A stretch of 64,000 nt of DNA, taken from the NCBI GenBank assembly GCA_937891975.1, contig CALAUA010000015.1, forward strand, positions 145,378 through 209,377, given 5' to 3'. The stretch comes from an uncultured Bacteroidales bacterium. GTDB lineage: Bacteria > Bacteroidota > Bacteroidia > Bacteroidales > Paludibacteraceae. A program made the position numbers and the translations under genes. Below, piece by piece: positions 1 to 64,000 of the stretch; within the stretch, counting starts at the first letter, position 1, and the number at the start of each line of letters is the position of its first letter. The notes below the pieces were generated by a model. It ran no database searches, had not been told where the DNA came from, and was given only the letters and a program-made list of their open reading frames with translations.

Positions 1-13
1 CGAAAATTATCCA

Positions 14-1372
14 TTACTCCCACTTTGCTGAATTGAGATAACCGCGATATACATCACTCAATGACTCTGTTTGTGATTGACCTCCTATGATATAGATGTT
101 GTGGTCATTATCCACCACCACACTTTGGTTTTGTCGAGTGATATATGTGTTTGGTAGTTGGTTGTTCGTAGTGTCAGGTACATACCAGTTCATGCCTTCA
201 TCATCCGAGTATAGCATATCGCTGCGCCATTTCAAATCATTATCTATACCGCCAAACATCATCAAACGATGGTCATATTGGATAATCGAAATGCCTGTCA
301 GCGAATTGAAGCTTGGCTGTGCTATAGAGAAGTCTTTTAGGCGATACCCATCATACGAAGCATATTCTAAATTCCATCTAGTGTTTACCGCCTCACCGGC
401 CATGTTGCGTCCTCCAACTACCATGGCACGTGGGCGCTCGCTGCTACTGCCAAACGACAATGCAGTAAAGTCGCTAATGGGGAAATTCGAGGGTAATATA
501 CCGTTCTTGATACCTGACAATTGCTGCATTACTTCGATGCTATCTTCAGTTATGGTGGCCAATTGCAACTCGCTATTTGTGTTCTGTACCAAGCACCATG
601 CTTTGCCAGCAAAACTCACCACCATATTCACCAGTTTATATCCGCCTACCGTGTTTGTCCATTTATCCCAAGTTAATCCATCAGTTGAGCTATATAGTGC
701 ATTATCATCTATGTAATATAAAGTGTCATGATGTTGTATAATATCGCGCACGTGGCAGGGCGTAGGGAGTGTTGAGATAGTGCTGTTCAGCTGTGTCCAC
801 TTATCGCCTTTGTTTGACTGGTATGCTTGGGTGGACCATCCATTATTCACCAATAGCAGCAATTTGCCACGATGGAAGAAGGCTTTTGTCTCGCAACTCT
901 GCTTAGCAAATATATGCTCTGTCATGCGTTCCCATACAAACAAATCTGGGTTTGCTTTATGCACGTCAATCTCTATGCGATACCATCTCTCGTTCTCTAA
1001 GTTTGATGACACTACGTGCAAATAGATAGGGCGCTTTGTAAAGTCCATCGTATCCACGCCAGTACTCTCTATTATTGTGTCAGGGAAAATAAAACTAGCA
1101 GAACCTGGTGTCTCCATATAAGTTACATATGGAACCACGCTATCTAATCGTGTACCAAACAATAGCGAATCGGCACTGTATATCAATCCCGTATCGCTGC
1201 GATGCTCAATCGTATAGGTCGCTTTGGTCAAACCTATATTAGCGGTGTCTTTGTAGAATGTAAAATTCTTTACCCTTGTTTCCGAAGAAGTGGTGACTTG
1301 CGTGCTTTCCTCATCACAACCCACCAATATTATTCCGATAAATACTAAAAATATGTAAATAAATTTGCGCAT
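14..1372 (-). CDS. Secreted lipoprotein with Kelch-like beta-propeller repeats
   Basis: ORF 14..1507 trimmed to the ATG at 1372, which gives the lipoprotein signal MRKFIYIFLVFIGIILVGC. Recurrent GG-containing blade motifs (MVVGGRN, MMFGGID, YIIGGQS). Confidence 0.6.
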   Translation of the reverse strand: MRKFIYIFLVFIGIILVGCDEESTQVTTSSETRVKNFTFYKDTANIGLTKATYTIEHRSDTGLIYSADSLLFGTRLDSVVPYVTYMETPGSASFIFPDTIIESTGVDTMDFTKRPIYLHVVSSNLENERWYRIEIDVHKANPDLFVWERMTEHIFAKQSCETKAFFHRGKLLLLVNNGWSTQAYQSNKGDKWTQLNSTISTLPTPCHVRDIIQHHDTLYYIDDNALYSSTDGLTWDKWTNTVGGYKLVNMVVSFAGKAWCLVQNTNSELQLATITEDSIEVMQQLSGIKNGILPSNFPISDFTALSFGSSSERPRAMVVGGRNMAGEAVNTRWNLEYASYDGYRLKDFSIAQPSFNSLTGISIIQYDHRLMMFGGIDNDLKWRSDMLYSDDEGMNWYVPDTTNNQLPNTYITRQNQSVVVDNDHNIYIIGGQSQTESLSDVYRGYLNSAKWE

Positions 1373-1389
1373 AGTTACAAAATTTCGCA

Positions 1390-1437
1390 CAAAGATACTA
1401 CTTTTTTTGCACACGTGCAAAAAAAGTAGTACTTTTG
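1390..1437. promoter_or_regulatory. Palindromic divergent promoter pair (two TAnnTTTG -7 boxes)
   Basis: CAAAGATA at 1390-1397 (minus) and TACTTTTG at 1430-1437 (plus) sit in the near-perfect palindrome tactactttttttgcac/gtgcaaaaaaagtagta between two divergent start codons. Confidence 0.55.
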
Positions 1438-1457
1438 TACGTTTTTTTAGTGGAATT

Positions 1458-2072
1458 ATGCTTTTCGAATCATTACTTTTAGATATCAGCAAGTTTTTGC
1501 CGAACAAAAAGTTGCTCCGTGAAAAGAATCAGATGCGTGAGTTGTTAGCGCAGAAGCGTCGAATCTTAACCAAGGAGCAAATTGAGGAAAATTCGGCTGT
1601 TGTTGTATCGCATTTGGAGCAGTTGCCTGCTTTTCAGGCAGCCAAATCGGTACTAATCTATTATCCTACTCACAACGAGGTAGAGCTTTTGTCTTTAATC
1701 AAAAAGTATAAGAAAGAGAAGACTTTTCTTTTTCCAGTTGTCCACCGCAAGTTTATGACGGCTTGCCCATATGAGGGCAATGCCAAGATGCATCGTGGTC
1801 AGTTCAATATCCCTGAACCTACTACCGCGCCCTTTACAGGTCATATTGACCTCATTCTTGTGCCAGGAGTAGCTTTTGATGCCGAGGGCAATCGCCTTGG
1901 ACGTGGCGGAGGATATTACGACCGTTTTATCAACACGCTCTCATCTCATGCCACTCTGGTTGGGGTGGGCTACGATTTCCAACTAGTAAATCATGTGCCT
2001 ACCAATCGCCGCGACAAGAAGATGCACTTCATCATCTCCCCAACTCGTGGCATCATCAAAATTCCAAACTAA
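1458..2072 (+). CDS. 5-formyltetrahydrofolate cyclo-ligase
   Basis: ORF 1365..2072 trimmed to the ATG at 1458. Family motifs: LIYYPTHNEVE, VPGVAFDAEGNRLGRGGGYYDRF. Confidence 0.8.
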   Translation: MLFESLLLDISKFLPNKKLLREKNQMRELLAQKRRILTKEQIEENSAVVVSHLEQLPAFQAAKSVLIYYPTHNEVELLSLIKKYKKEKTFLFPVVHRKFMTACPYEGNAKMHRGQFNIPEPTTAPFTGHIDLILVPGVAFDAEGNRLGRGGGYYDRFINTLSSHATLVGVGYDFQLVNHVPTNRRDKKMHFIISPTRGIIKIPN

Positions 2073-2811
2073 TCTGCTGCTTACGTTGCTCCACAATCTT
2101 CTGATCGGTCTGTGCGGTCAGTTTAGCTTCGCCTGTTCGGTAGTAGTATATCATACCGTATGCTTGACATTTCTGTAGTTTTGCATAGGGTAGTTCATCT
2201 TTGTAGAATGCTTCTACTTGATCCCAGATATCCAAGATGATTGTGTCGGCTTTTTTGCGCAGTGTTTCGGTGTCCTCATATACACGGCTATGCGTTTTCT
2301 TGTGCAACTGATGGCTAGTGTAATCTTCTTTAAACATTTCGTAGTGCACTTTCACCTTGTTGATAGAGGGGTTGTAGATAGCAAATCCTCCTGCTGCGGT
2401 GCGCTTCATTTCGCCGTCGATGATATTTTGTCCCCATTCCATCAATCCTTCCTCTGTAGTCAAGTCGGGTAGGGTATTGCTTTTTGGGTCCAAGTGGTAC
2501 AACTCTTTCTGACTACGTTTTATCTCTCCGCGAATAACGGCTAAGTTCAGTACTTGGATGAAGTGTGAGATGTACATACGCGCATTGTGTATGCGATGAC
2601 GATATTGCTTGTTTGCTGTTACCTTGCTATCAAAATTAGCATGGTATTGTGCCACTTGATTTTCAAACTGCATCAAGAAGCGTTGCGCTTCTGTGATAGT
2701 ACGATAATTGATTGCTTGATCATTGTACGCAGCATTTCCTGCTTGTTGTATTGCTTTCTGCAATGCTCGCAGACGTGCTTGATCTGTTTTTGGTAATCGA
2801 CGATAAGGCAT
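2056..2811 (-). CDS. Conserved hypothetical protein (no recognisable domain)
   Basis: Clean 251-aa ORF, last gene of the ddl / polyprenyl synthase string. Its 3' end overlaps the convergent gene by 17 nt. Confidence 0.55.
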   Translation of the reverse strand: MPYRRLPKTDQARLRALQKAIQQAGNAAYNDQAINYRTITEAQRFLMQFENQVAQYHANFDSKVTANKQYRHRIHNARMYISHFIQVLNLAVIRGEIKRSQKELYHLDPKSNTLPDLTTEEGLMEWGQNIIDGEMKRTAAGGFAIYNPSINKVKVHYEMFKEDYTSHQLHKKTHSRVYEDTETLRKKADTIILDIWDQVEAFYKDELPYAKLQKCQAYGMIYYYRTGEAKLTAQTDQKIVEQRKQQISLEF

Positions 2812-2851
2812 ATATCTCTAAACTCTAAACACTAAACACTAAACTCTAAAC
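2812..2851. repeat. Heptamer word array NCTAAAC (B-word) filling a gene junction
   Basis: tctctaaactctaaacactaaacactaaactctaaacact spans the whole gap between the upstream stop (2846-2848, inside the array) and the downstream start (2811). Confidence 0.9.
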
Positions 2852-3808
2852 ACTCCTCGCAAGCAGCTTCTCCGCCATTTGGCGCAGCTGTTCAGTAGCG
2901 GCATTTTGTGGCAGTGTATCTAGTATTTGCAAGGCTTTCTTGGTGTAATCTGCCACCACTTGTTCACATATCTCGCGCACGCCCAATTGCTCAAAAATCT
3001 CTTTTACGCGTGCAATCTTCTCTTTGTTGTCATCCAGCAATTTTCCATACCAATCTTCCAACTCTTCTCTTGCCTCTAGGCTTATCGCCTCATCACCTAA
3101 TAGCCTCATCGCCTGTAGATATACAAACGTCTTCTTGTTGCAGGCAATATCTCCACCTATGGCTTTACCAAAAGTCTTTGGGTCGCCCCATACATCCAAT
3201 ATGTCATCTTGTATCTGGAAAGCCAGTCCGATGTTGATACCGAACTGATATAGTGCTCTTTGTTCTTCTTCGGTTGCTCCAGCGATGTAGGCTCCTATCT
3301 GCAATGCATTGGCTAGTAATACCGATGTTTTTAGGCGAATCATCATCAGGTATTCATCGATGCTCACATTGTTTTCCTGTTCGAAGTCCACATCATATTG
3401 TTGTCCTTCGCAGATTTCGGTAGCCATCTGGTTAAATAGTTGCAGTACGCGCGCGAGCGTGTGTGTGGGTACCTTACTTAATTGTGTATAAGCTTCTATC
3501 ATCATCTGGTCGCCAGAGAGGATAGCGGTATTTTCGTTCCATTGTATGTGTACTGTTGGACGTCCGCGACGCACTTCTGCTTTGTCCATCACGTCATCGT
3601 GAAGTAGAGTGAAGTTGTGAAAAATCTCTAGTGCCAATGCTGCAGGCAATACGTCTTCATCTTTACCGCCGAACATTTGGCTAGCTATGATTGCCAACTG
3701 CGGACGCACACGCTTACCGCCTGCTGCTAATGTGTAGGCGATTGGTGCGTATAAGCCCTTGGGCTCACGATCCCAATTGAGTTGTAATATCTTGCTATTA
3801 ATATCCAT
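2846..3808 (-). CDS. Polyprenyl diphosphate synthase (trans-isoprenyl, IspB/GGPPS-like)
   Basis: ORF trimmed to MDINSK at 3808. Both Asp-rich motifs are present: LLHDDVMD and QIQDDILD. Confidence 0.85.
   Translation of the reverse strand: MDINSKILQLNWDREPKGLYAPIAYTLAAGGKRVRPQLAIIASQMFGGKDEDVLPAALALEIFHNFTLLHDDVMDKAEVRRGRPTVHIQWNENTAILSGDQMMIEAYTQLSKVPTHTLARVLQLFNQMATEICEGQQYDVDFEQENNVSIDEYLMMIRLKTSVLLANALQIGAYIAGATEEEQRALYQFGINIGLAFQIQDDILDVWGDPKTFGKAIGGDIACNKKTFVYLQAMRLLGDEAISLEAREELEDWYGKLLDDNKEKIARVKEIFEQLGVREICEQVVADYTKKALQILDTLPQNAATEQLRQMAEKLLARSV
3083..3114. repeat. Octamer word TCGCCTCA (A-word) inside the polyprenyl synthase CDS
   Basis: cttatcgcctcatcacctaatagcctcatcgcc, read in frame as MRLLGDEAIS. 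Confidence 0.8.
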
Positions 3809-3840
3809 ATCTCTAAACACTAAACTCGAAACACTAAACG
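3809..3840. repeat. B-word array filling the ddl / polyprenyl synthase junction
   Basis: atctctaaacactaaactcgaaacactaaacg. The ddl stop (3834-3836) lies inside it. Confidence 0.9.
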
Positions 3841-4955
3841 GTGAAATTGTCTTCCACAATTTCACTAAGCACCTGACCAATATTCAATCCTGCTGCGCGT
3901 ATTTGCTGCGGAATAAACGATGTTGCAGTCATACCTGGTGTAGTATTCACTTCTAGCAGATTAATTGTCCATCCTCCCTCTTCGCCTAATCGCCTCATCG
4001 CCTCATCGCCCTCTCGCCTCATCGCCTCATCGCCTGTCAATATATAATCCACGCGAATGATTCCCTTACATCCTAGTATATCGTATATTTTCAGTGTCAG
4101 AGCTTGCACCTCATCGCGCACGCTATCGGGGATACGTGCAGGGGTGATTTCTTCTACTTGTCCGTTGTATTTCGCATCGTAGTCAAAGAACTCGTTGCTT
4201 GTCACCACTTCGGTGATGGGAAAAGCTACGGCTTTGTTTTTAGTCTTGTACACACCGCATGTGATTTCTATGCCCTTCATCTCTGCCTCGCAAATCACCT
4301 CGTCGCCTTCGCCAAAGGCTTTTTCTATCGCGGGTACCACATCTTCCAGAGTCTTCACTTTGGTTACGCCAAACGACGACCCACCTACATTTGTTTTGAT
4401 AAAACATGGCAATCCTACTTGCTTAATAATATCTTCGCCTATCGCCTCATCGCCTAATTGCCTCATCGCCTCTTTGCGCAGCAAAACACTCTCCGCCACA
4501 TTCACACCAAATCCCTTCAGGTACTGGTTGCAGGTGTATTTGTTGAACGTCATGGCTGCAGCCAATACGCCGCAACAGGAGTAGGGTACTCCCACCATGT
4601 CCAAGTATCCTTGCAGCACACCGTTCTCGCCGGGTGTGCCGTGGATAGTGATATATGCAAAGTCAAATTGTATTTTTTCGCCCTTGTAGGTGTATGAGAA
4701 GTCGTTTTTGTCGATATCCACCCACTTTTCAGATTCTATAGGCACGGCACCATTGTGCTTTTCTATCTCTATATTGGTTTCCGCCAATGCGCGCCACTCT
4801 TTCCCACGCAAACAAACAATGGTCAAATCATAGTCATGCCTTGACTCCTGACTTGCGATTTCCGATAAAAACGAGTAGATCCCTGCTGCGCTGCGTAACG
4901 ACACTTCGTATTCCGAACTGTCCCCACCTGCTATGATAGCTATTTTGCGACGCAT
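3834..4955 (-). CDS. ddl: D-alanine--D-alanine ligase
   Basis: ORF trimmed to MRRKIAIIAGGDSSEYEVSLRSA at 4955, because the longer ORF would overlap the tRNA. ATP-grasp motifs: FIKTNVGGSSFGV, LEVNTTPGMT. Confidence 0.9.
   Translation of the reverse strand: MRRKIAIIAGGDSSEYEVSLRSAAGIYSFLSEIASQESRHDYDLTIVCLRGKEWRALAETNIEIEKHNGAVPIESEKWVDIDKNDFSYTYKGEKIQFDFAYITIHGTPGENGVLQGYLDMVGVPYSCCGVLAAAMTFNKYTCNQYLKGFGVNVAESVLLRKEAMRQLGDEAIGEDIIKQVGLPCFIKTNVGGSSFGVTKVKTLEDVVPAIEKAFGEGDEVICEAEMKGIEITCGVYKTKNKAVAFPITEVVTSNEFFDYDAKYNGQVEEITPARIPDSVRDEVQALTLKIYDILGCKGIIRVDYILTGDEAMRREGDEAMRRLGEEGGWTINLLEVNTTPGMTATSFIPQQIRAAGLNIGQVLSEIVEDNFTV
3981..4036. repeat. Seven tandem A-word octamers inside ddl
   Basis: ttcgcctaatcgcctcatcgcctcatcgccctctcgcctcatcgcctcatcgcctg encodes GDEAMRREGDEAMRRLGEE. 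Confidence 0.9.
4434..4473. repeat. Second A-word array inside ddl
   Basis: cttcgcctatcgcctcatcgcctaattgcctcatcgcctc encodes EAMRQLGDEAIGED. Confidence 0.85.
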
Positions 4956-4972
4956 AAGAAGTAAGAATTTTG

Positions 4973-5043
4973 TTGCCAAACTAGGACTCGAACCCAGACA
5001 GACAGAACCAGAATCTGTAGTGCTACCATTACACCATTTGGCA
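4973..5043 (-). tRNA. tRNA-Gln (anticodon CTG)
   Basis: The reverse complement folds as a cloverleaf. Acceptor TGCCAAA/TTTGGCA, anticodon stem ACAGA/TCTGT with loop TTCTGGT, T-arm GGGTTCGAGTCC. CCA is not encoded. Confidence 0.85.
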
Positions 5044-5087
5044 GTGATTATGTCTTCGTAAGACGCATGTCTTTCTCAAATCGGGCA

Positions 5088-5177
5088 CAAAATTACTGCT
5101 TTTTTATTACATATGCAAATAAATTTCACTTTTTTCGTCAAAATATTTGCGTGATTGCAAAAAAAGCAGTAATTTTG
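5088..5177. promoter_or_regulatory. Divergent promoter pair for tRNA-Gln and rplS
   Basis: CAAAATTA at 5088-5095 (minus) and TAATTTTG at 5170-5177 (plus). Both sit in the inverted copies aaaattactgctttttt / aaaaaagcagtaatttt. Confidence 0.55.
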
Positions 5178-5286
5178 CAGCCGATTTTCGACTATAGTCT
5201 CTGGCGATCAGCATAGAGCACGCTTTTTTGCGGCTTGAACAGTAGCGTATACTATAGTTACTTAACCCATTAAAAAACAAAAGAAA

Positions 5287-5640
5287 ATGGATTTAATGAA
5301 AATTGCCGAAGAGGCATTCGCTGGCGAGAAGAAAGAGTTTCCAGCATTCGCTGCAGGTGATCAAGTGACTGTAGCTTATCGTATTAAAGAGGGTAACAAG
5401 GAGCGTATTCAGGAGTTCCGCGGTGATGTTATTTGCATCCACGGTAGCGGTGATAAGAAGCGTTTCACTGTTCGTAAGATGTCTGGCAACGTAGGTGTTG
5501 AGCGTATCTTCCCTATGGATAGCCCATTCATCGAGAAAATTACTGTTAACAAGTACGGTAAAGTTCGTCGCTCTAAATTGTACTACTTGCGTGCACTCAC
5601 TGGTAAGAAAGCTCGTATTCCAGAGCGCCGCGTAAAGTAA
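5287..5640 (+). CDS. rplS: 50S ribosomal protein L19
   Basis: The 117-aa translation is typical L19 ([36 protein letters not shown]). Confidence 0.95.
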
Positions 5641-5674
5641 TCTTCGATTAGAACGCAATCGCGATTCAGCGAAT

Positions 5675-5708
5675 AAAATAGCCGAGGTCCCCCTCGGCTA
5701 TTTTATTG
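5675..5708 (+). terminator. Rho-independent terminator after rplS
   Basis: Stem gccgagg/cctcggc extended by aaaata/tatttt, followed by a T-run. Confidence 0.7.
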
Positions 5709-5749
5709 AATCATATACCTGTTGACACTGATTGTCATTATCCTCGAAT

Positions 5750-5788
5750 TGACCTTTAAAAACAACAGAGCCGAGAACTTCTCGGCTC
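5750..5788 (-). terminator. Rho-independent terminator for giant gene 1
   Basis: Stem gagccgag/ctcggctc (5768-5788), followed on the minus strand by tgttgtttt. Confidence 0.6.
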
Positions 5789-5800
5789 GTGTTATTGTTT

Positions 5801-5866
5801 ATCTACAGCCACTTTGTGGCGATCTACCATCTACAGGGCTTTAGCCCGATCTACAGCGCAGCGATC
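5801..5866. repeat. ATCTACAG word copies alternating with GC mini-hairpins
   Basis: atctacag-ccactttgtgg-cgatctacc-atctacag-ggctttagcc-cgatctacag-cgcagcg, immediately 3' of the giant gene 1 stop (5867-5869). Confidence 0.8.
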
Positions 5867-8800
5867 TTACAAGCGATGTCCCTGCGCGTCGAAAATGCCC
5901 TCCGCGGTACGGATGATGAGCTTACCGTCGATGAGGTATTTCTCAATGCCTTTCGCCTCATCGCCTACATTACCCACTCCTGTGGTCACATCCTTCTGTG
6001 GTTGGATATGGAGCGCAAAGCGATTCTCGTAACTACCAGCAGACAGAGTAATGGTATAATCGTCGAGCAAGAGGTTAGTGCGTGTATTTGTCTCGTAGTC
6101 AATGAGTTCTACCACCATACCCTCTGTGCCGTCAGGCATACGGAAGGTGTACTCACCTTCGGTGGCAATCTTCACGCCAACAGGCACGATAACCTCTTCC
6201 ATTGGTAATGTGTTACCCGCAAATGGGATGCCTTCAGACAATGTATAGATATTAGGTTTGCCGCTATTGAATACTTTGTTGAGGTCTTTGTTTTGGTCGA
6301 AGGTCGTTGTACCATCTTCATCTAAAGCTACAAATGTTTGGTCTTGCTTTTCGCCTTCTGTATTGGCAAGTTCGAGGCGCATGGTTACAGATGAACGTTC
6401 TGCTTGTGCTCTGCGAGGTGCCGCCAATGGTTCAGGCACCGTTTCATTGATAGGGTTCCAAGTAATAGTACCTGCAAACTGCACCATATAGCCGTAGAAG
6501 GATTTGTAGGTAGCAGTCTTACCATCTTCAGGAGTATAGTTATAACTTGTTCGGTTATTATTGTTGTCAAAAGTATAACTATATTGATAACGGAAACTTG
6601 GTGCTTCAGTTAATTCTTTATATTCTGGATCATTATCTTTATCATATTCTTTCACAGTCGCATTATTGTAACTGGTAGTACCAATCATCTTCCAGTTGCT
6701 ATCTTGCAAGTAGCGATTATGGAGAGTAAGAGTACATGGATGATTTGGGTAAGTGACAGTAAGTTGTTGCGTTGACTGCTGCTGCAAATCAAATCCACTA
6801 CCGATAGATGGGAAGTAGAGACGTAGCATAGAGATTATTTCTTTTTGTCCTTCTATAACATCGCCATTTGCATCAGTCTTATCCACTTCTATCTCATTCC
6901 ATGTGGCATTTTTCTTGTCAAATGCGAGCAGATATCCTTCACCTGCCTTCAACGTGTCCTTAGGAGACATCCACTCCCAGAATGTTGCCGTCTCTGCATA
7001 CCAACCCTTTTGAGCGCGAAGGTCACCGCGATAGCGTTGAATACCCCATAATTCCATATAACCATGCACACCAGATATACTACCTACCACGCAGTCAAAT
7101 GGTAAAGTGAACATATATTGCTCTTCATGACGTTCGTCTTCATTTGTACTACCACGGTGCAATTCCATTGCAAAGAATAGACTCTTTAAATTATTAATTT
7201 CACCATTGCCAGATAGTGTAATCTGTGGTACATTTTCATTCTCCTTGCGGATGAAAAGTACATCCGCATTTACTGTTTTATCTGTAGTAATAGTTAAGTC
7301 TGTTGCTATTTCCCAAACAGCTATGATTCGGTTCGTTTTGAAATCATACACTACGCGCACTTTATATACGCCATTATCCGTGCCCGAACCAATAACCGTT
7401 TTCTGAATAGGTGTGCTAGTTTCTTCGCCAGTTACTTCATTGATGCCGTAGCCCAATAAGTGGTTATACACAGTAGTATCAGTACGAGGTGATTTGGCTT
7501 CTACATACAGAGAAGCAGAAGGTGTTCCGTTGGTAATATTTACGTAAACATCTCGCTCATATACCCAGTTGCTGACATCGCGGAATTTATTGCCGTCATT
7601 ATTAGTATTGTTTCCGTATGGTAATTTTTTTGTACATTCCTTATCTGCATATGCATTGTCACAATGCAAATTGAGATAGCTTGCGTCTGCACTACCTTGC
7701 AGAACAGCTCGGCCGAAATAGTTGGTACGTGGGTCATAACCGAAGCGTACATTGATAACTTTACCTGTACCAACCTTGATATCGCCATATTCATTAGTAT
7801 TCTTATCTTGCAACAATTTGCCAGCTAGGTCATCGTTGTAGTCGTTTGCCACGCAGGCACTTACATCTTTACCATCGTAACCTCCAGAGTTCATAGCTTG
7901 TACCCAATAGTGGTTGTAGAACTCACCTTCGCGTGAAACAAATTCAGTGAATGTGCGGCTAGCTTTTTCGGAGTCTGTCCAATCATGAATAGAGTTCCAA
8001 CCCTTGTTGCTGATATCGCCATCTGTACCCCATGTACGGATGTAGAAGTTACCTGAATAAACTGCTACATTGGTAAGACCTGTACCATCTGCATTAAGTT
8101 TTGCTGTATAGACGTTTGACGCTGTGAATGTTTCAGGTGCGATTGTTGCATGCAAATTGCCGTTCTTATACAACATGACTACACCTGAACGGTAATTAAC
8201 TTCATCTTTACCAGGAGCAAAGAATGAGAGAATATCAGAGGTGCTGGTGACTATATTAGAAGAATACTCCTTACCATTTTGCATGACTATCTTCACTTGG
8301 TATTCATCTGCATCCTCCCAGCAATAATCGCCAGAACGTGAAATGGAAGGTTGATTCCCATATCCTTCATTTTTCATCGTATAACATCCATCTGTACTAA
8401 CATCTTTTACATCTGGTGATTTGCGCCAATTGTCATTCATGTTTTCATAAAACACCAAGAAACTTGTTTTTCCGTTAGTGTGTAATGGCACTTCCGCTTG
8501 TAGATATTTATACTTTCCAGACTCCTCATACACAAATTCCAATGCAATATCTGCATTATAACCAGAACTATACCAATAGTGTATCTTAATTTCGGAATTA
8601 TTGTTCCAACCAATATTGTCATATGTTCCTCCATCTGCTATTGGCACCTTCACTTGAATAGTGATGTGCGTATCTTTTTCTACGGTTACTTGGAATTTTT
8701 TGGTAACAGTTTCCTCGTGCAATGTGTAGTTCACAGTGATGGTGGTTGTGCCATCTTCGTGACCATATACGATGATGTTGGTTCCTGACATGATAGCTGT

Positions 8801-11800
8801 TGCAACAGTCGTGTTGGCGCTGCTAACTGTAGCTGTCACATCGCTCAGTTTATTACCCAAACTTACTTGTATAGAAGGTGAAACTATTTTTTGCTCGCCC
8901 TGTGTAAGAGTGATATTGTCAATATTACTTACTGCCAAATCACCAGGGCAATCGGCATTGGTAAGTGTGTAGTTGTTATATCCATTTTGATTAACCTTGT
9001 TATTACTTAATTGATAACATGTATTTTCACTTGGTATCTCGTAGTTGAAGGTTTGATTTGCATCGCTTCCGCCGTTTACGATAAAGTGGTCGTAGTATGG
9101 GTATTTCACCACGAATACGCGCCATGTACCAAAGTGTTGAGCAAAACTCTCACCAGGCCATTCGGTCTTCACATCTGCTGCACCAGCGTCGTCTCCGCGC
9201 CACATATATACATTGCTCAATATGCTATTGGGATCGTTGACCTTGATAGTGACTAATTTATAAACAGCCACTTCGGTACGTACCTCAAATACACGTCCTG
9301 CCACTTCTTCGGTTGTAGCGGTGAAGGTCAAGATACCTACTTGTTGAGCAGGTGTGTATTCGGTTGCATATTTTTCATTATAGGTTGTTGTTAATGTGGT
9401 TTCGTTAACCTTGATAGTTACGTTTCCAGTGTAACCATTGTAGGTGGCACTATATGATACTTCTACGTTGGTTCCTTGTTGTACTTTCTCTAAACTGATT
9501 TCGTCTCCAGGGGTGGTCAAAAGTACCATTTCAGGTGTCAAGACTTGTTGGAAGTAAACCGTGGTGGTAGCTTCGGTTCCCTTCTTTCCGTAAGAGTCTT
9601 TGTAGTAGGTGGTGATAGTGATAGGAGTAACCTCGGTGGTGATGTTCGTTAGGTCAAACGTATTGGCTGTTTGCTCTGTCTCACCTACTTTGTAGTAGGC
9701 AGTCAATCCTGCTACTTCTGTCAGTGGGGTTACTGTCAATCTTACCGTTTCATCGTTGTATAATTGGTAAGGGGTAGCTTGCGCTCCATCGCCTGCAATC
9801 CATTCATTGATTGTCTGCTCCTTATATACGCGCACTGCGGTGTATGTGACTGCAGGTGTTGTTGGTAGAGCGGGGTAGGTGATCTTCACTTGTGGTGCGG
9901 TCAAGGATATACCATCTGCTCCAGACCAACGGATATGAATGGTGTATGAACCTGCTTGCGTTGATTTGAATTTGATTGCGGAATTGGCATCTTTCCAAAT
10001 CTTTACCCAGTCAGCACATGATTGAAGGGCGCTGACAGAATTGCCGTATTCCGCAGAATTATTTGCATAGTCTTTTACTTTGAAACTGTATTCGGTATTT
10101 GCAGCCAAAGTAACGATGCATGCCCAACTGCCATCGCCTTGCTTGGTGAAATATGGATTGTTGCCAGGGAGGGTGTTGGTAGCATGTTTGCTAATCAATT
10201 GGTATCTCTCTGAGAAGGTCGCAACGAGTAATCCATCGCCTATTGTACCATTACCGCTAAGGGTGGTAGTATTGCCTGTGGTAGCAGAACTTACTGCAGG
10301 AGCAGTTGCAGTCCAACTTTGTGTATAATAACCCTCAGCAGGAGTTGCGGTAACAGTAACGGTGGTTTCCACACCCACACTTGCCTCTTGTGGTGATACT
10401 GTTCCCTTGTTATCATCGGATGATTTGATGTCAATAGAGGCTTTGTTTTCAACAAATACTGCTTTCACAGTTACATCCGCATTCACAGTGCAGGTGTAAG
10501 ATGGATCAGTCGATAATTGATTACCACTCCCGTCTGTCCACTTAGAGAAAGTGTAACCAGTATTTGCTTCTTGTGTAAATACAACACTTTTTCCCTTTAA
10601 CACATAGTCGCCAGAAGTAATTGCAACTCCATCCACTTTGGCAGTAACAGTCTTACCCCCCGTCCCCTTACTAAAGGTTACTTTGTATGCCTCTGGATAG
10701 GTTACGGAGAGGTTTTTATTAGAACTGTTGAATGTGAAAGTATAATTGCCTGCGACATCGGTTTTAAGAGTTAAATTATTGCTGCTTGTGCTTAATGTCT
10801 TACTTGACGATGCACGCGTAAGATCTCCACTGCTTGCACCATACCACTCTGAATCATATACAATCTTGAAAGTATATGTGGTGTTCGCGTTTAGGCTACG
10901 AGTGACAGTATAAGTACCCGAGCCAGTCATGTCAAATTCACCTGTATTAGTTGCGTCTGCTGGATTTGCAGCTGATATACGCAATTGATTATATACAGGC
11001 CATGTGACTTCTAAAGTTGGCTTTGAAGAATCATCATAGTTGAGGTGGAAAGTATATTTACCTGCTAGATAAGGCTTAAAGCGTATGTTGTTACTAGCGC
11101 TGGTGGAAAGCGTGAGGTTATTGTTCTCTTTGGTTAGCCAATAATGATCACCACCAGATCCCCAACCTAACCATTTTTTATTGTCATCGGAGCCTGCTGC
11201 ATTATAAATTTTAAATTCCCATTGATTGTCATTAGGAGTTACTTTACTTTGAGGGACATCAATTTCCCAATAAACATCATTAGAATTCGCGTTCCCAGAA
11301 TGCTTTTTCATCATTGTATTTTGATTAGCATTCCATCCTTCAGAAAAAGGTCCAGCATTATCACCTTGTACGTAGTATGTACTTGTTAAATCTTCTGCAT
11401 AATTTGCAACGACTTCAGCAGCTTTGCTATCGCCATTAGAGCGAACAGTGATGTTTGTTGCATCAGCTGCTCCGCCATCGGTGCGGGTACAATTGGTAAG
11501 CGTCCAACCTGTAAAAGTGTAGCCATTGCCTGCTGCAGTAGCTGTGACTGTGGCTGTGGTTTCATAACCTATTGAATTTACTGATGCTGTTGGAACTGCA
11601 TAGCCAGGGTCGCCTGCATCGTATTTATTGGAGGTTGTCAGCGTGGACATGTTTTCCGTAGCAGAAGCAGTCACTATAACCGAACCATTTTTTACGGTTA
11701 CGGTTGTGTTTGCTGTTGTTGCGTTGCCGAATGTAGCGTTTGCTGCTGGATTAGCAGTCCAAGTGCTGAAAGTGTAACCCGTTTTAGGTGTGGCTGTGAT

Positions 11801-12904
11801 ATTGTAGGTGCTTCCTAATGTTACAGGGTCAGTAGAACCACCAACGGTGTTTATTCCATCGCCTGCCAGTACGGTCAAGGAGTGGGTTGCTGTTGAGCGG
11901 AAGTTGGCTTTCAATGTACCTGCGGCAGTTGCAGTGATGGTTGTAGAAGCAGCTGTCGTATTTGCTACAACAACACCTCCTGTAGCTGTCCAATTAACAA
12001 ATTCGTAATTTGCATCTGGAGTGGCAGTGACTGCCGTCGTTGTGACTTGTCCAATAGTCTTATTTCCTAAAGGAGATACTGTTCCGCCAGAGCCTGCTGA
12101 GATAGTGACAGCATATGTATTCTCTGTCCAAATAGGAGTAATTGTTACATTGCTGGTAAGTGTATAGGTTTGAGAAGCGATGTCTGCTGCAGCAATAGTA
12201 GTAGTTGTACTACCATTATTGATTTGTACACCGCCAAAGGTATATCCTGTAGAGGCAGATGCGCTGAATTTAAGAACAGTGAGGTGAATTTTGCTTGCAC
12301 CAGTAGCAATAGTGTTGTTGTCGTAGTCCTTTACGGTTAGTGTGCCACCTGTAGGGCTATTGATTGTGACAGTATAGTCTGATTTAGTAGAAGTAGACCA
12401 ATTGTATACAGTACACTTCGTATCAAAGTGCGTAACTGAAGTAGTCCCATTTGCCTTATAAATTGTAGTTGCGTTCCAAACAGATGTGCGAATATTTGTC
12501 ACATTATTGTTGCCATGGTACACAAATTTATATACATTTTCACCGTTAGAGTCCCACCATTTCTCTTTGCTGACTACCCAACCTGATGCTCCATCCCATG
12601 AATTTCCATTATTCCATCCTTTTGCCAATTTCCAAAGGTACTGTGTACCAGAAACACGAGTCATGGCATAGCAAGATGTATGAGAATCATGACCGATATA
12701 AACGTAACAGTTCGTCCATTTTGATGTGGAGTTATCAAAGTATAAATCCACATTTGATTGGTTGATAGCCGCCCACGCATTACTAACTCCCATTAGTAGG
12801 AGAATGAGGATAGCAGTTGTTCGTATACCTTTGGTATATCCTTGTAATAGGTTAAGAAATTGTTTCGCCTTCTTCTCGGCGCAATTTGTAAATGTTTTAT
12901 TCAT
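5867..12904 (-). CDS. Giant cell-surface protein with divergent InlB B-repeat modules and a T9SS-like C-terminal tail
   Basis: Uninterrupted 2345-aa ORF. Leader MNKTFTNCAEKKAKQFLNLLQGYTKGIRTTAILILLLMGVSNAWA. Many ~75-aa modules of type Y.VT....GGTVSP.......TATP..GY.F..WT. Tail ends KYLIDGKLIIRTAEGIFDAQGHRL. Confidence 0.85.
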   Translation of the reverse strand: MNKTFTNCAEKKAKQFLNLLQGYTKGIRTTAILILLLMGVSNAWAAINQSNVDLYFDNSTSKWTNCYVYIGHDSHTSCYAMTRVSGTQYLWKLAKGWNNGNSWDGASGWVVSKEKWWDSNGENVYKFVYHGNNNVTNIRTSVWNATTIYKANGTTSVTHFDTKCTVYNWSTSTKSDYTVTINSPTGGTLTVKDYDNNTIATGASKIHLTVLKFSASASTGYTFGGVQINNGSTTTTIAAADIASQTYTLTSNVTITPIWTENTYAVTISAGSGGTVSPLGNKTIGQVTTTAVTATPDANYEFVNWTATGGVVVANTTAASTTITATAAGTLKANFRSTATHSLTVLAGDGINTVGGSTDPVTLGSTYNITATPKTGYTFSTWTANPAANATFGNATTANTTVTVKNGSVIVTASATENMSTLTTSNKYDAGDPGYAVPTASVNSIGYETTATVTATAAGNGYTFTGWTLTNCTRTDGGAADATNITVRSNGDSKAAEVVANYAEDLTSTYYVQGDNAGPFSEGWNANQNTMMKKHSGNANSNDVYWEIDVPQSKVTPNDNQWEFKIYNAAGSDDNKKWLGWGSGGDHYWLTKENNNLTLSTSASNNIRFKPYLAGKYTFHLNYDDSSKPTLEVTWPVYNQLRISAANPADATNTGEFDMTGSGTYTVTRSLNANTTYTFKIVYDSEWYGASSGDLTRASSSKTLSTSSNNLTLKTDVAGNYTFTFNSSNKNLSVTYPEAYKVTFSKGTGGKTVTAKVDGVAITSGDYVLKGKSVVFTQEANTGYTFSKWTDGSGNQLSTDPSYTCTVNADVTVKAVFVENKASIDIKSSDDNKGTVSPQEASVGVETTVTVTATPAEGYYTQSWTATAPAVSSATTGNTTTLSGNGTIGDGLLVATFSERYQLISKHATNTLPGNNPYFTKQGDGSWACIVTLAANTEYSFKVKDYANNSAEYGNSVSALQSCADWVKIWKDANSAIKFKSTQAGSYTIHIRWSGADGISLTAPQVKITYPALPTTPAVTYTAVRVYKEQTINEWIAGDGAQATPYQLYNDETVRLTVTPLTEVAGLTAYYKVGETEQTANTFDLTNITTEVTPITITTYYKDSYGKKGTEATTTVYFQQVLTPEMVLLTTPGDEISLEKVQQGTNVEVSYSATYNGYTGNVTIKVNETTLTTTYNEKYATEYTPAQQVGILTFTATTEEVAGRVFEVRTEVAVYKLVTIKVNDPNSILSNVYMWRGDDAGAADVKTEWPGESFAQHFGTWRVFVVKYPYYDHFIVNGGSDANQTFNYEIPSENTCYQLSNNKVNQNGYNNYTLTNADCPGDLAVSNIDNITLTQGEQKIVSPSIQVSLGNKLSDVTATVSSANTTVATAIMSGTNIIVYGHEDGTTTITVNYTLHEETVTKKFQVTVEKDTHITIQVKVPIADGGTYDNIGWNNNSEIKIHYWYSSGYNADIALEFVYEESGKYKYLQAEVPLHTNGKTSFLVFYENMNDNWRKSPDVKDVSTDGCYTMKNEGYGNQPSISRSGDYCWEDADEYQVKIVMQNGKEYSSNIVTSTSDILSFFAPGKDEVNYRSGVVMLYKNGNLHATIAPETFTASNVYTAKLNADGTGLTNVAVYSGNFYIRTWGTDGDISNKGWNSIHDWTDSEKASRTFTEFVSREGEFYNHYWVQAMNSGGYDGKDVSACVANDYNDDLAGKLLQDKNTNEYGDIKVGTGKVINVRFGYDPRTNYFGRAVLQGSADASYLNLHCDNAYADKECTKKLPYGNNTNNDGNKFRDVSNWVYERDVYVNITNGTPSASLYVEAKSPRTDTTVYNHLLGYGINEVTGEETSTPIQKTVIGSGTDNGVYKVRVVYDFKTNRIIAVWEIATDLTITTDKTVNADVLFIRKENENVPQITLSGNGEINNLKSLFFAMELHRGSTNEDERHEEQYMFTLPFDCVVGSISGVHGYMELWGIQRYRGDLRAQKGWYAETATFWEWMSPKDTLKAGEGYLLAFDKKNATWNEIEVDKTDANGDVIEGQKEIISMLRLYFPSIGSGFDLQQQSTQQLTVTYPNHPCTLTLHNRYLQDSNWKMIGTTSYNNATVKEYDKDNDPEYKELTEAPSFRYQYSYTFDNNNNRTSYNYTPEDGKTATYKSFYGYMVQFAGTITWNPINETVPEPLAAPRRAQAERSSVTMRLELANTEGEKQDQTFVALDEDGTTTFDQNKDLNKVFNSGKPNIYTLSEGIPFAGNTLPMEEVIVPVGVKIATEGEYTFRMPDGTEGMVVELIDYETNTRTNLLLDDYTITLSAGSYENRFALHIQPQKDVTTGVGNVGDEAKGIEKYLIDGKLIIRTAEGIFDAQGHRL

Positions 12905-12975
12905 GATTTTTGTTATTTTAGTCTGTAGAATTTTAGTTTCACGCTTATTATGATGTTTTAGTATGCCTTTTATAC

Positions 12976-13959
12976 TTAAATGTAATTTTGAGCAATGTTC
13001 TCTATTATCTGTGCTAAGGCAGATGAATATTCAAAGTCCATATCAAGAAGCAGTGGTATTGGTACATTATGCTTGTAATAATATGGATGAGGGTTAGGAG
13101 CCAATATTATTTCGTAGTTATACCAAAAATACAATTCAAATAATTTATTGTAAGTTTCACCACGTGTTCTACAAGCGGTAAGTATAATATCGCATCCTAT
13201 CTGCTCAAAATCATCTATGGATTCAGGCATACGAGAATCTGGATCTCCTTGGCTCTCAACACCTATTAAACAATTATTTATATTAACAACACCTTGAACA
13301 TCCCCATCATCTTTAATAAGGTTATTAGGATACTTATTTGATAATATATTCCACACTCCTTTGATTGAGGTAGATTTGCCCATATATCCATGACCACAAT
13401 CAGCAATAATATAACGAGGTCTACTATAATCAACAGGGAGCTCACGCATCGTATTCTCAATTTGAAAGCCCCTATTATTTACCTTTAATTCATACCATTT
13501 ATGATCCAAGTTATCCAAAAGTTGTAGGTAACATGTAAATCCCAATGCTTCAGAAGAAAACGTATGTAATTGTTCTTTACTCCACTGGATTCCTACGATA
13601 TTGGCCACACGCCGTAAAGCATCAACGAGTTGTTCTGGTTCCCATTCTGCATAGTTTTGCAGTATGTTTGCTACTTCCTTAGCAAATGCAATAACTTTTT
13701 GAGGACGAGACAATGCTTCTTGTATTTCCTCTTTGAGCACCCCTGGAATATTTTCTAATTCTTGTTGATTAGCTACAATATGTGGTTGTTTATCCCCGTA
13801 CAAAGGTATTTCTATTTCTACCTTTTTTCGTTTCCCGTTTACAAGTATCGGCTGTTTTGTTTTCTTATGAATATGAACCGAAGTAATATCCATCGGACGA
13901 CCATCTCCCCTCTGATGGCTATCAATGCGCAGTATCTGATTATTAATTAATGGTTTCAT
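12976..13959 (-). CDS. Hypothetical protein with a C-terminal P-loop (Walker A) domain, AT-rich
   Basis: 327-aa ORF 72 nt upstream of giant gene 1 on the same strand. GHGYMGKST fits GxxxxGK[ST] and CLIGVESQGD is Walker-B-like. A sampled 60-nt line counted 19 G+C, clearly below neighbouring genes. Confidence 0.5.
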   Translation of the reverse strand: MKPLINNQILRIDSHQRGDGRPMDITSVHIHKKTKQPILVNGKRKKVEIEIPLYGDKQPHIVANQQELENIPGVLKEEIQEALSRPQKVIAFAKEVANILQNYAEWEPEQLVDALRRVANIVGIQWSKEQLHTFSSEALGFTCYLQLLDNLDHKWYELKVNNRGFQIENTMRELPVDYSRPRYIIADCGHGYMGKSTSIKGVWNILSNKYPNNLIKDDGDVQGVVNINNCLIGVESQGDPDSRMPESIDDFEQIGCDIILTACRTRGETYNKLFELYFWYNYEIILAPNPHPYYYKHNVPIPLLLDMDFEYSSALAQIIENIAQNYI

Positions 13960-14146
13960 ATTTTTTCTTTTCTCCCTTTTGGGTGGTTTTGCTTTTATCT
14001 TATTTCTTTTATCTCTTGTTTTTATCTCTCAAATTAACGCACATGAATTGTCATTGATTTTACATCCTTATTTATGTCCGCAGAACTCACTCTTAAAATC
14101 ACAACTCCCTCATTATCAACACTCATTCTTTAAAACTATGTTAGGA

Positions 14147-14189
14147 CATTTGTGGCATTTTTGGCATTTGTGGCATTTTTGGCATTTTG
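14147..14189. repeat. TTTGGCATT / TGTGGCATT word array
   Basis: catttgtggcatttttggcatttgtggcatttttggcattttg. Confidence 0.85.
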
Positions 14190-14260
14190 AAATTCCTGAA
14201 AATCCCTATATTCCCGTTTCCCTAATTATCCTTTTCTACTTTTGCAAAGCTCTTGCTTTA

Positions 14261-14303
14261 CTATGTCATTACTATGTCATTACTATGTGATTACTATGTT
14301 ATT
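14261..14303. repeat. 11-nt word array CTATGTCATTA, four copies
   Basis: ctatgtcattactatgtcattactatgtgattactatgttatt. Confidence 0.9.
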
Positions 14304-14328
14304 CCGCTACCCTTGCGCTACCTTTACG

Positions 14329-14486
14329 CTATCTTCAGGGTATCTTCAGGGTATCTTCGGGACATCCTATATATATCCCTTATACATCCCTTGGTTATCC
14401 TATGCTGCTCCTTCGGTGAGGTTCCGATGAGATTCCAATCAGGTTCCGATGAGGTTCCGATGGAAGTAAGGGGCATGTAAGGGGCA
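14329..14486. repeat. Composite repeat, left copy (inverted partner at 18699-18834)
   Basis: Three GTATCTTCRGG units, then a ~45-nt unique core (gacatcctatatatatccc..ggttatcctat), a variable 11-nt word module (GAGGTTCCGAT), then ggaagtaaggggcatgtaaggggca. Confidence 0.85.
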
Positions 14487-14490
14487 AATA

Positions 14491-14913
14491 TTATGCCGTC
14501 TGCTTCTTGCGTAACCTAATAACCACCGCCGCCACTGCTGCAAACAATAGCAATATCCATGGTTCGCCTACAGGGCTGCCACCTTGCGTACCAGGGTCAC
14601 CACCTCCGGCAAGATTCTTCCTCCCACTTATTCCTTTTGGACCGCTATTGCTATTGCCACTCTCGCTGGGCGGAGTGTCATTAAACGGCTCATACACAGT
14701 GCCTTGGTATGCCTTGTACTCGGTGGAGAGTGCCTCTGCATTACCCATCACACGATAGTCGCTCTTCATCGCACCACCATACGCTCCCCACTGCTGTGAG
14801 GAAGCGGTCGGTTGTGTATAACCGCCAACTTGATAAGAGTTAGATGCATTGTAGGATTGAGCGTAAACCTCTACGCCAAAAGCAAATAAAATCAGTAAAC
14901 ATGCGCATTTCAT
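14491..14913 (-). CDS. Small secreted Gly/Ser/Pro-rich protein with a PEP-CTERM-like C-terminal anchor (expressed copy)
   Basis: ORF trimmed to MKCACLLILFAFGVEVYAQ at 14913. The C-terminus PVGEPWILLLFAAVAAVVIRLRKKQTA is motif + TM helix + basic tail. A -7 box lies upstream at 15007-15014. Confidence 0.65.
   Translation of the reverse strand: MKCACLLILFAFGVEVYAQSYNASNSYQVGGYTQPTASSQQWGAYGGAMKSDYRVMGNAEALSTEYKAYQGTVYEPFNDTPPSESGNSNSGPKGISGRKNLAGGGDPGTQGGSPVGEPWILLLFAAVAAVVIRLRKKQTA
14657..14817. repeat. Inverted repeat IR-L of the putative inversion switch
   Basis: Reverse complement of 15342-15502 with about 8 mismatches by eye. Lies inside the CDS. Confidence 0.85.
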
Positions 14914-15006
14914 AACTGCGCCAAGAGAGTGTGTCTGTTCAGTATTATTAACTAGCATAATTGTTAGTGTTTTTTATCAAATTTAAAGTTTTCACATAAA
15001 GCGTGG

Positions 15007-15014
15007 CAAAGTTA
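15007..15014 (-). promoter_or_regulatory. -7 box (TAACTTTG on the minus strand) for the small secreted protein gene
   Basis: CAAAGTTA about 90 nt upstream of the ATG at 14913. Located inside the segment bracketed by IR-L and IR-R. Confidence 0.5.
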
Positions 15015-15231
15015 CAACATTTTTTTGAATCACACAAGTATTACTATGAAATTTATTTCATTCTTTCTTGCAAACGATTGCAAACAGGGATAGTTACGTA
15101 CAAAAAAAGGAGGCATCGCCTCCTGTGATTTCAGTTAGATTTGGATAGAAAAGAGGGTTATTGAAGTTCATTACACTACAATGGTATATCTGTATAAAAA
15201 CAGTGATTTGAGCAAATTTTTCATACAAAAA

Positions 15232-15319
15232 GTGCTCAAAATAAGAAAATTTATCTCATTTGAGCACAAACAAGACAACAAAATTGCTCAAAACGAGGAA
15301 TTTTATCTCGTTTGAGCAC
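15232..15319. promoter_or_regulatory. Two tandem copies of a ~36-nt hairpin element
   Basis: gtgctcaaa-(18 nt)-tttgagcac and ttgctcaaa-(27 nt)-tttgagcac, with a half-site tttgagcaaa at ~15208. Confidence 0.5.
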
Positions 15320-15713
15320 GAAAGCGCGCGTTTTTTGTATCACACAACCGACCGCTTCCTCACAGCAGTGGGGAGCGTATGGTGGTGCGATGAAGAGCGA
15401 CTATCGTGTGATGGGTAATGCAGATGTACTCTCAACTGAGTACAAGGCATACCAAGGCACTGTGTATGAGCCGTTTAATAACACTCCTCCAAGCGAGGGT
15501 GGAAGTGGTCCTAGAGGCATCTCTGGCAGACGCAATGGCAACTCTTGGAGTGGTCCTGGTATGGGTGAAGGCAATGGCGGTGAAGAAGGTGATGACCCTA
15601 ATCGTGATGAAGGTGAGCCTGTAGATGGTCCCGTTGGCGAACCCTTTGTGCTGTTGCTGTTTGCGGCAGTGGCGGCACTTTTCGTGGCACGTCGCCAACG
15701 CCAAGCAGCATAA
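15312..15713 (+). other. Promoterless, signal-peptide-less alternative 3' cassette of the small secreted protein
   Basis: Shares TQPTASSQQWGAYGGAMKSDYRVMGNA..LSTEYKAYQGTVYEPFN and the PVGEPFVLLLFAAVAALFVARRQRQAA tail type with 14491-14913. It has only a TTG start, no leader peptide, and a different middle. Confidence 0.6.
15342..15502. repeat. Inverted repeat IR-R of the putative inversion switch
   Basis: Reverse complement of 14657-14817. Confidence 0.85.
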
Positions 15714-15974
15714 CCCTAGCTGAAACACTCGCATGTTTATCAGTTGCTGTTGTGGTTAGCACAATCTTCCAACAGATAAACAACGCACCCAACGAATTGA
15801 CAATCATTGACTCCTTAATTGACAATCATTGTCTTTAAAAAATAACCCCGTCGCTCCGCGACAAAAAGCGATCTTTGAAACACTGTATTTTGTAGAGTAT
15901 AGCAACGCACTTTGCAAGTTTATTTTCTCGAAAATATTTTTGCAAAAATCCTTGCGTATATGCATTTTTTTTAG

Positions 15975-15982
15975 TACCTTTG
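15975..15982 (+). promoter_or_regulatory. -7 box TACCTTTG for the Bro-N gene
   Basis: Canonical TAnnTTTG 20 nt upstream of the ATG at 16003. Confidence 0.55.
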
Positions 15983-16002
15983 CACCATAAAACATAATAG
16001 CT

Positions 16003-16848
16003 ATGGAGCAAAGTGAAATCAAATTATTCGAAGGACAAAACATCCGTTACGTTTGGGATGAACAGAAGGAGCAATACTTCTTCTCTGTGGTAGATGTCAT
16101 CCAAGTGTTGACCGATAGCCCACGCCCTCGCAAGTATTGGAACGCGCTGAAAACCAAGCTGCAAGCAGAAGGAAGTGAAGTGTCCCAAAATATGGGACAG
16201 TTGAAATTGCCTGCTCTAGATGGCAAGATGCGTCTTACCGACGTGGCTACAACGGAGCAGTTGTTGCGCCTCATTCAGTCGGTGCCGAGCAAGAAAGCTG
16301 AGCCATTCAAGTTGTGGTTGGCTGAGGTCGGTCGTCAGCGATTGGAGCAGTTGCAAGACCCCGAGCAGAGTATAGAGCAGGCGATTCGTGATTACCGTCG
16401 CTTGGGGTATTCGGAGGCATGGATTAACCAGCGTATCAAGACCATTGAGGTACGCAAGGGCTTGACCGATGAATGGAAACGTGGCGGTATGCAGGAGGAG
16501 CGCGACTATGCGATTTTAACAGACATTATCTCCAAGGCATGGAGTGGAATGACGACTCGCGAGTATAAGCAGCACAAGGGACTGCGCAAAGAGAGTTTGC
16601 GCGATAACATGACCAATGTTGAGCTGATGCTCAATGGTCTTGCGGAGGCGGCTGCTACGGAGTTGAGTCAGCGCGAGAACCCACAAGGTTTTAGCGAGAA
16701 CGCGCAGATAGCGCAACGCGGTGGCAATGTAGCCCATGTGGCTCGTGAGCAACTGGAGCATGAGTTGGGAACTACGGTGATTTCTGACAAACGCGCGCTG
16801 CATTTCACGACTCCGCCCGATGAATTGCCATTGAGCACCGAAGAGTAA
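16003..16848 (+). CDS. Bro-N domain protein (antirepressor / DinD-like)
   Basis: N-terminus FEGQNIRYVWDEQKEQYFFSVVDVIQVLTDSPRPRKYW and EPFKLWLAEVGRQRLEQLQDPE match the widespread Bro-N / DinD-like family as I recall it. Confidence 0.65.
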   Translation: MEQSEIKLFEGQNIRYVWDEQKEQYFFSVVDVIQVLTDSPRPRKYWNALKTKLQAEGSEVSQNMGQLKLPALDGKMRLTDVATTEQLLRLIQSVPSKKAEPFKLWLAEVGRQRLEQLQDPEQSIEQAIRDYRRLGYSEAWINQRIKTIEVRKGLTDEWKRGGMQEERDYAILTDIISKAWSGMTTREYKQHKGLRKESLRDNMTNVELMLNGLAEAAATELSQRENPQGFSENAQIAQRGGNVAHVAREQLEHELGTTVISDKRALHFTTPPDELPLSTEE

Positions 16849-16881
16849 TTTGATTGCATAGCAATCTAACGGCTATATTCT

Positions 16882-16922
16882 ACAAGTTCTTAGTCTTTAC
16901 GGATTAGGAACTTGTTTGTTTT
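16882..16922 (+). terminator. Rho-independent terminator after the Bro-N gene
   Basis: acaagttcttagtc-tttacg-gattaggaacttgt followed by ttgtttt. Confidence 0.55.
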
Positions 16923-17145
16923 ATAACTATGAGCAAACAAAATACAATATAACAACGGCGTTGCCCCTTACTCCCGTAGGGGCTTCATAGGAACTCACCG
17001 AAGGGGCAAGGGACTTTGACCAGGGATGAATAGAGCAAAAACATAAACGCGGAGCTACTAACGTGAGCGAAGCGAACCTAAGAGCGATCTTTGACATAGT
17101 GGAATTACTAAAAATGATTCTGGCATTTTGATGACACAAAACGCC

Positions 17146-17226
17146 AAAGTCGTTCATAAAAGTGTGTCATTTTATGCAAAAGTCGTTCATGAAAATGCGA
17201 AAAATCACAAAAAGTCGTTCATAAAA
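17146..17226 (+). repeat. Three phased direct repeats AAAGTCGTTCATRAAA
   Basis: gtcgttcat at 17149, 17182 and 17214 (32-33-nt spacing), just upstream of the -7 box at 17261. Confidence 0.8.
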
Positions 17227-17260
17227 ATGTAAATCATTTGCATATATCATTTATTTTCAG

Positions 17261-17268
17261 TACCTTTG
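17261..17268 (+). promoter_or_regulatory. -7 box TACCTTTG for the DUF4143 ATPase gene
   Basis: Canonical TAnnTTTG 35 nt upstream of the ATG at 17304. Confidence 0.55.
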
Positions 17269-17303
17269 CGGCGAATTTAAAAACATATCAATAAAACATA
17301 CAT

Positions 17304-18605
17304 ATGGAACGGCTAATAATTGAAGAATTGTTGCAATGGAAAACCAGTCCACGACGCAAGCCATTGATACTAAATGGCGCGCGACAAGTTGGCAAGACAT
17401 GGATTCTAAAGCATTTTGGAGAAATGCATTATGACAATGTAGCATATATCAACTGCGATAAGGAGTCGCTGGCTGCCAAATTGTTTGAAGATTATGATGT
17501 CAAACGCATCGTTCAAGCATTGGAAGCGATGACCAACACCCAGATTGTTGCAGGTAAAACACTCATTATCATAGATGAGATTCAGGAGGTTCCACGAGGA
17601 CTGCATGCCCTAAAGTATTTTGCTGAAAACGCACCCGAGCAACACATCGCTGTTGCGGGTTCACTGTTGGGACTATTGCTACACCAAGGCGAGAGTTTTC
17701 CTGTTGGCAAAGTGAATATGTTGCAAATGCATCCTATGACTTTTCTGGAATTTCTCAAAGCAATAGGAGAGGATAAGATGTACCAACAGCTCCTGAATAG
17801 AGAATGGAGCGTAACGAACACAGTACACGAAAAGATTGTAAAGCATTTGCGCATGTATCTCTATGTCGGAGGAATGCCAGAGGCGGTACAGGCGTATTGT
17901 GACAATGTGCCATTGCGTGAGATTCGCAGCATTCACAACGAAATTCTCACGGCATATATCAACGACCTTTCGAAGCATGCCCCTAAAGAGCAGGTGGTTC
18001 GTATTACGCAAGTATTCCGATCAGTTCCAACACAAATAGCTAAAGAAAACAAGAAGTTTGTATTTGGAATGCTCAAAAAAGGCGCAAGAGCCAAGGATTT
18101 TGAATTGGCTATCCAATGGTTGATGGACGCTGGACTTGTGCATAAAGTCTGTCAGGTTAGCAAACCAGAAGCGCCATTGACCTTTTATGAAGAGGCAGAT
18201 GCGTTCAAACTGTTCTTGTTGGATTGCGGATTATTAGGTGCAATGAATATGACAGATGCCACAGAAGCCATGCTGACAGATAACATCTTTGAGGAGTACA
18301 ATGGTGCGTTGACAGAACAATTGGTACTTCAAGAGCTAAAGTGCTTGCCAAACTTGCCTGTGTATTACTATAACAAACCAAATTCGCAACAAGAGATTGA
18401 TTTTGTGATTGAGATTAAAAATCGTGCTATTCCTGTAGAAGCCAAAGCAGGAGAGAACTTGCAAGCGAAATCGTTGAAACAATTCATACAGGAGAATAAA
18501 TCAGAAAAGGCAATCAAGACCTCTCTCAAACAATACAAAGGCAACGAGATTATAGACAATGTACCTCTATATGCATTGTATTGTTATCTTCAGGAACCAC
18601 ACTGA
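17304..18605 (+). CDS. AAA-family ATP-binding protein (AAA_14 + DUF4143 type)
   Basis: Walker A in LILNGARQVGKTW, Walker B in LIIIDEIQ. Overall layout is typical of the DUF4143 ATPases common in Bacteroidota. Confidence 0.75.
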   Translation: MERLIIEELLQWKTSPRRKPLILNGARQVGKTWILKHFGEMHYDNVAYINCDKESLAAKLFEDYDVKRIVQALEAMTNTQIVAGKTLIIIDEIQEVPRGLHALKYFAENAPEQHIAVAGSLLGLLLHQGESFPVGKVNMLQMHPMTFLEFLKAIGEDKMYQQLLNREWSVTNTVHEKIVKHLRMYLYVGGMPEAVQAYCDNVPLREIRSIHNEILTAYINDLSKHAPKEQVVRITQVFRSVPTQIAKENKKFVFGMLKKGARAKDFELAIQWLMDAGLVHKVCQVSKPEAPLTFYEEADAFKLFLLDCGLLGAMNMTDATEAMLTDNIFEEYNGALTEQLVLQELKCLPNLPVYYYNKPNSQQEIDFVIEIKNRAIPVEAKAGENLQAKSLKQFIQENKSEKAIKTSLKQYKGNEIIDNVPLYALYCYLQEPH

Positions 18606-18640
18606 GTTGTAAGATAAATTCATACCAACCACTTTCCCAA

Positions 18641-18680
18641 AAACGGTAATTCCACTAATTGACGGAGTTGCCGTTTTTGT
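18641..18680 (+). terminator. Possible terminator after the ATPase gene
   Basis: aaacggtaa / ttgccgttt stem (one G-U pair) with a large 18-nt loop, followed by ttgttt. Confidence 0.35.
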
Positions 18681-18698
18681 TTAGGTTGGCCCTTGTAT

Positions 18699-18834
18699 TG
18701 CCCCTTACATGCCCCTTACTTCCATAGGGACTTCATAGGGACTTCGCCGAAGAATCAGTATAGGATAACCAAGGGATGTATAAAGGATATATATAGGATG
18801 TCCCGAAGATACCCTGAAGATACCCCGAAGATAG
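18699..18834. repeat. Composite repeat, right copy (inverted partner of 14329-14486)
   Basis: Same ends and unique core as the left copy. The internal word module is GAAGTCCCTAT instead of GAGGTTCCGAT. Ends 70 nt upstream of the giant gene 2 start. Confidence 0.85.
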
Positions 18835-18903
18835 GGCATTTGGTCATTGGCTTGACCTCTGCTCACAAAACAAAATAATAACTAGACTAAAATAACAAAA
18901 ATC

Positions 18904-21900
18904 ATGAATACAACATTTACAAATTACGCCGAGAAGAAGGCGAAACAAATTCTTAATCTATTACAAGGCTATACCAAAGGTATACGAATAACTGCCATCC
19001 TCATTCTCCTACTCATGGGAGTTAGTAATGCGTGGGCGTGGACAGCGCACTTTTCTCTTATGGGCGATCCTGTTGGTAATAATTGGCAGAATGATCGAGA
19101 TTTCATGATTAACACAAGTACAGGAACTACGGACGAGTGGTATATCTATGCATATGTAGCAAATAATCAATATTTTGCTTTAAACAATGGAAGTAATCAG
19201 TACGGACCTTCAAGCAACGGTCAGGCTATAAAAAACGGCACAGGTGGAGGTCAGGGCAATTATAATACAAATTCATGGAAATTCACAGGAACTAGTGGAA
19301 TCATAAAGATTTGCTGTGCGGAAAGTAATGACCGTGAATGGTATCCATGGGTATGGGTAGAAGAATCCGCACCAACTATCAAATTTAAACATCCATGGAA
19401 TGGTGGTAGTTGGAGTGAACAAACAGCAACAAAACAAAATGACGGGACATATACCTACGATGGTAAATATGGAAATAACAAAGGCTTTAATGCAGGTCCT
19501 TCTGGTAAGTACAAATATAACGCAAGTCAAACAACCGTAGAAGGTTCACCCGCTACAGGAGATATGTGTAGATTTATTTGGAATCCTGTTGGTTATGTAC
19601 AAGGAGGAGCAGAAACAAAAGCATCTGGAACATTTAAAATTGTTAAACTTTGTTCGCTCACCTATGATGGCAATGGAAAAACAGGAGGAACAGTACCTTC
19701 TGCTACTAACAACCAACTATATAACACATCTATTACATTATCATCCGAAACTTTAACTAAGGCTGGTTATACACATACTGGTTGGAATACCAAAGCAGAT
19801 GGCACAGGAACCCATTATGACAAAGGAGCATCCTACACATTAACAGCAGCGAGTACCACTCTCTATGCAGAATGGACATCTACCGCTCCTACCATAACCA
19901 TTTCTACTGAAAAAACATACTTAAGAACAGCTTATGATAAATTAATTTTAAAGATTTATTACTCAAATATCCCAGAAGGATATACTTATCGTGTCCATGC
20001 AACTCCAGAGGCTTACTTCAATGGTAATGAGAATGGGGATAATGTTGATCGGGTGAGTATTTCAGGTAATGGAAACACTACTTTTGTATCTAATGGATAT
20101 CTTGCCCAGAATCAATATACTGTAGAAGTGATATTATGGAATAATGGTGGTGCAACAGATATAATATCAAATTCCCTTTCCATCACGGTAGAACCTCAAT
20201 TATCTGTTCAAACACGAGCTCGTTTTAATAATCAAATAAACACAACTGCCGCAGAGCACCCACAACCAGAATGGGTACATCCTTCGCAGAATGTAGGAGA
20301 AACAATTACAGCTAGCGAACCGAAACCAGGTTATACATTTGCGGGTTGGACTGCTAATGATGATAACCTTATTAAGTTTGATAATCCTAATTCACTTACA
20401 ACTATTGTTAAATCGAAAGTAAATGGTAATAACAATGCAGTGGCTTACGCCAACTATACCCGTGTAGAAACCTATGCCTTTATACAAGGTCGTTTTCGTG
20501 TGAATAGTGCATCACGAAATCAGATGACATATACTTATGATGATGGTGGTCAATGGAACGAAGGGAGCACTAATATCCAAATGGAATATGATGATACAAA
20601 CTCACGTTTCTATCTTCACACATATATGAAGCCTAAAGAGCTAACAGAGCCCCATGGTACTAATTGTGGTGAATGTAAGCCTTATTTTTATATTAAAACA
20701 AGTACCTCTAGTAGTTCTCTTACGAATGCTACACCATATTGGTCTTCATCCAAACAATATATAATAGAAGCGGGAAAAGAGAACAAAAAGGAATTAACGA
20801 ATTCTTCTAGCAATGTGGTTAACAATAACTTACGCTTTAACACTCAAGATGAATCAGGTTATGTAATATTATATTTCGATCAACAATACATCTGGTATGA
20901 GTTGGAGCATAGATTAGAATACGATGCCAACGGTGGTACAGGTAGTGCACCAAGCAGAACGTATCATCTTAAAGGTTCCACAACTACTACCGCTTCGGAC
21001 AACATATTCACTCGTGACGGCTATGATTTCCAGGGTTGGAACACCAAAGCAGATGGTACGGGCAATCAGTATGAGGCAGAAGCAAACATTACGATAGAGG
21101 CAAACACAACTCTCTACGCACAATGGGCAAAACCAACATTCACCGTTACACTAGACCCACAGGGTGGTACAGACGGAACTACTTCTGTTGAAGCAACTTA
21201 TGGAGAAGAAATGCCCGAAGCAACGATGCCTCAGCGTGAGGGATTTACTTTTGGCGGATATTTCACAGAGACTAATGGCGGTGGCACTCAGTATTACAAT
21301 GCTGATGGCTCTAGTACGAAGAATTGGGATATCAAAGAACCTAAAACCCTCTACGCCAAATGGATACAACAATATGTGATTGTGGGTAATGGTAAAGGTA
21401 GTTGGCTGAATGGTGCTAACTGGATAGAAAGTGTGATAGCAGATGATAGCTTTGACGTTACCAAGCAGTCAAGCAATATTATTGATGGTAGTGTTACCTA
21501 CTCTGCTTGTCCTGCTGGACTGAAGAACTTCCGCATTGTGCCATGGGGTAAATGGGATACAAATCATGGTAAAGAGCAGCTAACTAGTTGCAATGTACCT
21601 TCCTACACCAATGAAGACAATAATATTGCGTTCGTAACTGTGGCGGAAGCTGCCATCACAATCGGATTTGATGGCACGAATATTACAGTACAAGTAGATT
21701 ATGATGCTGAAGATTTAGCCAATGTAAAAGCCGAAGTCGTCGCAGACACAAAACGAATGTTCTATTTTGGAGACGAGTTAACAGATCGATCAAGGCAGTA
21801 TTTATACGTTAATGAACTTGAAAATAGCACAGATAACCACGTTGTTACAGAAACGAAAGGATTACTTTTAGAAGGTGTAGGTGCACAAAAGTGGCTAGCT

Positions 21901-24900
21901 GTGGCGATACTGCCTCCTAAGACATATAACATTTCTAATGATGCTAACTGGGGAGGTGTTTCTACAGGTGAAGTTGTTCAAGCGGGTGCAATATATGCAT
22001 GGCACGGCAATCAAGTGATGGTAAAAACAGCAGGCACCCCGCCGACATTAGGAGATGTAAGCATTAGAGTAGGAAGAGCCAACTCTGGATTAACTGCATC
22101 TGCTGGCGGCTCCTCTATCGGACAGGCACAAACCATCACCGATTACTACTATAAAAAGGAGGGTGAGAGTACTTGGACTAAGTTTGACCCGAATAACGTA
22201 AGTGCTTTGCCAGTAGGTATATACAAGGTACACGCGCTCGCACACGATGGCAATATCTACGTGCGCACCGCAGAACCTGCTACTTTGACGATATATGACG
22301 ATTACACCATCACCTATAAAGATCAAGGCGGTAGTGCTTTCACTGGTGCACACGAAGCTGGTTGTCCTGCTATACACCTCTACGGACAGACAACTGAACT
22401 GAAATCAGCAACCAAAACTGGTTATGAGTTTGGCGGTTGGTTTACAAGTCCAGATTGTACAGGCGAACCTATCACTACACTTGGAGCAACAGATTATACT
22501 GCAGACATTACCCTCTACGCTAAGTGGACTGCCAAGACTTATCCCGTTACCCTTGACCAAACTGGTGCAAAAACACCAGGAACTCCCTCTGTAACTGCTA
22601 CTTATTATGCTGCAATGCCTCACATAGAAACTCTACCTACTCCAAAAGATGGCTATGCATTTGCAGGATATTACGACCAAAAAGATGGCGCAGGTACACA
22701 ATATTATGACGCAGAGGGCGCGAGCGCGCACGTGTGGGATAAGGCAAATGATGGTATTCTCTATGCAAAATGGGAGGCAATCACTTACACCATCACTTAT
22801 CATCTCAACGGTGGAAGTGGCGCCGCAAACAGCACTTACACCATCGAATCTGAGGATATTATCTTACCAACCCCTACTAAAGCAGGTCACACCTTTGGCG
22901 GTTGGTATGACAACGAAGGTTGTACAGGAGAAGCTATTACCAAGATAGCTCAAGGTTCTACTGGCCACAAAGAGTATTGGGCAAAGTGGACAATCAATAG
23001 TTATACCATCCTCTTTGGTACAGAAGATGGCGGAACTGTAAGTGCTACTGTAGGTGGGAATGCAATCAGTAGTGGTACTTCACTTACGTATGGTACACAA
23101 GTTCAATTGACTGCCACTCCCGAACCTGGGTATTCTTTCAGCGAATGGACAAATGGTAGTGGCAATGAGGTTTCTACATCCAATCCTTATACAGTGACCA
23201 TAGACGGCAATATCACCCGAAATGCTGTCTTTATTGAAGCGACTACCCTGTATCTCAAACCAAACGCTGATTGGCTGAAAGACGGTGCACGCTTCGCTGC
23301 GTATGCATTTGATGGAGGAGAGGCAACTTGGTATGATATGGAAGAAGTGGGATGTTCTGGTATTTATTCATGTGCCATTCCGGGAAGTTATAATAAGGTT
23401 ATTTTTGGGCGCATGAATCCAAACAAAACGGAGAATAATTTTGATAATGAAGTAAGATGGGAACAGACCATTGATTTAAGTATTCCAACAGATGGTACTA
23501 ATTTATTCACTGTCACAAACAAGCCAGTAGGAAGCAACTGGAATGGTGAATGGGAATCCGAGCCATTTAATCCTCTAGCATATACTATTACGCTGGAAGG
23601 TGAAGGTGGTACGATAGAAATCACACATGAAGGTGGTACAGCTACGGAGAATACTACTGTAGCACCCAATACCATCATCACCGTTGCTCTTTACCCTCAT
23701 AGCGGTTACACGGTAGGTACACCTAAAATAAAGATTGGTTCCAATGCTGCAGCTAACTTGGTAGTAGGGCAAAAATATACTATTTGCGGACCTACTACGA
23801 TTACCGCTAATTGGGTTGAAACGAAATATGCTGTAGCAGTTAATTCAAACAATAATACTTACGGAACGGTAAGTCCAAGCTCTGTACAAGTGGGACAATA
23901 CACTCCTTCTCAGAAGATTACTGCTACGCCGAAAGCTGGTTATCGTTTTGTGAATTGGACAGCCACCGAAGGTGTGTCAATCAATTCCCCAATCTTTGAA
24001 TCCACCACCATCACTGCTTCCCAAGCAGGTACACTAACCGCCAACTTCGAAAAAGACCCTACCGTTTACCTCAAGCCAAGTGCTGTTTGGAAAAAAGATG
24101 GTGCACGTTTTGCAGTGTATTGGTGGAAGGATACAAAGAACGGTTGGATAGATATGACCACTGTCGGCTGTAACGACGAATATTATACAGCCGAATTGCC
24201 TGCAGGAGTTACGAATTTTAAGTTTGTTAGGTTAAAACCTAGTGGTGGGCATGCTTTTAGCAATGCATGGGATCAGACTATAGATCTTACCTTGCCAACT
24301 AACGCCAACAACCTATTTGCAATGAAAAAATTGCATCTCAATATAGGAGAATGGAATAAAGATAATCAGAAATGTTATGCGGCACACTTCTACAATTCAT
24401 CAAATGAAAGTAAGACCATTAATTTGACCGAAGGTAATGATCCGATGGTTTATTACTGCGATATACCAACGGATAAACATTATACGAATGTTGTGTTCTA
24501 TCGTGTGAATCCTAGTAATACTGGAGAAATATGGCATCAAACAAATGACCTGACTATAGACGGCGATTTCTACACGATTACCTCATTCGGTGGAGATGGT
24601 AACAAAGCAGAAGGTACTTGGACGTTACAGAGTATAGGTGAATGGTTGGCGTTGCCGTTGCCTACTATCACCTACACTCAACCAGAGAATGGTACGATTA
24701 TCGTTAAGACCATACGAGGTGTGGAAATACCTAGCGGAACAAAAGTTCCATGGGATACGCAAGTCCTCGTGTCGGTACAACCGAATACAGGATATTCTGT
24801 TGAATATGCTAATATCGATATTGGTGGTACACAGCATGATGTTCAATCGGGTACACCTTACACCATCTGCGGAAATACAACTATCTCTGCTACCATGGAA

Positions 24901-27897
24901 GAACATACAGATTACTATCTAGTAGGTTTGGATGGTGATTGGAGCCCTAAAGCAACAAACAAGTTTGTGGATGGGAAACTGAATATCAACCTCGAAGGAA
25001 ATGGTACAAAAGAATTTAAAATTATCAAGCAACAAGGTAATGCGCAAAAATGGCTGAGCAAACAGTTTACGTTCAAACCTACGGCTCTCACGACTTCGGG
25101 TATCACTGAGGATGGCGAAAATATGAAGATTGAGACGGTGCATAATGGCATTTACCAGTTTACGTGGAATAATGGTACGCTGACTGTGGCATATCCAGAC
25201 GTATGTTACTTGCATGGAGACTTTAATAGTTGGACAGATCACCCAAATCATGCGTTGCACAACAGAGATGCAAAAGTATTCTTGGAAGAGGGTGTTACGT
25301 ATGAGTTTAAAGTGGCAGAAAAGGGAGTATATCGTACACAGAGCGGCAACTTATGGGAAACTCCGATTACTTATACTGAGGGTGGCAAGACTATTATAAT
25401 GAATGATGCTACTTCTTATGACTCGGAACCACATCATAACTCCAAAATCACCGCTAATATGTCAGGATTCTACATCTTCCATTACGATGCAGAGACAAAG
25501 AAATTAACTATTTCCTTCCCTCTGGATGTAGACGACTATCGTTTAGCGTACAAAGATGATATTCATCCTTTCCACCCTGCAGGAATTTACATCAAACAAT
25601 GCACAAGTGGAGAACAATTGGATACAATAAGTTTCTTCGTACATCATGAGAAAAAACCGCTTATCATTTTACAACAATGCTTGTCAGTCACTGGAAACTC
25701 TGCAACATGGGAAACCGTTTGCACGTATGAAACCACCAAAAATTTAGAAACAAATATTGAAGGTCATGGCATAGATTCGACGGGTGTATTCAACTTTGTA
25801 TTGCAACAAACCAACGACCCTGAACATGCTGCTCAACTCTTGACAGAAGATGTACATCCATACACGGGCGACTACTACATCCGTACAAATGCAGCTCCAG
25901 GTAAGTGGGTGGAATTCCAGCAAGATGGCAACAAAATGACATACAGCAGTTATGCAGATAACAACGAGCCATTTAGCCACTACTTCTGTAAGTGGGTATC
26001 CACAGAAGCAGAAGCTGCAAATAATACAAATAATGTGAAATATACCATTGCCAATGACTATAGCTATTGCATATCCGACACTTTGGCTGCTGACCCAGAA
26101 GATGCAAGTCCTCGAATTGTGGCAAATGCAAGTGGTGATTTGCCTACCAATAGCGCAAACGTGCGCTTTGGTTGGGATTGGGGTACCAACCAACTTACAC
26201 GTGCATACATGGCAGGTGCTACTAATGCCACAGCGGCTACATTCTTACGAATAGAACAAGCAGAGGACTTGGAGAATAACGAAGGAGCGGCTGTAACAGA
26301 GATTAATTTTACAGACTTGCAAAACTGGATTTATCAAGTGGATGTGAGAGCCAAAAACACAACAACGATAAAACTGACTGCGCTGTATGCTGAGCATCTA
26401 CAATATTTCAAGGGTGATAAAGATAATAGCATGAGGTTGTTGTCGAGTGATGCAGCGGAGAATAAATGGTTTAATATGCGATTAACTTATGATTTCAAGA
26501 CGAACCACTTGATTATAGCTTGGTTACCTGATGATAAACCAATAGGGGGTGAGTTAGATGCAGATATGATGGTGATTCGTGAGCACAATAGGACTGGTGT
26601 ATCGGTTACTCAATTAAATTTGAATAATGCCTTGGAAAAGGTGAAAACAGTATATGCCGTGATGAGCTTTACACAAGATTGGATTAAGAAAAACTCGCGT
26701 GAGCAAAGCATCTACTGGGTATCCTTCCCATTTGATGTGAAACTCTCTGAGGCATTCGGATTCGGAGAGTATGCCGATGCGTGGATCATGCAATACTACG
26801 ATGGCGAAGAACGTGCTAAGAAGGGTTTATATGCAAACTCAGGTACCTATTGGAAGTATATCTTTGATCCAGAGACGATATTAAAGAAAGGTGTGGGTTA
26901 CGTATTGGTACTTGATCTAAATAAGGTTAAGTTTAATCATGGTGTAAATAGCGTTAGTCTCTATTTCCCATCCAATGGTGAGGTGGGTACGATTACGCAA
27001 GCGGAGGAGCCAAATGTCACAGTAGAGGTACCTGCTCACCAATGTAATTTAGGTGTAAGTACAACAGGTATGGATCATAATATTACGGACTCGCACTGGA
27101 ACCTCATTGGTGTACCTGCGTTCAAAGAAATTGACCAATTCAATGTTACGCAATACCATTATGACCAACAAGATGCTAGTTTCTACTATAAGTTCAATAC
27201 GAATTTGAGTAAGTACACTGTTATAAGTTCTACAAGTGTGACTTTCGAAGCAATGTATTCGTATATGGTACAGTTTGCTGGAACAATCAACTGGACAACC
27301 AAAACAGTTGAGGGTGTTACTCCTGCCCAACTCGCAGCACGTCGCAATAGCGAGAGTGAGTTGCCAGAGAAGGTAGTTCTGAACGTAGAGTTGCTTCAAG
27401 GTGAAGAGATGGCAGACCAAACTTTCGTACAACTGCAGCAAGAGGGCGCAACCGCTGACTTTGATATGAACCTCGACCTCACGAAGATTATCAATAGTGG
27501 TGCGAACATCTACACCCTCGCAGGCGAGCAACGTATCCAGTCTGCAGGTAATGCGCTGCCAATGGGCGAAGCCATTGTGCCAGTGGGTGTACAAATCGCT
27601 ACCGAAGGCGAATACACCTTCCGTATGCCTGACGGCACAGAGGGTGTGGTGGTAGAACTCATTGACTACGAGACCAATACGCGTACCAATCTTTTGCTTA
27701 GCGATTATATCGTCACCCTGCCAAAGGGCACAGAAGAAAATCGTTTTGCACTGCATATCCAACCTGAGAAGGATGTGACCACAGGAGTGGGTAATGTAGG
27801 CGATGAGGCGAAAGGCATTGAGAAATACCTCATCGACGGCAAACTCATCATCCGCACCGCAGAGGGTATCTTCGATGCGCAGGGACATAGGTTGTAA
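18904..27897 (+). CDS. Giant cell-surface protein with Listeria-Bacteroides (InlB B) repeats and a T9SS-like C-terminal tail
   Basis: Uninterrupted 2997-aa ORF. Leader is near-identical to giant gene 1. Canonical repeats such as YDGNGKTGGTVP...KAGYTHTGWNTKADGTGTHYDKGASYTL..STTLYAEW. The last ~100 aa are near-identical to giant gene 1. Confidence 0.9.
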   Translation: MNTTFTNYAEKKAKQILNLLQGYTKGIRITAILILLLMGVSNAWAWTAHFSLMGDPVGNNWQNDRDFMINTSTGTTDEWYIYAYVANNQYFALNNGSNQYGPSSNGQAIKNGTGGGQGNYNTNSWKFTGTSGIIKICCAESNDREWYPWVWVEESAPTIKFKHPWNGGSWSEQTATKQNDGTYTYDGKYGNNKGFNAGPSGKYKYNASQTTVEGSPATGDMCRFIWNPVGYVQGGAETKASGTFKIVKLCSLTYDGNGKTGGTVPSATNNQLYNTSITLSSETLTKAGYTHTGWNTKADGTGTHYDKGASYTLTAASTTLYAEWTSTAPTITISTEKTYLRTAYDKLILKIYYSNIPEGYTYRVHATPEAYFNGNENGDNVDRVSISGNGNTTFVSNGYLAQNQYTVEVILWNNGGATDIISNSLSITVEPQLSVQTRARFNNQINTTAAEHPQPEWVHPSQNVGETITASEPKPGYTFAGWTANDDNLIKFDNPNSLTTIVKSKVNGNNNAVAYANYTRVETYAFIQGRFRVNSASRNQMTYTYDDGGQWNEGSTNIQMEYDDTNSRFYLHTYMKPKELTEPHGTNCGECKPYFYIKTSTSSSSLTNATPYWSSSKQYIIEAGKENKKELTNSSSNVVNNNLRFNTQDESGYVILYFDQQYIWYELEHRLEYDANGGTGSAPSRTYHLKGSTTTTASDNIFTRDGYDFQGWNTKADGTGNQYEAEANITIEANTTLYAQWAKPTFTVTLDPQGGTDGTTSVEATYGEEMPEATMPQREGFTFGGYFTETNGGGTQYYNADGSSTKNWDIKEPKTLYAKWIQQYVIVGNGKGSWLNGANWIESVIADDSFDVTKQSSNIIDGSVTYSACPAGLKNFRIVPWGKWDTNHGKEQLTSCNVPSYTNEDNNIAFVTVAEAAITIGFDGTNITVQVDYDAEDLANVKAEVVADTKRMFYFGDELTDRSRQYLYVNELENSTDNHVVTETKGLLLEGVGAQKWLAVAILPPKTYNISNDANWGGVSTGEVVQAGAIYAWHGNQVMVKTAGTPPTLGDVSIRVGRANSGLTASAGGSSIGQAQTITDYYYKKEGESTWTKFDPNNVSALPVGIYKVHALAHDGNIYVRTAEPATLTIYDDYTITYKDQGGSAFTGAHEAGCPAIHLYGQTTELKSATKTGYEFGGWFTSPDCTGEPITTLGATDYTADITLYAKWTAKTYPVTLDQTGAKTPGTPSVTATYYAAMPHIETLPTPKDGYAFAGYYDQKDGAGTQYYDAEGASAHVWDKANDGILYAKWEAITYTITYHLNGGSGAANSTYTIESEDIILPTPTKAGHTFGGWYDNEGCTGEAITKIAQGSTGHKEYWAKWTINSYTILFGTEDGGTVSATVGGNAISSGTSLTYGTQVQLTATPEPGYSFSEWTNGSGNEVSTSNPYTVTIDGNITRNAVFIEATTLYLKPNADWLKDGARFAAYAFDGGEATWYDMEEVGCSGIYSCAIPGSYNKVIFGRMNPNKTENNFDNEVRWEQTIDLSIPTDGTNLFTVTNKPVGSNWNGEWESEPFNPLAYTITLEGEGGTIEITHEGGTATENTTVAPNTIITVALYPHSGYTVGTPKIKIGSNAAANLVVGQKYTICGPTTITANWVETKYAVAVNSNNNTYGTVSPSSVQVGQYTPSQKITATPKAGYRFVNWTATEGVSINSPIFESTTITASQAGTLTANFEKDPTVYLKPSAVWKKDGARFAVYWWKDTKNGWIDMTTVGCNDEYYTAELPAGVTNFKFVRLKPSGGHAFSNAWDQTIDLTLPTNANNLFAMKKLHLNIGEWNKDNQKCYAAHFYNSSNESKTINLTEGNDPMVYYCDIPTDKHYTNVVFYRVNPSNTGEIWHQTNDLTIDGDFYTITSFGGDGNKAEGTWTLQSIGEWLALPLPTITYTQPENGTIIVKTIRGVEIPSGTKVPWDTQVLVSVQPNTGYSVEYANIDIGGTQHDVQSGTPYTICGNTTISATMEEHTDYYLVGLDGDWSPKATNKFVDGKLNINLEGNGTKEFKIIKQQGNAQKWLSKQFTFKPTALTTSGITEDGENMKIETVHNGIYQFTWNNGTLTVAYPDVCYLHGDFNSWTDHPNHALHNRDAKVFLEEGVTYEFKVAEKGVYRTQSGNLWETPITYTEGGKTIIMNDATSYDSEPHHNSKITANMSGFYIFHYDAETKKLTISFPLDVDDYRLAYKDDIHPFHPAGIYIKQCTSGEQLDTISFFVHHEKKPLIILQQCLSVTGNSATWETVCTYETTKNLETNIEGHGIDSTGVFNFVLQQTNDPEHAAQLLTEDVHPYTGDYYIRTNAAPGKWVEFQQDGNKMTYSSYADNNEPFSHYFCKWVSTEAEAANNTNNVKYTIANDYSYCISDTLAADPEDASPRIVANASGDLPTNSANVRFGWDWGTNQLTRAYMAGATNATAATFLRIEQAEDLENNEGAAVTEINFTDLQNWIYQVDVRAKNTTTIKLTALYAEHLQYFKGDKDNSMRLLSSDAAENKWFNMRLTYDFKTNHLIIAWLPDDKPIGGELDADMMVIREHNRTGVSVTQLNLNNALEKVKTVYAVMSFTQDWIKKNSREQSIYWVSFPFDVKLSEAFGFGEYADAWIMQYYDGEERAKKGLYANSGTYWKYIFDPETILKKGVGYVLVLDLNKVKFNHGVNSVSLYFPSNGEVGTITQAEEPNVTVEVPAHQCNLGVSTTGMDHNITDSHWNLIGVPAFKEIDQFNVTQYHYDQQDASFYYKFNTNLSKYTVISSTSVTFEAMYSYMVQFAGTINWTTKTVEGVTPAQLAARRNSESELPEKVVLNVELLQGEEMADQTFVQLQQEGATADFDMNLDLTKIINSGANIYTLAGEQRIQSAGNALPMGEAIVPVGVQIATEGEYTFRMPDGTEGVVVELIDYETNTRTNLLLSDYIVTLPKGTEENRFALHIQPEKDVTTGVGNVGDEAKGIEKYLIDGKLIIRTAEGIFDAQGHRL

Positions 27898-27922
27898 GAT
27901 TGCTGCCCAAAAACCTCGCTGA

Positions 27923-27968
27923 AGGTTAAAGGTTAAAGGCGAGAGGTTAGAGGTTAGAGGCGAGGATA
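27923..27968. repeat. Heptamer word array GGTTAAA/GGTTAGA/GGCGAGA (F-word)
   Basis: aggttaaaggttaaaggcgagaggttagaggttagaggcgagg, just 3' of the giant gene 2 stop. Confidence 0.9.
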
Positions 27969-27971
27969 AGA

Positions 27972-28006
27972 AAAATGAGTTGGACACCAATCCAACTCAT
28001 TTTTTA
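27972..28006 (+). terminator. Rho-independent terminator of giant gene 2
   Basis: Perfect 10-bp stem atgagttgga/tccaactcat, 6-nt loop, then TTTTT. Confidence 0.8.
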
Positions 28007-28016
28007 CATTCCAGCC

Positions 28017-28114
28017 TTTACACTTTACACCCTACACTTTACACCTTACACTTTACACCTTACACCCTACACCCTACACTTTACACCTTACACTCTACAC
28101 CTTACACCCTACAC
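28017..28114. repeat. Fourteen tandem heptamers YYTACAC (C-word)
   Basis: tttacac tttacac cctacac tttacac cttacac ..., an uninterrupted 7-nt phase that continues into a B-word unit tctaaac. Confidence 0.95.
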
Positions 28115-28151
28115 TCTAAACAGTAGCCCACATCGTGGGCGTTCACTAAAC
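28114..28151. repeat. B-word / GC-hairpin / B-word composite element (copy 1)
   Basis: ctctaaacagta-gcccac-atc-gtgggc-gttcactaaac. Confidence 0.8.
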
Positions 28152-28259
28152 CGCATCATTGGCACACATCCGTCACGTGGCTAGTGGTAACCGAGTGGTT
28201 TGCGAACTTCAAAATATGTTATATTTTCTCTAAAATTTGGATAATTCAGAAAAAAGCAG

Positions 28260-28267
28260 TAACTTTG
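28260..28267 (+). promoter_or_regulatory. -7 box TAACTTTG for the response regulator gene
   Basis: Embedded in aaaaaagcagtaactttg, the same context as the rplS promoter. Lies 28 nt upstream of the ATG at 28296. Confidence 0.55.
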
Positions 28268-28295
28268 CGCGGAATATTATAAAATTGGAAATGTC

Positions 28296-29462
28296 ATGGC
28301 ACGCATACTGGTGATTGATGACGAGCGCGCGATACGCAATACGCTCAAAGAGATACTAGAGTTTGAGGGCTATACAGTAGATATAGCAGAGAACGGACGT
28401 GTGGGCTTGGAGAAAGCCCTCACGGCACATTTCGACCTTATCTATACCGATATTAAAATGCCAGAAATGGACGGTATGGAGGTGCTTCAGTCCTACCGCA
28501 AAACCATCCAAGAGCATGGAGGAGAAGAAGCGCCTGTGGTGATGATCTCTGGACATGGCACTGTGGAGACGGCCGTGGAAGCACTCAAAAATGGTGCGTT
28601 TGACTTCATCGTTAAGCCACTCGACCTCAACCGCCTGCTACTCACTACCCAACATGCCATTGAGCACAAATCGCTCGTACAAGAAACCAAAGTGCTGCGC
28701 AAAAAGATTGGTGCACGCAATAAGATGGTGGGCGAGAGTGCTGCCATCGAGCGCGTGCGCGCGGTGATAGAAAAGGTGGCACCCACCGAAGCACGAGTGA
28801 TGATTACAGGTGCCAATGGTACGGGCAAAGAGGTAGTTGCACACCTTATTCATGAAAATAGTGCACGTGCCAAGAAACCAATGGTAGAGGTCAACTGCGC
28901 TGCTATACCTAGTGAACTCATTGAGAGTGAACTGTTTGGACATACCAAAGGTAGTTTTACTAGTGCCATCAAAGACAGAGCAGGTAAGTTTGAGCAAGCC
29001 GATGGCGGTACACTCTTCCTCGATGAGATTGGCGATATGAGTCTATCAGCACAAGCCAAAGTGCTACGCGCACTACAAGAGAACGAGATTACACGCGTAG
29101 GTAGCGACAAACCAATCAAAGTCAACGTGCGCGTACTGGCGGCTACGAACAAAGACCTCAAGCACGAGATAGCCGAAGGACGCTTCCGCGAGGACTTGTT
29201 CCACCGACTCAACGTTATTCCTATTCACGTACCTGCGCTCGATGAGAGAAAAGAGGATATACCTTTGCTAGTCAATCACTTTGCAGAGCATATATGCCAA
29301 GAACAGGGGTGGAAAATCAAGACCTTTGATGATAGTGCACTGACCGCATTGCAAGCATGCAATTGGCCAGGTAATATCCGCGAACTGCGCAACGTAGTGG
29401 AGCGACTTATCATCCTCGGCGGCGATACCATTACTGCTGACGATGTGGCGACATTCGCGTGA
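28296..29462 (+). CDS. Sigma-54-dependent response regulator (REC + AAA+), without a C-terminal HTH
   Basis: REC domain (ILVIDDE, TDIKMPEMDG, KPLD). AAA+ domain (ITGANGTGKE, ESELFGHTKGSFTSA, FREDLFHRLNV). Ends 30 aa after WPGNIRELRN. Confidence 0.8.
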   Translation: MARILVIDDERAIRNTLKEILEFEGYTVDIAENGRVGLEKALTAHFDLIYTDIKMPEMDGMEVLQSYRKTIQEHGGEEAPVVMISGHGTVETAVEALKNGAFDFIVKPLDLNRLLLTTQHAIEHKSLVQETKVLRKKIGARNKMVGESAAIERVRAVIEKVAPTEARVMITGANGTGKEVVAHLIHENSARAKKPMVEVNCAAIPSELIESELFGHTKGSFTSAIKDRAGKFEQADGGTLFLDEIGDMSLSAQAKVLRALQENEITRVGSDKPIKVNVRVLAATNKDLKHEIAEGRFREDLFHRLNVIPIHVPALDERKEDIPLLVNHFAEHICQEQGWKIKTFDDSALTALQACNWPGNIRELRNVVERLIILGGDTITADDVATFA

Positions 29463-29481
29463 TGGAACTTAATAGTAGGTG

Positions 29482-29510
29482 TCGCGATTCGGGAGTCGGG
29501 AATTAGGAAT
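29482..29510. repeat. Heptamer word array TCGGGAG/TCGGGAA (E-word) at the regulator / recF junction
   Basis: tcgcgattcgggagtcgggaattaggaat. Confidence 0.85.
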
Positions 29511-29514
29511 AGTA

Positions 29515-30639
29515 ATGATTTTGCGAGAACTTAACATATTGAACTACAAGAATATCCGCGAAGCTGCCATGCAGTTCTCGGATAAGCTCAATTGTTTTAT
29601 CGGGCTCAACGGTCAAGGCAAAACCAATGTGCTTGACGCAATATACTACCTCAGTTTCACTAAGTCTGCCTACAATGCGATTGATAGCCAAAATATCCAC
29701 CACGATGAGGAGATGGCTATGATACAAGGACAATACCTCTTGGGCGAAGACATCGAAACGATTAGTTGTGGACTCAAGCGAGGCGTGAAAAAGCAGTTTC
29801 GTCGTGGTAAGAAAGATTATAAGCGACTACTTGACCACATAGGGCTGATTCCGCTAGTGATGGTATCGCCACAAGATAGCGAACTAGTGGTAGAAGGCAG
29901 CGATGAGCGACGCAAGTTTATGGACGGAGTCATCTCGCAGTACAGCAAACCCTATCTGGAGCACCTTACGCAATACAATGCCTTGCTCAAGCAACGCAAT
30001 GCCCTGCTCAAGCAATATGCTGAGGTAGCAGCCGACGCATTGCCTGTGGCATTGTTTGAAGTATTGGAGATGCAACTCGTACAACATGCGCTACCTATTT
30101 ACCAAGAGCGAGTGCGCTTTATTGAGCAGTTTGTCCCCTACTTCCAAGAGGTATACCGCGCCATATCGGGGGATAAGGAGCAAGTGGCACTGCAATACAT
30201 ATCGCAACTCCACGAACGCGACCTGACTGAAGCACTCGCACGCACACGTCAACGCGACCTCATACTAGGGTGGACATCGCAGGGCATACACAAAGATGAA
30301 CTGGAGATGTCGCTCGGCAACTATCCGCTCAAGCGCGTGGGCAGCCAAGGACAGCAGAAGACCTATCTCTTGGCGATGAAACTGGGACAGGCGCTGTACT
30401 TAGATTCGGTGCATGCAGTGAATACGAAGCCGATATTGCTATTAGATGACATCTTCGACAAACTAGATAGCGAACGCGTGGAAAGGATTGTGCAACTGGT
30501 TGTAGGTGAGCAGTTTGGACAGATATTCATTACCGATACTGACCGCCAACACCTGACTGCTATTCTAAGCGAACAATATATGAATGCCAAAGTTTGGCAT
30601 GTGGATAATGGACAAATTATTGAATCAAACAAACAATAG
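29515..30639 (+). CDS. recF: DNA replication and repair protein RecF
   Basis: ORF trimmed to MILRELNILNYKNI at 29515. Walker A in GLNGQGKTNVLDAIYY. Signature region SQGQQKT, LLLDDIFDKLD. Confidence 0.9.
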   Translation: MILRELNILNYKNIREAAMQFSDKLNCFIGLNGQGKTNVLDAIYYLSFTKSAYNAIDSQNIHHDEEMAMIQGQYLLGEDIETISCGLKRGVKKQFRRGKKDYKRLLDHIGLIPLVMVSPQDSELVVEGSDERRKFMDGVISQYSKPYLEHLTQYNALLKQRNALLKQYAEVAADALPVALFEVLEMQLVQHALPIYQERVRFIEQFVPYFQEVYRAISGDKEQVALQYISQLHERDLTEALARTRQRDLILGWTSQGIHKDELEMSLGNYPLKRVGSQGQQKTYLLAMKLGQALYLDSVHAVNTKPILLLDDIFDKLDSERVERIVQLVVGEQFGQIFITDTDRQHLTAILSEQYMNAKVWHVDNGQIIESNKQ

Positions 30640-30679
30640 TTTAATTAACTCAATTATTAATCTTAAAAACAAAAAAAGT

Positions 30680-32158
30680 ATGAAAAAAATTACTCTTTTT
30701 CTAAGTGCAATGCTCTTTAGCCTGATGAGCATGGCTCAAACAACGGTAAAAATGGACTTTACTACTGCCGAAGGGTTGGATGCTTTAGGTATTCCTCAAC
30801 CAACCGTTGCTGATGGTAGTGCATACAAAACAGACTTGGAAGTTGGCTCTGTTTATACACAGGAGGGAGTCACTTTTACAGCAACAAAGCATGGTAGCGC
30901 AGCTACTCGTATATGGAAGACAACTTCTTATCAAGAATTACGTCATTATAAAGGTGGTGTTATTACCATCGGTGCTCCAACTGGAAAAGTGATTACAAAG
31001 ATTGAGTTGACAGGTTATACTGATGTGATTGGCTTCGAAAATGTCACAGATGGAGTATGGGAAGGATCTTTATCTTCAGTTGACCTAACGGCAGAAGCAA
31101 ATGCTGCTACTATTAAGATCCAGACGATTACTGTTACTTTAGGCGAAGGTGGTGGTGAAAATCCTGGTGGTGACAACCCTGGAGGTGAACTAACCGAAGA
31201 AGTGACTATTAGCGATTTGGCTTATGCGATGGCTTTCTACGAGGAAGAGGAAGGCTTTGCCTATTGGGAAATGCAATTGTTTAATTTGGATGCAACAGGA
31301 GAGGGTATTGACTTTCCACTTGCAATGGTAGCTGTAGAGGCAAAGAGCAAAACTGCGCTCAATGGTACATATGATATGCTTATGGCTGTATATGGAACTG
31401 GAGAAGATGCTGAAGGATATGTTGAGGGTGTTTACATGAGCGAGGATGCTGCTGGTACATTGACCATCAAGAATGTAGATAACGAAGGAACTTACTCATT
31501 TGTAGGTACATTCGTTGGTGAGGATGGTAAGACATACAAACTGAACACAGAATCATTTATGATGTGGGTAGAAGATGGTGTTACTGGTGAGGAGATTACC
31601 TTGAATGAAAATGGTGACGACACCCCAGGCGATGATGACCCTGTAACTCCTCCTGCTGGTGGTGGTGTGACATTCGATGCAGATGTGGACAAAGGTAATG
31701 CAACTGAAACTCGTGCTGCCTATGAAGTGGCTAAGGAAGGTATCACAATGTCTGTAACAGACGGTCGTCTTGGTACATACAATAATGAGGTACACTATCG
31801 CATCTATAAGAGTGCTACCATGACCCTCACTTCTACAGTAGGTAATATCGTTTCTGTAGAGTTTACTTGCACAGGAAATGATGATGAAGATTATGGTCCA
31901 GCTCACTTCACTGTTGATAGTGGCAACTATACCTATGCTGGTGCTATGGGTACATGGACTGGCAATGTATCTACAGTGGTCTTCACTGCAACTACTGCTC
32001 AAGTACGTGCTTCTCAAATCGTTGTGAAGGTTGCTACTGGTACGGGCCTTGAGGATGTAACTACCATCGAGATCCCTGTTAAGGTAATGCAAAATGGTCA
32101 AGTGATGATTATCCGTGGCGAGAACGTTTACAATGTACTTGGTGCACAAGTGAAGTAA
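30680..32158 (+). CDS. Secreted protein of unknown function with a T9SS-like C-terminal tail
   Basis: ORF trimmed to MKKITLFLSAMLFSLMSMAQ at 30680. Gly/Pro linkers (GGGENPGGDNPGG). Tail IPVKVMQNGQVMIIRGENVYNVLGAQVK. Confidence 0.6.
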   Translation: MKKITLFLSAMLFSLMSMAQTTVKMDFTTAEGLDALGIPQPTVADGSAYKTDLEVGSVYTQEGVTFTATKHGSAATRIWKTTSYQELRHYKGGVITIGAPTGKVITKIELTGYTDVIGFENVTDGVWEGSLSSVDLTAEANAATIKIQTITVTLGEGGGENPGGDNPGGELTEEVTISDLAYAMAFYEEEEGFAYWEMQLFNLDATGEGIDFPLAMVAVEAKSKTALNGTYDMLMAVYGTGEDAEGYVEGVYMSEDAAGTLTIKNVDNEGTYSFVGTFVGEDGKTYKLNTESFMMWVEDGVTGEEITLNENGDDTPGDDDPVTPPAGGGVTFDADVDKGNATETRAAYEVAKEGITMSVTDGRLGTYNNEVHYRIYKSATMTLTSTVGNIVSVEFTCTGNDDEDYGPAHFTVDSGNYTYAGAMGTWTGNVSTVVFTATTAQVRASQIVVKVATGTGLEDVTTIEIPVKVMQNGQVMIIRGENVYNVLGAQVK

Positions 32159-32178
32159 TCACTATTTCATCATACTAA

Positions 32179-32211
32179 AATAGGCTACCTTTTGTAGGTA
32201 GCCTATTTTTT
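32179..32211 (+). terminator. Rho-independent terminator
   Basis: taggctacc / ggtagccta stem followed by TTTTTT. Confidence 0.8.
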
Positions 32212-32256
32212 GTTTAGAGAACGCTCACAAAGCGAACTTCTGTTTAGTGTTTAGAG
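32211..32256. repeat. B-word / hairpin / B-word composite element (copy 2)
   Basis: tgtttagagaa-cgct-cacaa-agcg-aacttctgtttagtgtttagag. The stop of gene 32251..32607 lies in the last word. Confidence 0.8.
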
Positions 32257-32607
32257 TGCGTTAACTTCTCGGAAACGTACTTGCTCGCGGCAGAAGCGGA
32301 ACTCAACTGGGCAGTACTTGAAGCCGCGTTCGTTGGTCACAGGTTTACCCCAAAATAGATAGGCATGCTCACCACGACGAACATAAGCACCTTCTTCTTT
32401 CCACTGTTCATAAGTCTTTAATTCGGCATCGATGAGGTTGTAGCACTCGCGAAGTAGCTGATTACAAGTGTATTTACTACGACCTGCTGCCTTTGCCATT
32501 TCTACAAGACCATCGGTAATAGTACGCAAATGCATACGGTAATCGTGCATCTTAGATGAGAGTTGATTGCTGGTGAGTGTATTCACCTCGTTGATTGTAG
32601 TTGTCAT
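32251..32607 (-). CDS. Small hypothetical protein (weak ArdC-N / DUF1738-like resemblance)
   Basis: 118-aa ORF. TYEQWKEEGAYVRRGEHAYLFWGKP resembles the ssDNA-binding N-domain motif of ArdC-type proteins. From memory only. Confidence 0.4.
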   Translation of the reverse strand: MTTTINEVNTLTSNQLSSKMHDYRMHLRTITDGLVEMAKAAGRSKYTCNQLLRECYNLIDAELKTYEQWKEEGAYVRRGEHAYLFWGKPVTNERGFKYCPVEFRFCREQVRFREVNAL

Positions 32608-32844
32608 AGTTGTAAAAAATTAAAAGTGAATAATATTTGATTTAAATTCTAGTTGGTTTCGCCAAAATTTGCATCCAAACAATAATACTGTAGATATTGT
32701 TGAATAATTCTGTAGCATTGGTGTGTAAATCCTTTTGGTTAAAATTCAATTCTAGTTGCATAATCTTACAAGTTTTAGTGGTTATTTTCAATTGACGGTG
32801 CAAAATTACTACATCAAACTGCTAAAACTTGTCAGTATCTAAGA

Positions 32845-32884
32845 AAAAATGCACTTTTTTTTGAGAAAAGTGCATCTTTTTGTT
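32845..32884 (-). terminator. Hairpin terminator downstream of the WYL gene (possibly bidirectional)
   Basis: atgcactttt / aaaagtgcat stem flanked by A-run and T-run. Confidence 0.6.
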
Positions 32885-32915
32885 TAGTGTTTAGAGTTTA
32901 GTGTTTAGAGGCTGG
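32881..32915. repeat. B-word array
   Basis: tgtttagtgtttagagtttagtgtttagaggctggg. The ending ttagaggctggg recurs at 62868-62880. Confidence 0.9.
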
Positions 32916-32928
32916 GTTTAAGTTTACC

Positions 32929-33831
32929 TTAAACACAATACATTTCGTAGGCTTTTTGGGCTTCGTCGCGGAAGATGGCAACTAACTCTTCGGGTTCGCG
33001 TATGCGGATATCTGTGCCGTGGGTACGTAACTCTTGAATGAAATCCAGAGTGGGAGCTATATAATACTCAAAAAATGTATTGCCGTGGAACTGGCGTAGC
33101 TCTTTTTGCGAAGCGTGCAAAGGCAAAAGGCGAAGAAATTGTGCTGATTGAGGCGTTGCTTCGATAATCACCTTCGTAGGCGTAGCATTGCGGAAAACTC
33201 CATAGTAGGGCGCAAAGAAGGACTTGGCGTTGAAGTTCTTAGGATAAACGAACTTGTCGGTTGTGGGGCGCATATCTTGTACCCGATCCAAGGCGTAGAT
33301 ACGCCTCTCATTGGGGTGGGTAGATGGGCAGCCAGCTACATACCATCGTTGCTTAAATACCTTTAAGCAATAAGGTGCAAGCGCCAATTCGTATTGCTCT
33401 TGGCGATTAAAACTGTGATATGTGAAGCGGAGTTGAGTGCGGTGCTTAATGGCATCTACAATCATACTCAGAAATTGTGCCCCCTCGGGAATATCTTCGT
33501 ATAAGATACATGCATTCATATCCTGTGCTTGATCCATCATGGAGTGTACCGCCATAGCATTGAGCAGCCATTTGCGAGTACCACCTGATATATCATCTTT
33601 ATTCTCTATGTAATAGACGTTGCCGCGCGACTTGCTACAACGGATAGTTACATCAAAAATCTCCTGTATTTCCTCTTTATAGCGATGGAACTTACGTTCA
33701 GGAAACTCCGTCTCATGGTTGTCGTTGTAGCGGCAATGTGCCCAACGACGGTTGATATCTTCGCGAGTTAGATTGCCAGAGGCAATCGTGTCAATCAACC
33801 AGAAATAAACGTTTACTTGATGTGCTGCCAT
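32929..33831 (-). CDS. WYL domain-containing transcriptional regulator
   Basis: 300-aa ORF. Central RFTYHSFNRQEQYELALAPYCLKVFKQRWYVAG fits the WYL-domain pattern. The N-terminal region is wHTH-like. Confidence 0.6.
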   Translation of the reverse strand: MAAHQVNVYFWLIDTIASGNLTREDINRRWAHCRYNDNHETEFPERKFHRYKEEIQEIFDVTIRCSKSRGNVYYIENKDDISGGTRKWLLNAMAVHSMMDQAQDMNACILYEDIPEGAQFLSMIVDAIKHRTQLRFTYHSFNRQEQYELALAPYCLKVFKQRWYVAGCPSTHPNERRIYALDRVQDMRPTTDKFVYPKNFNAKSFFAPYYGVFRNATPTKVIIEATPQSAQFLRLLPLHASQKELRQFHGNTFFEYYIAPTLDFIQELRTHGTDIRIREPEELVAIFRDEAQKAYEMYCV

Positions 33832-33841
33832 ATTGTGTGTT

Positions 33842-33870
33842 GAGTGTTTAGAGTTTAGTGTTTAGTGATT
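33842..33870. repeat. B-word array at the U32 / WYL junction
   Basis: gagtgtttagagtttagtgtttagtgatt. The U32 stop (33855-33857) is inside the array. Confidence 0.9.
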
Positions 33871-35618
33871 CGCATTTCGCAGTGTTTGCAGTCGAACTCT
33901 AGAGTGAGGATAGTGCCGTTTTGCAAACGCAGATAGCGTGGTTCGTTGGTCATAGGATTGCTCTTCCTACAGTGTCCTAACTCATGGAGGATACAATATT
34001 TGCAGGTCATGAGGGGGTAATGGGACGCTTCGCTGTAGGACGGCGTGCCGCCTATTGGATATTGGACGCCCGTTGGGCTATTGGGTAATGGACGCTTCGC
34101 TATTGGATATTGGACGCCCTGCGGGCTATGGGAAGCAATGAGCTCTCTACGCCATTGGTTGAGTAAGCTAGTAGGTATGAAATATGGGAAGGTGTCGGAG
34201 CATAATTGGTCGTGTGCAAAGATTTGGATATCGTTGGCGATATAATCAGTATCTCCGAGTTTGCTCAATTGCTGAATGATGGTTTGTAATGCACGCTCTG
34301 GGTTAGTGGCAGATTGATGCTCCGCTTCAAATATCGTACTCTTCTCTCCGATTGTTAGGCGATAGCCTTCTGGTATTATCTCAAAACGAATATCTACTGG
34401 TATTTGTCGTTTGGCTCGCAGCGAACGTAGAAATTCGTTATCGAGATTTCTATACAGCGTTGTTCCGATTACCCGATTCCCGATTTGCGACACCTGAATA
34501 TTTGGAAAAATCCAATCACCTTCTATACGGTTGATTGCGAAGCCTTGATCTTCGTAGCAGATACCATCGCCATTATGCAACGTGATATTGGGACGCAGTT
34601 GCACACGAATGGCATTGTGCTTGGTGGCAATGACTGTGCCAATCTTCTCGCCTGTGGATTTGGGTGTTTGCCAATTCGCCATTTTGGCGGTGCGACCGTG
34701 CAAGAAATAATCAGTACCTCCACGATGAAAAGTCTTAGCAGGGTTAGGAGTGAAACTATATTGATAGACCGAACGTGTAGAGGCATGTTGTAGAGTAGGA
34801 TGACTATCCATTAGTTGGTCAAGCAGTTGACGATAGTATGCCACAATATTGGTGACATAGTCGCGATCCTTTAATCTGCCCTCAATCTTGAAGGTGGTTA
34901 TGCCCGCTTCAATCATCTCAGCAAGATAGCGACTGCGGTCCATATCTTGCAACGAAAGCAGGTAACGCTGGTGAATAGGTTGTCCATTGTTGTCTATAAT
35001 CTCATTGCCATCTTTGTCTAGTAAATCGTAGCGTTGACGGCAGAGTTGGGCGCAGCAACCGCGATTGGCACTACGATTCATCAATGCCTCCGATAGATAA
35101 CATCTACCGCTATAGCTCACGCAAAGGGCTCCGTGGACGAAGGCTTCGAGTTCGATGGGGGCGACTTCGTCGCGGTGTAGGGTGTAGGGGGTAGAGTGTA
35201 AAGTATGGTGGATGTCGCGGATTTGTTCGAGGGATAGTTCGCGTGCGAGGACAGCACGACGGAACCCCATTTGTTGCAAGCGAAGTACTTGCTCTGGGGT
35301 GCGGTTGTCGCATTGCGTAGAAGCATGCAAGCGAATAGGTGGCAAATCGTAATCCAGCAAATGTAGGTCTTGGATAATAAGAGCATCTACTCCTACCTTA
35401 TATAGTTCGTGCGCGAGCGCGCATGCGCGAGGATATTCATCTTCGTGGAGCAGGGTGTTGAGTGTGACAAGTACTTTAACACCAAAGCGATGGGCATACT
35501 TGACCAACTGCGTAATATCCTCCAAAGAGTTGCCTGCTGCTTGGCGCGCACCAAACTCGGGTGCACCAATGTACACCGCATCAGCACCCGCTTGAATGGC
35601 TGCTATTCCTACTTCCAA
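33855..35618 (-). CDS. Peptidase U32 family protein (long form)
   Basis: AGADAVYIGAPEFGARQAAGN, EAFVHGALCVSYSGRCYLS. The conserved N-terminal SLLAPARDLE continues in frame upstream of the TTG at 35618, so the true start may lie at 35643-35666. Confidence 0.85.
   Translation of the reverse strand: MEVGIAAIQAGADAVYIGAPEFGARQAAGNSLEDITQLVKYAHRFGVKVLVTLNTLLHEDEYPRACALAHELYKVGVDALIIQDLHLLDYDLPPIRLHASTQCDNRTPEQVLRLQQMGFRRAVLARELSLEQIRDIHHTLHSTPYTLHRDEVAPIELEAFVHGALCVSYSGRCYLSEALMNRSANRGCCAQLCRQRYDLLDKDGNEIIDNNGQPIHQRYLLSLQDMDRSRYLAEMIEAGITTFKIEGRLKDRDYVTNIVAYYRQLLDQLMDSHPTLQHASTRSVYQYSFTPNPAKTFHRGGTDYFLHGRTAKMANWQTPKSTGEKIGTVIATKHNAIRVQLRPNITLHNGDGICYEDQGFAINRIEGDWIFPNIQVSQIGNRVIGTTLYRNLDNEFLRSLRAKRQIPVDIRFEIIPEGYRLTIGEKSTIFEAEHQSATNPERALQTIIQQLSKLGDTDYIANDIQIFAHDQLCSDTFPYFIPTSLLNQWRRELIASHSPQGVQYPIAKRPLPNSPTGVQYPIGGTPSYSEASHYPLMTCKYCILHELGHCRKSNPMTNEPRYLRLQNGTILTLEFDCKHCEMRITKH
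34021..34135. repeat. TATTGGA/CTATTGG word block (D-word) inside the U32 CDS
   Basis: ...ggacggcgtgccgcctattggatattggacgcc...gctattggatattggacgccc... encodes GVQYPIAKRPLPNSPTGVQYPIGGTPSYSE. Confidence 0.85.
34463..34490. repeat. E-word heptamers inside the U32 CDS
   Basis: ttccgattacccgattcccgatttgcga encodes QIGNRVIG. Confidence 0.75.
35174..35206. repeat. C-word heptamers inside the U32 CDS
   Basis: ggtgtagggtgtagggggtagagtgtaaagtat encodes HTLHSTPYTLH. Confidence 0.8.
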
Positions 35619-35650
35619 ATCACGAGCAGGAGCGAGGAGTGATATTTTAT

Positions 35651-35683
35651 AGTTGACAATTGACAGTTTACAGTTGACAGTTA
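35651..35683. repeat. GACAGTT/GACAATT word array at the trmH-like / U32 junction
   Basis: agttgacaattgacagtttacagttgacagtta. Includes the upstream stop codon. Confidence 0.85.
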
Positions 35684-36208
35684 GCGGAGCATATTGCTGA
35701 GTTGGTACATGACTATACCAGCAGTAACGCTGACGTTGAGCGAGTGCTTGGTACCATACTGCGGAATCTCAATACAACCATCGGCAGCATCTACTACCTC
35801 TTGTTGTACACCAAACACCTCATGTCCCATCACAATAGCAGTCTTTTGATTTTGAGGCAATTGTAGGTCACCAAGCATGGTCGCTCCATGTGCTTGCTCA
35901 ATGGCATAGACCGTATAGCCGTCGGCTTGCAACGCCTTGACGGCATCCAGAGTGTGCTCAAAATAGCGCCAATCCACGGTGAGTTCTGCACCGAGGGCGG
36001 TCTTGTGAATCTCGTTGTTGGGTGGACAGCAACATATTCCACACAGCCATACTCCTTGCAGGCAAAATGCATCCGCTGTGCGGAATACGGCACCGATATT
36101 ATGTTGGCTGCGGACATTGTCCAGTACCACAACGAGGGGTACCTTCTGTGCCTCGTGGAATGCCTCTGGGGTGAGGCGGTTCATTTCTTGTATCGTTGTT
36201 TTTTGCAT
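35681..36208 (-). CDS. SpoU/TrmH-family RNA 2'-O-methyltransferase
   Basis: LVVVLDNVRSQHNIGAVFRTADAF, IVMGHEVFGV, IEIPQYGTKHSLNVSVTAGIVMY. Confidence 0.85.
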   Translation of the reverse strand: MQKTTIQEMNRLTPEAFHEAQKVPLVVVLDNVRSQHNIGAVFRTADAFCLQGVWLCGICCCPPNNEIHKTALGAELTVDWRYFEHTLDAVKALQADGYTVYAIEQAHGATMLGDLQLPQNQKTAIVMGHEVFGVQQEVVDAADGCIEIPQYGTKHSLNVSVTAGIVMYQLSNMLR

Positions 36209-36244
36209 AATTGTTGTCTTGTGATCCTATAGCAAGGGTATAGG

Positions 36245-36343
36245 AATAGTGCGTGTATTGTGCGTTTATTGTGCGTGTATTGTGCGTGAATAGTGCGTCT
36301 ATTGTGCGTGTATTGTGCGTGAATAGTGCGTCTATTGTGCGTG
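36245..36343. repeat. Nine tandem 11-nt units WATWGTGCGTN (G-word)
   Basis: aatagtgcgtg tattgtgcgtt tattgtgcgtg ..., exact 11-nt phase. Fills the rimM / trmH-like junction and encodes the last residues and stop of rimM. Confidence 0.95.
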
Positions 36344-36841
36344 AAATATAAAAGGCAAACAGATGGTCAGTAATTCGTTTTCTTGGTCAATATTGATGAT
36401 AAAATCCTCGTGTAGCGGAATGAGTTGGTCGTTGTCAAGGGTGATGAGGGTGTTGATAGTGGTTTCATCCACGTGTACGATGGTGCCCAGTTCGCCTTGA
36501 TCGGTATCCAATACTCGGTAGCCCGTAAGACTTTGCCAAGTAGGCAGCAGTTCATCTTCTTCGCTTAGATCGCTGGCGAGCATATATGCCTGACAACCAA
36601 TGAGTGCTTGTGCCGATTGTTCATCCGTGATATGATCCAGTTGGAAGATAAGCGAGTCGCTACCTTTGCCACGCCAATCAAGTACACGGAAAGGAACAAG
36701 GATATTGTCGATGTTGAGAATAAGGAAAGTAGCATCTGCATTATCCCAAAACTCGTTGCTAGTAAGGCACTGAATTTCACCACGTTTCCCATGTGTGCGG
36801 GTGATGCGGCCAATAGCTATTACTTCTTCTTTTGTTATCAT
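36332..36841 (-). CDS. rimM: Ribosome maturation factor RimM
   Basis: IGRITRTHGKRGEI N-terminal motif, a PRC-barrel-like C-terminus, and size 169 aa. Confidence 0.8.
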   Translation of the reverse strand: MITKEEVIAIGRITRTHGKRGEIQCLTSNEFWDNADATFLILNIDNILVPFRVLDWRGKGSDSLIFQLDHITDEQSAQALIGCQAYMLASDLSEEDELLPTWQSLTGYRVLDTDQGELGTIVHVDETTINTLITLDNDQLIPLHEDFIINIDQENELLTICLPFIFHAQ

Positions 36842-39800
36842 TGTATAGTGTGAATAGTTTGTAGTGCATTATAGATGATATGCCCTTCGGTGGTATATCC
36901 CATTTGCTGTAGTAGCGTCATATAATCGCGTACTTGCTCAAGATGGGATTTGGGTTGTTCGTGACCGAATTTATAATCAATGACAATAGCATGGAGATCT
37001 TTAATCATCACGCGGTCAGGGCGTTGCATGTTGCCCGAAGGAGTGATGATGTCTTGTTCAGCGAGTATGCGGTATTGGTCAGTAAACCACTCATTGTGAT
37101 TTTCACGTTGTATGAGTGATTGGAGTTGAGCGAGTTGCTGACGCATTTCAATAGCTTGCTGATCAGTTACTTGTCCTTCTCGCAGTAGTTTCAATAACTG
37201 TGGTTCAGCATCCTGCCATGTGCGGATATGTGATAGCCAAAGGTGCATCAAAATACCTAAATCGACCGTAGCCAATGGGGTGTCTTGTGCGAAGTCATCT
37301 TCCGCTCTGCTGCGTAGCGTGAGTCGCTCTCCAATAGGTACAGACACGTATTGAGCAGGAATGGTAGGGAACTCGTCATCGTTGTCAGGAGGCAGTGGCG
37401 CAGGGACGCCTTGCGTGGGGATACAATAGATGAGTTGGTCATTAAGCAGGTTTTTGTAGATCGCATGCACTTCTGCTCCTACGCTACCTGCTGTTTTGCG
37501 ATTTAATTGCCCGTAGATGTATAAGCGGTATTTAGGGCGCGTAATGGCAACGTATGTGAGGTTGAGATTATCGATGGATTGAGCAATCTGCTCCTGAATA
37601 TATTCGTTGCGGAAATGCGATTGCAGCAGGGCTTGCGAAGGACGTATCGCCACCAGAGGTAGTTGGTTAAATGGTGGCATTTGTGGCTCACACCAAATGA
37701 TGTCGTTTTGGCGGTTTTTGGTTAGCTCCCACGTGAAGAATGGTATGAAAACGATGTCAAACTCTAATCCCTTGCTGCTATGTATGGTCATGATGCGGAT
37801 AGCGTCAGGGGCTTGTGGAGCAGGAATAGTTTTGTTTTTTCCTTTTCGTTCCCAAAACGTGAGGAATGCCTTGCGGTCTGCTGTGCGATTCTGAGTGAAT
37901 AGGTAGATAATATCTTGAAAAGCAGTGAGATATGGAATGAGTTCCTTTTGCTGCGGTAGTTGCAAGATGTCGATAAGTTGTTGTACTTGTTCATAGAGGG
38001 GAAGTCGCTGTGCTTGTAATATCGCATCGGTTTGCTTGTCAGTGAAATTGCCAAAATGCTGCTGGATATATGCTTGGTGTATTGGTTCGAGAACATGACC
38101 TTCTTGTTGAAGCAGGTTGATTAAGAGTTGTATGACAGGGTGAGCACCAAGTTGCAACCCCTCGGATGACTGCACATTGTAGCCATGGCCGATGAGGAAC
38201 TGCGCGAGCATAGCAGCTTGACTAGTATAGCGAACAAGTAGTGTAACTCGTTTGAGGTCAATACCTTCTTGCTGTAGCGATTGAAGTTGAAGATGCAATT
38301 GCTCGAGTGTTTGTTCTTCCGCAGTATCGCCTTCGAAGAACTGCATGTGGAAATAGCCCTGATATTGCTTGGCTGGTTCCTGATGCATATACTCTGGATC
38401 GAAGATATAGGCAATGTCAGTACCTAAATCATCTTGATTGTATTTTGTGCAGATGTTTCCTGCTACGCGTTGGCTAAACGCCTGCATCAGTTTTTCATTT
38501 TCTTGAATGATGATAGGGGCGGTACGCCAGTTGCTAGGCATGATATGTGCTTGATGGCGAGGGAACTGATAGGGGATGCCCTTGAGCAGGCTCCAGTCGG
38601 AGTTGCGGAAACGATAGATACTCTGCTTGACATCTCCAACAATCAGGTTGTCAGCATGATACCCTTCGCTTTCTTGGATGAGGGGCGCGAAATTCTCCCA
38701 TTGAAGTGCACTAGTGTCTTGAAACTCGTCAATCATATAGTGGCGAAAGTATTGCCCGAAACGTTCGTAAATGAATGGTGCTTCTTGTCCGTCAATGATT
38801 TGGTTGACCAGTTGGTTAGTTTCTGAAATGGGTAAGCGACCGATATGGCGATTGGTTGTTTCAATCTGTTTGGCTACATCTTGTAGAATACCAAGTGTGT
38901 AAAGATGCGGTAGAATCTCTTTGGCAGTAATATAATCACGTGCTGTCTTGCCTGTACATAGCTCGTTGAGCGAGAGGAAGATAGGAAATAGTTGCTTGTC
39001 GTAGATCTCTAGTAGAATAGTTTGCTCCGCTTTAGATGTCTTGGATTTGGTAAGAATTTTGATAGGGTCGGCAAGTACGTTGAAGAACGTAGTTCCCATG
39101 GCTGCTTTTAACCAATTCTCAGGGGATTTCTTGAAGGCCGCTAGGATATTTCTATTCCATTTCTCTTCTGCTTGGGTTTGAAAAATCAGATTGGCTTGTA
39201 GCAGTAATGTGGCGATTTGTTGCTCACTATTGGTGCAAATTTGCTGTAAATCAGTACGGTATTTCCGCAGGAAATCTTTATCTTCGAAAATCTCTTGCAA
39301 CTTAGGCATACGACGTATGACCTGTTCTCGAAGCAGTTGTCGAGAGAACAATTTAATGGATTCGTTAGGATTCCATCTATGATCTTCATCAATATTCTTC
39401 TGGATGAATTCGAGTAACCATTTGATAAGTTCCTTATCGTCAGTATATTCCTCTCTGATTCGCTTAAAGATTTCGTCCACAGCCTCTTGTATCATTTCTT
39501 CTCCATCGAGTGATAGGTCGTAGGTGGCAGATAGTCCTAGTTCTCGAGCAAAAGTGCGGATGACCTGCTGAAAGAAACCATCAATGGTAGAAATGGAAAA
39601 GCGTGAGTAGTCTTGCAAGATACCAATGAGCAGATGGTTAGCACGCTGCTGTAATTGTTCGATGGTGATACCTAGGTCCTGCAGCAAAAATTGTCTATGT
39701 AGAGAGTTTTCAGGATTGGTGGATAGAATGAACAATTCGTGTAAGATGCGCTCTTTCATCTCTGCTGTGGCTTTCTTGGTGAAGGTGACAGCTAAGATGC

Positions 39801-39921
39801 GGCTATGTGGAAGTCGTTTGTCGTCAGCAGGTTGCGCATCACGTAGCAACATACGTAAGTATTCGCGTGTAAGGGTGAAGGTCTTTCCACTTCCAGCAGA
39901 GGCATTGTAGATATGTAGCAT
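36838..39921 (-). CDS. UvrD/AddA-family helicase with a C-terminal PD-(D/E)XK (RecB-like) nuclease
   Basis: N-terminal Walker A in NASAGSGKTFTL, MIDEFQDTS, TIHSSKGLEFD. C-terminal RPDRVMI...VIDYKFG nuclease motif. Confidence 0.8.
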   Translation of the reverse strand: MLHIYNASAGSGKTFTLTREYLRMLLRDAQPADDKRLPHSRILAVTFTKKATAEMKERILHELFILSTNPENSLHRQFLLQDLGITIEQLQQRANHLLIGILQDYSRFSISTIDGFFQQVIRTFARELGLSATYDLSLDGEEMIQEAVDEIFKRIREEYTDDKELIKWLLEFIQKNIDEDHRWNPNESIKLFSRQLLREQVIRRMPKLQEIFEDKDFLRKYRTDLQQICTNSEQQIATLLLQANLIFQTQAEEKWNRNILAAFKKSPENWLKAAMGTTFFNVLADPIKILTKSKTSKAEQTILLEIYDKQLFPIFLSLNELCTGKTARDYITAKEILPHLYTLGILQDVAKQIETTNRHIGRLPISETNQLVNQIIDGQEAPFIYERFGQYFRHYMIDEFQDTSALQWENFAPLIQESEGYHADNLIVGDVKQSIYRFRNSDWSLLKGIPYQFPRHQAHIMPSNWRTAPIIIQENEKLMQAFSQRVAGNICTKYNQDDLGTDIAYIFDPEYMHQEPAKQYQGYFHMQFFEGDTAEEQTLEQLHLQLQSLQQEGIDLKRVTLLVRYTSQAAMLAQFLIGHGYNVQSSEGLQLGAHPVIQLLINLLQQEGHVLEPIHQAYIQQHFGNFTDKQTDAILQAQRLPLYEQVQQLIDILQLPQQKELIPYLTAFQDIIYLFTQNRTADRKAFLTFWERKGKNKTIPAPQAPDAIRIMTIHSSKGLEFDIVFIPFFTWELTKNRQNDIIWCEPQMPPFNQLPLVAIRPSQALLQSHFRNEYIQEQIAQSIDNLNLTYVAITRPKYRLYIYGQLNRKTAGSVGAEVHAIYKNLLNDQLIYCIPTQGVPAPLPPDNDDEFPTIPAQYVSVPIGERLTLRSRAEDDFAQDTPLATVDLGILMHLWLSHIRTWQDAEPQLLKLLREGQVTDQQAIEMRQQLAQLQSLIQRENHNEWFTDQYRILAEQDIITPSGNMQRPDRVMIKDLHAIVIDYKFGHEQPKSHLEQVRDYMTLLQQMGYTTEGHIIYNALQTIHTIQ

Positions 39922-39933
39922 GGCAGCAGTCGT

Positions 39934-40395
39934 TTAGTTGATTACACGCAATGTCAGACCGGTGACACTAGTATTGATTATAGTACGATATTTGCGTAGA
40001 GGTTCGTGTGTGAATCCTTGTGTAGGAAGTGCTAAACCATAGCTGAGATCAAACTGTTCGTTGCAAATAGGGCATACTGCATAGATACCATCTATCTCAA
40101 CGGGTTTGTTGGGTTTGAGGCAATGCGGACAGCAAAGGTCAGCAGCATGGTAGTTTCCATCCATTGCTATCCAAAGGAGCAAGCCAGCATAGCCTACGTA
40201 CTCGCGTTCGTATCTTGACTGGGTGACTGTAATCGTTTGGAAGCCGTTGTCAACGATGAAATGTGGGTATTCACTCGTGATATTGAGAGTGAAATTGACA
40301 GGTACGGAAGGCACCGAACTGCGGTAATTAGGGTTCTCGCAGCTGATAAAGAGTGTGGTAATGAACAATATGATGATATACGAATACCTCATCAA
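39934..40395 (-). CDS. Hypothetical lipoprotein with paired CxxC motifs
   Basis: Signal MMRYSYIIILFITTLFISC. CCPHC...CPIC suggests a metal site. Confidence 0.5.
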   Translation of the reverse strand: MMRYSYIIILFITTLFISCENPNYRSSVPSVPVNFTLNITSEYPHFIVDNGFQTITVTQSRYEREYVGYAGLLLWIAMDGNYHAADLCCPHCLKPNKPVEIDGIYAVCPICNEQFDLSYGLALPTQGFTHEPLRKYRTIINTSVTGLTLRVIN

Positions 40396-40868
40396 TTCAC
40401 TCTTTTGAGTTCTACACGGAATATGAGAGTGGAGTAAGGAGGAATATGGCTGCTGGTACCTTCTAAACCTGTGCCATCAATGCCATAGCCTAAATCGTAT
40501 GGAATGTAAAACTCATAGATGCCAAACTCGTGCATCTTTTTCAGCCCTTCGCTGAAACCTGGTACAAAGTCACTTACATAACCCATGTACTCTTCTGTAG
40601 CATCAAATTGATATCCATTGATGAGTTTGCCAGTGTATTTGATGGTAACTAGTTTGGTGTCATCTGGTCGTGCCGAGTGCTCCCAACCTGCGAAAATACA
40701 CTTGTATTGTAGCCCAGTAGGGGTGGATTTGACACTGTCGTTTTGGGCATTTTGGAGTAGCCACAGTTCGTTCTGTGTTTTCCAATCGAGCCAATCATTT
40801 TGTTTACAACTGCATACTAGCATAACCATGCATAGTAGGGCAAATATCTTTGTTGTTTTCATATGCAA
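40392..40868 (-). CDS. FKBP-type peptidyl-prolyl cis-trans isomerase (lipoprotein)
   Basis: GLQYKCI...VTIKYTGKLINGYQFD...IPPYSTLIFRVEL. Signal ends in LVCSC. The start may be the ATG at 40862. Confidence 0.8.
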   Translation of the reverse strand: MHMKTTKIFALLCMVMLVCSCKQNDWLDWKTQNELWLLQNAQNDSVKSTPTGLQYKCIFAGWEHSARPDDTKLVTIKYTGKLINGYQFDATEEYMGYVSDFVPGFSEGLKKMHEFGIYEFYIPYDLGYGIDGTGLEGTSSHIPPYSTLIFRVELKRVN

Positions 40869-40911
40869 ATACTATTTTTAATTCGTTTGTAGTTAATACT
40901 TTTCATTTTTG

Positions 40912-42078
40912 TTATTGTGCTAACCATAGACTAGGATTGAGTATGGAGCGATCTTTGTATATTTGGAAATATAGTTCCGTTTTATTATCTTCACTAGCAT
41001 CGGTGAATATTGTTCCGATGTTTTGTTTTGCCTTTACCTTGTCGCCTTGTTTGACGTTGATGGATTTGAGTGGCGAATAGACGCTACGGTAGTTACCATG
41101 TTGGATAATCACAGCATAGTTACCATTCATTTGTGCGCACCATGTTACTTCTCCTTCATATACGGCTCGAGCAGCGGCACCACTAACAGTTTGCAGGTAT
41201 ATGCCTTTGTTATCAATGGTCACGTGTTCGTGTAGGGGGTGCTGGTGTTTGCCAAAATGTCCACTGATGTATCCTTTCTCTACAGGCCAAGGCATGCGCC
41301 CTTGATTGGCTTCAAAACCACCTGCAATGAGTTGTTGCTCCTTGGTTAAAGTGGTAGTCGTTCGCACTTGTTTGGCAATCAGTTCTTCAATTTGCTTGTT
41401 GAGTGCATCTGCTTTTTTCTGTTGTGCTTTTTGTTGTGCGAGCAAGTCTTTTTCTTTTTTCTTGAGTGATTGTAGCATATTCTTTTGTTTGCGCTCATCA
41501 CTAGTGAGTTTATCTTGTTCGCGTTTTTGATTTTTCAAAGCAACAGCGCGATCGTTGCGTCGTTGCTCAAGCAGGTTGTTTTGTATGTCTATGTCCGTCT
41601 GTAGTTGTTCTATTTGTCGTACTTGTTCTTTGCGATAGGTAGCAAACTCTTGCATATATCTCACACGCCGAGTGAGCTGCTGAAAGTTTTGCGAAGATAG
41701 GATAAATAGTAAAGGCGACTGCTGCATATCTGCATAGTGCGTTTCTCGAATCAAGCGAGCATAGTCTTGTTTGCAGTCTTCTAGCTTATCTTGCAAACTT
41801 TGTCGTTTGGAGCGCAACTGTCCCATCTCGTTATTCAGACCAGAAATTTCTGATTGGATATTGCGGATGAGTTTTTTTCGCGTTTTAATATCGTTGTTGA
41901 GCAGATTGAGTTTGTTGACAGTAGCAGTCTCATTTTGTTTGGTTTGCTTGAGCATTTTCTGTGTCTGCTCTAGTTGCTGCTGGAGTTCGCGTTGCTGCTT
42001 CTGCAGTTCTTTTACACTTTGTGCAGGCAATGCTAATACCATCAGTAAGGTGATATATATGACAATGATTCGTTTCAT
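40912..42078 (-). CDS. M23/LytM-family peptidase with an N-terminal coiled coil (EnvC-like)
   Basis: Long Q/K/E-rich coiled coil, then GIYLQT..GAAARAVYEGEVTW...GNYAVIIQHGNYRSVYSPL. Confidence 0.8.
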   Translation of the reverse strand: MKRIIVIYITLLMVLALPAQSVKELQKQQRELQQQLEQTQKMLKQTKQNETATVNKLNLLNNDIKTRKKLIRNIQSEISGLNNEMGQLRSKRQSLQDKLEDCKQDYARLIRETHYADMQQSPLLFILSSQNFQQLTRRVRYMQEFATYRKEQVRQIEQLQTDIDIQNNLLEQRRNDRAVALKNQKREQDKLTSDERKQKNMLQSLKKKEKDLLAQQKAQQKKADALNKQIEELIAKQVRTTTTLTKEQQLIAGGFEANQGRMPWPVEKGYISGHFGKHQHPLHEHVTIDNKGIYLQTVSGAAARAVYEGEVTWCAQMNGNYAVIIQHGNYRSVYSPLKSINVKQGDKVKAKQNIGTIFTDASEDNKTELYFQIYKDRSILNPSLWLAQ

Positions 42079-42611
42079 AAAGGTAATATGTCACGCAGTG
42101 AAATGTGTTTATATTTCTGTGTATCTAAACGTTTGGGTACTTTTAGTGAATTGTACTCGCGCTGGCTGAAAGTGCAATCAATAGATAATTGGTGTCCTCC
42201 AATGCGAAAACTTCGTTCGCTTTTGGCTTGGATTTTTGGTGTAGTAGGTACGGTCATAAACTCTTGTATCATTTTGAATGATGGGGTAGGATGGATTGCC
42301 GTTGTTGACGCATCACTAAAATTGATAGTTGTATAACGACGATTCATCTTATCGAAAATCAATACACTGTCTTGATTGACCTCTATGCGTACCATTTCAA
42401 TACCTAACATTGGTTGCAATGATATGATAATCAATTCATTTCGCCATAATTGTACGGTGCATCCCATCGTGTGTTGATGCTCATCTAACTGCATGCTGAC
42501 ATTGGCTTTTTGAGTCAATGTCTGGTAGCGGCGTGGTTCCACAGAGCGCGATGTGCTACATGATGAGAAGATTACGCTCAGCAGGAGCAATATGGGCAAT
42601 AGGCGCTTCAT
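42075..42611 (-). CDS. DUF4292-like lipoprotein
   Basis: ORF trimmed to MKRLLPILLLLSVIFSSC at 42611 (ATGA overlap with the upstream TPR gene). Sits in the usual TPR / DUF4292 / M23 gene order. Confidence 0.55.
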   Translation of the reverse strand: MKRLLPILLLLSVIFSSCSTSRSVEPRRYQTLTQKANVSMQLDEHQHTMGCTVQLWRNELIIISLQPMLGIEMVRIEVNQDSVLIFDKMNRRYTTINFSDASTTAIHPTPSFKMIQEFMTVPTTPKIQAKSERSFRIGGHQLSIDCTFSQREYNSLKVPKRLDTQKYKHISLRDILPL

Positions 42612-43579
42612 TGTTTCAGTTTCTTTAAAATGGCTTTGCGGTGTGTGGTTATCTCTTTTATCGTTTGTGGTGTAGCGCAATCCATAGCTCGTAAGATATA
42701 GAAATGTGCCGTTTCGTAGTCGCCCATTGTGTACATAATCCATGCGTAAGTGTCTAAGTATATAGGATTGCTAGGCTCTGCCATAATGGTAGTACGTGAT
42801 AGTTGTTCTGCACGGGTTAGATTTTGTTTTGCAAGGCATAGATGCCATGCAAGATTATTCATCAGCATTAAGTTACGGGGTTCGAAACGCAACAATGCTG
42901 TATAGGCTAATATCATTTTTTCCGGTGGCTGTTGCGTTTCTTCATAGAGTTGCGCGCGGAATACTTGAAACTGCATATTGTCGGGTTCTTCCTCAAGAAA
43001 ACGCTCCACTTCATAGATTGCCATTTTATTATTCTTCATCATAGCATTTAGACGATAGCGTTGCATCGCACTCATCGCAGTATAACCTGCGATAGAGTCC
43101 AGACGATCTTGCATATGGAGAGCCCTCTTATAATCTTTTACATGGATATATGCTCGTTGTAGCATGGCATGTACATCTTCGTCCTTAGGATTAGCCTTTG
43201 CGACTTTTTCTAAATCACGAATGGCGGTTTTCTCTTGCTTCTTATCCTTGCTTTGTAGTAAATACAGAGTATGTTGATACCAATAGGTGCTAGGTTCTAA
43301 AGCAAAAGCACGATGAAAATAATGTGCTGCTTTCTCTGATTGGTCAAACGCCTCCATGAATACTCCCATATAATAATTAACTGCAGCATCATTGGGCTTC
43401 AAGTCATGGCAAAACTGTACTAATTCCCAAGCTGGTGCAATCTCCTGCTTTTGAATTAGTCGCTGTGCTTCATAGAAATAGTAGAGAAACTGTTGGTCTT
43501 CTTCCACATTTCCCCATACTGTTCCTGTTGAGAACAGCATCAGAATACCGATTAATATTAATTTGCCGTTTTTGAACAC
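42608..43579 (-). CDS. Tetratricopeptide-repeat protein
   Basis: Signal peptide followed by repeated A..YY.G......A..YF..A TPR-like helices. Confidence 0.65.
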   Translation of the reverse strand: MFKNGKLILIGILMLFSTGTVWGNVEEDQQFLYYFYEAQRLIQKQEIAPAWELVQFCHDLKPNDAAVNYYMGVFMEAFDQSEKAAHYFHRAFALEPSTYWYQHTLYLLQSKDKKQEKTAIRDLEKVAKANPKDEDVHAMLQRAYIHVKDYKRALHMQDRLDSIAGYTAMSAMQRYRLNAMMKNNKMAIYEVERFLEEEPDNMQFQVFRAQLYEETQQPPEKMILAYTALLRFEPRNLMLMNNLAWHLCLAKQNLTRAEQLSRTTIMAEPSNPIYLDTYAWIMYTMGDYETAHFYILRAMDCATPQTIKEITTHRKAILKKLKQ

Positions 43580-43593
43580 TATATCTTAAACTC

Positions 43594-44028
43594 TTATTTC
43601 ACGCCGCTATGCCCAAAACCTCCAGCTCCGCGTTCGGTTTCCCCGAGAACCTTCACTTCTATCAATTCGGGTTGCTCATGCTTAGCAATCACCATCTGGC
43701 AAATGCGCTCTCCTGGTTCAATAGTTTGTGGTTCGCTGCTGAGGTTAATGAGAATCACTCCGATCTCGCCGCGATAATCGGCATCAATTGTTCCTGGGGT
43801 GTTCAATACCGTTAGTCCGCGTTTGAGTGCCAAACCGCTACGAGGACGAATCTGTGCTTCATAGCCCACGGGCAACTCAATGTACAAACCAGTTGGCAAT
43901 AGTTTGCGCTCTAATGGTTGCAAGGTAACTGGCTCTGCCAAATGGCAACGGATATCCATACCTGCTGCCTGCTCACTCTCGTAGCGTGGCAACGGATTGC
44001 AACTCTTATTGATAATTTTTATTTCCAT
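43594..44028 (-). CDS. dut: dUTP diphosphatase
   Basis: [47 protein letters not shown]. Confidence 0.95.
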
Positions 44029-44032
44029 ATAT

Positions 44033-44911
44033 TTAAAATCTTTTTTTTACCAACACTTTTAAACCATCTTCTACAATCTTTACATGCAACTCTGCAGGCA
44101 TTGTCATAGGTGTACCATCAATATGCATTGGACCATCGCTGTTACGAGTTAGGGTTAATTCTTTTGTGCGGATGGTAGTCATGTATAACTTCTCATCTAT
44201 ATTTTTGGTGAACAAACTTAGTGCCAAACCTGCTGCTGCGACCATAGGGAACTCACTTACGATAGCTACATCTAACCATCCATCTTGTACACTTGCTTTA
44301 GGAGCGATATACGCATCGTATCCCCATTGTCCAGCATTAGCAAAGTTTACCAAGAATGCAGTTGTTGTTTGGTTGATACCATTTCCAGTTATGTGATACG
44401 TTTCGGGCTTGTATTGGAATAAATCTTTGAAAATGCTTTGAAGGTATCCCTTGAATCCACGACTACTGTCGGAGAAATCGTGTGCTACTACAGCATCAAA
44501 ACCTACACCACAGGTTGAGAAAAATGGTATGTTGTTCACCATTCCGTAGTCCACGTTGATTACCTCGCTGCTATTCAGCATCTCTATGGCACGATTCATA
44601 CGAGTAGAGATCTCTAGGTGACGAGCAAAACCGTTGCCACTACCATTGGGAATAATACCGAGTGCTGTGTTTGTGCCAATAAGCCCAGTTGCCACTTCAT
44701 TTACCGTTCCATCGCCACCTACTGCTACTACCGCATAATAGTCTTGCATGGCAAATTGTTGTGCTAGCTGAGTCGCATGACCGGCATACTCGGTGACTAC
44801 CACTGTGGGAGCAAATAGTTGCGGGTCTAGTAACTCTCGAATCAATTTTGCCACACGGTTTTTGGCTTTAGTACCTGAAACAGGGTTTACGATAAATGCT
44901 ATATTTTTCAT
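44033..44911 (-). CDS. Diacylglycerol/lipid kinase family protein (YegS-like)
   Basis: [33 protein letters not shown]. Confidence 0.85.
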
Positions 44912-44951
44912 CTTTTACATATGTTAGACAATTTTACGCCAAAGTAACGCG

Positions 44952-44959
44952 CAAAGGTA
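44952..44959 (-). promoter_or_regulatory. -7 box (TACCTTTG on the minus strand)
   Basis: CAAAGGTA 40 nt upstream of the start at 44911. Confidence 0.5.
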
Positions 44960-45063
44960 CAAAAAAAAAATGATATTACAAAATATCTTTGACTATTTAG
45001 TCAAAATATATTATAATCTGCGTAAAACACTTGGTTCCTATTGCTTGTATGATATATTTTGTT

Positions 45064-45071
45064 TACCTTTG
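45064..45071 (+). promoter_or_regulatory. -7 box TACCTTTG
   Basis: 31 nt upstream of the ATG at 45103. Confidence 0.5.
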
Positions 45072-45102
45072 CAAACAAATTTTCATATTGCCATTTATAA
45101 CC

Positions 45103-46440
45103 ATGTTTACACCATCTGACTTGACCCAACTTGAGGCGCGTGGCATTTCTGTAGAGAAAGCCGAAAAGCAACTCCAGTCATTCGCAACTGGTTTCCCAGA
45201 ATTAGACATTGTTTCAGCCGCTTCGGTTGGAAACGGAGTCCTTAACCCATCTGAAGAAGAAATCGATGCCTACGTAAAGGCGTGGCAAGATTATCTTGAT
45301 GAGGGGCATACCGTCCTAAAGTTCGTACCAGCTAGTGGAGCGGCAAGCCGCATGTTTAAAAACTTGTTTGAGTACTTAGAAGATGGCAAAAAGACCGATT
45401 TCATCGAGAAATTCTTGTCGGAAAAAGACCATTTTGCCTTTGGTCCTCAACTTGCTAATCTAGACGAACAAGCCGCCGTCTCTCATTTGCTCAAAGATAT
45501 GAACTATGGCAACCTACCTAAGGGCTTGCTACTCTTCCATTCTTACGAAGATGGTCCTCGTACTCCAGCACTAGAGCATCTTGTAGAAGGGGCAATGTAC
45601 GCAGCTTCTAAGGGAGAAGTAAATATTCACTTCACAGTTAGCCACGAGCATCTGCCTCTGTTCCAAGCACATATTGCAGAAAACCTATCTGCATACGAAG
45701 CGAAATTAGGTGTTAAGTTTCACGTATCCTACTCTGAACAAAAGCCTTCTACCGATACACTGGCTGCTAATCCCGATGGCACACCATTCCGTACTGCAGA
45801 TGGCAAGTTGCTTTTCCGTCCGGGGGGACATGGTGCATTGATTGAAAACCTCAATGAGCAATCGGCAGACATCATATTCATCAAGAATATTGACAATGTA
45901 GTGCCAGACCGCCTCAAAGGCGATACCGTTCGCTACAAGCAACTGCTTGCAGGTGTATTAGTTACAGAGCAAAAGAAAGTATTTGAGAAATTGCAAGATC
46001 CTAATCTCAGTGCAGAGGAACGTGCTCGTTTAGCTCGTCCATTGCGTGTGTGCGGCGTGGTTAAGAATACAGGTGAGCCTGGTGGTGGTCCTTTCCTTGT
46101 GCGTGAAGAGGATGGTAGTATCTCTTGCCAAATTTTAGAGTCTAGCCAAATCTCTGACCCTGCACTTATGCAACAAGCTACCCACTTCAACCCTGTGGAT
46201 CTCGTGTGTGCTACCCGCGACGTGGAGGGCAAACCATTCTATTTGCCTGACTTTGTAGATGAGAAGACGGGCTTTATCTCGCATAAGTCCAAAGACGGTA
46301 AGGAACTGTTGGCATTGGAGTTGCCAGGGTTATGGAATGGTACAATGAGTCGTTGGAATACCATCTTCGTAGAAGTACCCGTATCCACCTTCAATCCTGT
46401 GAAGACGGTGAATGATTTACTACGTGCAGAACATCAATAA
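45103..46440 (+). CDS. DUF4301 family protein
   Basis: ORF trimmed to MFTPSDLTQLEARGISVEKAEKQLQSFATGFP at 45103. This N-terminus is characteristic of DUF4301 as I recall it. Confidence 0.65.
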   Translation: MFTPSDLTQLEARGISVEKAEKQLQSFATGFPELDIVSAASVGNGVLNPSEEEIDAYVKAWQDYLDEGHTVLKFVPASGAASRMFKNLFEYLEDGKKTDFIEKFLSEKDHFAFGPQLANLDEQAAVSHLLKDMNYGNLPKGLLLFHSYEDGPRTPALEHLVEGAMYAASKGEVNIHFTVSHEHLPLFQAHIAENLSAYEAKLGVKFHVSYSEQKPSTDTLAANPDGTPFRTADGKLLFRPGGHGALIENLNEQSADIIFIKNIDNVVPDRLKGDTVRYKQLLAGVLVTEQKKVFEKLQDPNLSAEERARLARPLRVCGVVKNTGEPGGGPFLVREEDGSISCQILESSQISDPALMQQATHFNPVDLVCATRDVEGKPFYLPDFVDEKTGFISHKSKDGKELLALELPGLWNGTMSRWNTIFVEVPVSTFNPVKTVNDLLRAEHQ

Positions 46441-47111
46441 TGACTGTAGATAAAGCATATTTTTTTGACATGGATGGGGTGTTGTTTGATTCAATGCCCC
46501 ATCATGCTATTGCTTGGGAAGAGGTAATGAAAATACACGATTTGCCGTTTACGGCCTACGATTGTTATATCAATGAAGGTCGTACAGGCGAGTCTGTAAT
46601 CCGTGAGGCATTTCAAAAGGCACTTGGTAGAGATGCTACTCCTGACGAAGTAAAAACAATATATGCGGAGAAATCTGCATACTATCATCAACTATTAAAG
46701 ACCACAACTCCTACAATCCCTGGTGTGGCTGATGTACTACAGTATGTAAAGAATAGCGGTAGTCAGATTTGGGTTGTTACTGGATCTGGTATGCGAATAC
46801 TACTGGATAGCCTAAATACCGTATTCCCATCTGTCTTTCAGCAAGATAGAATGATAACTGCTTTTGATGTCACACGTGGTAAACCTGATCCTGAACCCTA
46901 TCTAAAAGCATGGGAGCGCTCTGGACTCCCAAAAGAGAAATGTTTTGTCATCGAAAATGCACCTTTAGGTATTCGTTCTGGTAAGGCGGCAGGACTAACC
47001 GTTTATGCAGTGAATACAGGTATTCTTACGCGCGGAGACTTGATTGATGCAGGGGCAGATGAGGTGTTCAATTCAATGAAAGAATTGCTTGTTTTCTTGC
47101 AAGTACAATAA
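46440..47111 (+). CDS. HAD-superfamily hydrolase (beta-phosphoglucomutase-like)
   Basis: Motif I FFDMDGVLFDS, motif II VTGSG, motif IV ENAPLGIRSGKAAG. Confidence 0.8.
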   Translation: MTVDKAYFFDMDGVLFDSMPHHAIAWEEVMKIHDLPFTAYDCYINEGRTGESVIREAFQKALGRDATPDEVKTIYAEKSAYYHQLLKTTTPTIPGVADVLQYVKNSGSQIWVVTGSGMRILLDSLNTVFPSVFQQDRMITAFDVTRGKPDPEPYLKAWERSGLPKEKCFVIENAPLGIRSGKAAGLTVYAVNTGILTRGDLIDAGADEVFNSMKELLVFLQVQ

Positions 47112-47118
47112 GTGACTA

Positions 47119-47916
47119 CTACTCTTTTCGGAAAATATCTTCGGGATATTCTACATGCGTGAGAAATAGCCCTTCAGCAGGGGCTGAGTCGCCTGCTGCG
47201 CAGCGGTTGTGCTGCGTGATGACCTCGGCAAACTGCTCCTTAGTCATCTTACCACGACCGACTTCAAACAATGTACCTACTACCGCACGCACCATATTAC
47301 GCAGAAAACGGTCAGCAGCGATAGTGAATACGGCGTGTCCGTTGCCCAATTCTTTCCACTCAGCACGCGTAAGGTCGCAAATCGTGGTCTTGACATCCGT
47401 ATTCGTGCGGCAGAAAGAAGCAAAATCCTGTTTGCCAATCAACAATTGTGCTGCCTCATTCATCGCTGCGAAGTCCAATCCTGGGCGTACACGCGTGGCT
47501 TGTGTACAAAGGAAAGGGTCTTTGTGATCAATGATATGATATTCGTATGTACGACGCACTGCATCAAAGCGTGCATGCGCATCATCCCTCACAGGGTAAA
47601 CATCAAAGACTGCGATAGAATCGGGCAAAATGCCGTTGAGGCGGAAGACCAAATTAGGGGGTATAGGACGCACTATTGGGCTATTGGACGGTGTTCCGCC
47701 TATTGGATATTGGCTATTGGGTAAATCAAAATGCGCATACATCTCGCGGGCATGTACACCTGCGTCGGTGCGACCAGCAAAAGTGAACGGTACCTCCTCA
47801 CGGAAAATCATAGCCAACGCCTGTTCCATAGTTTCCTGAACAGTCACGCCATTAGGCTGGCGTTGCGAGCCATGAAAGGCAGTACCATCATATGCAAAGC
47901 GGAGGAAATAGCGCAT
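47119..47916 (-). CDS. truA: tRNA pseudouridine(38-40) synthase TruA
   Basis: RYFLRFAYDGTAFHGSQRQPNG, AGRTDAGVHA, RFLRNMVRAVVGTL. Confidence 0.9.
   Translation of the reverse strand: MRYFLRFAYDGTAFHGSQRQPNGVTVQETMEQALAMIFREEVPFTFAGRTDAGVHAREMYAHFDLPNSQYPIGGTPSNSPIVRPIPPNLVFRLNGILPDSIAVFDVYPVRDDAHARFDAVRRTYEYHIIDHKDPFLCTQATRVRPGLDFAAMNEAAQLLIGKQDFASFCRTNTDVKTTICDLTRAEWKELGNGHAVFTIAADRFLRNMVRAVVGTLFEVGRGKMTKEQFAEVITQHNRCAAGDSAPAEGLFLTHVEYPEDIFRKE
47660..47721. repeat. D-word block inside the truA CDS
   Basis: ctattgggctattggacggtgttccgcctattggatattggctattgg encodes NSQYPIGGTPSNSPIV. Shares about 30 nt with the U32 insert. Confidence 0.85.
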
Positions 47917-47919
47917 GTT

Positions 47920-47957
47920 CTGTTTAGTGGACGCCCTAAAGGGCTACTGTTTAGTGA
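47920..47957. repeat. B-word / hairpin / B-word composite element (copy 3)
   Basis: ctgtttagtggac-gccc-taaa-gggc-tactgtttagtga. Fills the flippase / truA junction and encodes the flippase C-terminus ITKQ and its stop. Confidence 0.85.
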
Positions 47958-49461
47958 TTAATGACTGGATTTGCTGGTTGATTTCGGGAGAGAGGTTTTT
48001 GAACCATGCTACGGCGCAACCTCCTCCGATAAGTACTAAGGAACGAACGATACTACTAAACCATATATTATTGATAGGCAAGTACTTCTGCCATAGGAAA
48101 TTCAAATTAAGTATCACCACAATCAGCAGCAGAATCTTCAGATGTTGGCGCGTGAAAGTTGGCGCATGAAGCGTGTAACGAACTGTCAATGTGATAAATA
48201 GAAAATATATTGCGTAGGCTATGAGATTGCTCACGGCTGCTCCATTCATGCCGAAATGAGGAATGAGAAGATTATTGAGCAATATGGACAAGGTGGTTAG
48301 GATAAACGAAAACAATAGCGAGAAAGCGTAAAAACGCGAATAGTTGAGGGCGGAAGAGGTAAACGTACATACCGCAATAAACAATTGGCTTGTTGCTAAC
48401 ATCAATACCACTTGACGGGCTGAGGCATAGGTCTCGCCATTGGGTAGTATATGGAAAATGAGGTCGATATTTAGCCAAATTACACAAAGGATGATTCCGC
48501 CTATAAGTAGCAATGTACTACTGACTTGCTGTATGAGGTGGGCCGTCTCGTGTTGGTTGTTCTCTTTGATAGCAGTCGCCAACTGTGGTGCCGCAATTGC
48601 AGCCATCGAACGATAAGGGATACTGACCATCACGGCGATATAGGTGGCGATGGCGAAGATGCCCGTATAAGCAAGACCCATCTCGGCAGTGATAAAGAAA
48701 GATGAAAGAGTAGGGGCTAACACCGAAGCTACTGCGGAAATAAGTAGGAAGCCCGTATAAAGCAAGTATTGTCGCACCAATGAGCGATTGTTGCGTAAGA
48801 AGTTCCAATCTGGGCGCAAAGAAATTTCGCCCAGCGAAAAGAGATAGCCCATATTGCAGAACATCGCCACGGCATACACGCTGCATAATGCCACTACAAA
48901 ACCATTGATATCCACTACGCGGAATGCGTAGAGTAGGTAGGCAACGAGCAATCCAATGCGAGTGATGAGTTCGCGCACGGCACGAGGCACTACAATGCGC
49001 ATACGCACGTTGGCATTGGTCTCGAAAACAGTCTGATAGAGCATGAAGAATGCCATAGGTAGCACCATATAGTAGTACTCTACAAACAGAGGCGATTTCT
49101 CGCCAAACCATTGGCTAAGTGGTTCGTGGCATGCGCAATACACTGCGGTAAAGAGTGCGAAGCCAATGAGTGGCACAATTAGTGTCCAGAAAAAGAAACC
49201 GTGGTCAGAGTTCTTGCCTATAACCTCCAATCTTTCGTCTTTCGCCTTAAAGTGTGGATAGAAGCGGATGATGGAGGACGAAGTACCGAGTTGGGCAAGT
49301 CCGATAAAGAGTGTAGCAGCATCCACCAATACGCGTGCCAAACCAATCTCCTCAGCCGAGAGGAAACGCGTCAGCACAAAGAACGTAGTAACAAAGCCCA
49401 CCGCCACCCCAAGATAGGTGACGATGGTGCCTTGAATACTTTGTTTGGCGATGATGCCCAT
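47944..49461 (-). CDS. MOP-superfamily polysaccharide/oligosaccharide flippase
   Basis: 505 aa, about 14 predicted hydrophobic helices, typical Wzx-like N-terminus. Confidence 0.65.
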   Translation of the reverse strand: MGIIAKQSIQGTIVTYLGVAVGFVTTFFVLTRFLSAEEIGLARVLVDAATLFIGLAQLGTSSSIIRFYPHFKAKDERLEVIGKNSDHGFFFWTLIVPLIGFALFTAVYCACHEPLSQWFGEKSPLFVEYYYMVLPMAFFMLYQTVFETNANVRMRIVVPRAVRELITRIGLLVAYLLYAFRVVDINGFVVALCSVYAVAMFCNMGYLFSLGEISLRPDWNFLRNNRSLVRQYLLYTGFLLISAVASVLAPTLSSFFITAEMGLAYTGIFAIATYIAVMVSIPYRSMAAIAAPQLATAIKENNQHETAHLIQQVSSTLLLIGGIILCVIWLNIDLIFHILPNGETYASARQVVLMLATSQLFIAVCTFTSSALNYSRFYAFSLLFSFILTTLSILLNNLLIPHFGMNGAAVSNLIAYAIYFLFITLTVRYTLHAPTFTRQHLKILLLIVVILNLNFLWQKYLPINNIWFSSIVRSLVLIGGGCAVAWFKNLSPEINQQIQSLITKQ

Positions 49462-49464
49462 AAT

Positions 49465-50718
49465 CTACTTCTCGATTTCAAGCAACTCAACTTCGAAAAT
49501 AAGGGTAGAGTATGGAGGGATAGAACCTGCTTGTTGTGCGCCGTAACCCAACTCTTGTGGGATATAGAAGCGGAACTTGCTGCCAACAGGCATGAGTTGT
49601 ACGCCTTCGGTCCAACCTTTGATTACTTGGTTCAAACCAAATACGATAGGTTCGCCACGATCTACACTGCTGTCGAATACAGTACCGTCGATGAGGGTAC
49701 CATGATAGTGTACTTTAACGCGATCTGTAGCAGCAGGTTTTTTGCCTTTACCCATCTTGATTACCTCATATTGAAGACCACTCTCGGTAACTTTTACGCC
49801 TTCTTTGAGTGCGTTTTCAGCCAAGAACTTCTCACCATCTTCTTTCACAGTACCGTATTTGATATTGTTCATTGTTGTTTGGATATACTCGCCTGCTTGT
49901 TCGCCAGTCATGGTGGTGTCACCGAGTAAGCCGTTGATGAAACCTTGCTTGATAAGAGCAAAATCAGTAGCCAAACTTGGTTCGCCAATTAAGCCTTGAG
50001 CCTCTTGTGATTTGATGTTTTTACCGATTTGTTCACCCATATTTACGATTTGTGGATTTTTAACGGTACTCTTCAGACCTTTGTTGATATAGGTGATAAA
50101 ATCTTTAGTCATTTGCCCAGTAGTGTCCATGAGCAATACGTAGCGAGCTACTTCGTCACCATTAAGATAACCAAATGCGTAGTTGATACTATCGTTTTGG
50201 TTTTTCAATTCAATGGTCTTTACTTTGTAGATGCATTTGCCTTTTACGACTTTGCCCATCTCTAAGCTATCGTTGATGGTAGCAGAAGCTTGGTATTGTG
50301 CTTGGAAGTAGTTGCGTGCATCTTCTGCTTTCATCATAGTAGTGTCATGGCGTAAGCCGTTTACCAATCCTTGGAAGAACACTTTTTGGTTGATAGCCCA
50401 TGCAGGATTGTCTGCTAAACCAGTTTTCTCTGCGTTCTTGATAGCTTGACCAATATTTTTACCGATGTTAGCTGCTTCGCTCAATTCTTCTATTTTGCCA
50501 TCGTAACCACGTTGTAGTGCATCGATAAACTCAGTAATGGTTTCAATAGAAGAATCGTTGCGTAATTGATACATTTTCATTTGTGCACCATTCACTACGC
50601 CAAGAGCATAGTTCATACTGTCGTTTTGGTTAGTGAGGGCAACTTTTTCTATTTGATAAGTGTTGCCACATGAAATCATTGCCATTGCAGCAATGAGAAG
50701 AATAGATACTTTTTTCAT
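49465..50718 (-). CDS. FKBP-type peptidyl-prolyl isomerase lipoprotein with duplicated N-terminal domains
   Basis: ORF trimmed to MKKVSILLIAAMAMISC. C-terminus GLQYEVIKMGKG...VKVHYHGTLIDGTVFDSS...IPPYSTLIFEVELL. Confidence 0.8.
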   Translation of the reverse strand: MKKVSILLIAAMAMISCGNTYQIEKVALTNQNDSMNYALGVVNGAQMKMYQLRNDSSIETITEFIDALQRGYDGKIEELSEAANIGKNIGQAIKNAEKTGLADNPAWAINQKVFFQGLVNGLRHDTTMMKAEDARNYFQAQYQASATINDSLEMGKVVKGKCIYKVKTIELKNQNDSINYAFGYLNGDEVARYVLLMDTTGQMTKDFITYINKGLKSTVKNPQIVNMGEQIGKNIKSQEAQGLIGEPSLATDFALIKQGFINGLLGDTTMTGEQAGEYIQTTMNNIKYGTVKEDGEKFLAENALKEGVKVTESGLQYEVIKMGKGKKPAATDRVKVHYHGTLIDGTVFDSSVDRGEPIVFGLNQVIKGWTEGVQLMPVGSKFRFYIPQELGYGAQQAGSIPPYSTLIFEVELLEIEK

Positions 50719-50743
50719 TGTTAATTGTATATTTAGTTGATTA

Positions 50744-51328
50744 TTATTCAATTCCTAGCAACTCTACGGTGAAGATTAATGCTGCGTATGGAGGAATGTT
50801 GGCTCCTGCACCGCGCTCGCCGTATGCCAGTTGGTATGGCAAGTAGAGTTTGTATTTGCTACCGATAGACATGAGTTGCAGACCCTCTGTCCAACCTTTG
50901 ATGACTTGGTTGAGACCAAAAGTGATGCTCTCGCCGCGCTTGTAGCTGCTATCGAAGACAGTGCCATCGATGAGGGTACCTTCGTAGTGTACACGTACTT
51001 TGTCGGTTGCTTTAGGTTTTTGTCCGATAGTTGCTTCCAATACTTCGTATTGCAAACCGCTTTCGGTTACTTTCACACCTTCGCGCTTAGCGTTCTCTGC
51101 GAGGAATGCCTCGCCTGCTGCTTTGGCTTCGCCTGCGATTTTTGCTTCGAGTTCGCTAAAGAACTTACCCAACACTTGTTGAGCCTCTTGATAAGAAATT
51201 TGTGGTTGGTTTTTCTCTAATACATCTTTGATACCTGCTGCCAAATCAGCATATTCGAGGGAAGTAACGCCACTTCCCATCAGATTCTGACCCATGCTAA
51301 GGCCAATTGCATAACTAATTTTATCCAT
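50744..51328 (-). CDS. FKBP-type peptidyl-prolyl isomerase (FklB-like)
   Basis: GLQYEVLEATIG...VRVHYEGTLIDGTVFDSS...IPPYAALIFTVELL. Confidence 0.85.
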   Translation of the reverse strand: MDKISYAIGLSMGQNLMGSGVTSLEYADLAAGIKDVLEKNQPQISYQEAQQVLGKFFSELEAKIAGEAKAAGEAFLAENAKREGVKVTESGLQYEVLEATIGQKPKATDKVRVHYEGTLIDGTVFDSSYKRGESITFGLNQVIKGWTEGLQLMSIGSKYKLYLPYQLAYGERGAGANIPPYAALIFTVELLGIE

Positions 51329-51334
51329 TTCTTG

Positions 51335-51952
51335 TTATTGTATTAATTGATTCATTCTTGTGATATATTTGCCGATAATATCGAATTCAAGGTTCACTTG
51401 TGTACCCACCTGAATATACTTGAAATTGGTGTTGTCGTGGGTATAAGGAATAATACATACGCTTACATACCCCTTACCATCCTCCACATCGGGTTCGCAT
51501 ACGGTCAGACTCACGCCATTGATACTCACAGATCCCTTATCCACGCAGAAATAGCCACGCATAGCCATCTCACGGGTACTCTCATACTCAAAGCGGTAGT
51601 ACCAGCTGCCCTCTGTTTCTTTGACTTCGATGCAACGCGCCGTTTGGTCCACATGCCCTTGCACGATATGTCCGTCTAATCGTTCGCCGAGCAGCATGGA
51701 GCGTTCGAGGTTTACCCAATCGCCCTCTTTTGCTTCGCCGAGGTTGGTGCGGTTGAGTGTCTCTTGCATGGCGGTGACAGTGTAGAGGTCTCCCTCCATC
51801 TTTACTACAGTCAAGCATACGCCGTTGTGCGCGATAGACTGATCAATGCTCAGCGGCTCGCCATAGGGATTGCGCAGCGTGAAGTGTTTATTGGTTTGTT
51901 CTTGCTCAATCTTCACGATTTGAGCCATTGTTTCTACTATTCCTGAAAACAT
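51335..51952 (-). CDS. ribE: Riboflavin synthase alpha subunit
   Basis: MFSGIVETMAQIV, two lumazine-binding repeats (SIAHNGVCLTV / SVSINGVSLTV). Confidence 0.9.
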   Translation of the reverse strand: MFSGIVETMAQIVKIEQEQTNKHFTLRNPYGEPLSIDQSIAHNGVCLTVVKMEGDLYTVTAMQETLNRTNLGEAKEGDWVNLERSMLLGERLDGHIVQGHVDQTARCIEVKETEGSWYYRFEYESTREMAMRGYFCVDKGSVSINGVSLTVCEPDVEDGKGYVSVCIIPYTHDNTNFKYIQVGTQVNLEFDIIGKYITRMNQLIQ

Positions 51953-51954
51953 AG

Positions 51955-53469
51955 TTATTTCTTCTTAATGAGCGTCTTTCCATCCAAACGATAGAAGATG
52001 ACACAATATATAATAAGGAGTATAGTACCTATACCCATTTTCATCCATTCATTGATTGGCAATAAGTGTGCCAAAGTGTAATATTCTGCCAAAAGTGTCA
52101 CTACAAGTAGGGTATATATGCCAATTCGGCGCAAATCGTATGGTATCTCGAGGTGTTTGCGTCCCACGAGATAGGACAGTAGCATAATCACGAAATAGCA
52201 TATAGTACTGCTGGCTGCGGAAGCCATATATCCAATTCGTGGCACGAAAATAGCTTGCAATGCGAAGGTAATCACCACGCCGATGATGGAGAAGTAGGCG
52301 CCCCATTGCGTCTTGTCGGTGAGTTTGTACCAGAAGCTGAGGTTGAAATACACACCTTGGAAGATATATGTCCAGAGGACTACTGGTACGATTTTTAGTC
52401 CTTCCCAATAGGAAGGGGCGATGATAAACTTCAGTAGGTCGAGGTAGAAAATCATCCCCAAGAGAATCATGTAGGAGAAGATGATATAGTATTTCATTGC
52501 ATCTGCATAGGCAGCTACGGATTCGCGGTCTTTGTGTTTGGCAAAGACAAAGGGTTCGTAGGCGTAGCGGAATGCTTGGGTGAACATCATCATTACCATC
52601 GCCACTTTGAAGCAGGCTCCGTAGATACCTAACTGCGCTTGCGCATCGGCTCCGTCATAGAAGAAGGGGAAGAGGATACGGTCAAGCGTTTGGTTCATTA
52701 TACCGCACACCCCCAAGACCAAGAGGGGCAACGAGTAGCGAAGCATTCGCTTCAGCAATTTTCCTGAAAATAGTCGTCGGGAGTCGGAAGTCGGGAGTCC
52801 GTGCTCATTTTTAAAGCCCTCAACTATCGCTGGTAACAAACATAGTGTTTGTATGCCCGTAGCCAAGATATTTGCCACGAAGACATACCCTACTCCATAG
52901 TTGGGATTGTACCATGAGGAGATGATTGCCCAATCCTGAATCTTCGGACAAAGTACGAGGAAGAAGAGATTGAGGGCGATATTGAGGAATACGAATAGGA
53001 GTTTGAGTGCCGCAAATTGCAAAGGGCGTTTCTTGTAGCGCAAGTATGCAAATGGAATACTAGCGAAGGCATCCATTGCCACTACTATACCGAGCAGTGC
53101 GATGAACTCGCTGTGCGTAGGGTATCCCAATGCGGTGGCAATAGGCATTTGCCATATCACACATGCTACGGCGAACAGTAAAGAGGTAGTAAAAAGCGTA
53201 ATGAGCGAAGTTCTATAAACCGTCTTAGGATTTTCTTCGGTTTTGTTGGCAAAGCGGAAGAAACCCGTTTCCATACCGTAGGTGAGAATCACTAGCAATA
53301 GTGCTGTCCACGCATAGAGGTTGGTCACGATACCATAATCTGACTGCTGTTGCAGCACGTATGTGTACAGCGGAACGAGCAGCCAGTTGAGAAACTTGCC
53401 TACAATGGATGAGACGCCATAAATGGCGGTTTCTTTAGCCAATATTTTCATTTGCAGATTACTGCTCAT
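51955..53469 (-). CDS. MOP-superfamily flippase / polysaccharide biosynthesis protein
   Basis: 504-aa polytopic membrane protein with a Wzx/MurJ-like N-terminus. Confidence 0.65.
   Translation of the reverse strand: MSSNLQMKILAKETAIYGVSSIVGKFLNWLLVPLYTYVLQQQSDYGIVTNLYAWTALLLVILTYGMETGFFRFANKTEENPKTVYRTSLITLFTTSLLFAVACVIWQMPIATALGYPTHSEFIALLGIVVAMDAFASIPFAYLRYKKRPLQFAALKLLFVFLNIALNLFFLVLCPKIQDWAIISSWYNPNYGVGYVFVANILATGIQTLCLLPAIVEGFKNEHGLPTSDSRRLFSGKLLKRMLRYSLPLLVLGVCGIMNQTLDRILFPFFYDGADAQAQLGIYGACFKVAMVMMMFTQAFRYAYEPFVFAKHKDRESVAAYADAMKYYIIFSYMILLGMIFYLDLLKFIIAPSYWEGLKIVPVVLWTYIFQGVYFNLSFWYKLTDKTQWGAYFSIIGVVITFALQAIFVPRIGYMASAASSTICYFVIMLLSYLVGRKHLEIPYDLRRIGIYTLLVVTLLAEYYTLAHLLPINEWMKMGIGTILLIIYCVIFYRLDGKTLIKKK
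52774..52800. repeat. E-word heptamers inside the flippase CDS
   Basis: tcgtcgggagtcggaagtcgggagtcc encodes GLPTSDSRR in a predicted loop. Confidence 0.8.
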
Positions 53470-53475
53470 ATCTCA

Positions 53476-53509
53476 CTATCTTCGGGGTATCTTCGGGATA
53501 TCTTCAGGA
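53476..53509. repeat. 11-nt word array GTATCTTCGGG (H-word) at the rsmI / flippase junction
   Basis: ctatcttcggggtatcttcgggatatcttcagga. The same word opens the composite repeats at 14329 and 18834. Confidence 0.9.
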
Positions 53510-53513
53510 TAAA

Positions 53514-54185
53514 TTACTTTTCGTTTTTGCCTTCCACAACAAGTACAATTTCGCCTTTGGGTGGGGTCTGCTTGTAGTGCGCTGCTAACTCAAGCAGGGT
53601 GCCGCGTTGGGTGTCTTCGTGCAGTTTGCTGATCTCGCGGCTGACGCTTGCTCGGCGTTCGCCGCCCATCACCTCTGCCAATTGCTCTAAGGTCTTCACC
53701 AGTCGGAAGGGCGATTCGTAGATAATCATCGTATGTGTCTGCTCGGCAAGAATCTTCATGCGAGTTTGGCGGCCTTTTTTCTGTGGGAGAAATCCCTCGA
53801 AATAGAATCGGTCGTTGGGCAAGCCCGAATCAACTAATGCGGGCACGAAGGCCGTTGCTCCAGGCAGACATTGCACTTCTACACCTTTTTCTACGCAGGC
53901 ACGCACCAGCATAAACCCTGGGTCGGAGATACAGGGTGTACCTGCATCGGAGATAAGTGCCACGGTCATGCCCGCAGCAATACGTTCCGCCATATCATCG
54001 CTCGTTTCATGTTCGTTGAACTTATGATGGCTTTTGAGCGGCGTATGGATGTCGTAATGCTTGAGCAGCACGGATGAGGTGCGAGTGTCTTCAGCAAGAA
54101 TGAGGTCCACCTCTTTCAGTACGCGGAGCGCACGAAAAGTGATGTCCTCAAGATTGCCAACGGGTGTAGGTACTATGTATAACAT
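53514..54185 (-). CDS. rsmI: 16S rRNA (cytidine1402-2'-O)-methyltransferase RsmI
   Basis: LYIVPTPVGNLEDITFRALRVLKEVDLILAEDTR, SDAGTPCISDPG. Confidence 0.9.
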   Translation of the reverse strand: MLYIVPTPVGNLEDITFRALRVLKEVDLILAEDTRTSSVLLKHYDIHTPLKSHHKFNEHETSDDMAERIAAGMTVALISDAGTPCISDPGFMLVRACVEKGVEVQCLPGATAFVPALVDSGLPNDRFYFEGFLPQKKGRQTRMKILAEQTHTMIIYESPFRLVKTLEQLAEVMGGERRASVSREISKLHEDTQRGTLLELAAHYKQTPPKGEIVLVVEGKNEK

Positions 54186-54191
54186 GTTTTT

Positions 54192-54236
54192 TCTCTAAAC
54201 ACTAAACAGTAGCGCTGAAAGCGCGTTCACTAAACG
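54192..54236. repeat. B-word / hairpin / B-word composite element (copy 4)
   Basis: tctctaaacactaaacagta-gcgc-tgaaa-gcgc-gttcactaaacg. Fills the junction upstream of rsmI. Confidence 0.85.
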
Positions 54237-55025
54237 TTACGCGAAGCGTCTCTTGAGTACGTTCTCGAAGAGTTGTACTGCGGTGGACTCTTTGTCCCAA
54301 TCGAAGTTGTCGAGCACGTAGTCCATCGCCTCGTTGAGTGAACCGAGATTGTTAATTTCATCCAATGTTTTTTGCATCAACTCACCATTGCCTGCAAAGA
54401 GTTCGCGTTGAAAGAGGAAACGGTCCCCCAAAGAGATAGCTTGGCGGATATCCTCTACTGCCGCACCAAACAACGATGTTTGTTGTGGCACAGGACGTGG
54501 AGCAGGTTGTGGAGCAGGTGCTGGCTCTACCACTGGCTCTGCCTTTACTTCTGGTTGTGGAGCAGGTTCCACGATTGGTTCCACCACTGGCTCTGCCGTT
54601 GCTTCTGGTTGTGGAGCAGGTGCTGGCGCTACAACTGGTTCTTCTACAACCGGTGCTTCTACCTCTGGAGTATCTATAATATCCAGCGTTTCTAGTTCTT
54701 CTTTAACTTCCTCTTGTGGTTTTTCTGCGGGCTCTTCAGCGAACTCGTTTTCAATTGTCACCTCTTCGTTTTCACTTTCAGTTTCTTCTTCAACGATGAG
54801 TTCGATCTCTACTTCTGGTTCTGCAGCTTGTGCAGCTACAGCACCTGTAGCTGCCAATGCAGCCACTTCGGCTTGCAAGGTTGCTATTAGGGCTTTCGCC
54901 TCATCGCCTTCTCGCCTCATTGCCTCATTGGCTTCTTCGAGTTGCGCCACACGCGCCTCCAGAGCAGAGAGTTTCTGCTCCAGAGCGGTCGTGTAGTTGG
55001 TTATTGCTTGAATAAGATTGTTCAT
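54237..55025 (-). CDS. Hypothetical protein: coiled coil + acidic / Pro-rich EPVVEP repeats + C-terminal globular domain
   Basis: 262-aa ORF. Low-complexity centre PAPAPQPEATAEPVVEPIVEPAPQPEVKAEPVVEPAPAPQPAP. Confidence 0.5.
   Translation of the reverse strand: MNNLIQAITNYTTALEQKLSALEARVAQLEEANEAMRREGDEAKALIATLQAEVAALAATGAVAAQAAEPEVEIELIVEEETESENEEVTIENEFAEEPAEKPQEEVKEELETLDIIDTPEVEAPVVEEPVVAPAPAPQPEATAEPVVEPIVEPAPQPEVKAEPVVEPAPAPQPAPRPVPQQTSLFGAAVEDIRQAISLGDRFLFQRELFAGNGELMQKTLDEINNLGSLNEAMDYVLDNFDWDKESTAVQLFENVLKRRFA
54896..54932. repeat. A-word octamers inside the CDS
   Basis: ttcgcctcatcgccttctcgcctcattgcctcattgg encodes NEAMRREGDEAK. Confidence 0.8.
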
Positions 55026-55028
55026 AGA

Positions 55029-56555
55029 TTACTTCGTTGCGTCTTCGAGTTTTTTCATCATTGCGAACATAAAGATAGCTGCGATAGCACATACAGCTAC
55101 GAATACGCTCCATACGCCCCACAATGGCATGTCACCCCAGAGGTTACCACCGATAGATACAAGGTAGTTGCCGATTGCGGTAGCCACGAACCAGCCACCC
55201 ATCATCATACCTTTGTACTTAGGAGGAGCCACTTTGGTCACGAAGGAGATACCCATTGGGCTGAGAAGCAACTCAGCGAAGGTGAGAATCAAGTAGGTGT
55301 AGATGAGTACGTTGGCATTCACGAAGGTTGGGTCGCCAGTTACGCGAGCCAACTCTTGTGCGTTAGGAGTGAGCAGACCGACACAAGCTACAGCCATCAC
55401 GATATAGGCGATAGTAGCCACCACCATACCTAGCGCAATCTTGCGTGGAGCAGATGGCTCTTTGCCTTTCTTAGCCAATGCGCCGAACAATGCCATGCTG
55501 AATGGCGTGAGTGCCACTACATAGAATGGGTTGAATTGTTGGAAGATAGGTGCGCTCAAGGTGATTCCTTCTGGAGAGATATTGAGGTACTTGTATGCCA
55601 ATACGCCCAATGCAGCTGCGATAGCCACGCCAGAGAATACTTTTGCTTTAGCAGTCTTGCTTTGTACCAATGAGAAACCTGCATATACGATGATGACAAT
55701 CATCACAAGGTTGATGATGTCAAACCACATGGTTTGTACGCCAGTGCAGAGTGGTTGTACGAACTCGTTAGCGAAGTAGGTAAGGGTCAAACCGTTTTGG
55801 TGGAATGCCATCCAGAAGAAGATGACCACAGCAAATACGAGGCAGAGAGCCACGATACGCTTTTTAGTTTGCTCTGGGGTCAATTCTTCTACTTTTGCAC
55901 CAGTAGCAGCTGCTTGCTTAGCAGAGTTCTCTACGTGCTTGAACCAAGGACGGCAAGCGTAGTAGATTACGATACTGAGTATCAATGATGCGCAAGCAAC
56001 CATGAATGCGAAGTGATAACTATCGTTCACGCTCACGCCAAGACTGGTTTGTGCCCAATCCATAATCTTTACGGCTGCGGTAGGAGCGAACATTGCACCA
56101 ATGTTGATAGCCATGTAGAAAAGTGAGAAAGCTGCATCGCGCTTGTCAGCGTATTTAGGATCATCGTAGAGGTTACCCACCATCACTTGCAAGTTACCTT
56201 TGAACAAGCCAGTACCGAAACTGATGAGTACCAATGCTGCAATCATCGCACCCATAGCGGTGCCACCTGCGCCCAATGGAATAGCCAGCAGAATGTATCC
56301 GAGGAACATTACCATGATACCGATGGTTACGCACTTACCATAACCAATCTTGTCAGCCAAGATACCGCCTACGAGTGGCAAGAAATACACCAACGCAAGG
56401 AAAGTAGAATAGATTTGTCCTGCGGTGGCAGCTTCTAATCCGAAGTTCGCACGGAGGAAGAGTGCAAATACGGCTAACATGGTGTAGTAGCCAAATCGTT
56501 CGCCTGTGTTGGCAAGTGCCAATGCAAACAGACCTTTAGGTTGATTTTCAAACAT
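55029..56555 (-). CDS. POT/PTR2-family di-/tripeptide:proton symporter
   Basis: N-terminus GLFALALANTGERFGYYTMLAVFALFL (ExxERFxYY motif), 508-aa polytopic protein. Confidence 0.85.
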   Translation of the reverse strand: MFENQPKGLFALALANTGERFGYYTMLAVFALFLRANFGLEAATAGQIYSTFLALVYFLPLVGGILADKIGYGKCVTIGIMVMFLGYILLAIPLGAGGTAMGAMIAALVLISFGTGLFKGNLQVMVGNLYDDPKYADKRDAAFSLFYMAINIGAMFAPTAAVKIMDWAQTSLGVSVNDSYHFAFMVACASLILSIVIYYACRPWFKHVENSAKQAAATGAKVEELTPEQTKKRIVALCLVFAVVIFFWMAFHQNGLTLTYFANEFVQPLCTGVQTMWFDIINLVMIVIIVYAGFSLVQSKTAKAKVFSGVAIAAALGVLAYKYLNISPEGITLSAPIFQQFNPFYVVALTPFSMALFGALAKKGKEPSAPRKIALGMVVATIAYIVMAVACVGLLTPNAQELARVTGDPTFVNANVLIYTYLILTFAELLLSPMGISFVTKVAPPKYKGMMMGGWFVATAIGNYLVSIGGNLWGDMPLWGVWSVFVAVCAIAAIFMFAMMKKLEDATK

Positions 56556-56608
56556 AAATAAGTTCGTTTTTTTATGGTTAATAATTATTTTTTACACAAA
56601 AATCCGCG

Positions 56609-56616
56609 CAAAGGTA
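56609..56616 (-). promoter_or_regulatory. -7 box (TACCTTTG on the minus strand)
   Basis: CAAAGGTA 53 nt upstream of the start at 56555. An atgcaaat (-33 TTTG) lies further upstream. Confidence 0.5.
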
Positions 56617-56661
56617 ATAATTTTTTTGCATATATGCAAATAAAATCGTTCGGTTGAGCGA

Positions 56662-57504
56662 TTAGAATATTCTTTGTGCGAAAATGATGAGATAGTCTAT
56701 CCAGTTTTGCCATGAGTGTCCGCCTGCTGATTCATGGTATTCGTATGGATATTGTTTCTCATCCAGGTATTTGCGATAGATGACATTGTCTTCGTATAGG
56801 AAATCATCTACACCGCAGGCAATCCAGTAGAGTTGTGGTGGGTTGGCAAACTGTTGTTGCAGCAGTGCTTCCGTTTGTTGGTATGCAGGTTTGTCTGACA
56901 AAGCCAATGCGCTCATCTCTATAGTACGCTCGGCGTGAGGTTGCTTGGTATGTGGCACATATAGCGCAGAGAAGATACCCACGTAGTCAAATGTCTGGTT
57001 CAGCAATGCAGCCGTATGCATGGTGTGGAACCCGCCCATGGACAAACCTGCGATGGCTCGGTGCTGCTTGTCATTGATGGTGCGATAATTGGCTTCTGTC
57101 CACGCAATGAGATTGCTAAAGTTCTCCTCGAATGTACTTTCCATCCATAGGCGTGATTCAGGTGCATAGTATTTACCTGTTTGCTCCAGATATCCGTTGG
57201 GCATAACCACAATCATAGGTGGGCATAGTTGGTTGGTAATCAACGAGTCAATGATGGCTTTCGCCTTGCCTTTGGTCAGCCAGCCCGTCTCATCATCGCC
57301 ACTGCCATGCAAAAGATAGAGGACCGGGTAATCCGTTTTAGATGCAGCATATCCTGCCGGCAGATATACTGCTACACCCGCTTCGCCGATAGAGGAAGGA
57401 TAAGAAGTAACAACTACTTGACTTGGGTCATTTGTTTGTGTTGCTTTTGGACCACAGCCCACACATGCAATCATCAATAATACTAGTGCAAATTTGTTTT
57501 TCAT
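56662..57504 (-). CDS. Esterase-family alpha/beta hydrolase lipoprotein
   Basis: Signal LVLLMIACVGC. LYLLHGSGDDETGW. Nucleophile elbow GLSMGG. Confidence 0.75.
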   Translation of the reverse strand: MKNKFALVLLMIACVGCGPKATQTNDPSQVVVTSYPSSIGEAGVAVYLPAGYAASKTDYPVLYLLHGSGDDETGWLTKGKAKAIIDSLITNQLCPPMIVVMPNGYLEQTGKYYAPESRLWMESTFEENFSNLIAWTEANYRTINDKQHRAIAGLSMGGFHTMHTAALLNQTFDYVGIFSALYVPHTKQPHAERTIEMSALALSDKPAYQQTEALLQQQFANPPQLYWIACGVDDFLYEDNVIYRKYLDEKQYPYEYHESAGGHSWQNWIDYLIIFAQRIF

Positions 57505-57537
57505 GTTTTTTATTTTGTTTGATAGTCATTAAAAACA

Positions 57538-58581
57538 CTATATTTCCACTACCATACACCATCCGTGCTTGTCTTCAGTGCGACCATACTGGATGTCCTG
57601 CAAGGCGTGGTATAGCTTTGTGAGTACAGGGCCTGGCTTGTCGCCGAAAGGGTAGGTGATATTCTTGTCAGGGTCGAAGACCTTGGTCAGAGGCGAAATA
57701 ACGCACGCTGTACCGCAAGCAGCTGCTTCTTGAATATCAGTCAATTCCTCTACACGAATATGACGGCGAGTGACCTTCATACCCATCTCACGCGCCAAAG
57801 TCATCAACGAATCGTTGGTGATGCTAGGCAAAATGGCACTACTGCGGGGGGTGAGGTATTCGAAGTAAGATTCCCGATTCTCGACTCCCGACTCATGATG
57901 CTTTATTCCTATGAAATTGGATGCCGTGCACTCATCAATATACTTGTGCGTTTTAGCATCGGTGAACATACACTCATAGCCCATGGCGTGTGCCGCTTCG
58001 CTGGCGCGGAAGGATGCCGCGTAGTTACCACCCACTTTCCAGCAGCCCGTACCTTGTGGTGCCGCACGATCAATGGTGCGGTTCACTATTGCAGGTATGC
58101 CTTTGAAACCATTGGGGAAATACGAACCGATAGGTGTAGGAATGACCACAAACTCGCAGTCTTTGCCAGGCCCCACACTAATATCAGGCGTAGTAGCAAC
58201 TAGCAACGGACGGAAATAGAGCGTGGCGCCAGTCTCGTAAGGAGGAAGGAAAGCGATATTCTTCTCCAATGCCAGTAAAATAGCTTCGCAAAAGAGTTCA
58301 ACGGGCACGGGTGTCATCAGTAGTCCCTCGGCGGAGTGGTACATGCGTTTGGCGTTCTCCTCCATGCGGAAGATACGCACCTTACCGTCCACACCACGAA
58401 AGGCCTTTAGCCCTTCGAAGCACTCTTGACCATAGTGCAGGCCCGTGGCTGCGGCATGGATAGGAATCATCTTGTCGCGTGTGGCATAGGGGCGCTCCCA
58501 TACACCATTCTTGCATGCCGCACGAACGATATAGTCCGTCTCGGTATAGTGAAATGTCAGTTTATTCCAGTCTATATTCAT
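57538..58581 (-). CDS. ilvE: Branched-chain amino acid aminotransferase
   Basis: HYGQECFEGLKAFR, GNYAAS, class IV fold length 347 aa. Confidence 0.85.
   Translation of the reverse strand: MNIDWNKLTFHYTETDYIVRAACKNGVWERPYATRDKMIPIHAAATGLHYGQECFEGLKAFRGVDGKVRIFRMEENAKRMYHSAEGLLMTPVPVELFCEAILLALEKNIAFLPPYETGATLYFRPLLVATTPDISVGPGKDCEFVVIPTPIGSYFPNGFKGIPAIVNRTIDRAAPQGTGCWKVGGNYAASFRASEAAHAMGYECMFTDAKTHKYIDECTASNFIGIKHHESGVENRESYFEYLTPRSSAILPSITNDSLMTLAREMGMKVTRRHIRVEELTDIQEAAACGTACVISPLTKVFDPDKNITYPFGDKPGPVLTKLYHALQDIQYGRTEDKHGWCMVVEI
57871..57895. repeat. E-word heptamers inside the ilvE CDS
   Basis: ttcccgattctcgactcccgactca encodes ESGVENRE. Confidence 0.8.
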
Positions 58582-59111
58582 ATCTTCATTACGGATTCAG
58601 GTCCGTATTCAAATAATATGTCTAATATGCTTTGTCCGTTGCCGAATGCTTGCTCTAAATCTTGCCCTGCCCAATCTGTAGTGGTAATCAGTCTTTGTTC
58701 TTGGCTCTTGGTTCTTGGTTCATCGTTCGCTATCAAACGAATGATTACCTCGTGGATTTTCTCGTTGAAATCGACCAAAAAGCGTGTTTCTTGTTCGTAG
58801 AACGGGCGGAAGAAATCGGCGTAATAATCGAAGTAGGGTGTACGTTTGTAAGCACTCACGAGAGCAATCCAATGCTGATGTTGCCAACGCTTCTGGTAAC
58901 TAATCTCCACATCGCGAGTGAACTGTTTGCTATCCACGCGCTTCACGGGCACAGTAAGTGTCAGTGGCCCGTCTGGTGTGGCGATAGTACACCGATTGCG
59001 GTAGGTTTGCTTCGGAAAACTCTCCATTACCTCAATCTGCACTGCCGATGGATTCGCCAAAAACTGGCTGTACCATTCCGCAGGACCCATATATGTTGTT
59101 GGTAGTATCAT
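58578..59111 (-). CDS. WbqC-like family protein
   Basis: 177 aa. N-terminus ILPTTYMGPAEWYSQF and FPKQTYRNRCTI resemble the WbqC family. From memory only. Confidence 0.5.
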   Translation of the reverse strand: MILPTTYMGPAEWYSQFLANPSAVQIEVMESFPKQTYRNRCTIATPDGPLTLTVPVKRVDSKQFTRDVEISYQKRWQHQHWIALVSAYKRTPYFDYYADFFRPFYEQETRFLVDFNEKIHEVIIRLIANDEPRTKSQEQRLITTTDWAGQDLEQAFGNGQSILDILFEYGPESVMKI

Positions 59112-59120
59112 GTTTTTGGT

Positions 59121-59159
59121 ATCGGGAATCAGGAATCAGGAATCGGGACTCGGGAATCC
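59121..59159. repeat. E-word heptamer array at the lepB / wbqC-like junction
   Basis: atcgggaatcaggaatcaggaatcgggactcgggaatcc. Confidence 0.9.
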
Positions 59160-59165
59160 AGATTT

Positions 59166-60539
59166 TTATTCAAAATTGCTGAGTCCGATGCGATTCCAAC
59201 GGATATGACCTTTGCCCCATGGGTTGTCTTTCTCAACACTGAGCCAAACGAACATTGGGCGACCTACGATATGGTCTTCTGGCACAAAGCCCCAATAACG
59301 GCTATCGGCTGACTTATGACGGTTGTCGCCCATCATCCAATAGTAATCCATCTCAAACACATAAGGTTCGCCCACTTTCATTGGCTTGAACTCATACGCA
59401 TCTGCTATGCGCTTATACAACCAATAATTCTCCTCGGTAATCATCACCGTATCCCCCTTGGCAGGGATATAGATTGGACCATAGTTATCGCGCGTCCAAG
59501 TGTTGTGTCCCAAAGGATACACCTCACCCCCTTGGTCTTCGGGTTCGATGTCGATGCTGAGCACATGGCTGTTCTTCTCAAGTTCGGCTTTCATCTCAGC
59601 GGTCAGTGGTAGGCGATAAACGCCATTGCCATTGCTCTCGCGATCTTCTTTGGAAATACCGAGTTTGCTCAGGTAACTATTACCCAACACATGACCATCG
59701 GTGCGAACGATATAGTTGTATTGCAAGTATGGGTGTATGGGCTCTTTCACACCGTCGATATAAATCACATTATCAATGATTTGCAACGTGTCGCCTGGTG
59801 TGCCTACGCAACGCTTCACATAGTTTTCGCGGCGGTCCACAGGGCGAACGACAATCTCTCCAAAGACATCCTTGCGGTTCTCCACCGTGCGCTTGCCATA
59901 GTAGTGGCAAAGAGTGTAGTAGTCAGGATTCTGCATTTTCGTGCAGACGGTATCACCCGTAGGGAAGTTAAACACCACAATATCGCCTTTCTCCACTTTG
60001 TCCCAACCACGGAGGCGTTTATACTCCCATTGTGGGTTGTCGAAATAGCTCTTTCCGCCCCAAGGGAAGGTGTGTTGCACCAGCGGCATGGAGAGTGGCG
60101 TGTTAGGCACGCGTGCTCCATAACTCATCTTATTCACACAGAGAAAGTCGCCCACACGCAGGGTTTTCTCCAGCGAAGAAGTGGGGATTTGGTAGTTTTG
60201 GAAGATATAGACATTGATGAAATACACCGCTACCAACGCAAAAACGATGGCGTCTATCCACGAGCAAATGGTATAGAGTGTGCTGTTGGCATGTGGATTC
60301 TTTTTGCCTGCCGCCTCTTCCTCTTTGGTGAGGGGTTTGTACTTCTTCCACCAGTTCCAAGGGATATACTTGGTGGTGAACATATCAGCAATAATTGGCA
60401 ACAGCACGAGCCAGCCGAGACTAGCCCAATCGCCCCATGCTACCCAAACGACAAACGCGATGTAGATCGCGCACCATATGCCACAAGAGATCCACCCTTT
60501 GGTGGTTACTTCTTGGATTCTATCTTGAAAACTTTTCAT
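59166..60539 (-). CDS. lepB: Signal peptidase I
   Basis: SLEKTLRVGDFLCVNKMSYG (catalytic Ser region), GDNRHKSADSRYWGFVPEDHIVGRP. Confidence 0.9.
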   Translation of the reverse strand: MKSFQDRIQEVTTKGWISCGIWCAIYIAFVVWVAWGDWASLGWLVLLPIIADMFTTKYIPWNWWKKYKPLTKEEEAAGKKNPHANSTLYTICSWIDAIVFALVAVYFINVYIFQNYQIPTSSLEKTLRVGDFLCVNKMSYGARVPNTPLSMPLVQHTFPWGGKSYFDNPQWEYKRLRGWDKVEKGDIVVFNFPTGDTVCTKMQNPDYYTLCHYYGKRTVENRKDVFGEIVVRPVDRRENYVKRCVGTPGDTLQIIDNVIYIDGVKEPIHPYLQYNYIVRTDGHVLGNSYLSKLGISKEDRESNGNGVYRLPLTAEMKAELEKNSHVLSIDIEPEDQGGEVYPLGHNTWTRDNYGPIYIPAKGDTVMITEENYWLYKRIADAYEFKPMKVGEPYVFEMDYYWMMGDNRHKSADSRYWGFVPEDHIVGRPMFVWLSVEKDNPWGKGHIRWNRIGLSNFE

Positions 60540-60570
60540 ATGCGTTAGTATGTTTTTGTAAAAAATCGTG

Positions 60571-60578
60571 CAAAGGTA
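60571..60578 (-). promoter_or_regulatory. -7 box (TACCTTTG on the minus strand)
   Basis: CAAAGGTA 31 nt upstream of the start at 60539. Confidence 0.5.
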
Positions 60579-60623
60579 CTAAAAATTATGCACATGCGCA
60601 AGCGCATGCAAATTTTTCTACAA

Positions 60624-61298
60624 TCACCACACCCACGGAATCAGTCGCCAACGAACGCGCTGTTGGTAGTCGGCATAGCCCTCTAACCCTGAGGTAAGCA
60701 CTTGTTCTTCGTTACGTATCCGTTTGATTATCAATAGGGGATAGATAGCAAACAATGCTAGTGCCCACCATGAGCCCAAGATGAGAGGCATTGAGAGAAA
60801 CATCAGCAGGGTGGCTGTGTACATGGGATGGCGAACAATGCCGTATAAACCCGTATCAATGAGTTGCTGGTCGTCTTGTACTTCAATAGTGCGCGATAAA
60901 TACGCATTTTCGCGTAGCACTTCGGCGTAAAGGATATAACCTATCAAAAAGAACACAGAGGCCGTAGCAACCACCCACACTGGTATTTGAGACCAAGCGA
61001 AGCGGTAATCAAAACCGCAGAGCAAAAAGCCACCGATAAACATCAATCCTGATAGGGCAACCACATGCTTTTGTGTTTGCTCTTTCTCCTTATTATTCAG
61101 TCGTTTAGATAAGAGTTCGGGGGAGGATAATAGCAGCCATATACCCATGCACATCATGGGAATAAACAGTAGCGCAATCAGCAGCCATGCATGCCAATAA
61201 TGCCATGAACCAGCGGGCAGAAATAGTAGCAAACCTATAATGCCCAAACCAACTACAAGTTTGGATAACGCACTAAAGATGAGTTGTAATTTATTCAT
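60624..61298 (-). CDS. Isoprenylcysteine carboxyl / phospholipid methyltransferase family membrane protein
   Basis: Polytopic membrane protein. GLYGIVRHPMY motif. EEQVL...GY..Y...V C-terminus. Confidence 0.75.
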   Translation of the reverse strand: MNKLQLIFSALSKLVVGLGIIGLLLFLPAGSWHYWHAWLLIALLFIPMMCMGIWLLLSSPELLSKRLNNKEKEQTQKHVVALSGLMFIGGFLLCGFDYRFAWSQIPVWVVATASVFFLIGYILYAEVLRENAYLSRTIEVQDDQQLIDTGLYGIVRHPMYTATLLMFLSMPLILGSWWALALFAIYPLLIIKRIRNEEQVLTSGLEGYADYQQRVRWRLIPWVW

Positions 61299-61962
61299 TG
61301 CTCATGATAATTTCGGAGAAATCGTGCCAACCTGTTTTGCCTTTCATCCATTCAGCGGCAATGACAGCCCCAAGGGCAAATCCTTTGCGCGATTTAGCAG
61401 AGTGACTAATGCTGATGGTGTCCACTTCGCTATCCCACACAACCATGTGAATACCAGGCACTTCGCCCTCTCGAATAGACTCGACATCTGCTATAGGTAG
61501 TCGCTCCTCGCCGATGGCCTCTTGCAGCGTTTTGGCTGTGCCGCTGGGGGCATCCAACTTGTGAATATGATGCACCTCTATCATGTGAGGTGTGTAATCG
61601 GGGTATGCTACCATGAGTTTTGCCAATTGGCGGTTGAGGGCAAAGAGGATATTCACGCCTATACTATAGTTGGATGACCACATGAGCCCCGCCTCTTGCG
61701 CCTCTTGCTTTATCGCCTCTACATCCCATCCCGTAGTGCCGCAAACCACAGGTACGCCTGCTGACCAAGCGCGGCGGATGTTCTGCTCCGCTGTTTGCGG
61801 AGTGGTGAACTCTACGGCTACATCTGCCGAAGCAAAGGCCTCCGACTCAAAGTCGCACAAGTTATTTTGGTCTATGATACATACAATCTCGTGCCCGCGC
61901 TCCAGGGCGATGGACTCAATCATGTGTCCCATTTTTCCGTATCCAATCAATGCTATTTTCAT
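61291..61962 (-). CDS. dapB: 4-hydroxy-tetrahydrodipicolinate reductase
   Basis: MKIALIGYGKMG, EVHHIHKLDAPSGTA, short (223 aa) Bacteroidota-type DapB. Confidence 0.85.
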   Translation of the reverse strand: MKIALIGYGKMGHMIESIALERGHEIVCIIDQNNLCDFESEAFASADVAVEFTTPQTAEQNIRRAWSAGVPVVCGTTGWDVEAIKQEAQEAGLMWSSNYSIGVNILFALNRQLAKLMVAYPDYTPHMIEVHHIHKLDAPSGTAKTLQEAIGEERLPIADVESIREGEVPGIHMVVWDSEVDTISISHSAKSRKGFALGAVIAAEWMKGKTGWHDFSEIIMSNE

Positions 61963-62108
61963 TGTTTACCTCATCATTAAAATTTCACAAATTATGTTTG
62001 CATTTTTTACAGCATAATAAACATTTTGCAAAAGTACAAAAAAAAATACAACTGTGCAAATGATACATAATTTTTTAAAGAAAATTTGTTTATATCTAAA
62101 AATTTATG

Positions 62109-62116
62109 TACCTTTG
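62109..62116 (+). promoter_or_regulatory. -7 box TACCTTTG
   Basis: 22 nt upstream of the ATG at 62139. Confidence 0.5.
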
Positions 62117-62138
62117 CAACACAAAAATAAATTTCATC

Positions 62139-62858
62139 ATGAAAACAATTAAAATAACTCTTTTAGTGGTAGGGTTATTCCTCCAAAATTTTACTTTGAT
62201 GCAAGCTGCAGAACGCTGGCTGGAAGGTTACAAGAAAGTTCTCGTTATTGGTGCTCACCCTGATGACCCTGAGACCATGTGCGGCGGTACGATGATTAAA
62301 CTGCGCGAGATGGGTGTAGAGGTTGTATCCGTATATTTTACAGGTGGTGAAGCAGGTATTCCGGGCAAGAGCCACGAAGAGTCACGCACCATTCGCACAG
62401 CAGAGGCTAAGAAGGCATGTGAAGTGATGGGTGTGCGCGCCGTATTTATGACGCAAATCGACGGCAATACAGAAGTAAATAAGGCTCGCTATGCCGAAAT
62501 GAAAGCCCTGATTGAGGCTGAGAAACCCGATATGGTGATTACCCACTGGCCTATTGATTCGCACCGTGATCATCGTGTATGCTCGATTCTGGTGTATGAT
62601 GCATGGCGACAAACAGGATATAATTTTGACCTCTACTATGGCGAGGTTATGACAGGTATGCAAACGCAAACATTTGCTCCCAATCATTGGGTGAATATCA
62701 CCAAGCAACACGACCAAAAAGTGAAAGCATACTATTGCCACGAGAGCCAAGACATGCCTTTGGTACAAGAATGGCACGATGCGATGGAAATCCTCCGAGG
62801 TATGGAATGTCATACCAAATATGCTGAAGCATTCACCAAGCAAGTGTGGACGGAGTAG
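62139..62858 (+). CDS. PIG-L (LmbE-like) family deacetylase, secreted
   Basis: ORF trimmed to MKTIKITLLVVGLFL. VLVIGAHPDDPETMCGG and HWPIDSHRDH metal-site motifs. Confidence 0.8.
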   Translation: MKTIKITLLVVGLFLQNFTLMQAAERWLEGYKKVLVIGAHPDDPETMCGGTMIKLREMGVEVVSVYFTGGEAGIPGKSHEESRTIRTAEAKKACEVMGVRAVFMTQIDGNTEVNKARYAEMKALIEAEKPDMVITHWPIDSHRDHRVCSILVYDAWRQTGYNFDLYYGEVMTGMQTQTFAPNHWVNITKQHDQKVKAYYCHESQDMPLVQEWHDAMEILRGMECHTKYAEAFTKQVWTE

Positions 62859-62882
62859 AGGTTAAAGGTTAGAGGCTGGGAT
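62857..62882. repeat. F-word heptamers at the PIG-L / glycerate kinase junction
   Basis: tagaggttaaaggttagaggctggga. Contains the upstream stop codon. Confidence 0.85.
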
Positions 62883-62883
62883 T

Positions 62884-64000
62884 ATGAAGATAGTTGTAGC
62901 TTCGGATTCGTTTAAGGGGTCGTTGAGTAGCACGGAAGTGGCGACTGCGGCTGCACGTGGAATAAAATCAGTATATCCTGATTGCGAAGTGGTGGCGGTA
63001 AGTATGGCAGATGGCGGAGAGGGTACGGTAGAAGCTATTGTGAAAGCACTAGATGGTGAAATAGTAAATGCCGTAGTGAGCGATCCCCTTGGTCGCGCTG
63101 TGCAGGCGCATTATGGCATAGCTGGAGGGATGGCGATAATAGAGATGGCGGCGGCAAGTGGTTTGCCGTTGCTCAGTGCGAAAGAACGCAATCCTTGGTT
63201 GACATCAACCCATGGTACTGGTGAAATGATTATGGATGCGATAGGTCGTGGTTGTAGGGATTTTCTCATCGGAATTGGTGGTAGTGCTACGAATGATGCA
63301 GGTACGGGTATGCTGCAAGCTATGGGTTTCCGTTTTTACGATATTCATGGAAAAGAGATAAGGGATTGCTGCGGTGGTAGGTTGGGCGATATTAGGCGGA
63401 TAGATGATAGTGGGGTGACGGAAGGGGTGCGTCAATCAACATTTACTGTGGCATGTGATGTGGACACGACGTTTTGTGGTCGGGAAGGTGCTGCCTATGT
63501 GTTTGCTCCGCAGAAAGGCGCTGATGCGGAAATGATAACTCGATTGGATGCGGGTATGGCATCACTGGCGAAAGTGATAGAAGAAAAATATCACATTAAT
63601 ATTGTGCCTATTGCAGGTGCAGGTGCAGCAGGTGGTATGGGAGGTGGATTCTGTGCCTTTCTGAATGCTAGGCTCAAACGAGGAGTAGATATGGTGCTGG
63701 ATGCAATAGGTTTTGATACCATTATCCAAGGTGCTGACTTGGTGATAACTGGGGAAGGGAAGATTGATAGTCAAACAGCAAAAGGAAAGACGGCTGCAGG
63801 TGTGTTGGCCCGTGCTAAAGCACAAGGCATACCTGTGGTGGCGATAGCTGGACGTGTGGAGATGTGCGATAGTGTAGCGCAGATGGGCTTTGCGGGCATC
63901 TACCCCATACTGGAAGAGAAAGTACCATTGGAAGTGGCAATGCAAGCGGATTTTGCTGCTGCTAATGTGGAAAAGACGGTAAAGAATTTGCATATATCGC
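62884..64000 (+). CDS. Glycerate kinase (3' end truncated by the window edge)
   Basis: Not in the ORF track because no stop is reached. My own translation from the ATG at 62884 gives MKIVVASDSFKGSLSSTEVATAAARGIK...SMADGGEGTVEAIV...IGIGGSATNDAGTGM, open to position 64000. Confidence 0.85.
   Translation, partial: MKIVVASDSFKGSLSSTEVATAAARGIKSVYPDCEVVAVSMADGGEGTVEAIVKALDGEIVNAVVSDPLGRAVQAHYGIAGGMAIIEMAAASGLPLLSAKERNPWLTSTHGTGEMIMDAIGRGCRDFLIGIGGSATNDAGTGMLQAMGFRFYDIHGKEIRDCCGGRLGDIRRIDDSGVTEGVRQSTFTVACDVDTTFCGREGAAYVFAPQKGADAEMITRLDAGMASLAKVIEEKYHINIVPIAGAGAAGGMGGGFCAFLNARLKRGVDMVLDAIGFDTIIQGADLVITGEGKIDSQTAKGKTAAGVLARAKAQGIPVVAIAGRVEMCDSVAQMGFAGIYPILEEKVPLEVAMQADFAAANVEKTVKNLHIS

Follow-up and report, generated by a model that had tools for sequence, protein, structure and literature searches.

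The 64-kb stretch of DNA analysed here (the window), which comes from an uncultured gut/rumen member of the Paludibacteraceae (Bacteroidales), contains representatives of a lineage-wide population of very small non-coding modules, consisting of word arrays and short G+C hairpins, in gut and rumen Paludibacteraceae. On balance, these modules are probably neutral or selfish micro-repeats that arise at new sites by copy-paste, change in size through slippage and persist wherever they are tolerated by selection.

When TRF calls were merged (period 6-12, at least 2.5 copies), 32 arrays were counted in the window, mostly with units of 7 nt but also of 8, 9 and 11 nt, whereas sequences simulated with Markov models of order 1, 3 and 5 averaged 0.9, 1.2 and 2.0 arrays respectively and never exceeded 4. 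The arrays reported by the first-pass annotation are thus non-random, and every word it had named was located by coordinates in the window, often at several loci. The expected over-representation was found in a different form: CTAAAC itself was not enriched (39 observed vs 32 ± 5.6 expected), and the signal resides in its tandem arrangement with 7-nt phasing, arrays accounting for 26 of its 39 copies. The pattern extends across the family, as Paludibacteraceae loci carry 0.3-0.5 arrays per kb; period 7 dominates (217 arrays in 80 related loci), and the window together with these loci (81 sequences) holds 283 distinct units.

Pfam confirmed the gene names of the window. Junction arrays occupy the space that separates a stop codon from the A-rich leader of the gene that follows; they are listed here together with the arrays at 27922-27964, 28018-28118 and 32881-32910:

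2812-2851: CTAAACN heptamer x5, filling the polyprenyl synthase/251-aa hypothetical junction edge to edge and overlapping the synthase stop codon (TRF)
3811-3839: CTAAACA heptamer x4, ddl/polyprenyl synthase junction (TRF)
27922-27964: GGTTARA heptamer, after a giant surface-protein gene (TRF)
28018-28118: YYTACAC heptamer, ~14 copies (TRF)
29470-29512: CGGGAAT-type degenerate run, sigma-54 regulator/recF junction
32881-32910: GTTTAGN heptamer (CTAAAC word) x4, directly 3' of the WYL gene stop (TRF)
33837-33867: GTGTTTA heptamer (CTAAAC word) x4, U32/WYL junction (TRF)
35651-35682: AGTTGAC heptamer, SpoU/U32 junction, beginning at the SpoU stop codon (TRF)
36249-36343: 11-mer GTGCGTNWATW (= WATWGTGCGTN) x8.6, rimM/SpoU junction (TRF)
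59121-59158: ATCGGGA heptamer (CGGGAAT type) x5.4, lepB/wbqC junction (TRF)
62859-62882: GGTTARA heptamer x3, PIG-L/glycerate kinase junction

All eleven junctions originally described as array-filled proved to be so, with three nuances: the flippase/truA and hypothetical/rsmI junctions are filled by a word-flanked hairpin module and not by a plain array, and the regulator/recF junction by a degenerate run seen only when the recF start is placed at the ATG at 29517. Array-less same-strand junctions in the window are, as stated earlier, mostly overlaps or gaps of at most 14 nt; the exceptions are the longer gaps at 40869-40911 and 57505-57537. Further exceptions are the promoter-bearing gaps at 12905-12975, 56556-56661 and 60540-60623, and arrays in promoter-bearing gaps are scarcer than a purely neutral model predicts.

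Alignment of orthologous junctions revealed gain, loss and unit-number change between strains and species. Close strains (94-96% nucleotide identity) differ inside arrays by 11, 33, 14, 21, 35 and 70 nt, and nearly all of their indels of at least 4 nt fall in arrays, two variable surface-protein genes excepted. The YYTACAC array has ~14 copies in the window vs ~9, 4, 4 and 2 in close strains, the rimM/SpoU 11-mer 8.6 copies vs 5, 5, 5 and 4 in other strains, and the SpoU/U32 AGTTGAC array varies from 4 to 8 copies. Some junctions are filled in one genome and empty in another: at lepB/wbqC an array in the window corresponds to an ATGA overlap in L091, at rsmI/flippase a triple 11-mer corresponds to an ATGA overlap in L089, and conversely the POT/hypothetical junction measures 3 nt in the window vs 79 nt with two hairpin modules in L089. 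The filled junctions do not resemble the ATGA empty sites. At other sites the words themselves differ, L086 having CCAATAG words and hairpins in place of the array after the WYL stop, and TTGAAAC/TTTAAAAC words in place of the U32/WYL array that is identical in four strains. The change of CTGTCAA to CTCTAAA within one array looks like drift, which can explain some word replacements, and therefore not all of them prove copying.

The junction location emphasised by the first-pass annotation stands, yet arrays are not confined there, as about half of them lie within genes family-wide; co-directional junctions hold 2.4 arrays per kb and genes 0.23 per kb, based on crude family-wide gene calls (ATG-ORFs of at least 90 aa). 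Those inside genes of the window are the following:

3977-4035, minus strand: 8-mer array, sense GATGAGGC, inside ddl, encoding DEAMRREGDEAMRRLGEE (TRF)
4435-4472, minus strand: second 8-mer array of the ddl word, EAMRQLGDEAIGE, inside ddl (TRF)
34052-34133, minus strand: CCAATAG/CCAATAT words (TATTGGA) alternating with G+C hairpins, U32 site 3, in frame, encoding SPQGVQYPIAKRPLPNSPTGVQYPIGG
34465-34485, minus strand: AATCGGG (CGGGAAT type) array, U32 site 2, in frame
35150-35200, minus strand: CTACACC array (YYTACAC, 35174-35200) with GCGACgaaGTCGC hairpin, U32 site 1, in frame
47680-47720, minus strand: CCAATAG words (TATTGGA 47701-47720) with hairpin, PNSQYPIGGTPS, truA, in frame
52776-52799, minus strand: GACTCCC heptamer (CGGGAAT type), flippase gene, in frame (TRF)
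54896-54928, minus strand: 8-mer array NEAMRREGDEAK, word as in ddl, 262-aa hypothetical protein, in frame (TRF)
57872-57894, minus strand: GAGTCGG/GAATCGG array (CGGGAAT type), class IV aminotransferase, in frame (TRF)
58692-58721, minus strand: ACCAAGA heptamer, WbqC-like gene, in frame (TRF)

Thus, the word TCGCCTCA occurs at 3977-4035, 4435-4472 and 54896-54928. Ddl, TruA, the U32 peptidase and flippase genes all carry such in-frame arrays at loops; reading frames remain intact through them and every observed allele is in frame. Compared with E. coli DdlB, the array at 3977-4035 adds a net ~19 aa at a beta-hairpin turn. U32 site 1 is a net insertion of ~12 aa relative to array-poor homologues, and in U32 the insertion falls at a loop that is empty in distant homologues. 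The array at U32 site 2 is written in other vocabularies in L083 and L085.

Further 11-mer arrays and composite blocks, with one 9-mer array, lie at the following positions:

14147-14303: 9-mer CATTTKTGG x4.7 and 11-mer TTACTATGTCA x4.2 (TRF)
14305-14486, plus strand: composite block of GCGCTACCYTT, GTATCTTCRGG x3, ACATCCYTTAT x3, GAGGTTCCGAT x4 and GTAAGGGGCAT x2
16950-17050, minus strand: degenerate third copy of the composite block
18699-18838, minus strand: inverted copy of the composite block, 88-89% complementary to 14329-14487
53477-53511, minus strand: triple 11-mer, sense TTTAT-CCYGAAGATAY x3, rsmI/flippase junction (TRF)

The composite of ~170 bp is present in three copies in the window; the previously named words CTATGTCATTA and GAGGTTCCGAT lie at 14258-14303 and, within the block, at 14417-14462. 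GTATCTTCRGG occurs at 14329, 18802 and 53477. Its 38-nt triple was found on 18 metagenome contigs of 35-50% GC, in at least a dozen distinct contexts, where it keeps exactly three units and fixed ends; it is co-directional with the upstream gene in 15 of 19 contexts (~80% sense), and the genes beside it are housekeeping and functionally unrelated.

The exclusion of CRISPR was confirmed (the units are contiguous, spacers are absent and there are no cas genes), as was that of MITEs with terminal inverted repeats. The statement that the arrays are not REPs is true of the arrays themselves, but REP-like small G+C hairpins are embedded among them:

5780-5866: ATCTACAG words alternating with three hairpins, CCACtttGTGG, GGCTttaGCCC and CGCaGCG
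28113-28151, plus strand: hairpin module ACTAAACAGTAG[CCCACatcGTGGG]CGTTCACTAAAC, CTAAAC words
32212-32254, minus strand: hairpin module with CTAAAC words on both sides, in a convergent gap, with another stem in L086
47917-47950, minus strand: hairpin module ACTAAACAGTAG[CCCtttaGGG]CGTCCACTAAAC, flippase/truA junction, its TAG being the flippase stop codon
54186-54236: hairpin module with GTTTAG words (CTAAAC 54190-54236), hypothetical/rsmI junction

These hairpins sit between words, exactly at word boundaries and with the same word on both sides (ACTAAAC|AGTAG-hp-CGTTC|ACTAAAC). The stems are highly variable, at least eight complementary ones occurring between conserved flanks, and GTAG adjoins the hairpin foot in 3 of the 4 window copies of the module. 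There is also a 3.3-fold enrichment of GCGAAGC, which is known to form an ultra-stable DNA mini-hairpin (PMC13037366).

The vocabulary of recurrent words is specific to each genome. Against a null drawn from units of the same family, 118 word-sharing pairs at least 500 nt apart were observed vs 37 ± 6 expected, and 41 vs 6 ± 2.5 for exact words. At truA and U32 site 3, which are 13 kb apart, ~40 nt of words and hairpin are near-identical, and the site-3 module appears at U32 site 2 in L083. Likewise, GCGCTACCYTT lies at 14305 in the window but at flippase/truA in L089, and 11-mer signatures of 22-33 nt recur at non-orthologous loci. Composites such as these, the ~170-bp block and the recurrent 11-mer triple included, are beyond what slippage can create. 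DNA-level copying, suggested from the outset, fits best because it accounts for whole-unit indels, filled vs empty junctions and composites at unrelated sites. No pair of donor and recipient sites whose junctions bear a clear signature, either microhomology or target duplication, was resolved.

Seeding would consist of copying an existing module or composite to a new site; the outcome is observed, and what we infer of its mechanism comes from the products only. The favoured route would be DNA synthesis on a template while the chromosome is replicated or repaired, either by template switching or by ectopic conversion among arrays with a common word, which stalling at stable hairpins and repeats may promote; a dedicated transposase seems less likely. 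Resizing is seen as gain or loss of whole units or unit blocks, as replication slippage or unequal recombination would predict, and units drift. Judging from the distribution, copies would persist only where they do little harm. One tolerated site would be the space from a stop codon to the A-rich leader of the next gene, so that pairs once overlapping at ATGA come to lie 30-100 nt apart; the other would be surface loops and linkers of proteins, where arrays must be in frame and stop-free. The words would have no word-specific function; at most they would be generic spacers, AT-rich and with little structure, which may affect translational coupling.

It is unlikely that the hairpin modules and fixed multi-unit elements such as the 38-nt triple represent dedicated micro-mobile elements of a non-autonomous kind, moved in trans by an enzyme whose gene lies elsewhere in the genome, such as an HUH/Y1 ssDNA transposase (RAYT or IS200/IS605-like) acting on hairpins, or a reverse transcriptase, with the arrays as by-products (insertion-site duplications, post-insertion slippage). 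The constancy of the triple suits a discrete element, mobile or functional, better than it suits a repair by-product, and the conserved flanks of the hairpins, their precise placement at word boundaries, their differing presence between close species and the identical modules inside unrelated genes point the same way. However, the 64-kb window, which is all that was covered of this genome, encodes no transposase, RAYT or reverse transcriptase, so that enzymes encoded outside it would escape notice, and viral contigs gave no hits. RAYT-type recognition normally requires a conserved palindrome, for which these stems are too variable. Most arrays lack both a hairpin and defined ends, and arbitrary sub-blocks are copied, the triple standing alone at 53477 and within the whole 170-bp block at 14305 and 18699.

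Equally doubtful is a cis-acting function of the arrays in RNA or DNA, as spacers that uncouple or tune translation of the downstream gene, or as platforms for an RNA- or DNA-binding protein, with copy number tuning expression. Bacteroidota are Shine-Dalgarno-less, and the position of the arrays before the A-rich leader would suit such a role, as would the conservation of the U32/WYL array in four strains and the sequence and orientation of the triple. Array orientation is indeed not fixed, as first described, yet it shows a bias: out of 139 arrays at co-directional junctions, 93 have the A-rich strand as sense (p = 8e-5), and A makes up 38.7% of junction arrays vs 30.3% of the remaining junction sequence. 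This could reflect RNA-level selection. As RNA the arrays are nearly unstructured; however, their folding does not differ from that of shuffles (z about 0), so that composition alone explains it. About one third of junction arrays have the opposite orientation, the same words are found in frame within cytosolic enzymes, an Rfam search of the arrays gave no match, and the G/C skew expected of rut-like sites is absent. The 283 units, the replacement or absence of words at orthologous junctions of close relatives and the unrelated flanking genes, even beside the most conserved element (the GTATCTTCRGG triple), make a word-specific form of the proposed binding-protein array unlikely as well.

Rather improbable, and already disfavoured, is the view that these are ordinary long SSRs born by slippage independently at each site, with nothing passing from one locus to another and word sharing due only to mutational or compositional preference. 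Whole-unit copy-number changes and drift-like word changes agree with it, as does the heptamer excess that, according to the summaries of Mrazek 2007 in PMC4679880 and PMC4692102, long SSRs of bacteria show in general. Nevertheless, sharing of words inside a genome exceeds the same-family null three- to six-fold, and the ~40-nt non-repetitive composites common to unrelated genes, the recurrent 11-mer signatures and the filled junctions unlike empty sites all oppose it. Contingency loci, in which one 7-nt unit gained or lost switches frame or expression (phase variation), are very improbable: in their favour are unit lengths that three does not divide, polymorphic copy numbers and the nearness of arrays to giant surface proteins and flippases, but the affected genes are mostly housekeeping (ddl, truA, rsmI, rimM, recF, lepB), the in-ORF arrays are short, degenerate and in frame in all alleles, and junction arrays lie within operons and not at promoters. 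An assembly or contamination artefact, favoured by nothing beyond the metagenomic origin of all sequences, is practically negligible, as other samples, assembled independently and with different programs (MEGAHIT, SPAdes, NCBI MAGs), carry the same arrays at the same junctions, variation is phylogenetically coherent and in-gene arrays preserve reading frames.

The novelty implied by the first-pass annotation was overstated, because heptamer-dominated long SSRs are already known (PMC4679880, PMC4692102). The closest kinds are the cyanobacterial STRR/SDR, the Xanthomonas GGGAATC repeats and the Beggiatoaceae TAACTGA repeats, of which the last were proposed to regulate translation (MacGregor 2015, PMC4679880), a proposal that lends some support to a cis function. 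The Paludibacteraceae add a lineage to those with this kind of bacterial repeat, which is known but lacks a mechanistic explanation; new here are in-frame arrays in enzymes (some essential), copy-number changes between strains, filled and empty junctions, vocabularies specific to a genome, copied composites, the fixed triple 11-mer in its many contexts and hairpins between words. The arrays inside ORFs, the hairpin inserts and the inverted composite 11-mer blocks had not been mentioned in the original description of the window.

Tandem arrays dominated by heptamers have been known in a few bacterial lineages since about 1990. When the window was searched with TRF, 62 rows were returned, which merged into 32 arrays (units of 6-12 nt, at least 2.5 copies), whereas sequences simulated from the window with Markov models of order 1, 3 and 5 contained on average 0.9, 1.2 and 2.0 arrays, respectively, and four at most. 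The TRF output and inspection of the sequences showed that the units are joined head to tail without spacers. All words listed in the first-pass annotation were located in this way where it had placed them, and Pfam agreed with the gene names given there. The eleven junctions between same-strand genes that it had described as filled by an array are indeed all filled, but two of them (flippase-truA and hypothetical-rsmI) hold a word-flanked hairpin module and not a plain array, and the run at regulator-recF is degenerate. The expectation that genuine words would be over-represented relative to composition turned out to be the wrong test: CTAAAC occurs 39 times in comparison to 32 ± 5.6 expected, and 26 of these 39 copies form part of junction runs phased at 7 nt. 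What distinguishes the arrays is how the words are arranged in tandem rather than how often they occur. Moreover, identical junctions carry the same arrays in independent assemblies of other samples, and the arrays are therefore not assembly artefacts. The original observation is thus confirmed and extended, and its interpretation (a DNA-level origin or a binding-protein array) is supported in part.

A scan of species-representative genomes for the U32 peptidase provided 80 orthologous loci. Almost all of these carry Paludibacteraceae or uncultured Bacteroidales in their titles and stem from the gut of humans, ruminants or horses. As gut and rumen metagenomes contain this lineage in abundance, many strains are available for the comparison of orthologous sites. 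Array density in these loci was as follows.

Array density in loci grouped by U32 peptidase identity to the window or by taxon
U32 identity at least 70%: 0.32 per kb
U32 identity 54-69%: 0.49 per kb
U32 identity 45-53%: 0.36 per kb
U32 identity 40-44%: 0.19 per kb
Prevotella and Bacteroidaceae loci: 0.07 per kb or less

By extrapolation, about 0.5 arrays per kb would amount to more than 1000 in a 3-Mb genome. Period 7 predominates: the 80 related loci hold 217 such arrays and the window 14, with periods 8, 9, 6 and 11 coming next. The window and the 80 loci together contain 283 distinct units, and thus no single word is conserved family-wide. A cyanobacterial origin was rejected, as HIP1 sites are absent, promoter-like TAnnTTTG motifs are present and the host belongs to the Paludibacteraceae. 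Five of the loci (L015, L019, L063, L071 and L077) come from MAGs titled Dialister, Mycobacteriaceae, Erysipelotrichaceae, Flexilinea and Christensenellaceae; their U32 relatives, 41-65% identical, appear among the same matches as those of Paludibacteraceae and Bacteroidales MAGs, and the contigs are probably mis-binned.

The location of the arrays was evaluated in the window and the 80 loci, using crude gene calls (ATG-ORFs).

Array density by location
Co-directional junctions: 2.4 per kb
Divergent gaps: 1.4 per kb
Convergent gaps: 0.9 per kb
Inside genes: 0.23 per kb

The density inside genes is about 10 times the simulated expectation, and by count half of all arrays lie in genes. Junction arrays start at a median of 12 nt past the upstream stop codon, which they frequently overlap. 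The window gaps without arrays are mainly those with Bacteroidetes-type promoter motifs, which suggests that promoters exclude arrays. On the sense strand, junction arrays contain 38.7% A and 29.8% T, compared with 30.3% A and 27.3% T in the remainder of the same junctions. Array orientation had been described as not fixed; both orientations do occur, but they are biased, the A-rich strand being sense in 93 cases versus 46 (p = 8e-5). No G/C skew was found in the junction arrays, and rut-like C-rich spacers were rejected for this reason. Structured or unusually unstructured RNA was likewise rejected: the MFEs of the arrays are near zero and equal those of composition-matched shuffles (mean z about 0), so that their low RNA structure is explained by composition alone. 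A search of Rfam for known RNA families returned only a tRNA and no match to an array. TAnnTTTG-like motifs, for example GCAAAGGTAC on the opposite strand, were seen in the following gaps.

44912-45030, array-free gap
56556-56661, array-free gap
60540-60623, array-free gap
61963-62105, array-free gap

Arrays inside genes had been overlooked in the first-pass annotation. The long ORF of the U32 peptidase passes through three of them. In the alignment of 24 U32 orthologues (73-100% identity) three hypervariable spots fall exactly at these arrays.

35150-35200 (-), in-frame array, U32 site 1
34465-34485 (-), in-frame array, U32 site 2
34052-34133 (-), in-frame array, U32 site 3

At one and the same site the array-encoded peptides differ among relatives, e.g., STVNCQLSTANCQL, a peptide that results from reading the CTGTCAA heptamer in all three frames. 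Site 1 occupies a loop that is otherwise empty and adds about 12 aa net relative to homologues with few arrays. Translation of an 8-mer array in ddl yields DEAMRREGDEAMRRLGEE; compared with E. coli DdlB, this peptide is inserted at a beta-hairpin turn and adds 19 aa. Further in-frame arrays are present in TruA, the flippase, the class IV aminotransferase, the WbqC-like protein and a 262-aa hypothetical protein. Across the family, heptamers are also the most frequent units of in-gene arrays (112 of 206). Some array peptides occur in two proteins: TruA and U32 share QYPIGGTPS, and Ddl shares EAMRREGDEA with the 262-aa hypothetical protein. As candidates for phase-variable SSRs, in which a unit change would switch a surface or virulence gene on and off, the arrays have units that are not multiples of three and a polymorphic copy number; however, the genes are mainly housekeeping ones and all observed in-ORF alleles are in frame. 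The arrays add repeat peptides to essential enzymes. They also displace start and stop codons and mislead gene callers, as in the long TTG-started ORFs that run through arrays and the overwritten start codon of U32. The conserved U32 N-terminal strand ISLLAPARD is still encoded before the called TTG start (35618), at 35619-35700 (-). The U32 ATG of other clades (MTPAKTISLLAPARD) is overwritten in the window by an AACTGTC array, a canonical in-frame start is absent, and the frame is open back into the SpoU gene. U32 may start at a non-canonical codon or be truncated at its N-terminus.

The comparison of five syntenic loci with 94-96% nucleotide identity, found through the U32 orthologues, revealed that the arrays change in length between strains.

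Array copy number at three junctions of the five syntenic loci
rimM-SpoU, 11-mer: window 8 copies; other strains 5, 5, 5 and 4
SpoU-U32, heptamer: 4-8 copies across strains
regulator-giant protein, GGTGTAA: window about 14 copies; other strains 9, 4, 4 and 2

The indels in arrays comprise whole units or unit blocks (11, 33, 14, 21, 35 and 70 nt). Over 19 kb, nearly all indels of at least 4 nt lie in arrays when two variable surface-protein genes are set aside, the arrays being responsible for most indel variation between strains. They are also likely to be break points for short-read assembly of these MAGs. In L086, the most distant of the five strains, the words differ at three junctions whose flanks are conserved. 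Two of these changes could represent within-array drift, but the third, from CTAAACA to CCAATAG words with hairpins, cannot be drift. In addition, a second syntenic set was obtained through RsmI orthologues (strains L089 and L091), in which filled and empty states of a junction are cleanly seen.

Junction states in the RsmI-anchored set
lepB-wbqC: window 54 nt, array; L089 51 nt, non-repetitive; L091 ATGA overlap
rsmI-flippase: window 44 nt, array; L089 ATGA overlap; L091 21 nt
POT-hypothetical: window 3 nt; L089 79 nt, two hairpin modules; L091 11 nt

Words are shared between distant sites more often than expected. Among heptamer arrays located at least 500 nt apart within one genome, 118 pairs had a word in common when one mismatch was allowed and 41 when words had to be exact, versus 37 ± 6 and 6 ± 2.5 when units were shuffled among the genomes of the family. 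The unrelated genes truA and U32, which are 13 kb apart, have about 40 nt in common, consisting of CCAATATCCAATAG and a specific G+C hairpin, and the GATGAGGC array together with its peptide is common to Ddl and the 262-aa protein. Within U32, site 2 of the related locus L083 holds the words-plus-hairpin module located at site 3, and site 2 of L085 has CTACAC-type words resembling site 1. A composite of several 11-mer mini-arrays, about 170 bp long, is present in three copies within 5 kb, two of them inverted, and the 11-mer GCGCTACCYTT is found at position 14305 in the window but, in L089, at the flippase-truA junction. The composite blocks have these positions.

14305-14486, composite block, left member of the inverted pair
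16950-17050, degenerate copy
18699-18838, composite block, right member of the inverted pair

The element made of three GTATCTTCRGG units (the triple 11-mer) was followed further. A search for the GTATCTTCRGG dimer across metagenomes gave 18 contigs with 35-50% GC, representing at least 12 distinct contexts, as some contigs are orthologous pairs or triplets. Almost always there are exactly three units with fixed ends, TTTAT-(CCCGAAGATAC)3, and when the element is read in this direction the upstream gene is co-directional in 15 of 19 cases, its stop codon lying 3-90 nt away. The contigs contain 0.49 arrays per kb, being as array-rich as the window, and have a vocabulary in common with it. A regulon was rejected because the flanking genes, with names read from the sequences and not from a family search, are housekeeping genes unrelated to each other (DnaB, RF3, M20 dipeptidase, GT2 glycosyltransferase, DHH, PFK and DUF262). 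Neither the triple 11-mer nor the hairpin module was present in the viral contigs searched, and phage carriage was rejected. Transposon ends are also unsupported as an explanation of the inverted composite pair, since L109, which has the same outward flank as the right-hand copy, carries the triple 11-mer only.

The hairpin module is about 40 nt long and consists of ACTAAACAG(T/A)AG, a 3-5-bp G+C stem and CGTYCWCTAAAC; the window has four copies, and others were found in related strains.

28113-28151 (+), hairpin module, window
32212-32254 (-), hairpin module, window
47922-47950 (-), hairpin module, window
54195-54235 (+), hairpin module, window
9170-9240, hairpin module, L089
about 7629, hairpin module, L007/L008
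about 13405, hairpin module, L086

Between the conserved flanks there are at least eight different stems, all complementary. The stem differs between strains at one orthologous site, and the presence of the module varies among close species. A GTAG adjoins the hairpin foot in three of the four window copies. The U32 cassettes, truA and the stretch 5780-5866 show the same grammar, in which a word ending in TAG or CAG is followed by a hairpin and then by CGTCC and another word. GCGAAGC, a known ultra-stable DNA mini-hairpin (PMC13037366), has 19 copies in the window (e.g., at 34027, 34094, 54241 and 17067) versus 5.7 ± 2.5 expected, a 3.3-fold excess, and many of these copies are inside genes. 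A generic scan for word-hairpin-word patterns returned 846 versus 595 in Markov controls, a 1.4-fold difference that is mostly noise; for the hairpins we therefore rely on the module families that could be aligned.

Together, the data most likely fit a population of neutral or selfish micro-repeats. New arrays would be seeded when existing modules are copied to new sites, the copies themselves being observed; resizing, which is seen between strains, would proceed by slippage or unequal exchange; and arrays would be retained only at tolerated places, as their distribution and the in-frame loop insertions suggest. For the copying step we favour template switching or ectopic array-array conversion during replication or repair, because arbitrary composite sub-blocks were copied, most arrays lack defined ends and no mobilising enzyme is visible. 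Stalling at stable hairpins could promote these events. This copying mechanism, which we infer, is the weakest link of the explanation. Movement of the modules by an enzyme is kept alive as an alternative by the triple 11-mer, which is fixed and sense-biased, and by the hairpin modules with their conserved flanks, both of which resemble discrete elements; however, no mobilising enzyme was found among the ORFs of the window with Pfam and NCBIfam. The discrete appearance of these two elements likewise keeps alive a model in which the modules are functional. It is rather improbable that the arrays and mini-hairpins are the products of a dedicated templated-insertion process in Bacteroidales. In one version, such a process would be a hairpin-primed, or a primase- or HUH-enzyme-mediated, micro-transposition of ssDNA, in which each insertion would duplicate a target of 7, 8 or 11 nt and the words would be accumulated target duplications or footprints. 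If this were true, the 38-nt triple 11-mer and the hairpin modules of about 40 nt would be among the smallest mobile elements known, and the mechanism would also apply to the heptamer arrays of cyanobacteria, Xanthomonas and Beggiatoaceae. Protein-binding heptad and iteron arrays, such as the omega-repressor heptads and the 11-bp iterons of R1 parC, have one conserved word, a cognate protein and a location at promoters or partition sites. An array of this kind, which the first-pass annotation had proposed as one option, appears unlikely from the 283 units, the replacement of words at orthologous sites, the scarcity of arrays in promoter-bearing gaps and the unrelated flanks of the triple 11-mer.

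The window arrays belong with the heptamer-dominated long SSRs, with the cyanobacterial STRR, the Xanthomonas GGGAATC repeats and the Beggiatoaceae TAACTGA repeats as close parallels; the lineage is new and the case a particularly dense, multi-word one, but this class of repeats had been described before. According to the summaries of Mrazek et al. (2007) in PMC4679880 and PMC4692102, long SSRs have 5-11-nt units, most commonly heptamers, exceed the composition expectation, are phylogenetically sporadic and polymorphic in length between strains, and were attributed to polymerase slippage. The sporadic distribution is shared here, and the window arrays show spacerless head-to-tail units, excess over composition, heptamer predominance and whole-unit polymorphism. 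In contrast to those surveys, as far as they are summarised there, which do not include the Paludibacteraceae lineage and report that multiples of three prevail in coding regions, period 7 accounts here for 112 of 206 in-gene arrays, and composite modules have clearly been copied between loci. The cyanobacterial STRR, reportedly described by Mazel in 1990 and Elhai in 2008, are heptamer arrays in which small dispersed repeats (SDR) of 21-27 nt are embedded. Several species-specific heptamer families occur per genome, mostly intergenic, and we know of no established mechanism for STRR or SDR. The likeness to the window arrays lies in the many heptamer families, the mostly intergenic location and the tiny structured elements inside arrays. 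STRR are those of heterocystous cyanobacteria, whereas the window host is a member of the Paludibacteraceae (Bacteroidota), HIP1 is absent and the words differ; none of the unit consensus sequences of the window appeared to match the STRR1-3 words. Unlike in STRR, the hairpin stems here vary between conserved flanks and the arrays are often in frame in housekeeping enzymes.

TAACTGA heptamers have been described in marine Beggiatoaceae, some Cyanobacteria and five Bacteroidetes including Paludibacter propionicigenes, as direct repeats just upstream of operon start codons, some overlapping stops, with occasional in-ORF copies at protein termini (MacGregor 2015, PMC4679880). The position before start codons in operons, the stop overlap, the in-ORF copies and the link to Bacteroidetes and Paludibacteraceae are shared, but there a single word is strongly forward and P. 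propionicigenes has two sets only, whereas here dozens of words have a 2:1 bias and a density of about 0.5 per kb (PMC4679880). The GGGAATC repeats of Xanthomonas and GGGGAYT repeats of Nostoc are also heptamers (Rehm 2015, PMC4692102). The GGGAATC repeats resemble the window arrays in being intergenic, in occupying the same junctions in sister species, in their extensive length and sequence variation and in not being tied to a functional class of genes; both Rehm repeats are G-rich and potentially G-quadruplex-forming, while the arrays here have 69% A+T and no G/C skew (PMC4692102). REP/REPIN elements with RAYT are likewise small extragenic hairpins at junctions (PMC3116915). They are imperfect but conserved palindromes with a 5' GT[AG]G that recur throughout a genome. 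The hairpin modules are similar to them in form, and the GTAG by the hairpin foot in three of the four window copies recalls them, but the stems here have only 3-5 bp and vary among copies, and the arrays themselves have no palindrome. No match to a RAYT (Y1 transposase) gene was found among the ORFs of the 64-kb window. BrickBuilt of Porphyromonas gingivalis has a 23-nt unit, leader and tail subunits and inverted ends, is present in 19 copies per genome, always lies at least 49 nt from genes and carries promoters (PMC4596501). It is also a dispersed, intergenic, spacerless tandem repeat of Bacteroidales, but identity was rejected, as the window units have 7-11 nt and neither leader nor tail (PMC4596501). 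CRISPR, whose 23-47-nt repeats alternate with unique spacers and are mostly accompanied by cas genes, was rejected because the 7-11-nt units are contiguous and the window has no cas domains, and a MITE, which has terminal inverted repeats and a target-site duplication at a 50-500-bp unit, because the arrays lack inverted termini, the sole inverted pair being the 170-bp composite that flanks 4.2 kb of genes. Rickettsia palindromic elements are in-frame selfish DNA of about 100-150 bp in protein genes. The likeness to them is in behaviour only, i.e., in-frame inserts at tolerant surface or loop positions of unrelated conserved proteins, whereas here tandem words of 20-80 nt, some of them with mini-hairpins, are inserted.

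In the full-text literature we found no description of such arrays in Paludibacteraceae, and only the MacGregor paper tied heptamer repeats to Bacteroidetes (PMC4679880). That paper saw no evident transmission mechanism for the TAACTGA repeats (PMC4679880), Rehm et al. only cited the polymerase-slippage hypothesis (PMC4692102), and neither of these 2015 papers established a mechanism or function of heptamer arrays. The direct comparison of filled and empty sites and the demonstrable movement of modules make the question of origin approachable by comparative genomics. The value of the present case lies in strain-level gain and loss and copy-paste evidence in a well-sampled lineage, which renders this question more testable.

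Some further features were noted. The inverted composite pair encloses 4.2 kb with two paralogous ORFs without assigned function, a Bro-N protein and an AAA_14/DUF4143 ATPase. The left block is upstream of a 327-aa gene (12976-13959), which precedes giant-protein gene 1, and the right block is upstream of giant-protein gene 2; both giant genes have the immediate leader GACTAAAATAACAAAAATC-ATG in common. They encode divergently oriented surface-type proteins with Flg_new domains in orthologues, differ strongly among strains, up to replacement or rearrangement in L081 and L085. The three 22-nt direct repeats just upstream of the ATPase gene look operator- or iteron-like. In close strains, the length of the hypothetical 524-aa protein is 490, 463, 459 and 186 aa. 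It has a GGxNPGG repeat and numerous indels that keep the frame, and represents a second kind of hypervariable gene, unrelated to word arrays. In L086, an insertion of 594 nt (positions 1022-1630 of L086, window equivalent about 44034) adds a HAD-hydrolase gene between those for the diacylglycerol kinase and the dUTPase. Finally, a tandem duplication in recF results in NALLKQR being encoded twice.

5867-12904 (-), giant surface-type protein, 2345 aa
14491-14958 (-) and 15312-15713 (+), divergent ORFs, inverted paralogues, no family match
14642-14817 and 15342-15517, 176-nt inverted repeat, 91% complementary
17143-17229, three 22-nt direct repeats (GCNAAAGTCGTTCATRAAAATG), 32-33 nt spacing
18904-27897 (+), giant surface-type protein, 2997 aa
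29976-30015, 21-nt tandem duplication in recF
30584-32158 (+), hypothetical 524-aa protein, no family match

Follow-up and report, generated by a model that had tools for sequence, protein, structure and literature searches.

Long simple sequence repeats with units of 5 to 11 nucleotides (nt), as summarised in PMC4679880 from the work of Mrazek, Guo and Shah (2007), include the STRR heptamers of cyanobacteria, and in that summary non-triplet units are reported mainly outside genes. The heptamers GGGAATC of Xanthomonas and GGGGA(C/T)T of Nostoc are 89 to 93% intergenic, and their GGG or GGGG tracts form G-quadruplexes (Rehm et al., 2015; PMC4692102). The TAACTGA heptamers of Beggiatoaceae, cyanobacteria, and some Bacteroidetes are likewise mostly intergenic, lying just upstream of start codons; their forward reading contains stops and their reverse reading is open, which governs how the arrays are placed relative to genes (MacGregor, 2015; PMC4679880).

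Here, we analyzed short tandem arrays built on the 12-mer GGCGATGAGGCG in an uncultured Bacteroidales bacterium, beginning from a window of 64 kb. The Rickettsia palindromic elements (RPE), units of about 100 to 150 bp that are inserted whole and read in frame inside conserved proteins at tolerant surface positions, are one point of comparison. Like RPE, the arrays are repeated DNA translated in frame at tolerant surface positions of conserved proteins; unlike these fixed-length palindromic elements inserted as a unit, they are tandem direct repeats of 15 to 56 nt, variable in length and without a palindrome. With long simple sequence repeats and STRR, as summarised in PMC4679880, the arrays share head-to-tail units of 7 to 9 nt (within the 5- to 11-nt range), many dispersed short arrays at loci more numerous than expected by chance, lineage-specific words, and slippage as the presumed source. 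However, the placement is not mainly noncoding as in that summary (26 of 28 loci are genic and translated), and the octamer is mixed with 7- and 9-mers to hold frame. The arrays also resemble the Xanthomonas and Nostoc heptamers (PMC4692102): the units are G-rich and strand asymmetric, each array has only a few of them, and the dispersed loci number in the hundreds and often fall between codirectional genes. In contrast to those heptamers, the arrays are mostly coding and the unit GGCGATGA has GG tracts only, so that a G-quadruplex (at least four runs of at least three G) would not be predicted from its sequence. The same stop argument applies as for the TAACTGA heptamers (PMC4679880), but here the arrays are found within housekeeping genes, in both orientations. 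A literature search for in-frame repeats in Paludibacteraceae found nothing. The repeat is of a known kind in an unusual, mostly coding setting, and it follows no gene-relative orientation rule.

The repeat unit and its arrays in the window

The 12-mer GGCGATGAGGCG corresponds to 1.5 units of the tandem octamer GGCGATGA. An exact-match search of the window found eight copies (0.00 expected from shuffles), seven on the minus strand (at 3991, 3999, 4015, 4023, 4443, 5954, and 54897) and one on the plus strand (at 27799); allowing up to one mismatch gave 13 copies (0.13 expected). The whole genome (2.07 Mb) held 35 exact copies at 28 loci, compared to only 0.21 words expected in coding DNA from codon usage. 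Matches were spaced 8 nt apart in arrays of two to seven head-to-tail units of 7, 8, and 9 nt, mixed within arrays, which sit in frame in loops of ordinary genes. Arrays of at least four units numbered 88 in the genome, compared to 11 in a reversed-sequence control. The octamer array is a member of a wider set of G-rich 7- to 9-nt units, among them GGCGAAA, GGCGAGA, GGCTATTA, and GGTTAAA, and this set abounds in a single clade of a Paludibacteraceae genus from the ruminant gut: among 61 genomes of the genus, GGCGATGAGGCG occurred 25 to 78 times in about 17 and 0 to 4 times in most others, and a control word 0 to 1 times. Of the 28 loci of the 12-mer, two were intergenic, and 66 of 89 of the broader arrays were within genes; genes were predicted with an in-house open reading frame and codon-score caller, with Pfam checks for the antisense hosts and two window genes.

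The polyprenyl synthase gene (Pfam PF00348) carries an array at 3082 to 3113 (minus strand) of four units, GGCGATGA GGCTATTA GGTGATGA GGCGATAA, translated QAMRLLGDEAIS. Although the earlier note had listed this gene among the hosts of the 12-mer, its copies are solely one-mismatch variants (GGTGATGAGGCG at 3086 to 3097 and GGCGATGAGGCT at 3102 to 3113). This segment reads EAMRRLGDEA.. or EAKRRGGERLE in the word-rich clade and is a nonrepeat A-D-x-x sequence of similar length in other relatives. Two further arrays lie in ddl, both on the minus strand. Array 1 (3979 to 4034) consists of seven octamers, U U GGCGAGAG U U GGCGATTA GGCGAAGA (where U is GGCGATGA), translated GDEAMRREGDEAMRRLGEE, and contains four overlapping exact 12-mers, two read as GDEA and two as (E)AMRR. 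Escherichia coli DdlB has a 17-residue gap opposite part of this segment, many relatives have no array at the site, and the array of the relative at locus L031 is one 24-nt block shorter than, and otherwise equal to, the G000 array. Array 2 (4432 to 4470), GGCGATGA GGCAATTA GGCGATGA GGCGATA GGCGAAGA, translated EAMRQLGDEAIGE, contains one exact 12-mer in the GDEA frame; at this site relatives carry AGGCGAA/AGGTTAG heptamers, C-rich CCAATAT-type arrays, or nothing. In the AlphaFold2 model, arrays 1 and 2 correspond to residues 308 to 326 (pLDDT <50, between two strands) and 162 to 174 (pLDDT of about 69), placing the ddl arrays in a predicted, low-confidence hairpin loop.

Short arrays of the 8+7 type were found near the C terminus of giant gene 1 (5950 to 5965, minus strand; GGCGATGA GGCGAAAG) and in the corresponding, paralogous segment at the C terminus of giant gene 2 (27799 to 27814, plus strand), both translated GDEAKG. 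DNA identity between these genes climbs from about 0.5 to 0.72 to 0.89 across the last ∼400 nt, their final ∼45 residues are identical, and the arrays occupy equal positions in the common C-terminal segment, for which a Pfam search found no family. The two arrays are one event, copied along with the gene, and the plus-strand case is therefore not independent support for an orientation that follows the gene. Lastly, a 262-amino-acid gene without a family in a Pfam search carries four units at 54893 to 54924 (minus strand), GGCAATGA GGCGAGAA GGCGATGA GGCGAAAG, translated NEAMRREGDEAKA, an array kept in the G034 and G041 orthologues (loci L123 and L163). The window thus holds five independent array loci, all on the minus strand.

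Both orientations are used, and the frame depends on stop codons

A genome-wide census, as proposed in the earlier note, found both orientations in use but the stop-free frames used unequally: the 35 words were read as GDEA (18), AMRR (4), R-TGA (0), ASSP (8), SPHR (3), and RLIA (0), and two were intergenic. The claim of that note that every coding occurrence reads GDEA holds for six of the eight words in the window, the other two being the (E)AMRR words of ddl array 1; genome-wide it gives way to antisense readings, roughly one copy in three being translated from the opposite strand as IASSP/SPHRL. Counted as independent loci, 17 were sense, 9 antisense, and 2 intergenic (17 versus 9; binomial P = 0.17). 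Antisense hosts with Pfam support were a response regulator, serine dehydratase, DsbD, GT1, radical SAM/SPASM, metallophosphoesterase, and DUF4922. Therefore, the inference from five minus-strand genes and one plus-strand gene that orientation is fixed relative to the gene fails, given the paralogous origin of the plus case and the 9 of 26 coding loci that are antisense. In the related species G034, G037, G041, and G056, coding words were read as GDEA (25), AMRR (13), ASSP (18), PHRL (3), and RLIA (0), or 38 sense and 21 antisense, in counts that take in orthologous arrays and are not independent; about 18 further words in relatives were noncoding. Among genic arrays of at least four units, 42 were sense and 24 antisense (P = 0.036). 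Intergenic arrays between codirectional genes had the G-rich strand as sense in the majority as well (15 versus 7), at a ratio like that in coding DNA (Fisher P = 0.80). The roughly 2:1 sense excess is thus present in intergenic arrays too and is not tied to translation.

The 12-mer is open in five of six frames, the remaining sense frame containing TGA. With two full GGCGATGA units, GDEA is the single open sense frame, and with three none is open; on the other strand, U-U-GGCTATTA and U-U-GGCGATTA close the RLIA frame. The AMRR frame was shut by the following unit in 17 of 35 words. In sense arrays, the consensus unit occupied the TGA phase in 0 of 21 cases, compared to 30 of 43 and 12 of 33 at the two remaining phases, and antisense arrays had no xTTA or xTCA unit in the S-S-P register. 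Compared to shuffles of unit order, the translated strand of sense arrays was open more often than expected (42 of 42 versus 34.9; P < 0.0005). For antisense arrays, the strand that is not translated showed no stop-avoiding order (20 of 24 versus 18.9; P = 0.38), nor did intergenic arrays (10 of 23 versus 10.2). These results support the purifying filtering of other frames that the earlier note had offered as one of two readings: the TGA sense frame is unused, two full units leave GDEA alone open, and stop-avoiding unit order is confined to the translated strand. The appearance of a constant GDEA reading is mostly what stops permit, plus short arrays and one paralogous duplication. The argument that only one frame is open is partly circular, since the array sequence is itself shaped by selection in its frame, and the shuffles lessen this circularity but do not remove it. 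In addition, consensus arrays are fully open antisense, so that stops alone predict antisense at least as frequent as sense, contrary to the roughly 2-fold sense excess.

Codon usage does not account for the frame pattern and was rejected: besides GDEA, it would give 22% RLIA and 1 to 2% AMRR/ASSP, against the counts. The arrays include the rare codons AGG (1.3 per 1,000 codons) and CGA (4.2 per 1,000). An intrinsic 24-nt superstructure of three units, suspected from the U-U-variant order of antisense arrays and one intergenic array, was also rejected as a general feature, with the shuffles confining stop-avoiding order to the translated strand. Separately, variant units in antisense arrays were found seven times in the P-x-x register and never in the L-I-A register, though they would be silent there; these counts are low, and the arrays are in part related to one another.

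Arrays turn over at fixed loops

At the two ddl sites, at two response-regulator loops, and at 12 loci aligned to G013 (a concatenated-flank search of the first 16 of the 28 loci, 12 of these alignable), relatives either shared the array, carried one of another word family or of opposite orientation, or had none, always in frame. Between genomes with flanks 90 to 97% identical, an array was found replaced by one of different words or of opposite orientation. The hosts include the housekeeping genes ddl, valS, dxs, recQ, and murC, and the orthologous arrays compared were all in frame, with length differences in multiples of 3 nt; these features are not those of contingency (phase-variation) loci. 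Copy-and-paste of multiunit blocks between loci was considered and rejected, the sharing of three-unit runs being no higher than expected from unit shuffles (P = 0.10). Blocks longer than 24 nt were common to different loci only in the giant-gene paralogues and in one 32-mer, an identity that joins the response regulator and DsbD arrays.

Proposed explanation and alternatives

We consider it likely that these arrays are a dispersed (GGCGATGA)n repeat whose turnover takes place in the DNA, in either orientation, and which in genes is filtered by frame and stops. Arrays would arise and turn over as DNA between genes and above all in a few tolerant surface loops, probably gaining 24 nt at a time through slippage or duplication, and a genic array would persist only when its length keeps frame (three octamers, 24 nt; 8+7, 15 nt; three heptamers, 21 nt) and its in-frame reading lacks stops, out-of-frame or stop-bearing variants presumably being purged. 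On the G-rich strand, the TGA in the unit would leave one frame dead, two full units would leave GGC GAT GAG GCG ATG A.., and each third unit would have to be a TGA-free variant, giving GDEAMRR(E/L) or GDEAK(G). On the opposite strand, all frames of the consensus unit would be open, with PHRLIASS as the reading, and the variants (xTTA, xTCA, GGCTAT..) would become TAA, TGA, or TAG. These would shut the RLIA register and be barred from the S-S-P unit, so that the exact word would read (I)ASSP.

Insertion of the word by a process coupled to the direction of transcription or translation, always sense and in one frame, was the other reading offered in the earlier note, and it draws on a window in which every copy is sense and six of eight read GDEA. 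We regard it as very improbable: the antisense loci (9 of 26) lie in Pfam-confirmed genes, relatives have 21 of their 59 coding words in antisense, noncoding words occur both here (two loci) and in relatives, the sole plus-strand case in the window is a paralogue, and species differ in whether a given loop of a gene holds a G-rich sense array or a C-rich array of opposite orientation. It is similarly hard to credit that the peptide (GDEA.. or IASSP) is a selected functional motif to which the DNA repeat is secondary. Antisense arrays do keep L-I-A-S-S-P while the adjoining two residues vary (NS, DS, DR, HS, and HR), and some arrays are conserved across species; however, the word occurs in both orientations and in noncoding DNA, its hosts are unrelated enzymes, the arrays use the rare codons AGG and CGA and sit in a low-confidence loop, and close relatives have unrelated words or nothing. 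A DNA-strand bias unrelated to translation, in which transcription or replication would make repeat formation asymmetric and favor the G-rich strand as nontemplate by about 2:1, would fit the like ratios of genic and intergenic arrays. We think it rather unlikely, as the bias is weak by array and by 12-mer locus (P = 0.036 and 0.17), G037 trends the opposite way (9 antisense versus 4 sense words), such a bias is absent from the heptamers of Xanthomonas (Rehm et al., 2015; PMC4692102), and GC skew on the large contigs, which would bear on a replication-strand cause, is noisy and goes with the direction of the genes.

A tentative possibility, which could act alongside the stop filter, is that arrays begin where coding sequence already resembles the word, in strings such as GGC GAT GAG (G-D-E) or GCN GAY GAR (A-D-E), and then expand or convert, inheriting frame and much of the sense excess from these codons. 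Consistent with this, isolated genic GGCGAT hexamers were 708 sense and 370 antisense, with 72% of the sense hexamers in the GDEA register, and isolated octamers were 62 in the GDEA and 19 in the AMRR register, similar to sense array words of all genomes (43:17). Relatives that lack the array at ddl site 1 have T-G-E/D-K/Q there, with the codons GGC GAG CAG, GGC GAC AAG, or GGC GAG AAG, which match GGCGATGAG at 7 of 9 positions in the same frame, and at the polyprenyl synthase site array-free relatives carry GCT GAT GAT GCC or GCT GAT GAA GAA, again in the same frame. However, these are two anecdotal sites without control loops, isolated antisense octamers favor the RLIA register (18 of 20) that arrays leave unused, response-regulator loops of array-free relatives show no seed, and codon usage predicts 1% AMRR and 2% ASSP words, far under those observed. 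More speculatively, and with considerable doubt on our part, an active sequence-directed process, such as ectopic conversion between arrays or templated repair, might keep fixed loops repetitive and rewrite them with the current 7- to 8-nt word family, nucleating on word-like codon strings; frame would then be inherited from the seed and not only filtered later. If so, the arrays would be very small, gene-less spreading DNA inside essential genes.

Tandem repeats with non-triplet units are generally described from intergenic DNA; most of the present ones are translated in essential enzymes, in the same few loops across species. The arrays thereby offer a natural collection of insertions tolerated by proteins and a case for asking how one short word reaches dozens of loci.

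An octamer array behind the 12-mer

The 12-mer GGCGATGAGGCG (the A-word) has eight exact copies in the window (minus strand at 3991, 3999, 4015, 4023, 4443, 5954, and 54897; plus strand at 27799) against 0.00 expected from dinucleotide-preserving shuffles. When up to one mismatch was allowed, 13 copies were found against 0.13 expected. Because the matches in ddl are spaced 8 nt apart, the A-word is 1.5 units of a tandem octamer, GGCGATGA (the consensus unit, U), and not a free-standing 12-mer. An earlier note, made from the sequence alone, had reported the word and claimed that it always reads GDEA. Its presence is confirmed, but six exact copies read GDEA and two read AMRR, and both polyprenyl-synthase copies are one-mismatch variants. 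The exceptions lie in ddl array 1 (window 3979 to 4034, minus strand), where two of the four overlapping words read (E)AMRR because the 8-nt step shifts the frame.

The same note held that orientation follows the gene and not the chromosome, a claim that had its only support in the lone plus-strand case and falls with it, since that case is a paralogous copy. Giant genes 1 and 2 are homologous over their C-terminal ∼400 nt (window 5867 to 6260 and 27500 to 27897; DNA identity of 0.72 to 0.89 versus ∼0.5 upstream), the last ∼45 residues are identical, and the word sits at the equal position in each. High identity is limited to these segments, with ∼50% over the 1,100 nt upstream; a Pfam search with both segments returned no family. 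After this correction, the window holds five independent array loci, every one on the minus strand.

The whole assembly (2.07 Mb, 44% G+C; window on contig C15) contains 35 exact copies. Relatives judged by ddl similarity are ruminant-gut Paludibacteraceae MAGs, and among 61 sampled genomes of the genus the word is confined to one clade (25 to 78 copies in ∼17 genomes), with 0 to 4 copies in most others and 0 to 1 copies of a backwards control word. The commonest 12- to 16-mers of the genome belong to a different type, heptamer arrays of CTAAACA/CTAAACT (CTAAACACTAAA in 138 copies), which carry stops on both strands and are located at gene junctions (e.g., window 3834 to 3860, ddl/polyprenyl synthase). 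Another of the most frequent words is GTACCTTTGCA, a Bacteroidota promoter-like motif.

Reading frame, orientation, and stop codons

Frame and orientation were counted genome-wide against our own gene calls (ORF plus codon score; 1,575 genes, 90% coding). The 35 words read GDEA (18), (E)AMRR (4), ASSP (8), or (S)PHR (3), with no R-TGA or RLIA reading and two words intergenic. After tandem words were merged and the giant-gene paralogue was dropped, 17 independent loci were sense, 9 antisense, and 2 intergenic (17 versus 9, small numbers; binomial P = 0.17). The genes that carry the word antisense are genuine and encode an OmpR-type response regulator (two arrays), serine dehydratase, DsbD, a GT1 glycosyltransferase, a radical SAM/SPASM protein, a metallophosphoesterase, and a DUF4922 protein. 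At 60 loci fetched from four relatives rich in the word, coding copies gave GDEA 25, AMRR 13, ASSP 18, PHRL 3, and RLIA 0, with ∼18 words non-coding; many of the 60 are orthologues of loci in the genome under study, so the two censuses are not independent. The census, which the earlier note had itself proposed, thus refutes a word that is always sense and always GDEA. Nevertheless, use of the five open frames is far from equal (chi-square versus uniform, P ∼ 6 × 10−6, a value overstated by the non-independence of tandem words). The observation therefore holds but was put too strongly. Of the two mechanisms offered for it, insertion coupled to the direction of transcription or translation is unsupported, and purifying filtering of the other frames is supported.

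The A-word is open in five frames, two full units leave a single open sense frame (GGC GAT GAG GCG ATG A..), and three leave none. Sense arrays of at least three octamers therefore need a TGA-free unit in every third place or a 7-mer, the latter giving 8 + 7 = 15 nt read GDEAK-G. The next unit shuts the AMRR frame in 17 of 35 words. Within sense arrays, consensus units occupy phase 0 in 30/43 cases, phase 2 in 12/33, and phase 1 in 0/21, where units end in TTA, GAA, AAA, GAG, or CAA. The antisense consensus unit, TCATCGCC, is stop-free (cyclic peptide PHRLIASS), and on this strand variant units become TAA, TAG, or TGA. U-U-GGCTATTA and U-U-GGCGATTA shut the RLIA register, while the antisense unit read TCA TCG CC (S-S-P) tolerates no variant (xTTA/xTCA type, 0 of 24 units). 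Because the exact word needs an intact unit, and variants shut RLIA and are barred from the S-S-P unit, it reads (I)ASSP, never RLIA. The frame pattern is thus attributable mainly to stops acting on the arrays; a modest sense excess, seen in non-coding arrays as well, and the placement of antisense variant units lie outside this explanation.

Permuting unit order within each array of at least four units separated selection from built-in structure. The translated strand of sense arrays was open in 42/42 cases, compared to 34.9 after shuffling (P < 0.0005), a signature of purifying selection in unit order. No stop-avoiding order was detected on the untranslated G-rich strand of antisense arrays (20/24 open versus 18.9 shuffled; P = 0.38) or in intergenic arrays (10/23 versus 10.2). 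Such order therefore appears only where translation needs it, as expected of purifying selection and not of an intrinsic 24-nt module. Codon usage was likewise rejected as the source of the pattern: it predicts 0.21 words in total, with RLIA at 22% and AMRR and ASSP at 1 to 2%. Arrays also introduce rare codons (AGG 1.3 and CGA 4.2 per 1,000), and the register favored by isolated antisense octamers is the one that arrays avoid. As a separate observation, a non-coding array in one relative (L127, G034 contig C15, 27650 to 27730) is organized at a higher order with a clean 24-nt period, in which [GGCGATGA GGCGATGA GGCGAGAA] recurs almost three times ahead of a GC-rich hairpin; therefore, 24-nt duplication can happen outside genes too.

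The sense excess and known repeat classes

Stops alone would favor antisense arrays, yet sense arrays are about twice as common (42 versus 24 with at least four units, P = 0.036; 31 versus 17 with an exact unit, P = 0.06). Among intergenic arrays flanked by co-directional genes, the ratio (15 to 7) matches that of coding arrays (Fisher P = 0.80), so the excess is no effect of translation. It may instead reflect a strand asymmetry in repeat formation, or arrays may have been seeded by ordinary codon strings for G-D-E or A-D-E. Such strings show a 2:1 sense excess of their own, and 72% fall in the GDEA register. At ddl site 1 and in polyprenyl synthase, array-free relatives carry, anecdotally, GGC GAG CAG, GGC GAC AAG, or GCT GAT GAT GCC in that frame; at antisense loops, this seed resemblance fails. 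GC skew, examined as a guide to replication strand, was noisy and tracked gene direction.

The closest described class is that of long simple sequence repeats with 5- to 11-nt units, to which the STRR heptamers of cyanobacteria belong. The octamer family shares the defining features of dispersed tandem repeats but is not mainly non-coding; in Xanthomonas and Nostoc, G-rich heptamers are 89 to 93% intergenic (Rehm 2015, PMC4692102). MacGregor argued from stop codons in the same way for TAACTGA repeats and cites Mrazek for units of multiple-of-three length being likeliest inside genes (MacGregor 2015, PMC4679880). Identification of the family as a G4-type repeat, a phase-variation locus, or an RPE-like palindrome was considered and rejected.

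Turnover in tolerant loops

The first ddl site is a hairpin loop directly before LLEVNTTPG, and Escherichia coli DdlB has a 17-residue gap spanning part of its array. In an AlphaFold2 model of Ddl (mean pLDDT of 82), array 1 forms residues 308 to 326 (pLDDT < 50), between strands 299 to 307 and 330 to 337, while site 2 (window 4432 to 4470, minus strand) forms residues 162 to 174 (pLDDT ∼69). Across the genus, the two sites hold an A-word array, AGGCGAA/AGGTTAG heptamers, (AATGGAC)5, C-rich CCAATAT-type arrays (a GGCTATT family in opposite orientation), a GTTTAGAG-hairpin element, or nothing, and the occupant is in frame in every relative compared. At the position of array 1, ddl of three relatives (L002, L003, and L005, from G007, G008, and G014) carries an in-frame composite element, GTTTAGAG-GAC-[GC hairpin]-TAC-AG-GAC-[GC hairpin]-TAC-AGTTTAGAG, read SLEDGTKCLQDGCAYSLE. 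Array 1 in the genome under study (G000) equals that of another relative (L031) plus one 24-nt block. Both loops of the response-regulator gene behave like the ddl sites.

Two loci outside the window, in the response-regulator and DsbD genes (G000 C13:164435-164466 and C19:30338-30369), share an identical 32-nt TAGGCGATGAGGCGATAGGGCTATCAGGCAAT, both copies antisense and read LPDSPIASSP, with a near copy in the metallophosphoesterase gene. It may be a copied block; a unit-shuffle test of the sharing was non-significant (P = 0.10). Protein identity between G000 and the relative G013 differs by gene (response regulator, L172, 99%; Ddl, L004, 84%), which suggests mosaic relatedness through recombination. 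In recQ of G013 (L195), a longer C-rich element, in which GCGTCCAATAGC blocks recur, stands where the G000 orthologue (C3:39093) has a sense A-word array.

Twelve loci were compared between G013 and G000, with flanks mostly 90 to 97% identical. Three arrays were identical and one had point changes; the remaining G013 loci held another word family, non-repeat sequence, or nothing instead. The arrays thus evolve fast and occupy a restricted number of tolerant loops.

Follow-up and report, generated by a model that had tools for sequence, protein, structure and literature searches.

The ddl gene of this Paludibacteraceae bacterium contains two arrays of an 8-nt unit, a period not divisible by three. 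The question therefore arises whether these arrays make ddl a frameshift-prone contingency site, as a preliminary description of the sequence had proposed, or whether they have another origin. The gene was analysed within a 64-kb stretch of DNA (the window) and compared with its relatives. The open reading frame, which encloses both arrays, extends over 3834-4955 on the minus strand, with the true start ATG at 4955, and encodes D-alanine--D-alanine ligase of 373 amino acids.

The product contains the Pfam domains Dala_Dala_lig_N (9.9e-20) and Dala_Dala_lig_C (3.6e-45) and matches E. coli DdlB (2DLN/1IOV) at 1e-39. All catalytic and conserved Ddl motifs are intact despite the inserts, and exactly this protein (P0121 in a public collection) is present in three source collections. 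ddl is a single housekeeping gene in a conserved gene order (rplS, tRNA-Gln, ddl, polyprenyl synthetase). The tRNA-Gln(CTG) gene identified by ARAGORN (4972-5043, minus strand) lies directly upstream, and because it adjoins ddl the N-terminal extensions of many database Ddl proteins are spurious. A scan for promoters and terminators around ddl gave no signal exceeding that of shuffled sequences. The best reading of the sequence is that the array-bearing Ddl is an otherwise ordinary, functional enzyme, its activity being predicted. As loss of the sole D-Ala-D-Ala ligase is lethal in peptidoglycan synthesis, we infer on such general grounds that ddl is essential in this bacterium as well.

Tandem Repeats Finder (TRF) placed array A at 3977-4035 (period 8, 7.4 copies, 86% matches) and array B at 4435-4472 (period 8, 4.9 copies). 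These positions agree with those given earlier (3981-4036 and 4434-4473), and TRF and translation both support the earlier statement that ddl carries two in-frame octamer arrays. Site A as delimited by TRF and unit parsing (3972-4034, minus strand) comprises seven GGCGA-type octamers that encode residues 308-328, GDEAMRREGDEAMRRLGEEGG, and the in-frame reading is ...VDYILT-GDEAMRREGDEAMRRLGEEGG-WTINLLEVNTTPG. On the sense strand the units are GGCGATGA GGCGATGA GGCGAGAG GGCGATGA GGCGATGA GGCGATTA GGCGAAGA, or two super-units of 24 nt, each built from three octamers, with one unit left over, which reproduces the number of octamers and the 24-nt period described before. The octamer array was also considered as a hairpin or REP-like element; this was rejected, since it has no inverted repeats and its predicted DNA folding (-2.1 kcal/mol, z = +0.97) is no better than that of shuffles. 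Hairpins are present in co-occurring elements found at the same ddl sites in other strains.

Site A occupies a beta-hairpin turn, with VDYILT on one side and WTINLLEVNT on the other. Relatives have just EGW, ENW or DGW in this place, aligned as VDYILT-EGW-TINLLEV, and the alignment with E. coli DdlB shows a 17-residue gap. In the AF2 model strands 300-307 and 330-337 flank the insert, whose residues 315-327 have a pLDDT below 50; as the mean pLDDT of 68.6 is mediocre, the model was used solely for the strand-insert-strand topology. Judged by these alignments, array A is a true insertion relative to both close and distant orthologues. The loop is best read as permissive and solvent-facing, so that site A would represent an in-frame insertion into a surface-exposed part of a conserved protein without its inactivation.

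The same alignment did not bear out an insertion for array B. Site B (4434-4475, minus strand; residues 161-174, KEAMRQLGDEAIGE; TRF) is a degenerate octamer array in the helical linker preceding the GGSSFG loop and reads ...LLRK-EAMRQLGDEAIGE-DIIKQVGLPCFIKTNVGGSSFG; E. coli AEFEKGLSDKQLAE aligns to it without a large gap. It is constant at 13 residues in every relative that carries it (76-98% identity), and other lineages have unrelated cassettes at this site, among them AKGERLEVKGE, NQEPRTKSQ, RGGERREAK and hairpin-type elements. By sequence comparison, array B is a cassette of greater age, degenerate but stable, at a position where E. coli DdlB has no corresponding gap. Alignment revealed a third variable cassette, site C (4836-4865, minus strand; residues 31-40, SEIASQESRH), with two AGTCA(G/A)G-like units. 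Between strains of 95-97% identity it forms a 51-column indel block, and KPTPTPSLKGRELD, GEEARGEEAKG or DPTDSPSRGE take its place in other strains, with nested insertions; in more distant relatives the site is a short loop of the LDKEKY type.

Array A is hypervariable at the strain level. Among 118 related proteins, 57 alleles of 24 distinct lengths were found at site A, and its length differs in 65% of the protein pairs with at least 99% backbone identity. The alleles are concatenations of 8-, 7- and 5-residue modules and range from a 3-residue turn to more than 40 inserted residues, including unrelated sequences and translated hairpin elements; a 66-residue outlier is the duplicated protein P0108. 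The comparison with L207 (97.0% identity over 5.6 kb) shows only two indels, one of 24 nt, exactly three octamers, in site A, and one of 34 nt in the intergenic heptamer array at 3811-3839, which is longer in L207. The earlier suggestion that the array length may vary among strains is thereby confirmed. In L202, L204 and L206 (95-97% identity, 11 kb), indels were counted from the ddl start codon downstream, without the divergent stretch that precedes ddl; all those longer than 2 nt fall either in arrays of this kind or in small hairpin elements. Within the query's own 90% cluster, 12 of 14 members have the same site A length, as does L001, an independent sample from which the identical array was recovered.

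All length differences at site A are multiples of 3 nt. Frameshifted ddl alleles were not found, 80 of 87 DNA loci passing a strict N-to-C open-frame test and about 150 called Ddl proteins being intact as well; the lack of such alleles is weak evidence because protein databases and assembled MAGs are biased against them. The remaining 7 loci belong to distant species without the array and were covered end to end by tblastn. For the octamer GGCGATGA, codon phase 0 accounts for 12 occurrences and phase 2 for 9, whereas phase 1 is not used at all; wherever a unit would give TGA, its sequence is changed. No perfect run of period 8 exceeds 21 nt, or 2.6 units, each third unit being degenerate.

The ddl arrays are one case of a genome-wide repeat phenomenon and are not specific to this gene. 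The window contains 17 arrays of period 7, 8 or 11, compared with none in 20 Markov simulations, and the 13-mer TCGCCTCATCGCC (at most one mismatch) occurs 13 times, compared with none in 100 dinucleotide-preserving shuffles. The octamer word itself is found at six loci within the 64 kb, a recurrence far above chance. In the polyprenyl synthetase gene (2846-3808, assigned by Pfam) it lies at 3079-3113 (minus strand) and reads AMRLLGDEAIS, with a variable cassette (EAMRRSGERAPQNASVFGDPA..., EAKRRGGERREGERLE, QLSTTLHHSTQLSTTLNH) at this site in relatives; in the ORF at 54237-55025 it lies at 54894-54928 (minus strand; TRF period 8, 4.1 copies) and reads EAMRREGDEAKA. Period-7 or period-8 arrays are present in frame in the ddl, polyprenyl synthetase, WbqC-like, flippase and peptidase U32 genes. 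All five independent coding sites in the window have one sense orientation, and the antisense reading (SSPHRLIA) would be stop-free too.

Intergenic spacers carry similar arrays, and small hairpin elements, too, are found both in other genes and in spacers of the clade. A TRF array of CTAAACA-type heptamers (3811-3839) overlaps the ddl stop codon and takes up most of the spacer to the polyprenyl synthetase start; it is 6 nt longer in L001, and in L206 it is expanded to about 200 nt, made up of AGGTTAG, AGGTGAA and AAACTGA units. A second TRF array, of CTCTAAA and CACTAAA heptamers (2816-2854), fills the next intergenic spacer and differs from L001 by 14 nt, which corresponds to two units. Words found in other genes reappear as alternative cassettes in ddl of other strains. 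Array density per 10 kb is 1.3-2.7 in the Paludibacteraceae clade, with 1.3-1.6 at the related loci of this family, versus 0.27 in more distant Bacteroidales at a TRF score threshold of 44, a threshold of 30 being too noisy to separate the clades. A metagenome scan for 2.6 tandem copies of GGCGATGA returned mainly perfect intergenic arrays from unrelated taxa with GC contents of 36-73% and only four low-GC loci resembling the in-frame type; thus, the octamer word is not clade-specific. In the literature collection searched, no paper combines Paludibacteraceae with tandem repeats.

The arrays are real and inserted, they vary among strains but in frame only, they avoid stops, and they are spread across the genome. 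We consider it probable that they represent a long simple-sequence repeat prone to slippage, which a permissive loop tolerates and purifying selection filters, and not a contingency switch. Repeats of the (A)GGCGA-NN(N) type with units of 7-8 nt, belonging to a lineage-wide family, would have colonised the turn at site A and the helical linker at site B. The first copy at each site could have been born locally or copied as a 24-33-nt cassette from another array. The length of array A would then shift by slipped-strand mispairing or by unequal recombination between units, and as ddl is essential only in-frame, stop-free products would survive, that is, net changes in multiples of 3 nt (3 x 8 = 24, 3 x 7 = 21 or 7 + 8 = 15). 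GGCGATGA would be barred from the single codon phase in which it reads CGA-TGA. The peptide read from the arrays (GDEAMRRE, AKGERRE, AKGDE and the like) is probably a hydrophilic passenger without a dedicated function. Slippage as the motor and the neutrality of the peptide are the parts of this account that we infer.

Slippage alone is insufficient because unrelated sequences alternate at one site and words are replaced at site B. Thus, GDEAMRREARGEEGEWK and EKPTPTPSLKGRENGNWE occupy one site in different strains with identical backbones. Such changes require the insertion of dispersed elements or short-tract recombination. The common sense orientation of the five coding sites also counts against slippage as the full account. 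It is conceivable, if doubtful, that the arrays go back to a miniature mobile cassette, a dispersed element of about 24-33 nt spread either through transposition in trans or through ectopic gene conversion from other arrays, with slippage setting in only later, much as in-frame Rickettsia palindromic elements or cyanobacterial small dispersed repeats might behave. Three genes of the window share one string, read in the same frame. A string of about 30-33 nt, AGGCGATGAGGC-ATTAGG-GATGAGGCGATA, is near-identical in ddl site B and the polyprenyl synthetase gene, and this resemblance hints at copying rather than independent growth. Moreover, unrelated elements alternate at one site between near-identical strains, and bona fide small dispersed elements co-occur in the clade. 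An element of about 36 nt, AAGCCTACCCCC-ACCCC-TCCCT-AAGGGAAGGGAG, lies in site A in L204 and in site C in L202, and in L206 a hairpin element with a 9-bp stem (z = -4.6) is nested within it; a APQNASVFGDPA element is nested in ddl and polyprenyl synthetase alike. The octamer array, however, has neither an inverted repeat or hairpin nor fixed ends, its alleles resemble a graded series of unit numbers, and no target-site duplication is evident. Among the window ORFs scanned there is no transposase, RAYT-like gene or reverse transcriptase; the Pfam scan of nearby ORFs for mobile-element enzymes yielded only Bro-N and AAA_14/DUF4143 proteins. Finally, the word forms arrays in many unrelated taxa, as ordinary simple-sequence repeats do.

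A further-reaching idea, which we regard as unlikely, is that an active process specific to this herbivore-gut lineage seeds and exchanges several families of 7-8-nt cassettes, together with tiny hairpin elements, in frame across permissive loops of many housekeeping proteins, and does so at strain-level rates. It might involve an enzyme acting in trans or very short-tract recombination aimed at arrays. In that case the phenomenon would amount to a proteome-wide loop hypervariation of which ddl is one visible target, and the fixed sense orientation would reflect the mechanism and not only selection on the peptide.

Selection for diversity or function of the loop itself, for example to escape an inhibitor or toxin or to provide a new interaction surface, would be in accord with the extreme allele diversity at one surface hairpin and with the consistent sense orientation, which gives a charged, helix-prone peptide. 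Site A, however, accepts unrelated sequences and even translated hairpin elements, the insert has low model confidence, and the arrays behave identically in intergenic spacers and in other cytoplasmic enzymes. We know of no partner or inhibitor of the Ddl loop, and adaptive variation of this kind is very improbable.

The contingency site proposed in the preliminary description would let gain or loss of a single octamer toggle ddl, as bet-hedging in cell-wall synthesis. A repeat unit that is not a multiple of three inside the ORF, and an array that is length-polymorphic among strains, are indeed what such a locus should have. The long perfect tract expected of it is absent from ddl, where perfect runs end at 2.6 units, and TGA is avoided. 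No OFF allele was found beside the ON alleles of the strains, in assemblies and protein sets biased to intact genes: no out-of-frame allele was seen in the DNA loci examined, including the 80 strict ones, or in the called proteins. Array length is constant in most of the 90% cluster and in L001, and the same arrays reside in other housekeeping genes. Nor is ddl, as far as general knowledge of its essentiality goes, a dispensable or conditionally advantageous gene; it is a single, syntenic housekeeping gene, and a cell with its only D-Ala-D-Ala ligase switched off would die. A contingency locus of this kind is very improbable. Least of all do we believe in an assembly or sequencing artefact of MAGs in repetitive DNA: the related sequences are all metagenomic assemblies, but the identical array comes from the independent sample L001, the exact protein from three source collections, the arrays of up to about 140 nt are below or near the estimated length of typical short reads, and alleles that are always in frame are not expected of an artefact.

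Repeats with units that are not multiples of three can persist in the gene of an essential enzyme, and they can undergo turnover among strains whose proteins are otherwise the same, as long as selection keeps only frame-preserving, stop-free combinations. Hence a repeat of this type within a gene need not be a phase-variation switch. For annotation, this means that a family of gut Bacteroidales carries strain-specific translated junk in surface loops of housekeeping proteins, which inflates protein-cluster diversity. The repeat sites in ddl and other genes should be ready-made strain markers, and for protein engineering they map natural permissive insertion sites in Ddl and polyprenyl synthetase.

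Dispersed short-unit repeats are known from bacteria, e.g. the TAACTGA repeats of Beggiatoaceae, Cyanobacteria and Bacteroidetes (PMC4679880) and the GGGAATC and GGGGA(C/T)T repeats of Xanthomonas and Nostoc (PMC4692102); long simple-sequence repeats (LSSR) with units of 5-11 nt were surveyed by Mrazek et al. 2007, as summarised in PMC4679880. Like LSSR, cyanobacterial STRR and heptamer families, the Paludibacteraceae arrays consist of short tandem units with one word at many loci, are lineage-enriched and strain-variable in copy number, and many of them abut start or stop codons in short spacers. The LSSR features of a 5-11-nt tandem unit, many loci, lineage enrichment and copy-number polymorphism between strains are thus all found, but a predominantly intergenic location is not. 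Dispersed heptamer families are reported to be mostly intergenic and under-represented in coding DNA (PMC4692102), and inside genes units of a multiple-of-three length are expected (PMC4679880). In the Paludibacteraceae, by contrast, units that are not multiples of three lie inside essential and housekeeping genes, and those in ddl come in triplets or 7 + 8 combinations with stop-avoiding variants. With the contingency loci of Haemophilus, Neisseria, Campylobacter and others the ddl array has in common an intragenic unit of such length and a strain-variable copy number. Unlike these loci, which lie in surface or restriction-modification genes, it has no long perfect tract and no out-of-frame alleles, and its variation, in frame only, affects an essential cytoplasmic enzyme.

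Rickettsia palindromic elements (RPE) are selfish DNA of about 100-150 bp inserted in frame into protein-coding genes, and the small dispersed repeats (SDR) of Nostoc measure 21-27 nt and are nested. As in these systems, short sequences dispersed over the genome add surface peptide to conserved proteins without destroying them, and the hairpin elements that co-occur in this clade include nested insertions. In contrast to RPE and SDR, the octamer array is non-palindromic, lacks a fixed length or ends and forms a unit-number series. Should an active insertion mechanism nevertheless exist, it would be a Bacteroidota counterpart of both phenomena. In-frame coding minisatellites and low-complexity loop expansions of proteins resemble array A in that the loop holds a duplicated super-unit, here of 24 nt (8 residues), and has strain-specific lengths. 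Unlike in these, the super-unit of ddl is made up of three copies of an 8-nt word that is also found in non-coding DNA, and the driver is therefore to be sought at the level of the DNA and not of the protein.

The D-alanine--D-alanine ligase gene ddl (minus-strand ORF 3834-4955; Pfam Dala_Dala_lig_N and Dala_Dala_lig_C) lies between tRNA-Gln (4972-5043), directly upstream, and a polyprenyl synthetase gene downstream; the best solved relative of its product is E. coli DdlB (1IOV/2DLN, 1e-39). Tandem Repeats Finder detected two period-8 arrays on the minus strand inside ddl, array A with 7.4 copies (3977-4035) and array B with 4.9 copies (4435-4472). On the sense strand, array A parses as GGCGATGA GGCGATGA GGCGAGAG GGCGATGA GGCGATGA GGCGATTA GGCGAAGA and is translated in frame as GDEAMRRE-GDEAMRRL-GEEGG, flanked by VDYILT and WTINLLEVNTTPG, while array B reads EAMRQLGDEAIGE between LLRK and DIIKQVGLPCFIKTNVGGSSFG. 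The core 13-mer has 13 matches in the window (at most one mismatch) as compared to none in 100 shuffles. Coordinates, period, frame and peptide given in the preliminary description were thereby confirmed, and the octamer-array feature of ddl is real.

Both arrays had been described as insertions, which holds for site A (3972-4034) and not for site B (4434-4475). The homologue set comprised the 120 best proteins (76-98% identical, 336-478 aa; one labelled as a Paludibacteraceae MAG). At site A many relatives have merely VDYILT-EGW/ENW/DGW-TINLLEV, TGEQ or TEGEK stands there in more distant Bacteroidales, and the alignment with E. coli DdlB shows a 17-residue gap exactly here. In an AlphaFold2 model, used for topology only (mean pLDDT 68.6), strands 300-307 and 330-337 enclose the insert, and residues 315-327 have a pLDDT below 50. 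Judged by alignment and predicted topology, array A is truly inserted, namely into a beta-hairpin turn. The place of site B is filled by AEFEKGLSDKQLAE in E. coli, relative to which it has no insertion status, and its EAMRRLGDEAIGE version has a constant length of 13 residues in all carriers among the 76-98% identical relatives; on these comparisons, site B is an old, degenerate and stable array. The alignment further revealed a third variable site at residues 31-40 (site C, 4836-4865) and a variable C-terminal tail. The 45- or 86-residue N-terminal extensions (MCPIWKRHAS..., MLIARDYSRK...) of many database Ddl entries of this clade (P0002, P0008, P0012 and others) are annotation artefacts that inflate the apparent length variation, since these ORF calls run through the tRNA-Gln upstream of ddl (4956-5100).

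Site A, measured as the residues from VDYILT to INLLEV, is extremely variable, occurring in 57 distinct alleles and 24 lengths among 118 proteins. The range is 4-66 residues, the maximum being a single outlier with an internal duplication (P0108), and array-type alleles extend to about 46 residues. Alleles are built by joining 8-residue GDEAMRRE (3x8 nt), 7-residue AKGERRE (3x7 nt) and 5-residue AKGDE (7+8 nt) modules. Among protein pairs with an at least 99% identical backbone (the remaining 306 aligned columns), 65% differ in site A length, and some pairs with identical backbones differ in content, e.g. GDEARGEEGGWK versus RLEAKGERLEARGEEAMRREAKGDEAMRLLGEEGEWK. Within the 90% cluster of the query, 12 of the 14 members listed keep the query length; of the remaining two, one lacks exactly 8 residues and the other has a different element. 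Over 5.6 kb, the close strain L207 shares 97.0% identity with the window and differs from it by just two indels, one of 34 nt in the heptamer array immediately upstream of the polyprenyl synthetase start and one of 24 nt in site A, where L207 has the shorter allele; the latter corresponds to three octamers and bears out the expected change in steps of three units. A second close strain, L001 (96.5% identity over 6.2 kb), has ddl arrays identical to those of the window, and one of its intergenic heptamer arrays differs by 14 nt. Substitutions relative to L001 peak immediately 5' of site A, as read on the sense strand (26/200 nt at 4000-4200; window mean about 6), which may reflect a recombination tract or raised mutation next to the array.

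A detail missed in the preliminary description is the stop-avoiding codon phase. A run of three perfect GGCGATGA units would be read as GGC GAT GAG GCG ATG AGG CGA TGA and thus end in a stop. In all arrays with DNA at hand, GGCGATGA stands 12 times in phase 0, nine times in phase 2 and never in phase 1, where GGCGAGAG, GGCGATTA, GGCTATTA, GGTTAGA or GGCGAGA are found instead. This pattern argues that the arrays are translated and under selection for an open frame.

The repeat phenomenon is not about ddl. Three other places of the window hold the octamer word, always in the sense orientation and with the reading (GDEA / EAMRR) that it has in ddl: the polyprenyl synthetase gene (3079-3113), ORF 54237-55025 (54894-54928) and, as a short match, two giant proteins at their paralogous C-termini. 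Among relatives, the polyprenyl synthetase site varies as much as ddl site A does. Further period-7 arrays lie in frame within WbqC-like, flippase and peptidase U32 genes, and Tandem Repeats Finder showed most short intergenic spacers of the window to be filled by heptamer arrays (2816-2854, 3811-3839, 27922-28118, 32881-32910, 33837-33867, 35651-35682 and 59121-59158; the longest is TTACACC x14, 28018-28114). These often reach the start or stop codon of flanking genes, e.g. at the polyprenyl synthetase start, which reads TTTAGTGTTTAGAG-AT-ATG. The words ACCAAGA, AAGGTTA and TCCCGAC from spacers and other genes of this window recur at ddl sites B and C of other strains as alternative cassettes (NQEPRTKSQ, AKGERLEVKGE, DPTDSPSRGE). 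Arrays of period 7, 8 or 11 number 2.7 per 10 kb in this window, 1.3-1.6 in related Paludibacteraceae MAGs, 0.27 in more distant Bacteroidales and 0 in Markov simulations; the organisms are uncultured Paludibacteraceae of herbivore guts, for example those of roe deer, sheep, cattle and yak. The peptidase U32 gene (33855-35270) also contains a 26-nt-period repeat (34052-34133; 3.3 copies, 13% indels) read as PQGVQYPIAKRPLPNSPTGVQYPIGG, and a GGTGTAG heptamer array (35174-35200). Perfect GGCGATGA arrays, with up to 9.6 units, are also frequent among unrelated organisms of 36-73% GC (L082-L161, especially metagenome Ga0194060 contigs); one such organism, at about 60-63% GC, has them as a dispersed intergenic repeat whose flanks are conserved and which recurs as ...RRSVSPHRLIASSQDC on the opposite strand.

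Mini-elements share hot spots with the arrays, and conspecific strains differ in them. One such element, AAGCCTACCCCCACCCCCTCCCTGAAGGGAAGGGAG (about 36 nt), translated in frame as KPTPTPSLKGRE, occupies ddl site A in L204 and site C in L202; at site C of L206 a hairpin element (9-bp stem, z = -4.6) is nested in it and divides it in two. Another element translated in frame, APQNASVFGDPA, is nested in alleles of both ddl and polyprenyl synthetase, and in-frame mini-elements also occur in the polyprenyl synthetase of L002 and L202-L206. Inverted-repeat and folding analysis of the octamer array found neither an inverted repeat nor folding potential. Among the three conspecific strains (95-97% identity, 11 kb), all indels of more than 2 nt lie in such arrays or small hairpin elements, as counted downstream of the ddl start codon with the divergent upstream region left out.

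Composite blocks of adjoining different 11-nt tandem repeats (e.g. TTACTATGTCA x4, TATCTTCAGGG x2.6, TGAGGTTCCGA x4) were observed at 14258-14487 and 18698-18834. They are mutual inverted copies (complementarity of 88% over 111 nt and of 89% over 45 nt) and stand on either side of a 4.2-kb segment that carries Bro-N and AAA_14/DUF4143 genes. Parts of this segment are located elsewhere in L001; the word TATCTTCGGGA is found again at 53477-53511 and in L002. The segment lies between two divergently oriented giant paralogous ORFs (5867-12904, minus strand, 2345 aa; 18904-27897, plus strand, 2997 aa) whose C-terminal regions share about 84% DNA identity. Their counterparts in L001, L206 and L207 carry Pfam Flg_new, and giant-protein length differs greatly between strains (1670-2382 aa).

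The best-supported reading of the ddl arrays is filtered slippage. A slippage-prone long simple-sequence repeat of the clade-wide (A)GGCGA-NN(N) family would lodge in a permissive hairpin turn and evolve through gain and loss of units, selection on the essential gene would let through frame-preserving, stop-free products only, and the encoded peptide would be passenger sequence. Slippage cannot account for unrelated elements alternating at one site in near-identical strains or for the string of about 30 nt common to two genes; some copying from locus to locus, or else short-tract recombination among strains, must additionally be at work. The octamer word has a uniform sense orientation at five independent sites, although the antisense SSPHRLIA would be stop-free; with this number of sites the bias is suggestive at most, and selection for a hydrophilic peptide would be its simplest, hypothetical explanation. 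The proposed contingency locus with ON/OFF switching is not supported: no broken ddl frame was found among 87 DNA loci, the tracts are short and imperfect (the longest perfect one is only 21 nt), ddl has a housekeeping function and an OFF state would be lethal. The arrays lack three of the four defining features of such loci. A strict N-to-C open-frame test was passed by 80 of these loci, including all nine with GGCGA-type site-A arrays; the other seven belong to distant array-less species that the test pattern failed to match, and here tblastn coverage of the protein is end to end. The called Ddl proteins are all intact, in a set biased towards intact genes, and the order rplS, tRNA-Gln, ddl, polyprenyl synthetase is conserved.

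The main interest lies in strain-level turnover inside housekeeping proteins and in the question of what spreads the cassettes. Our literature search found no paper linking Paludibacteraceae and tandem repeats. Rickettsia RPE are in-frame selfish elements and the small dispersed repeats of Nostoc are nested. The ddl repeats work like these, but they fall outside the structural criteria of both and are therefore not classed with them. Scattered bacterial lineages are known to have dispersed heptamer-type repeats (TAACTGA, PMC4679880; GGGAATC, PMC4692102), another example being the LSSR survey by Mrazek et al. as summarized in PMC4679880. Such repeats are described as mainly intergenic and under-represented in coding DNA (PMC4692102), and inside genes units are expected to be multiples of three (PMC4679880), whereas here units that are not multiples of three stand in frame inside essential genes. 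The spacer heptamer arrays of the window resemble the TAACTGA repeats, for which MacGregor et al. suggested translation regulation as possible (PMC4679880), in their placement near start and stop codons.
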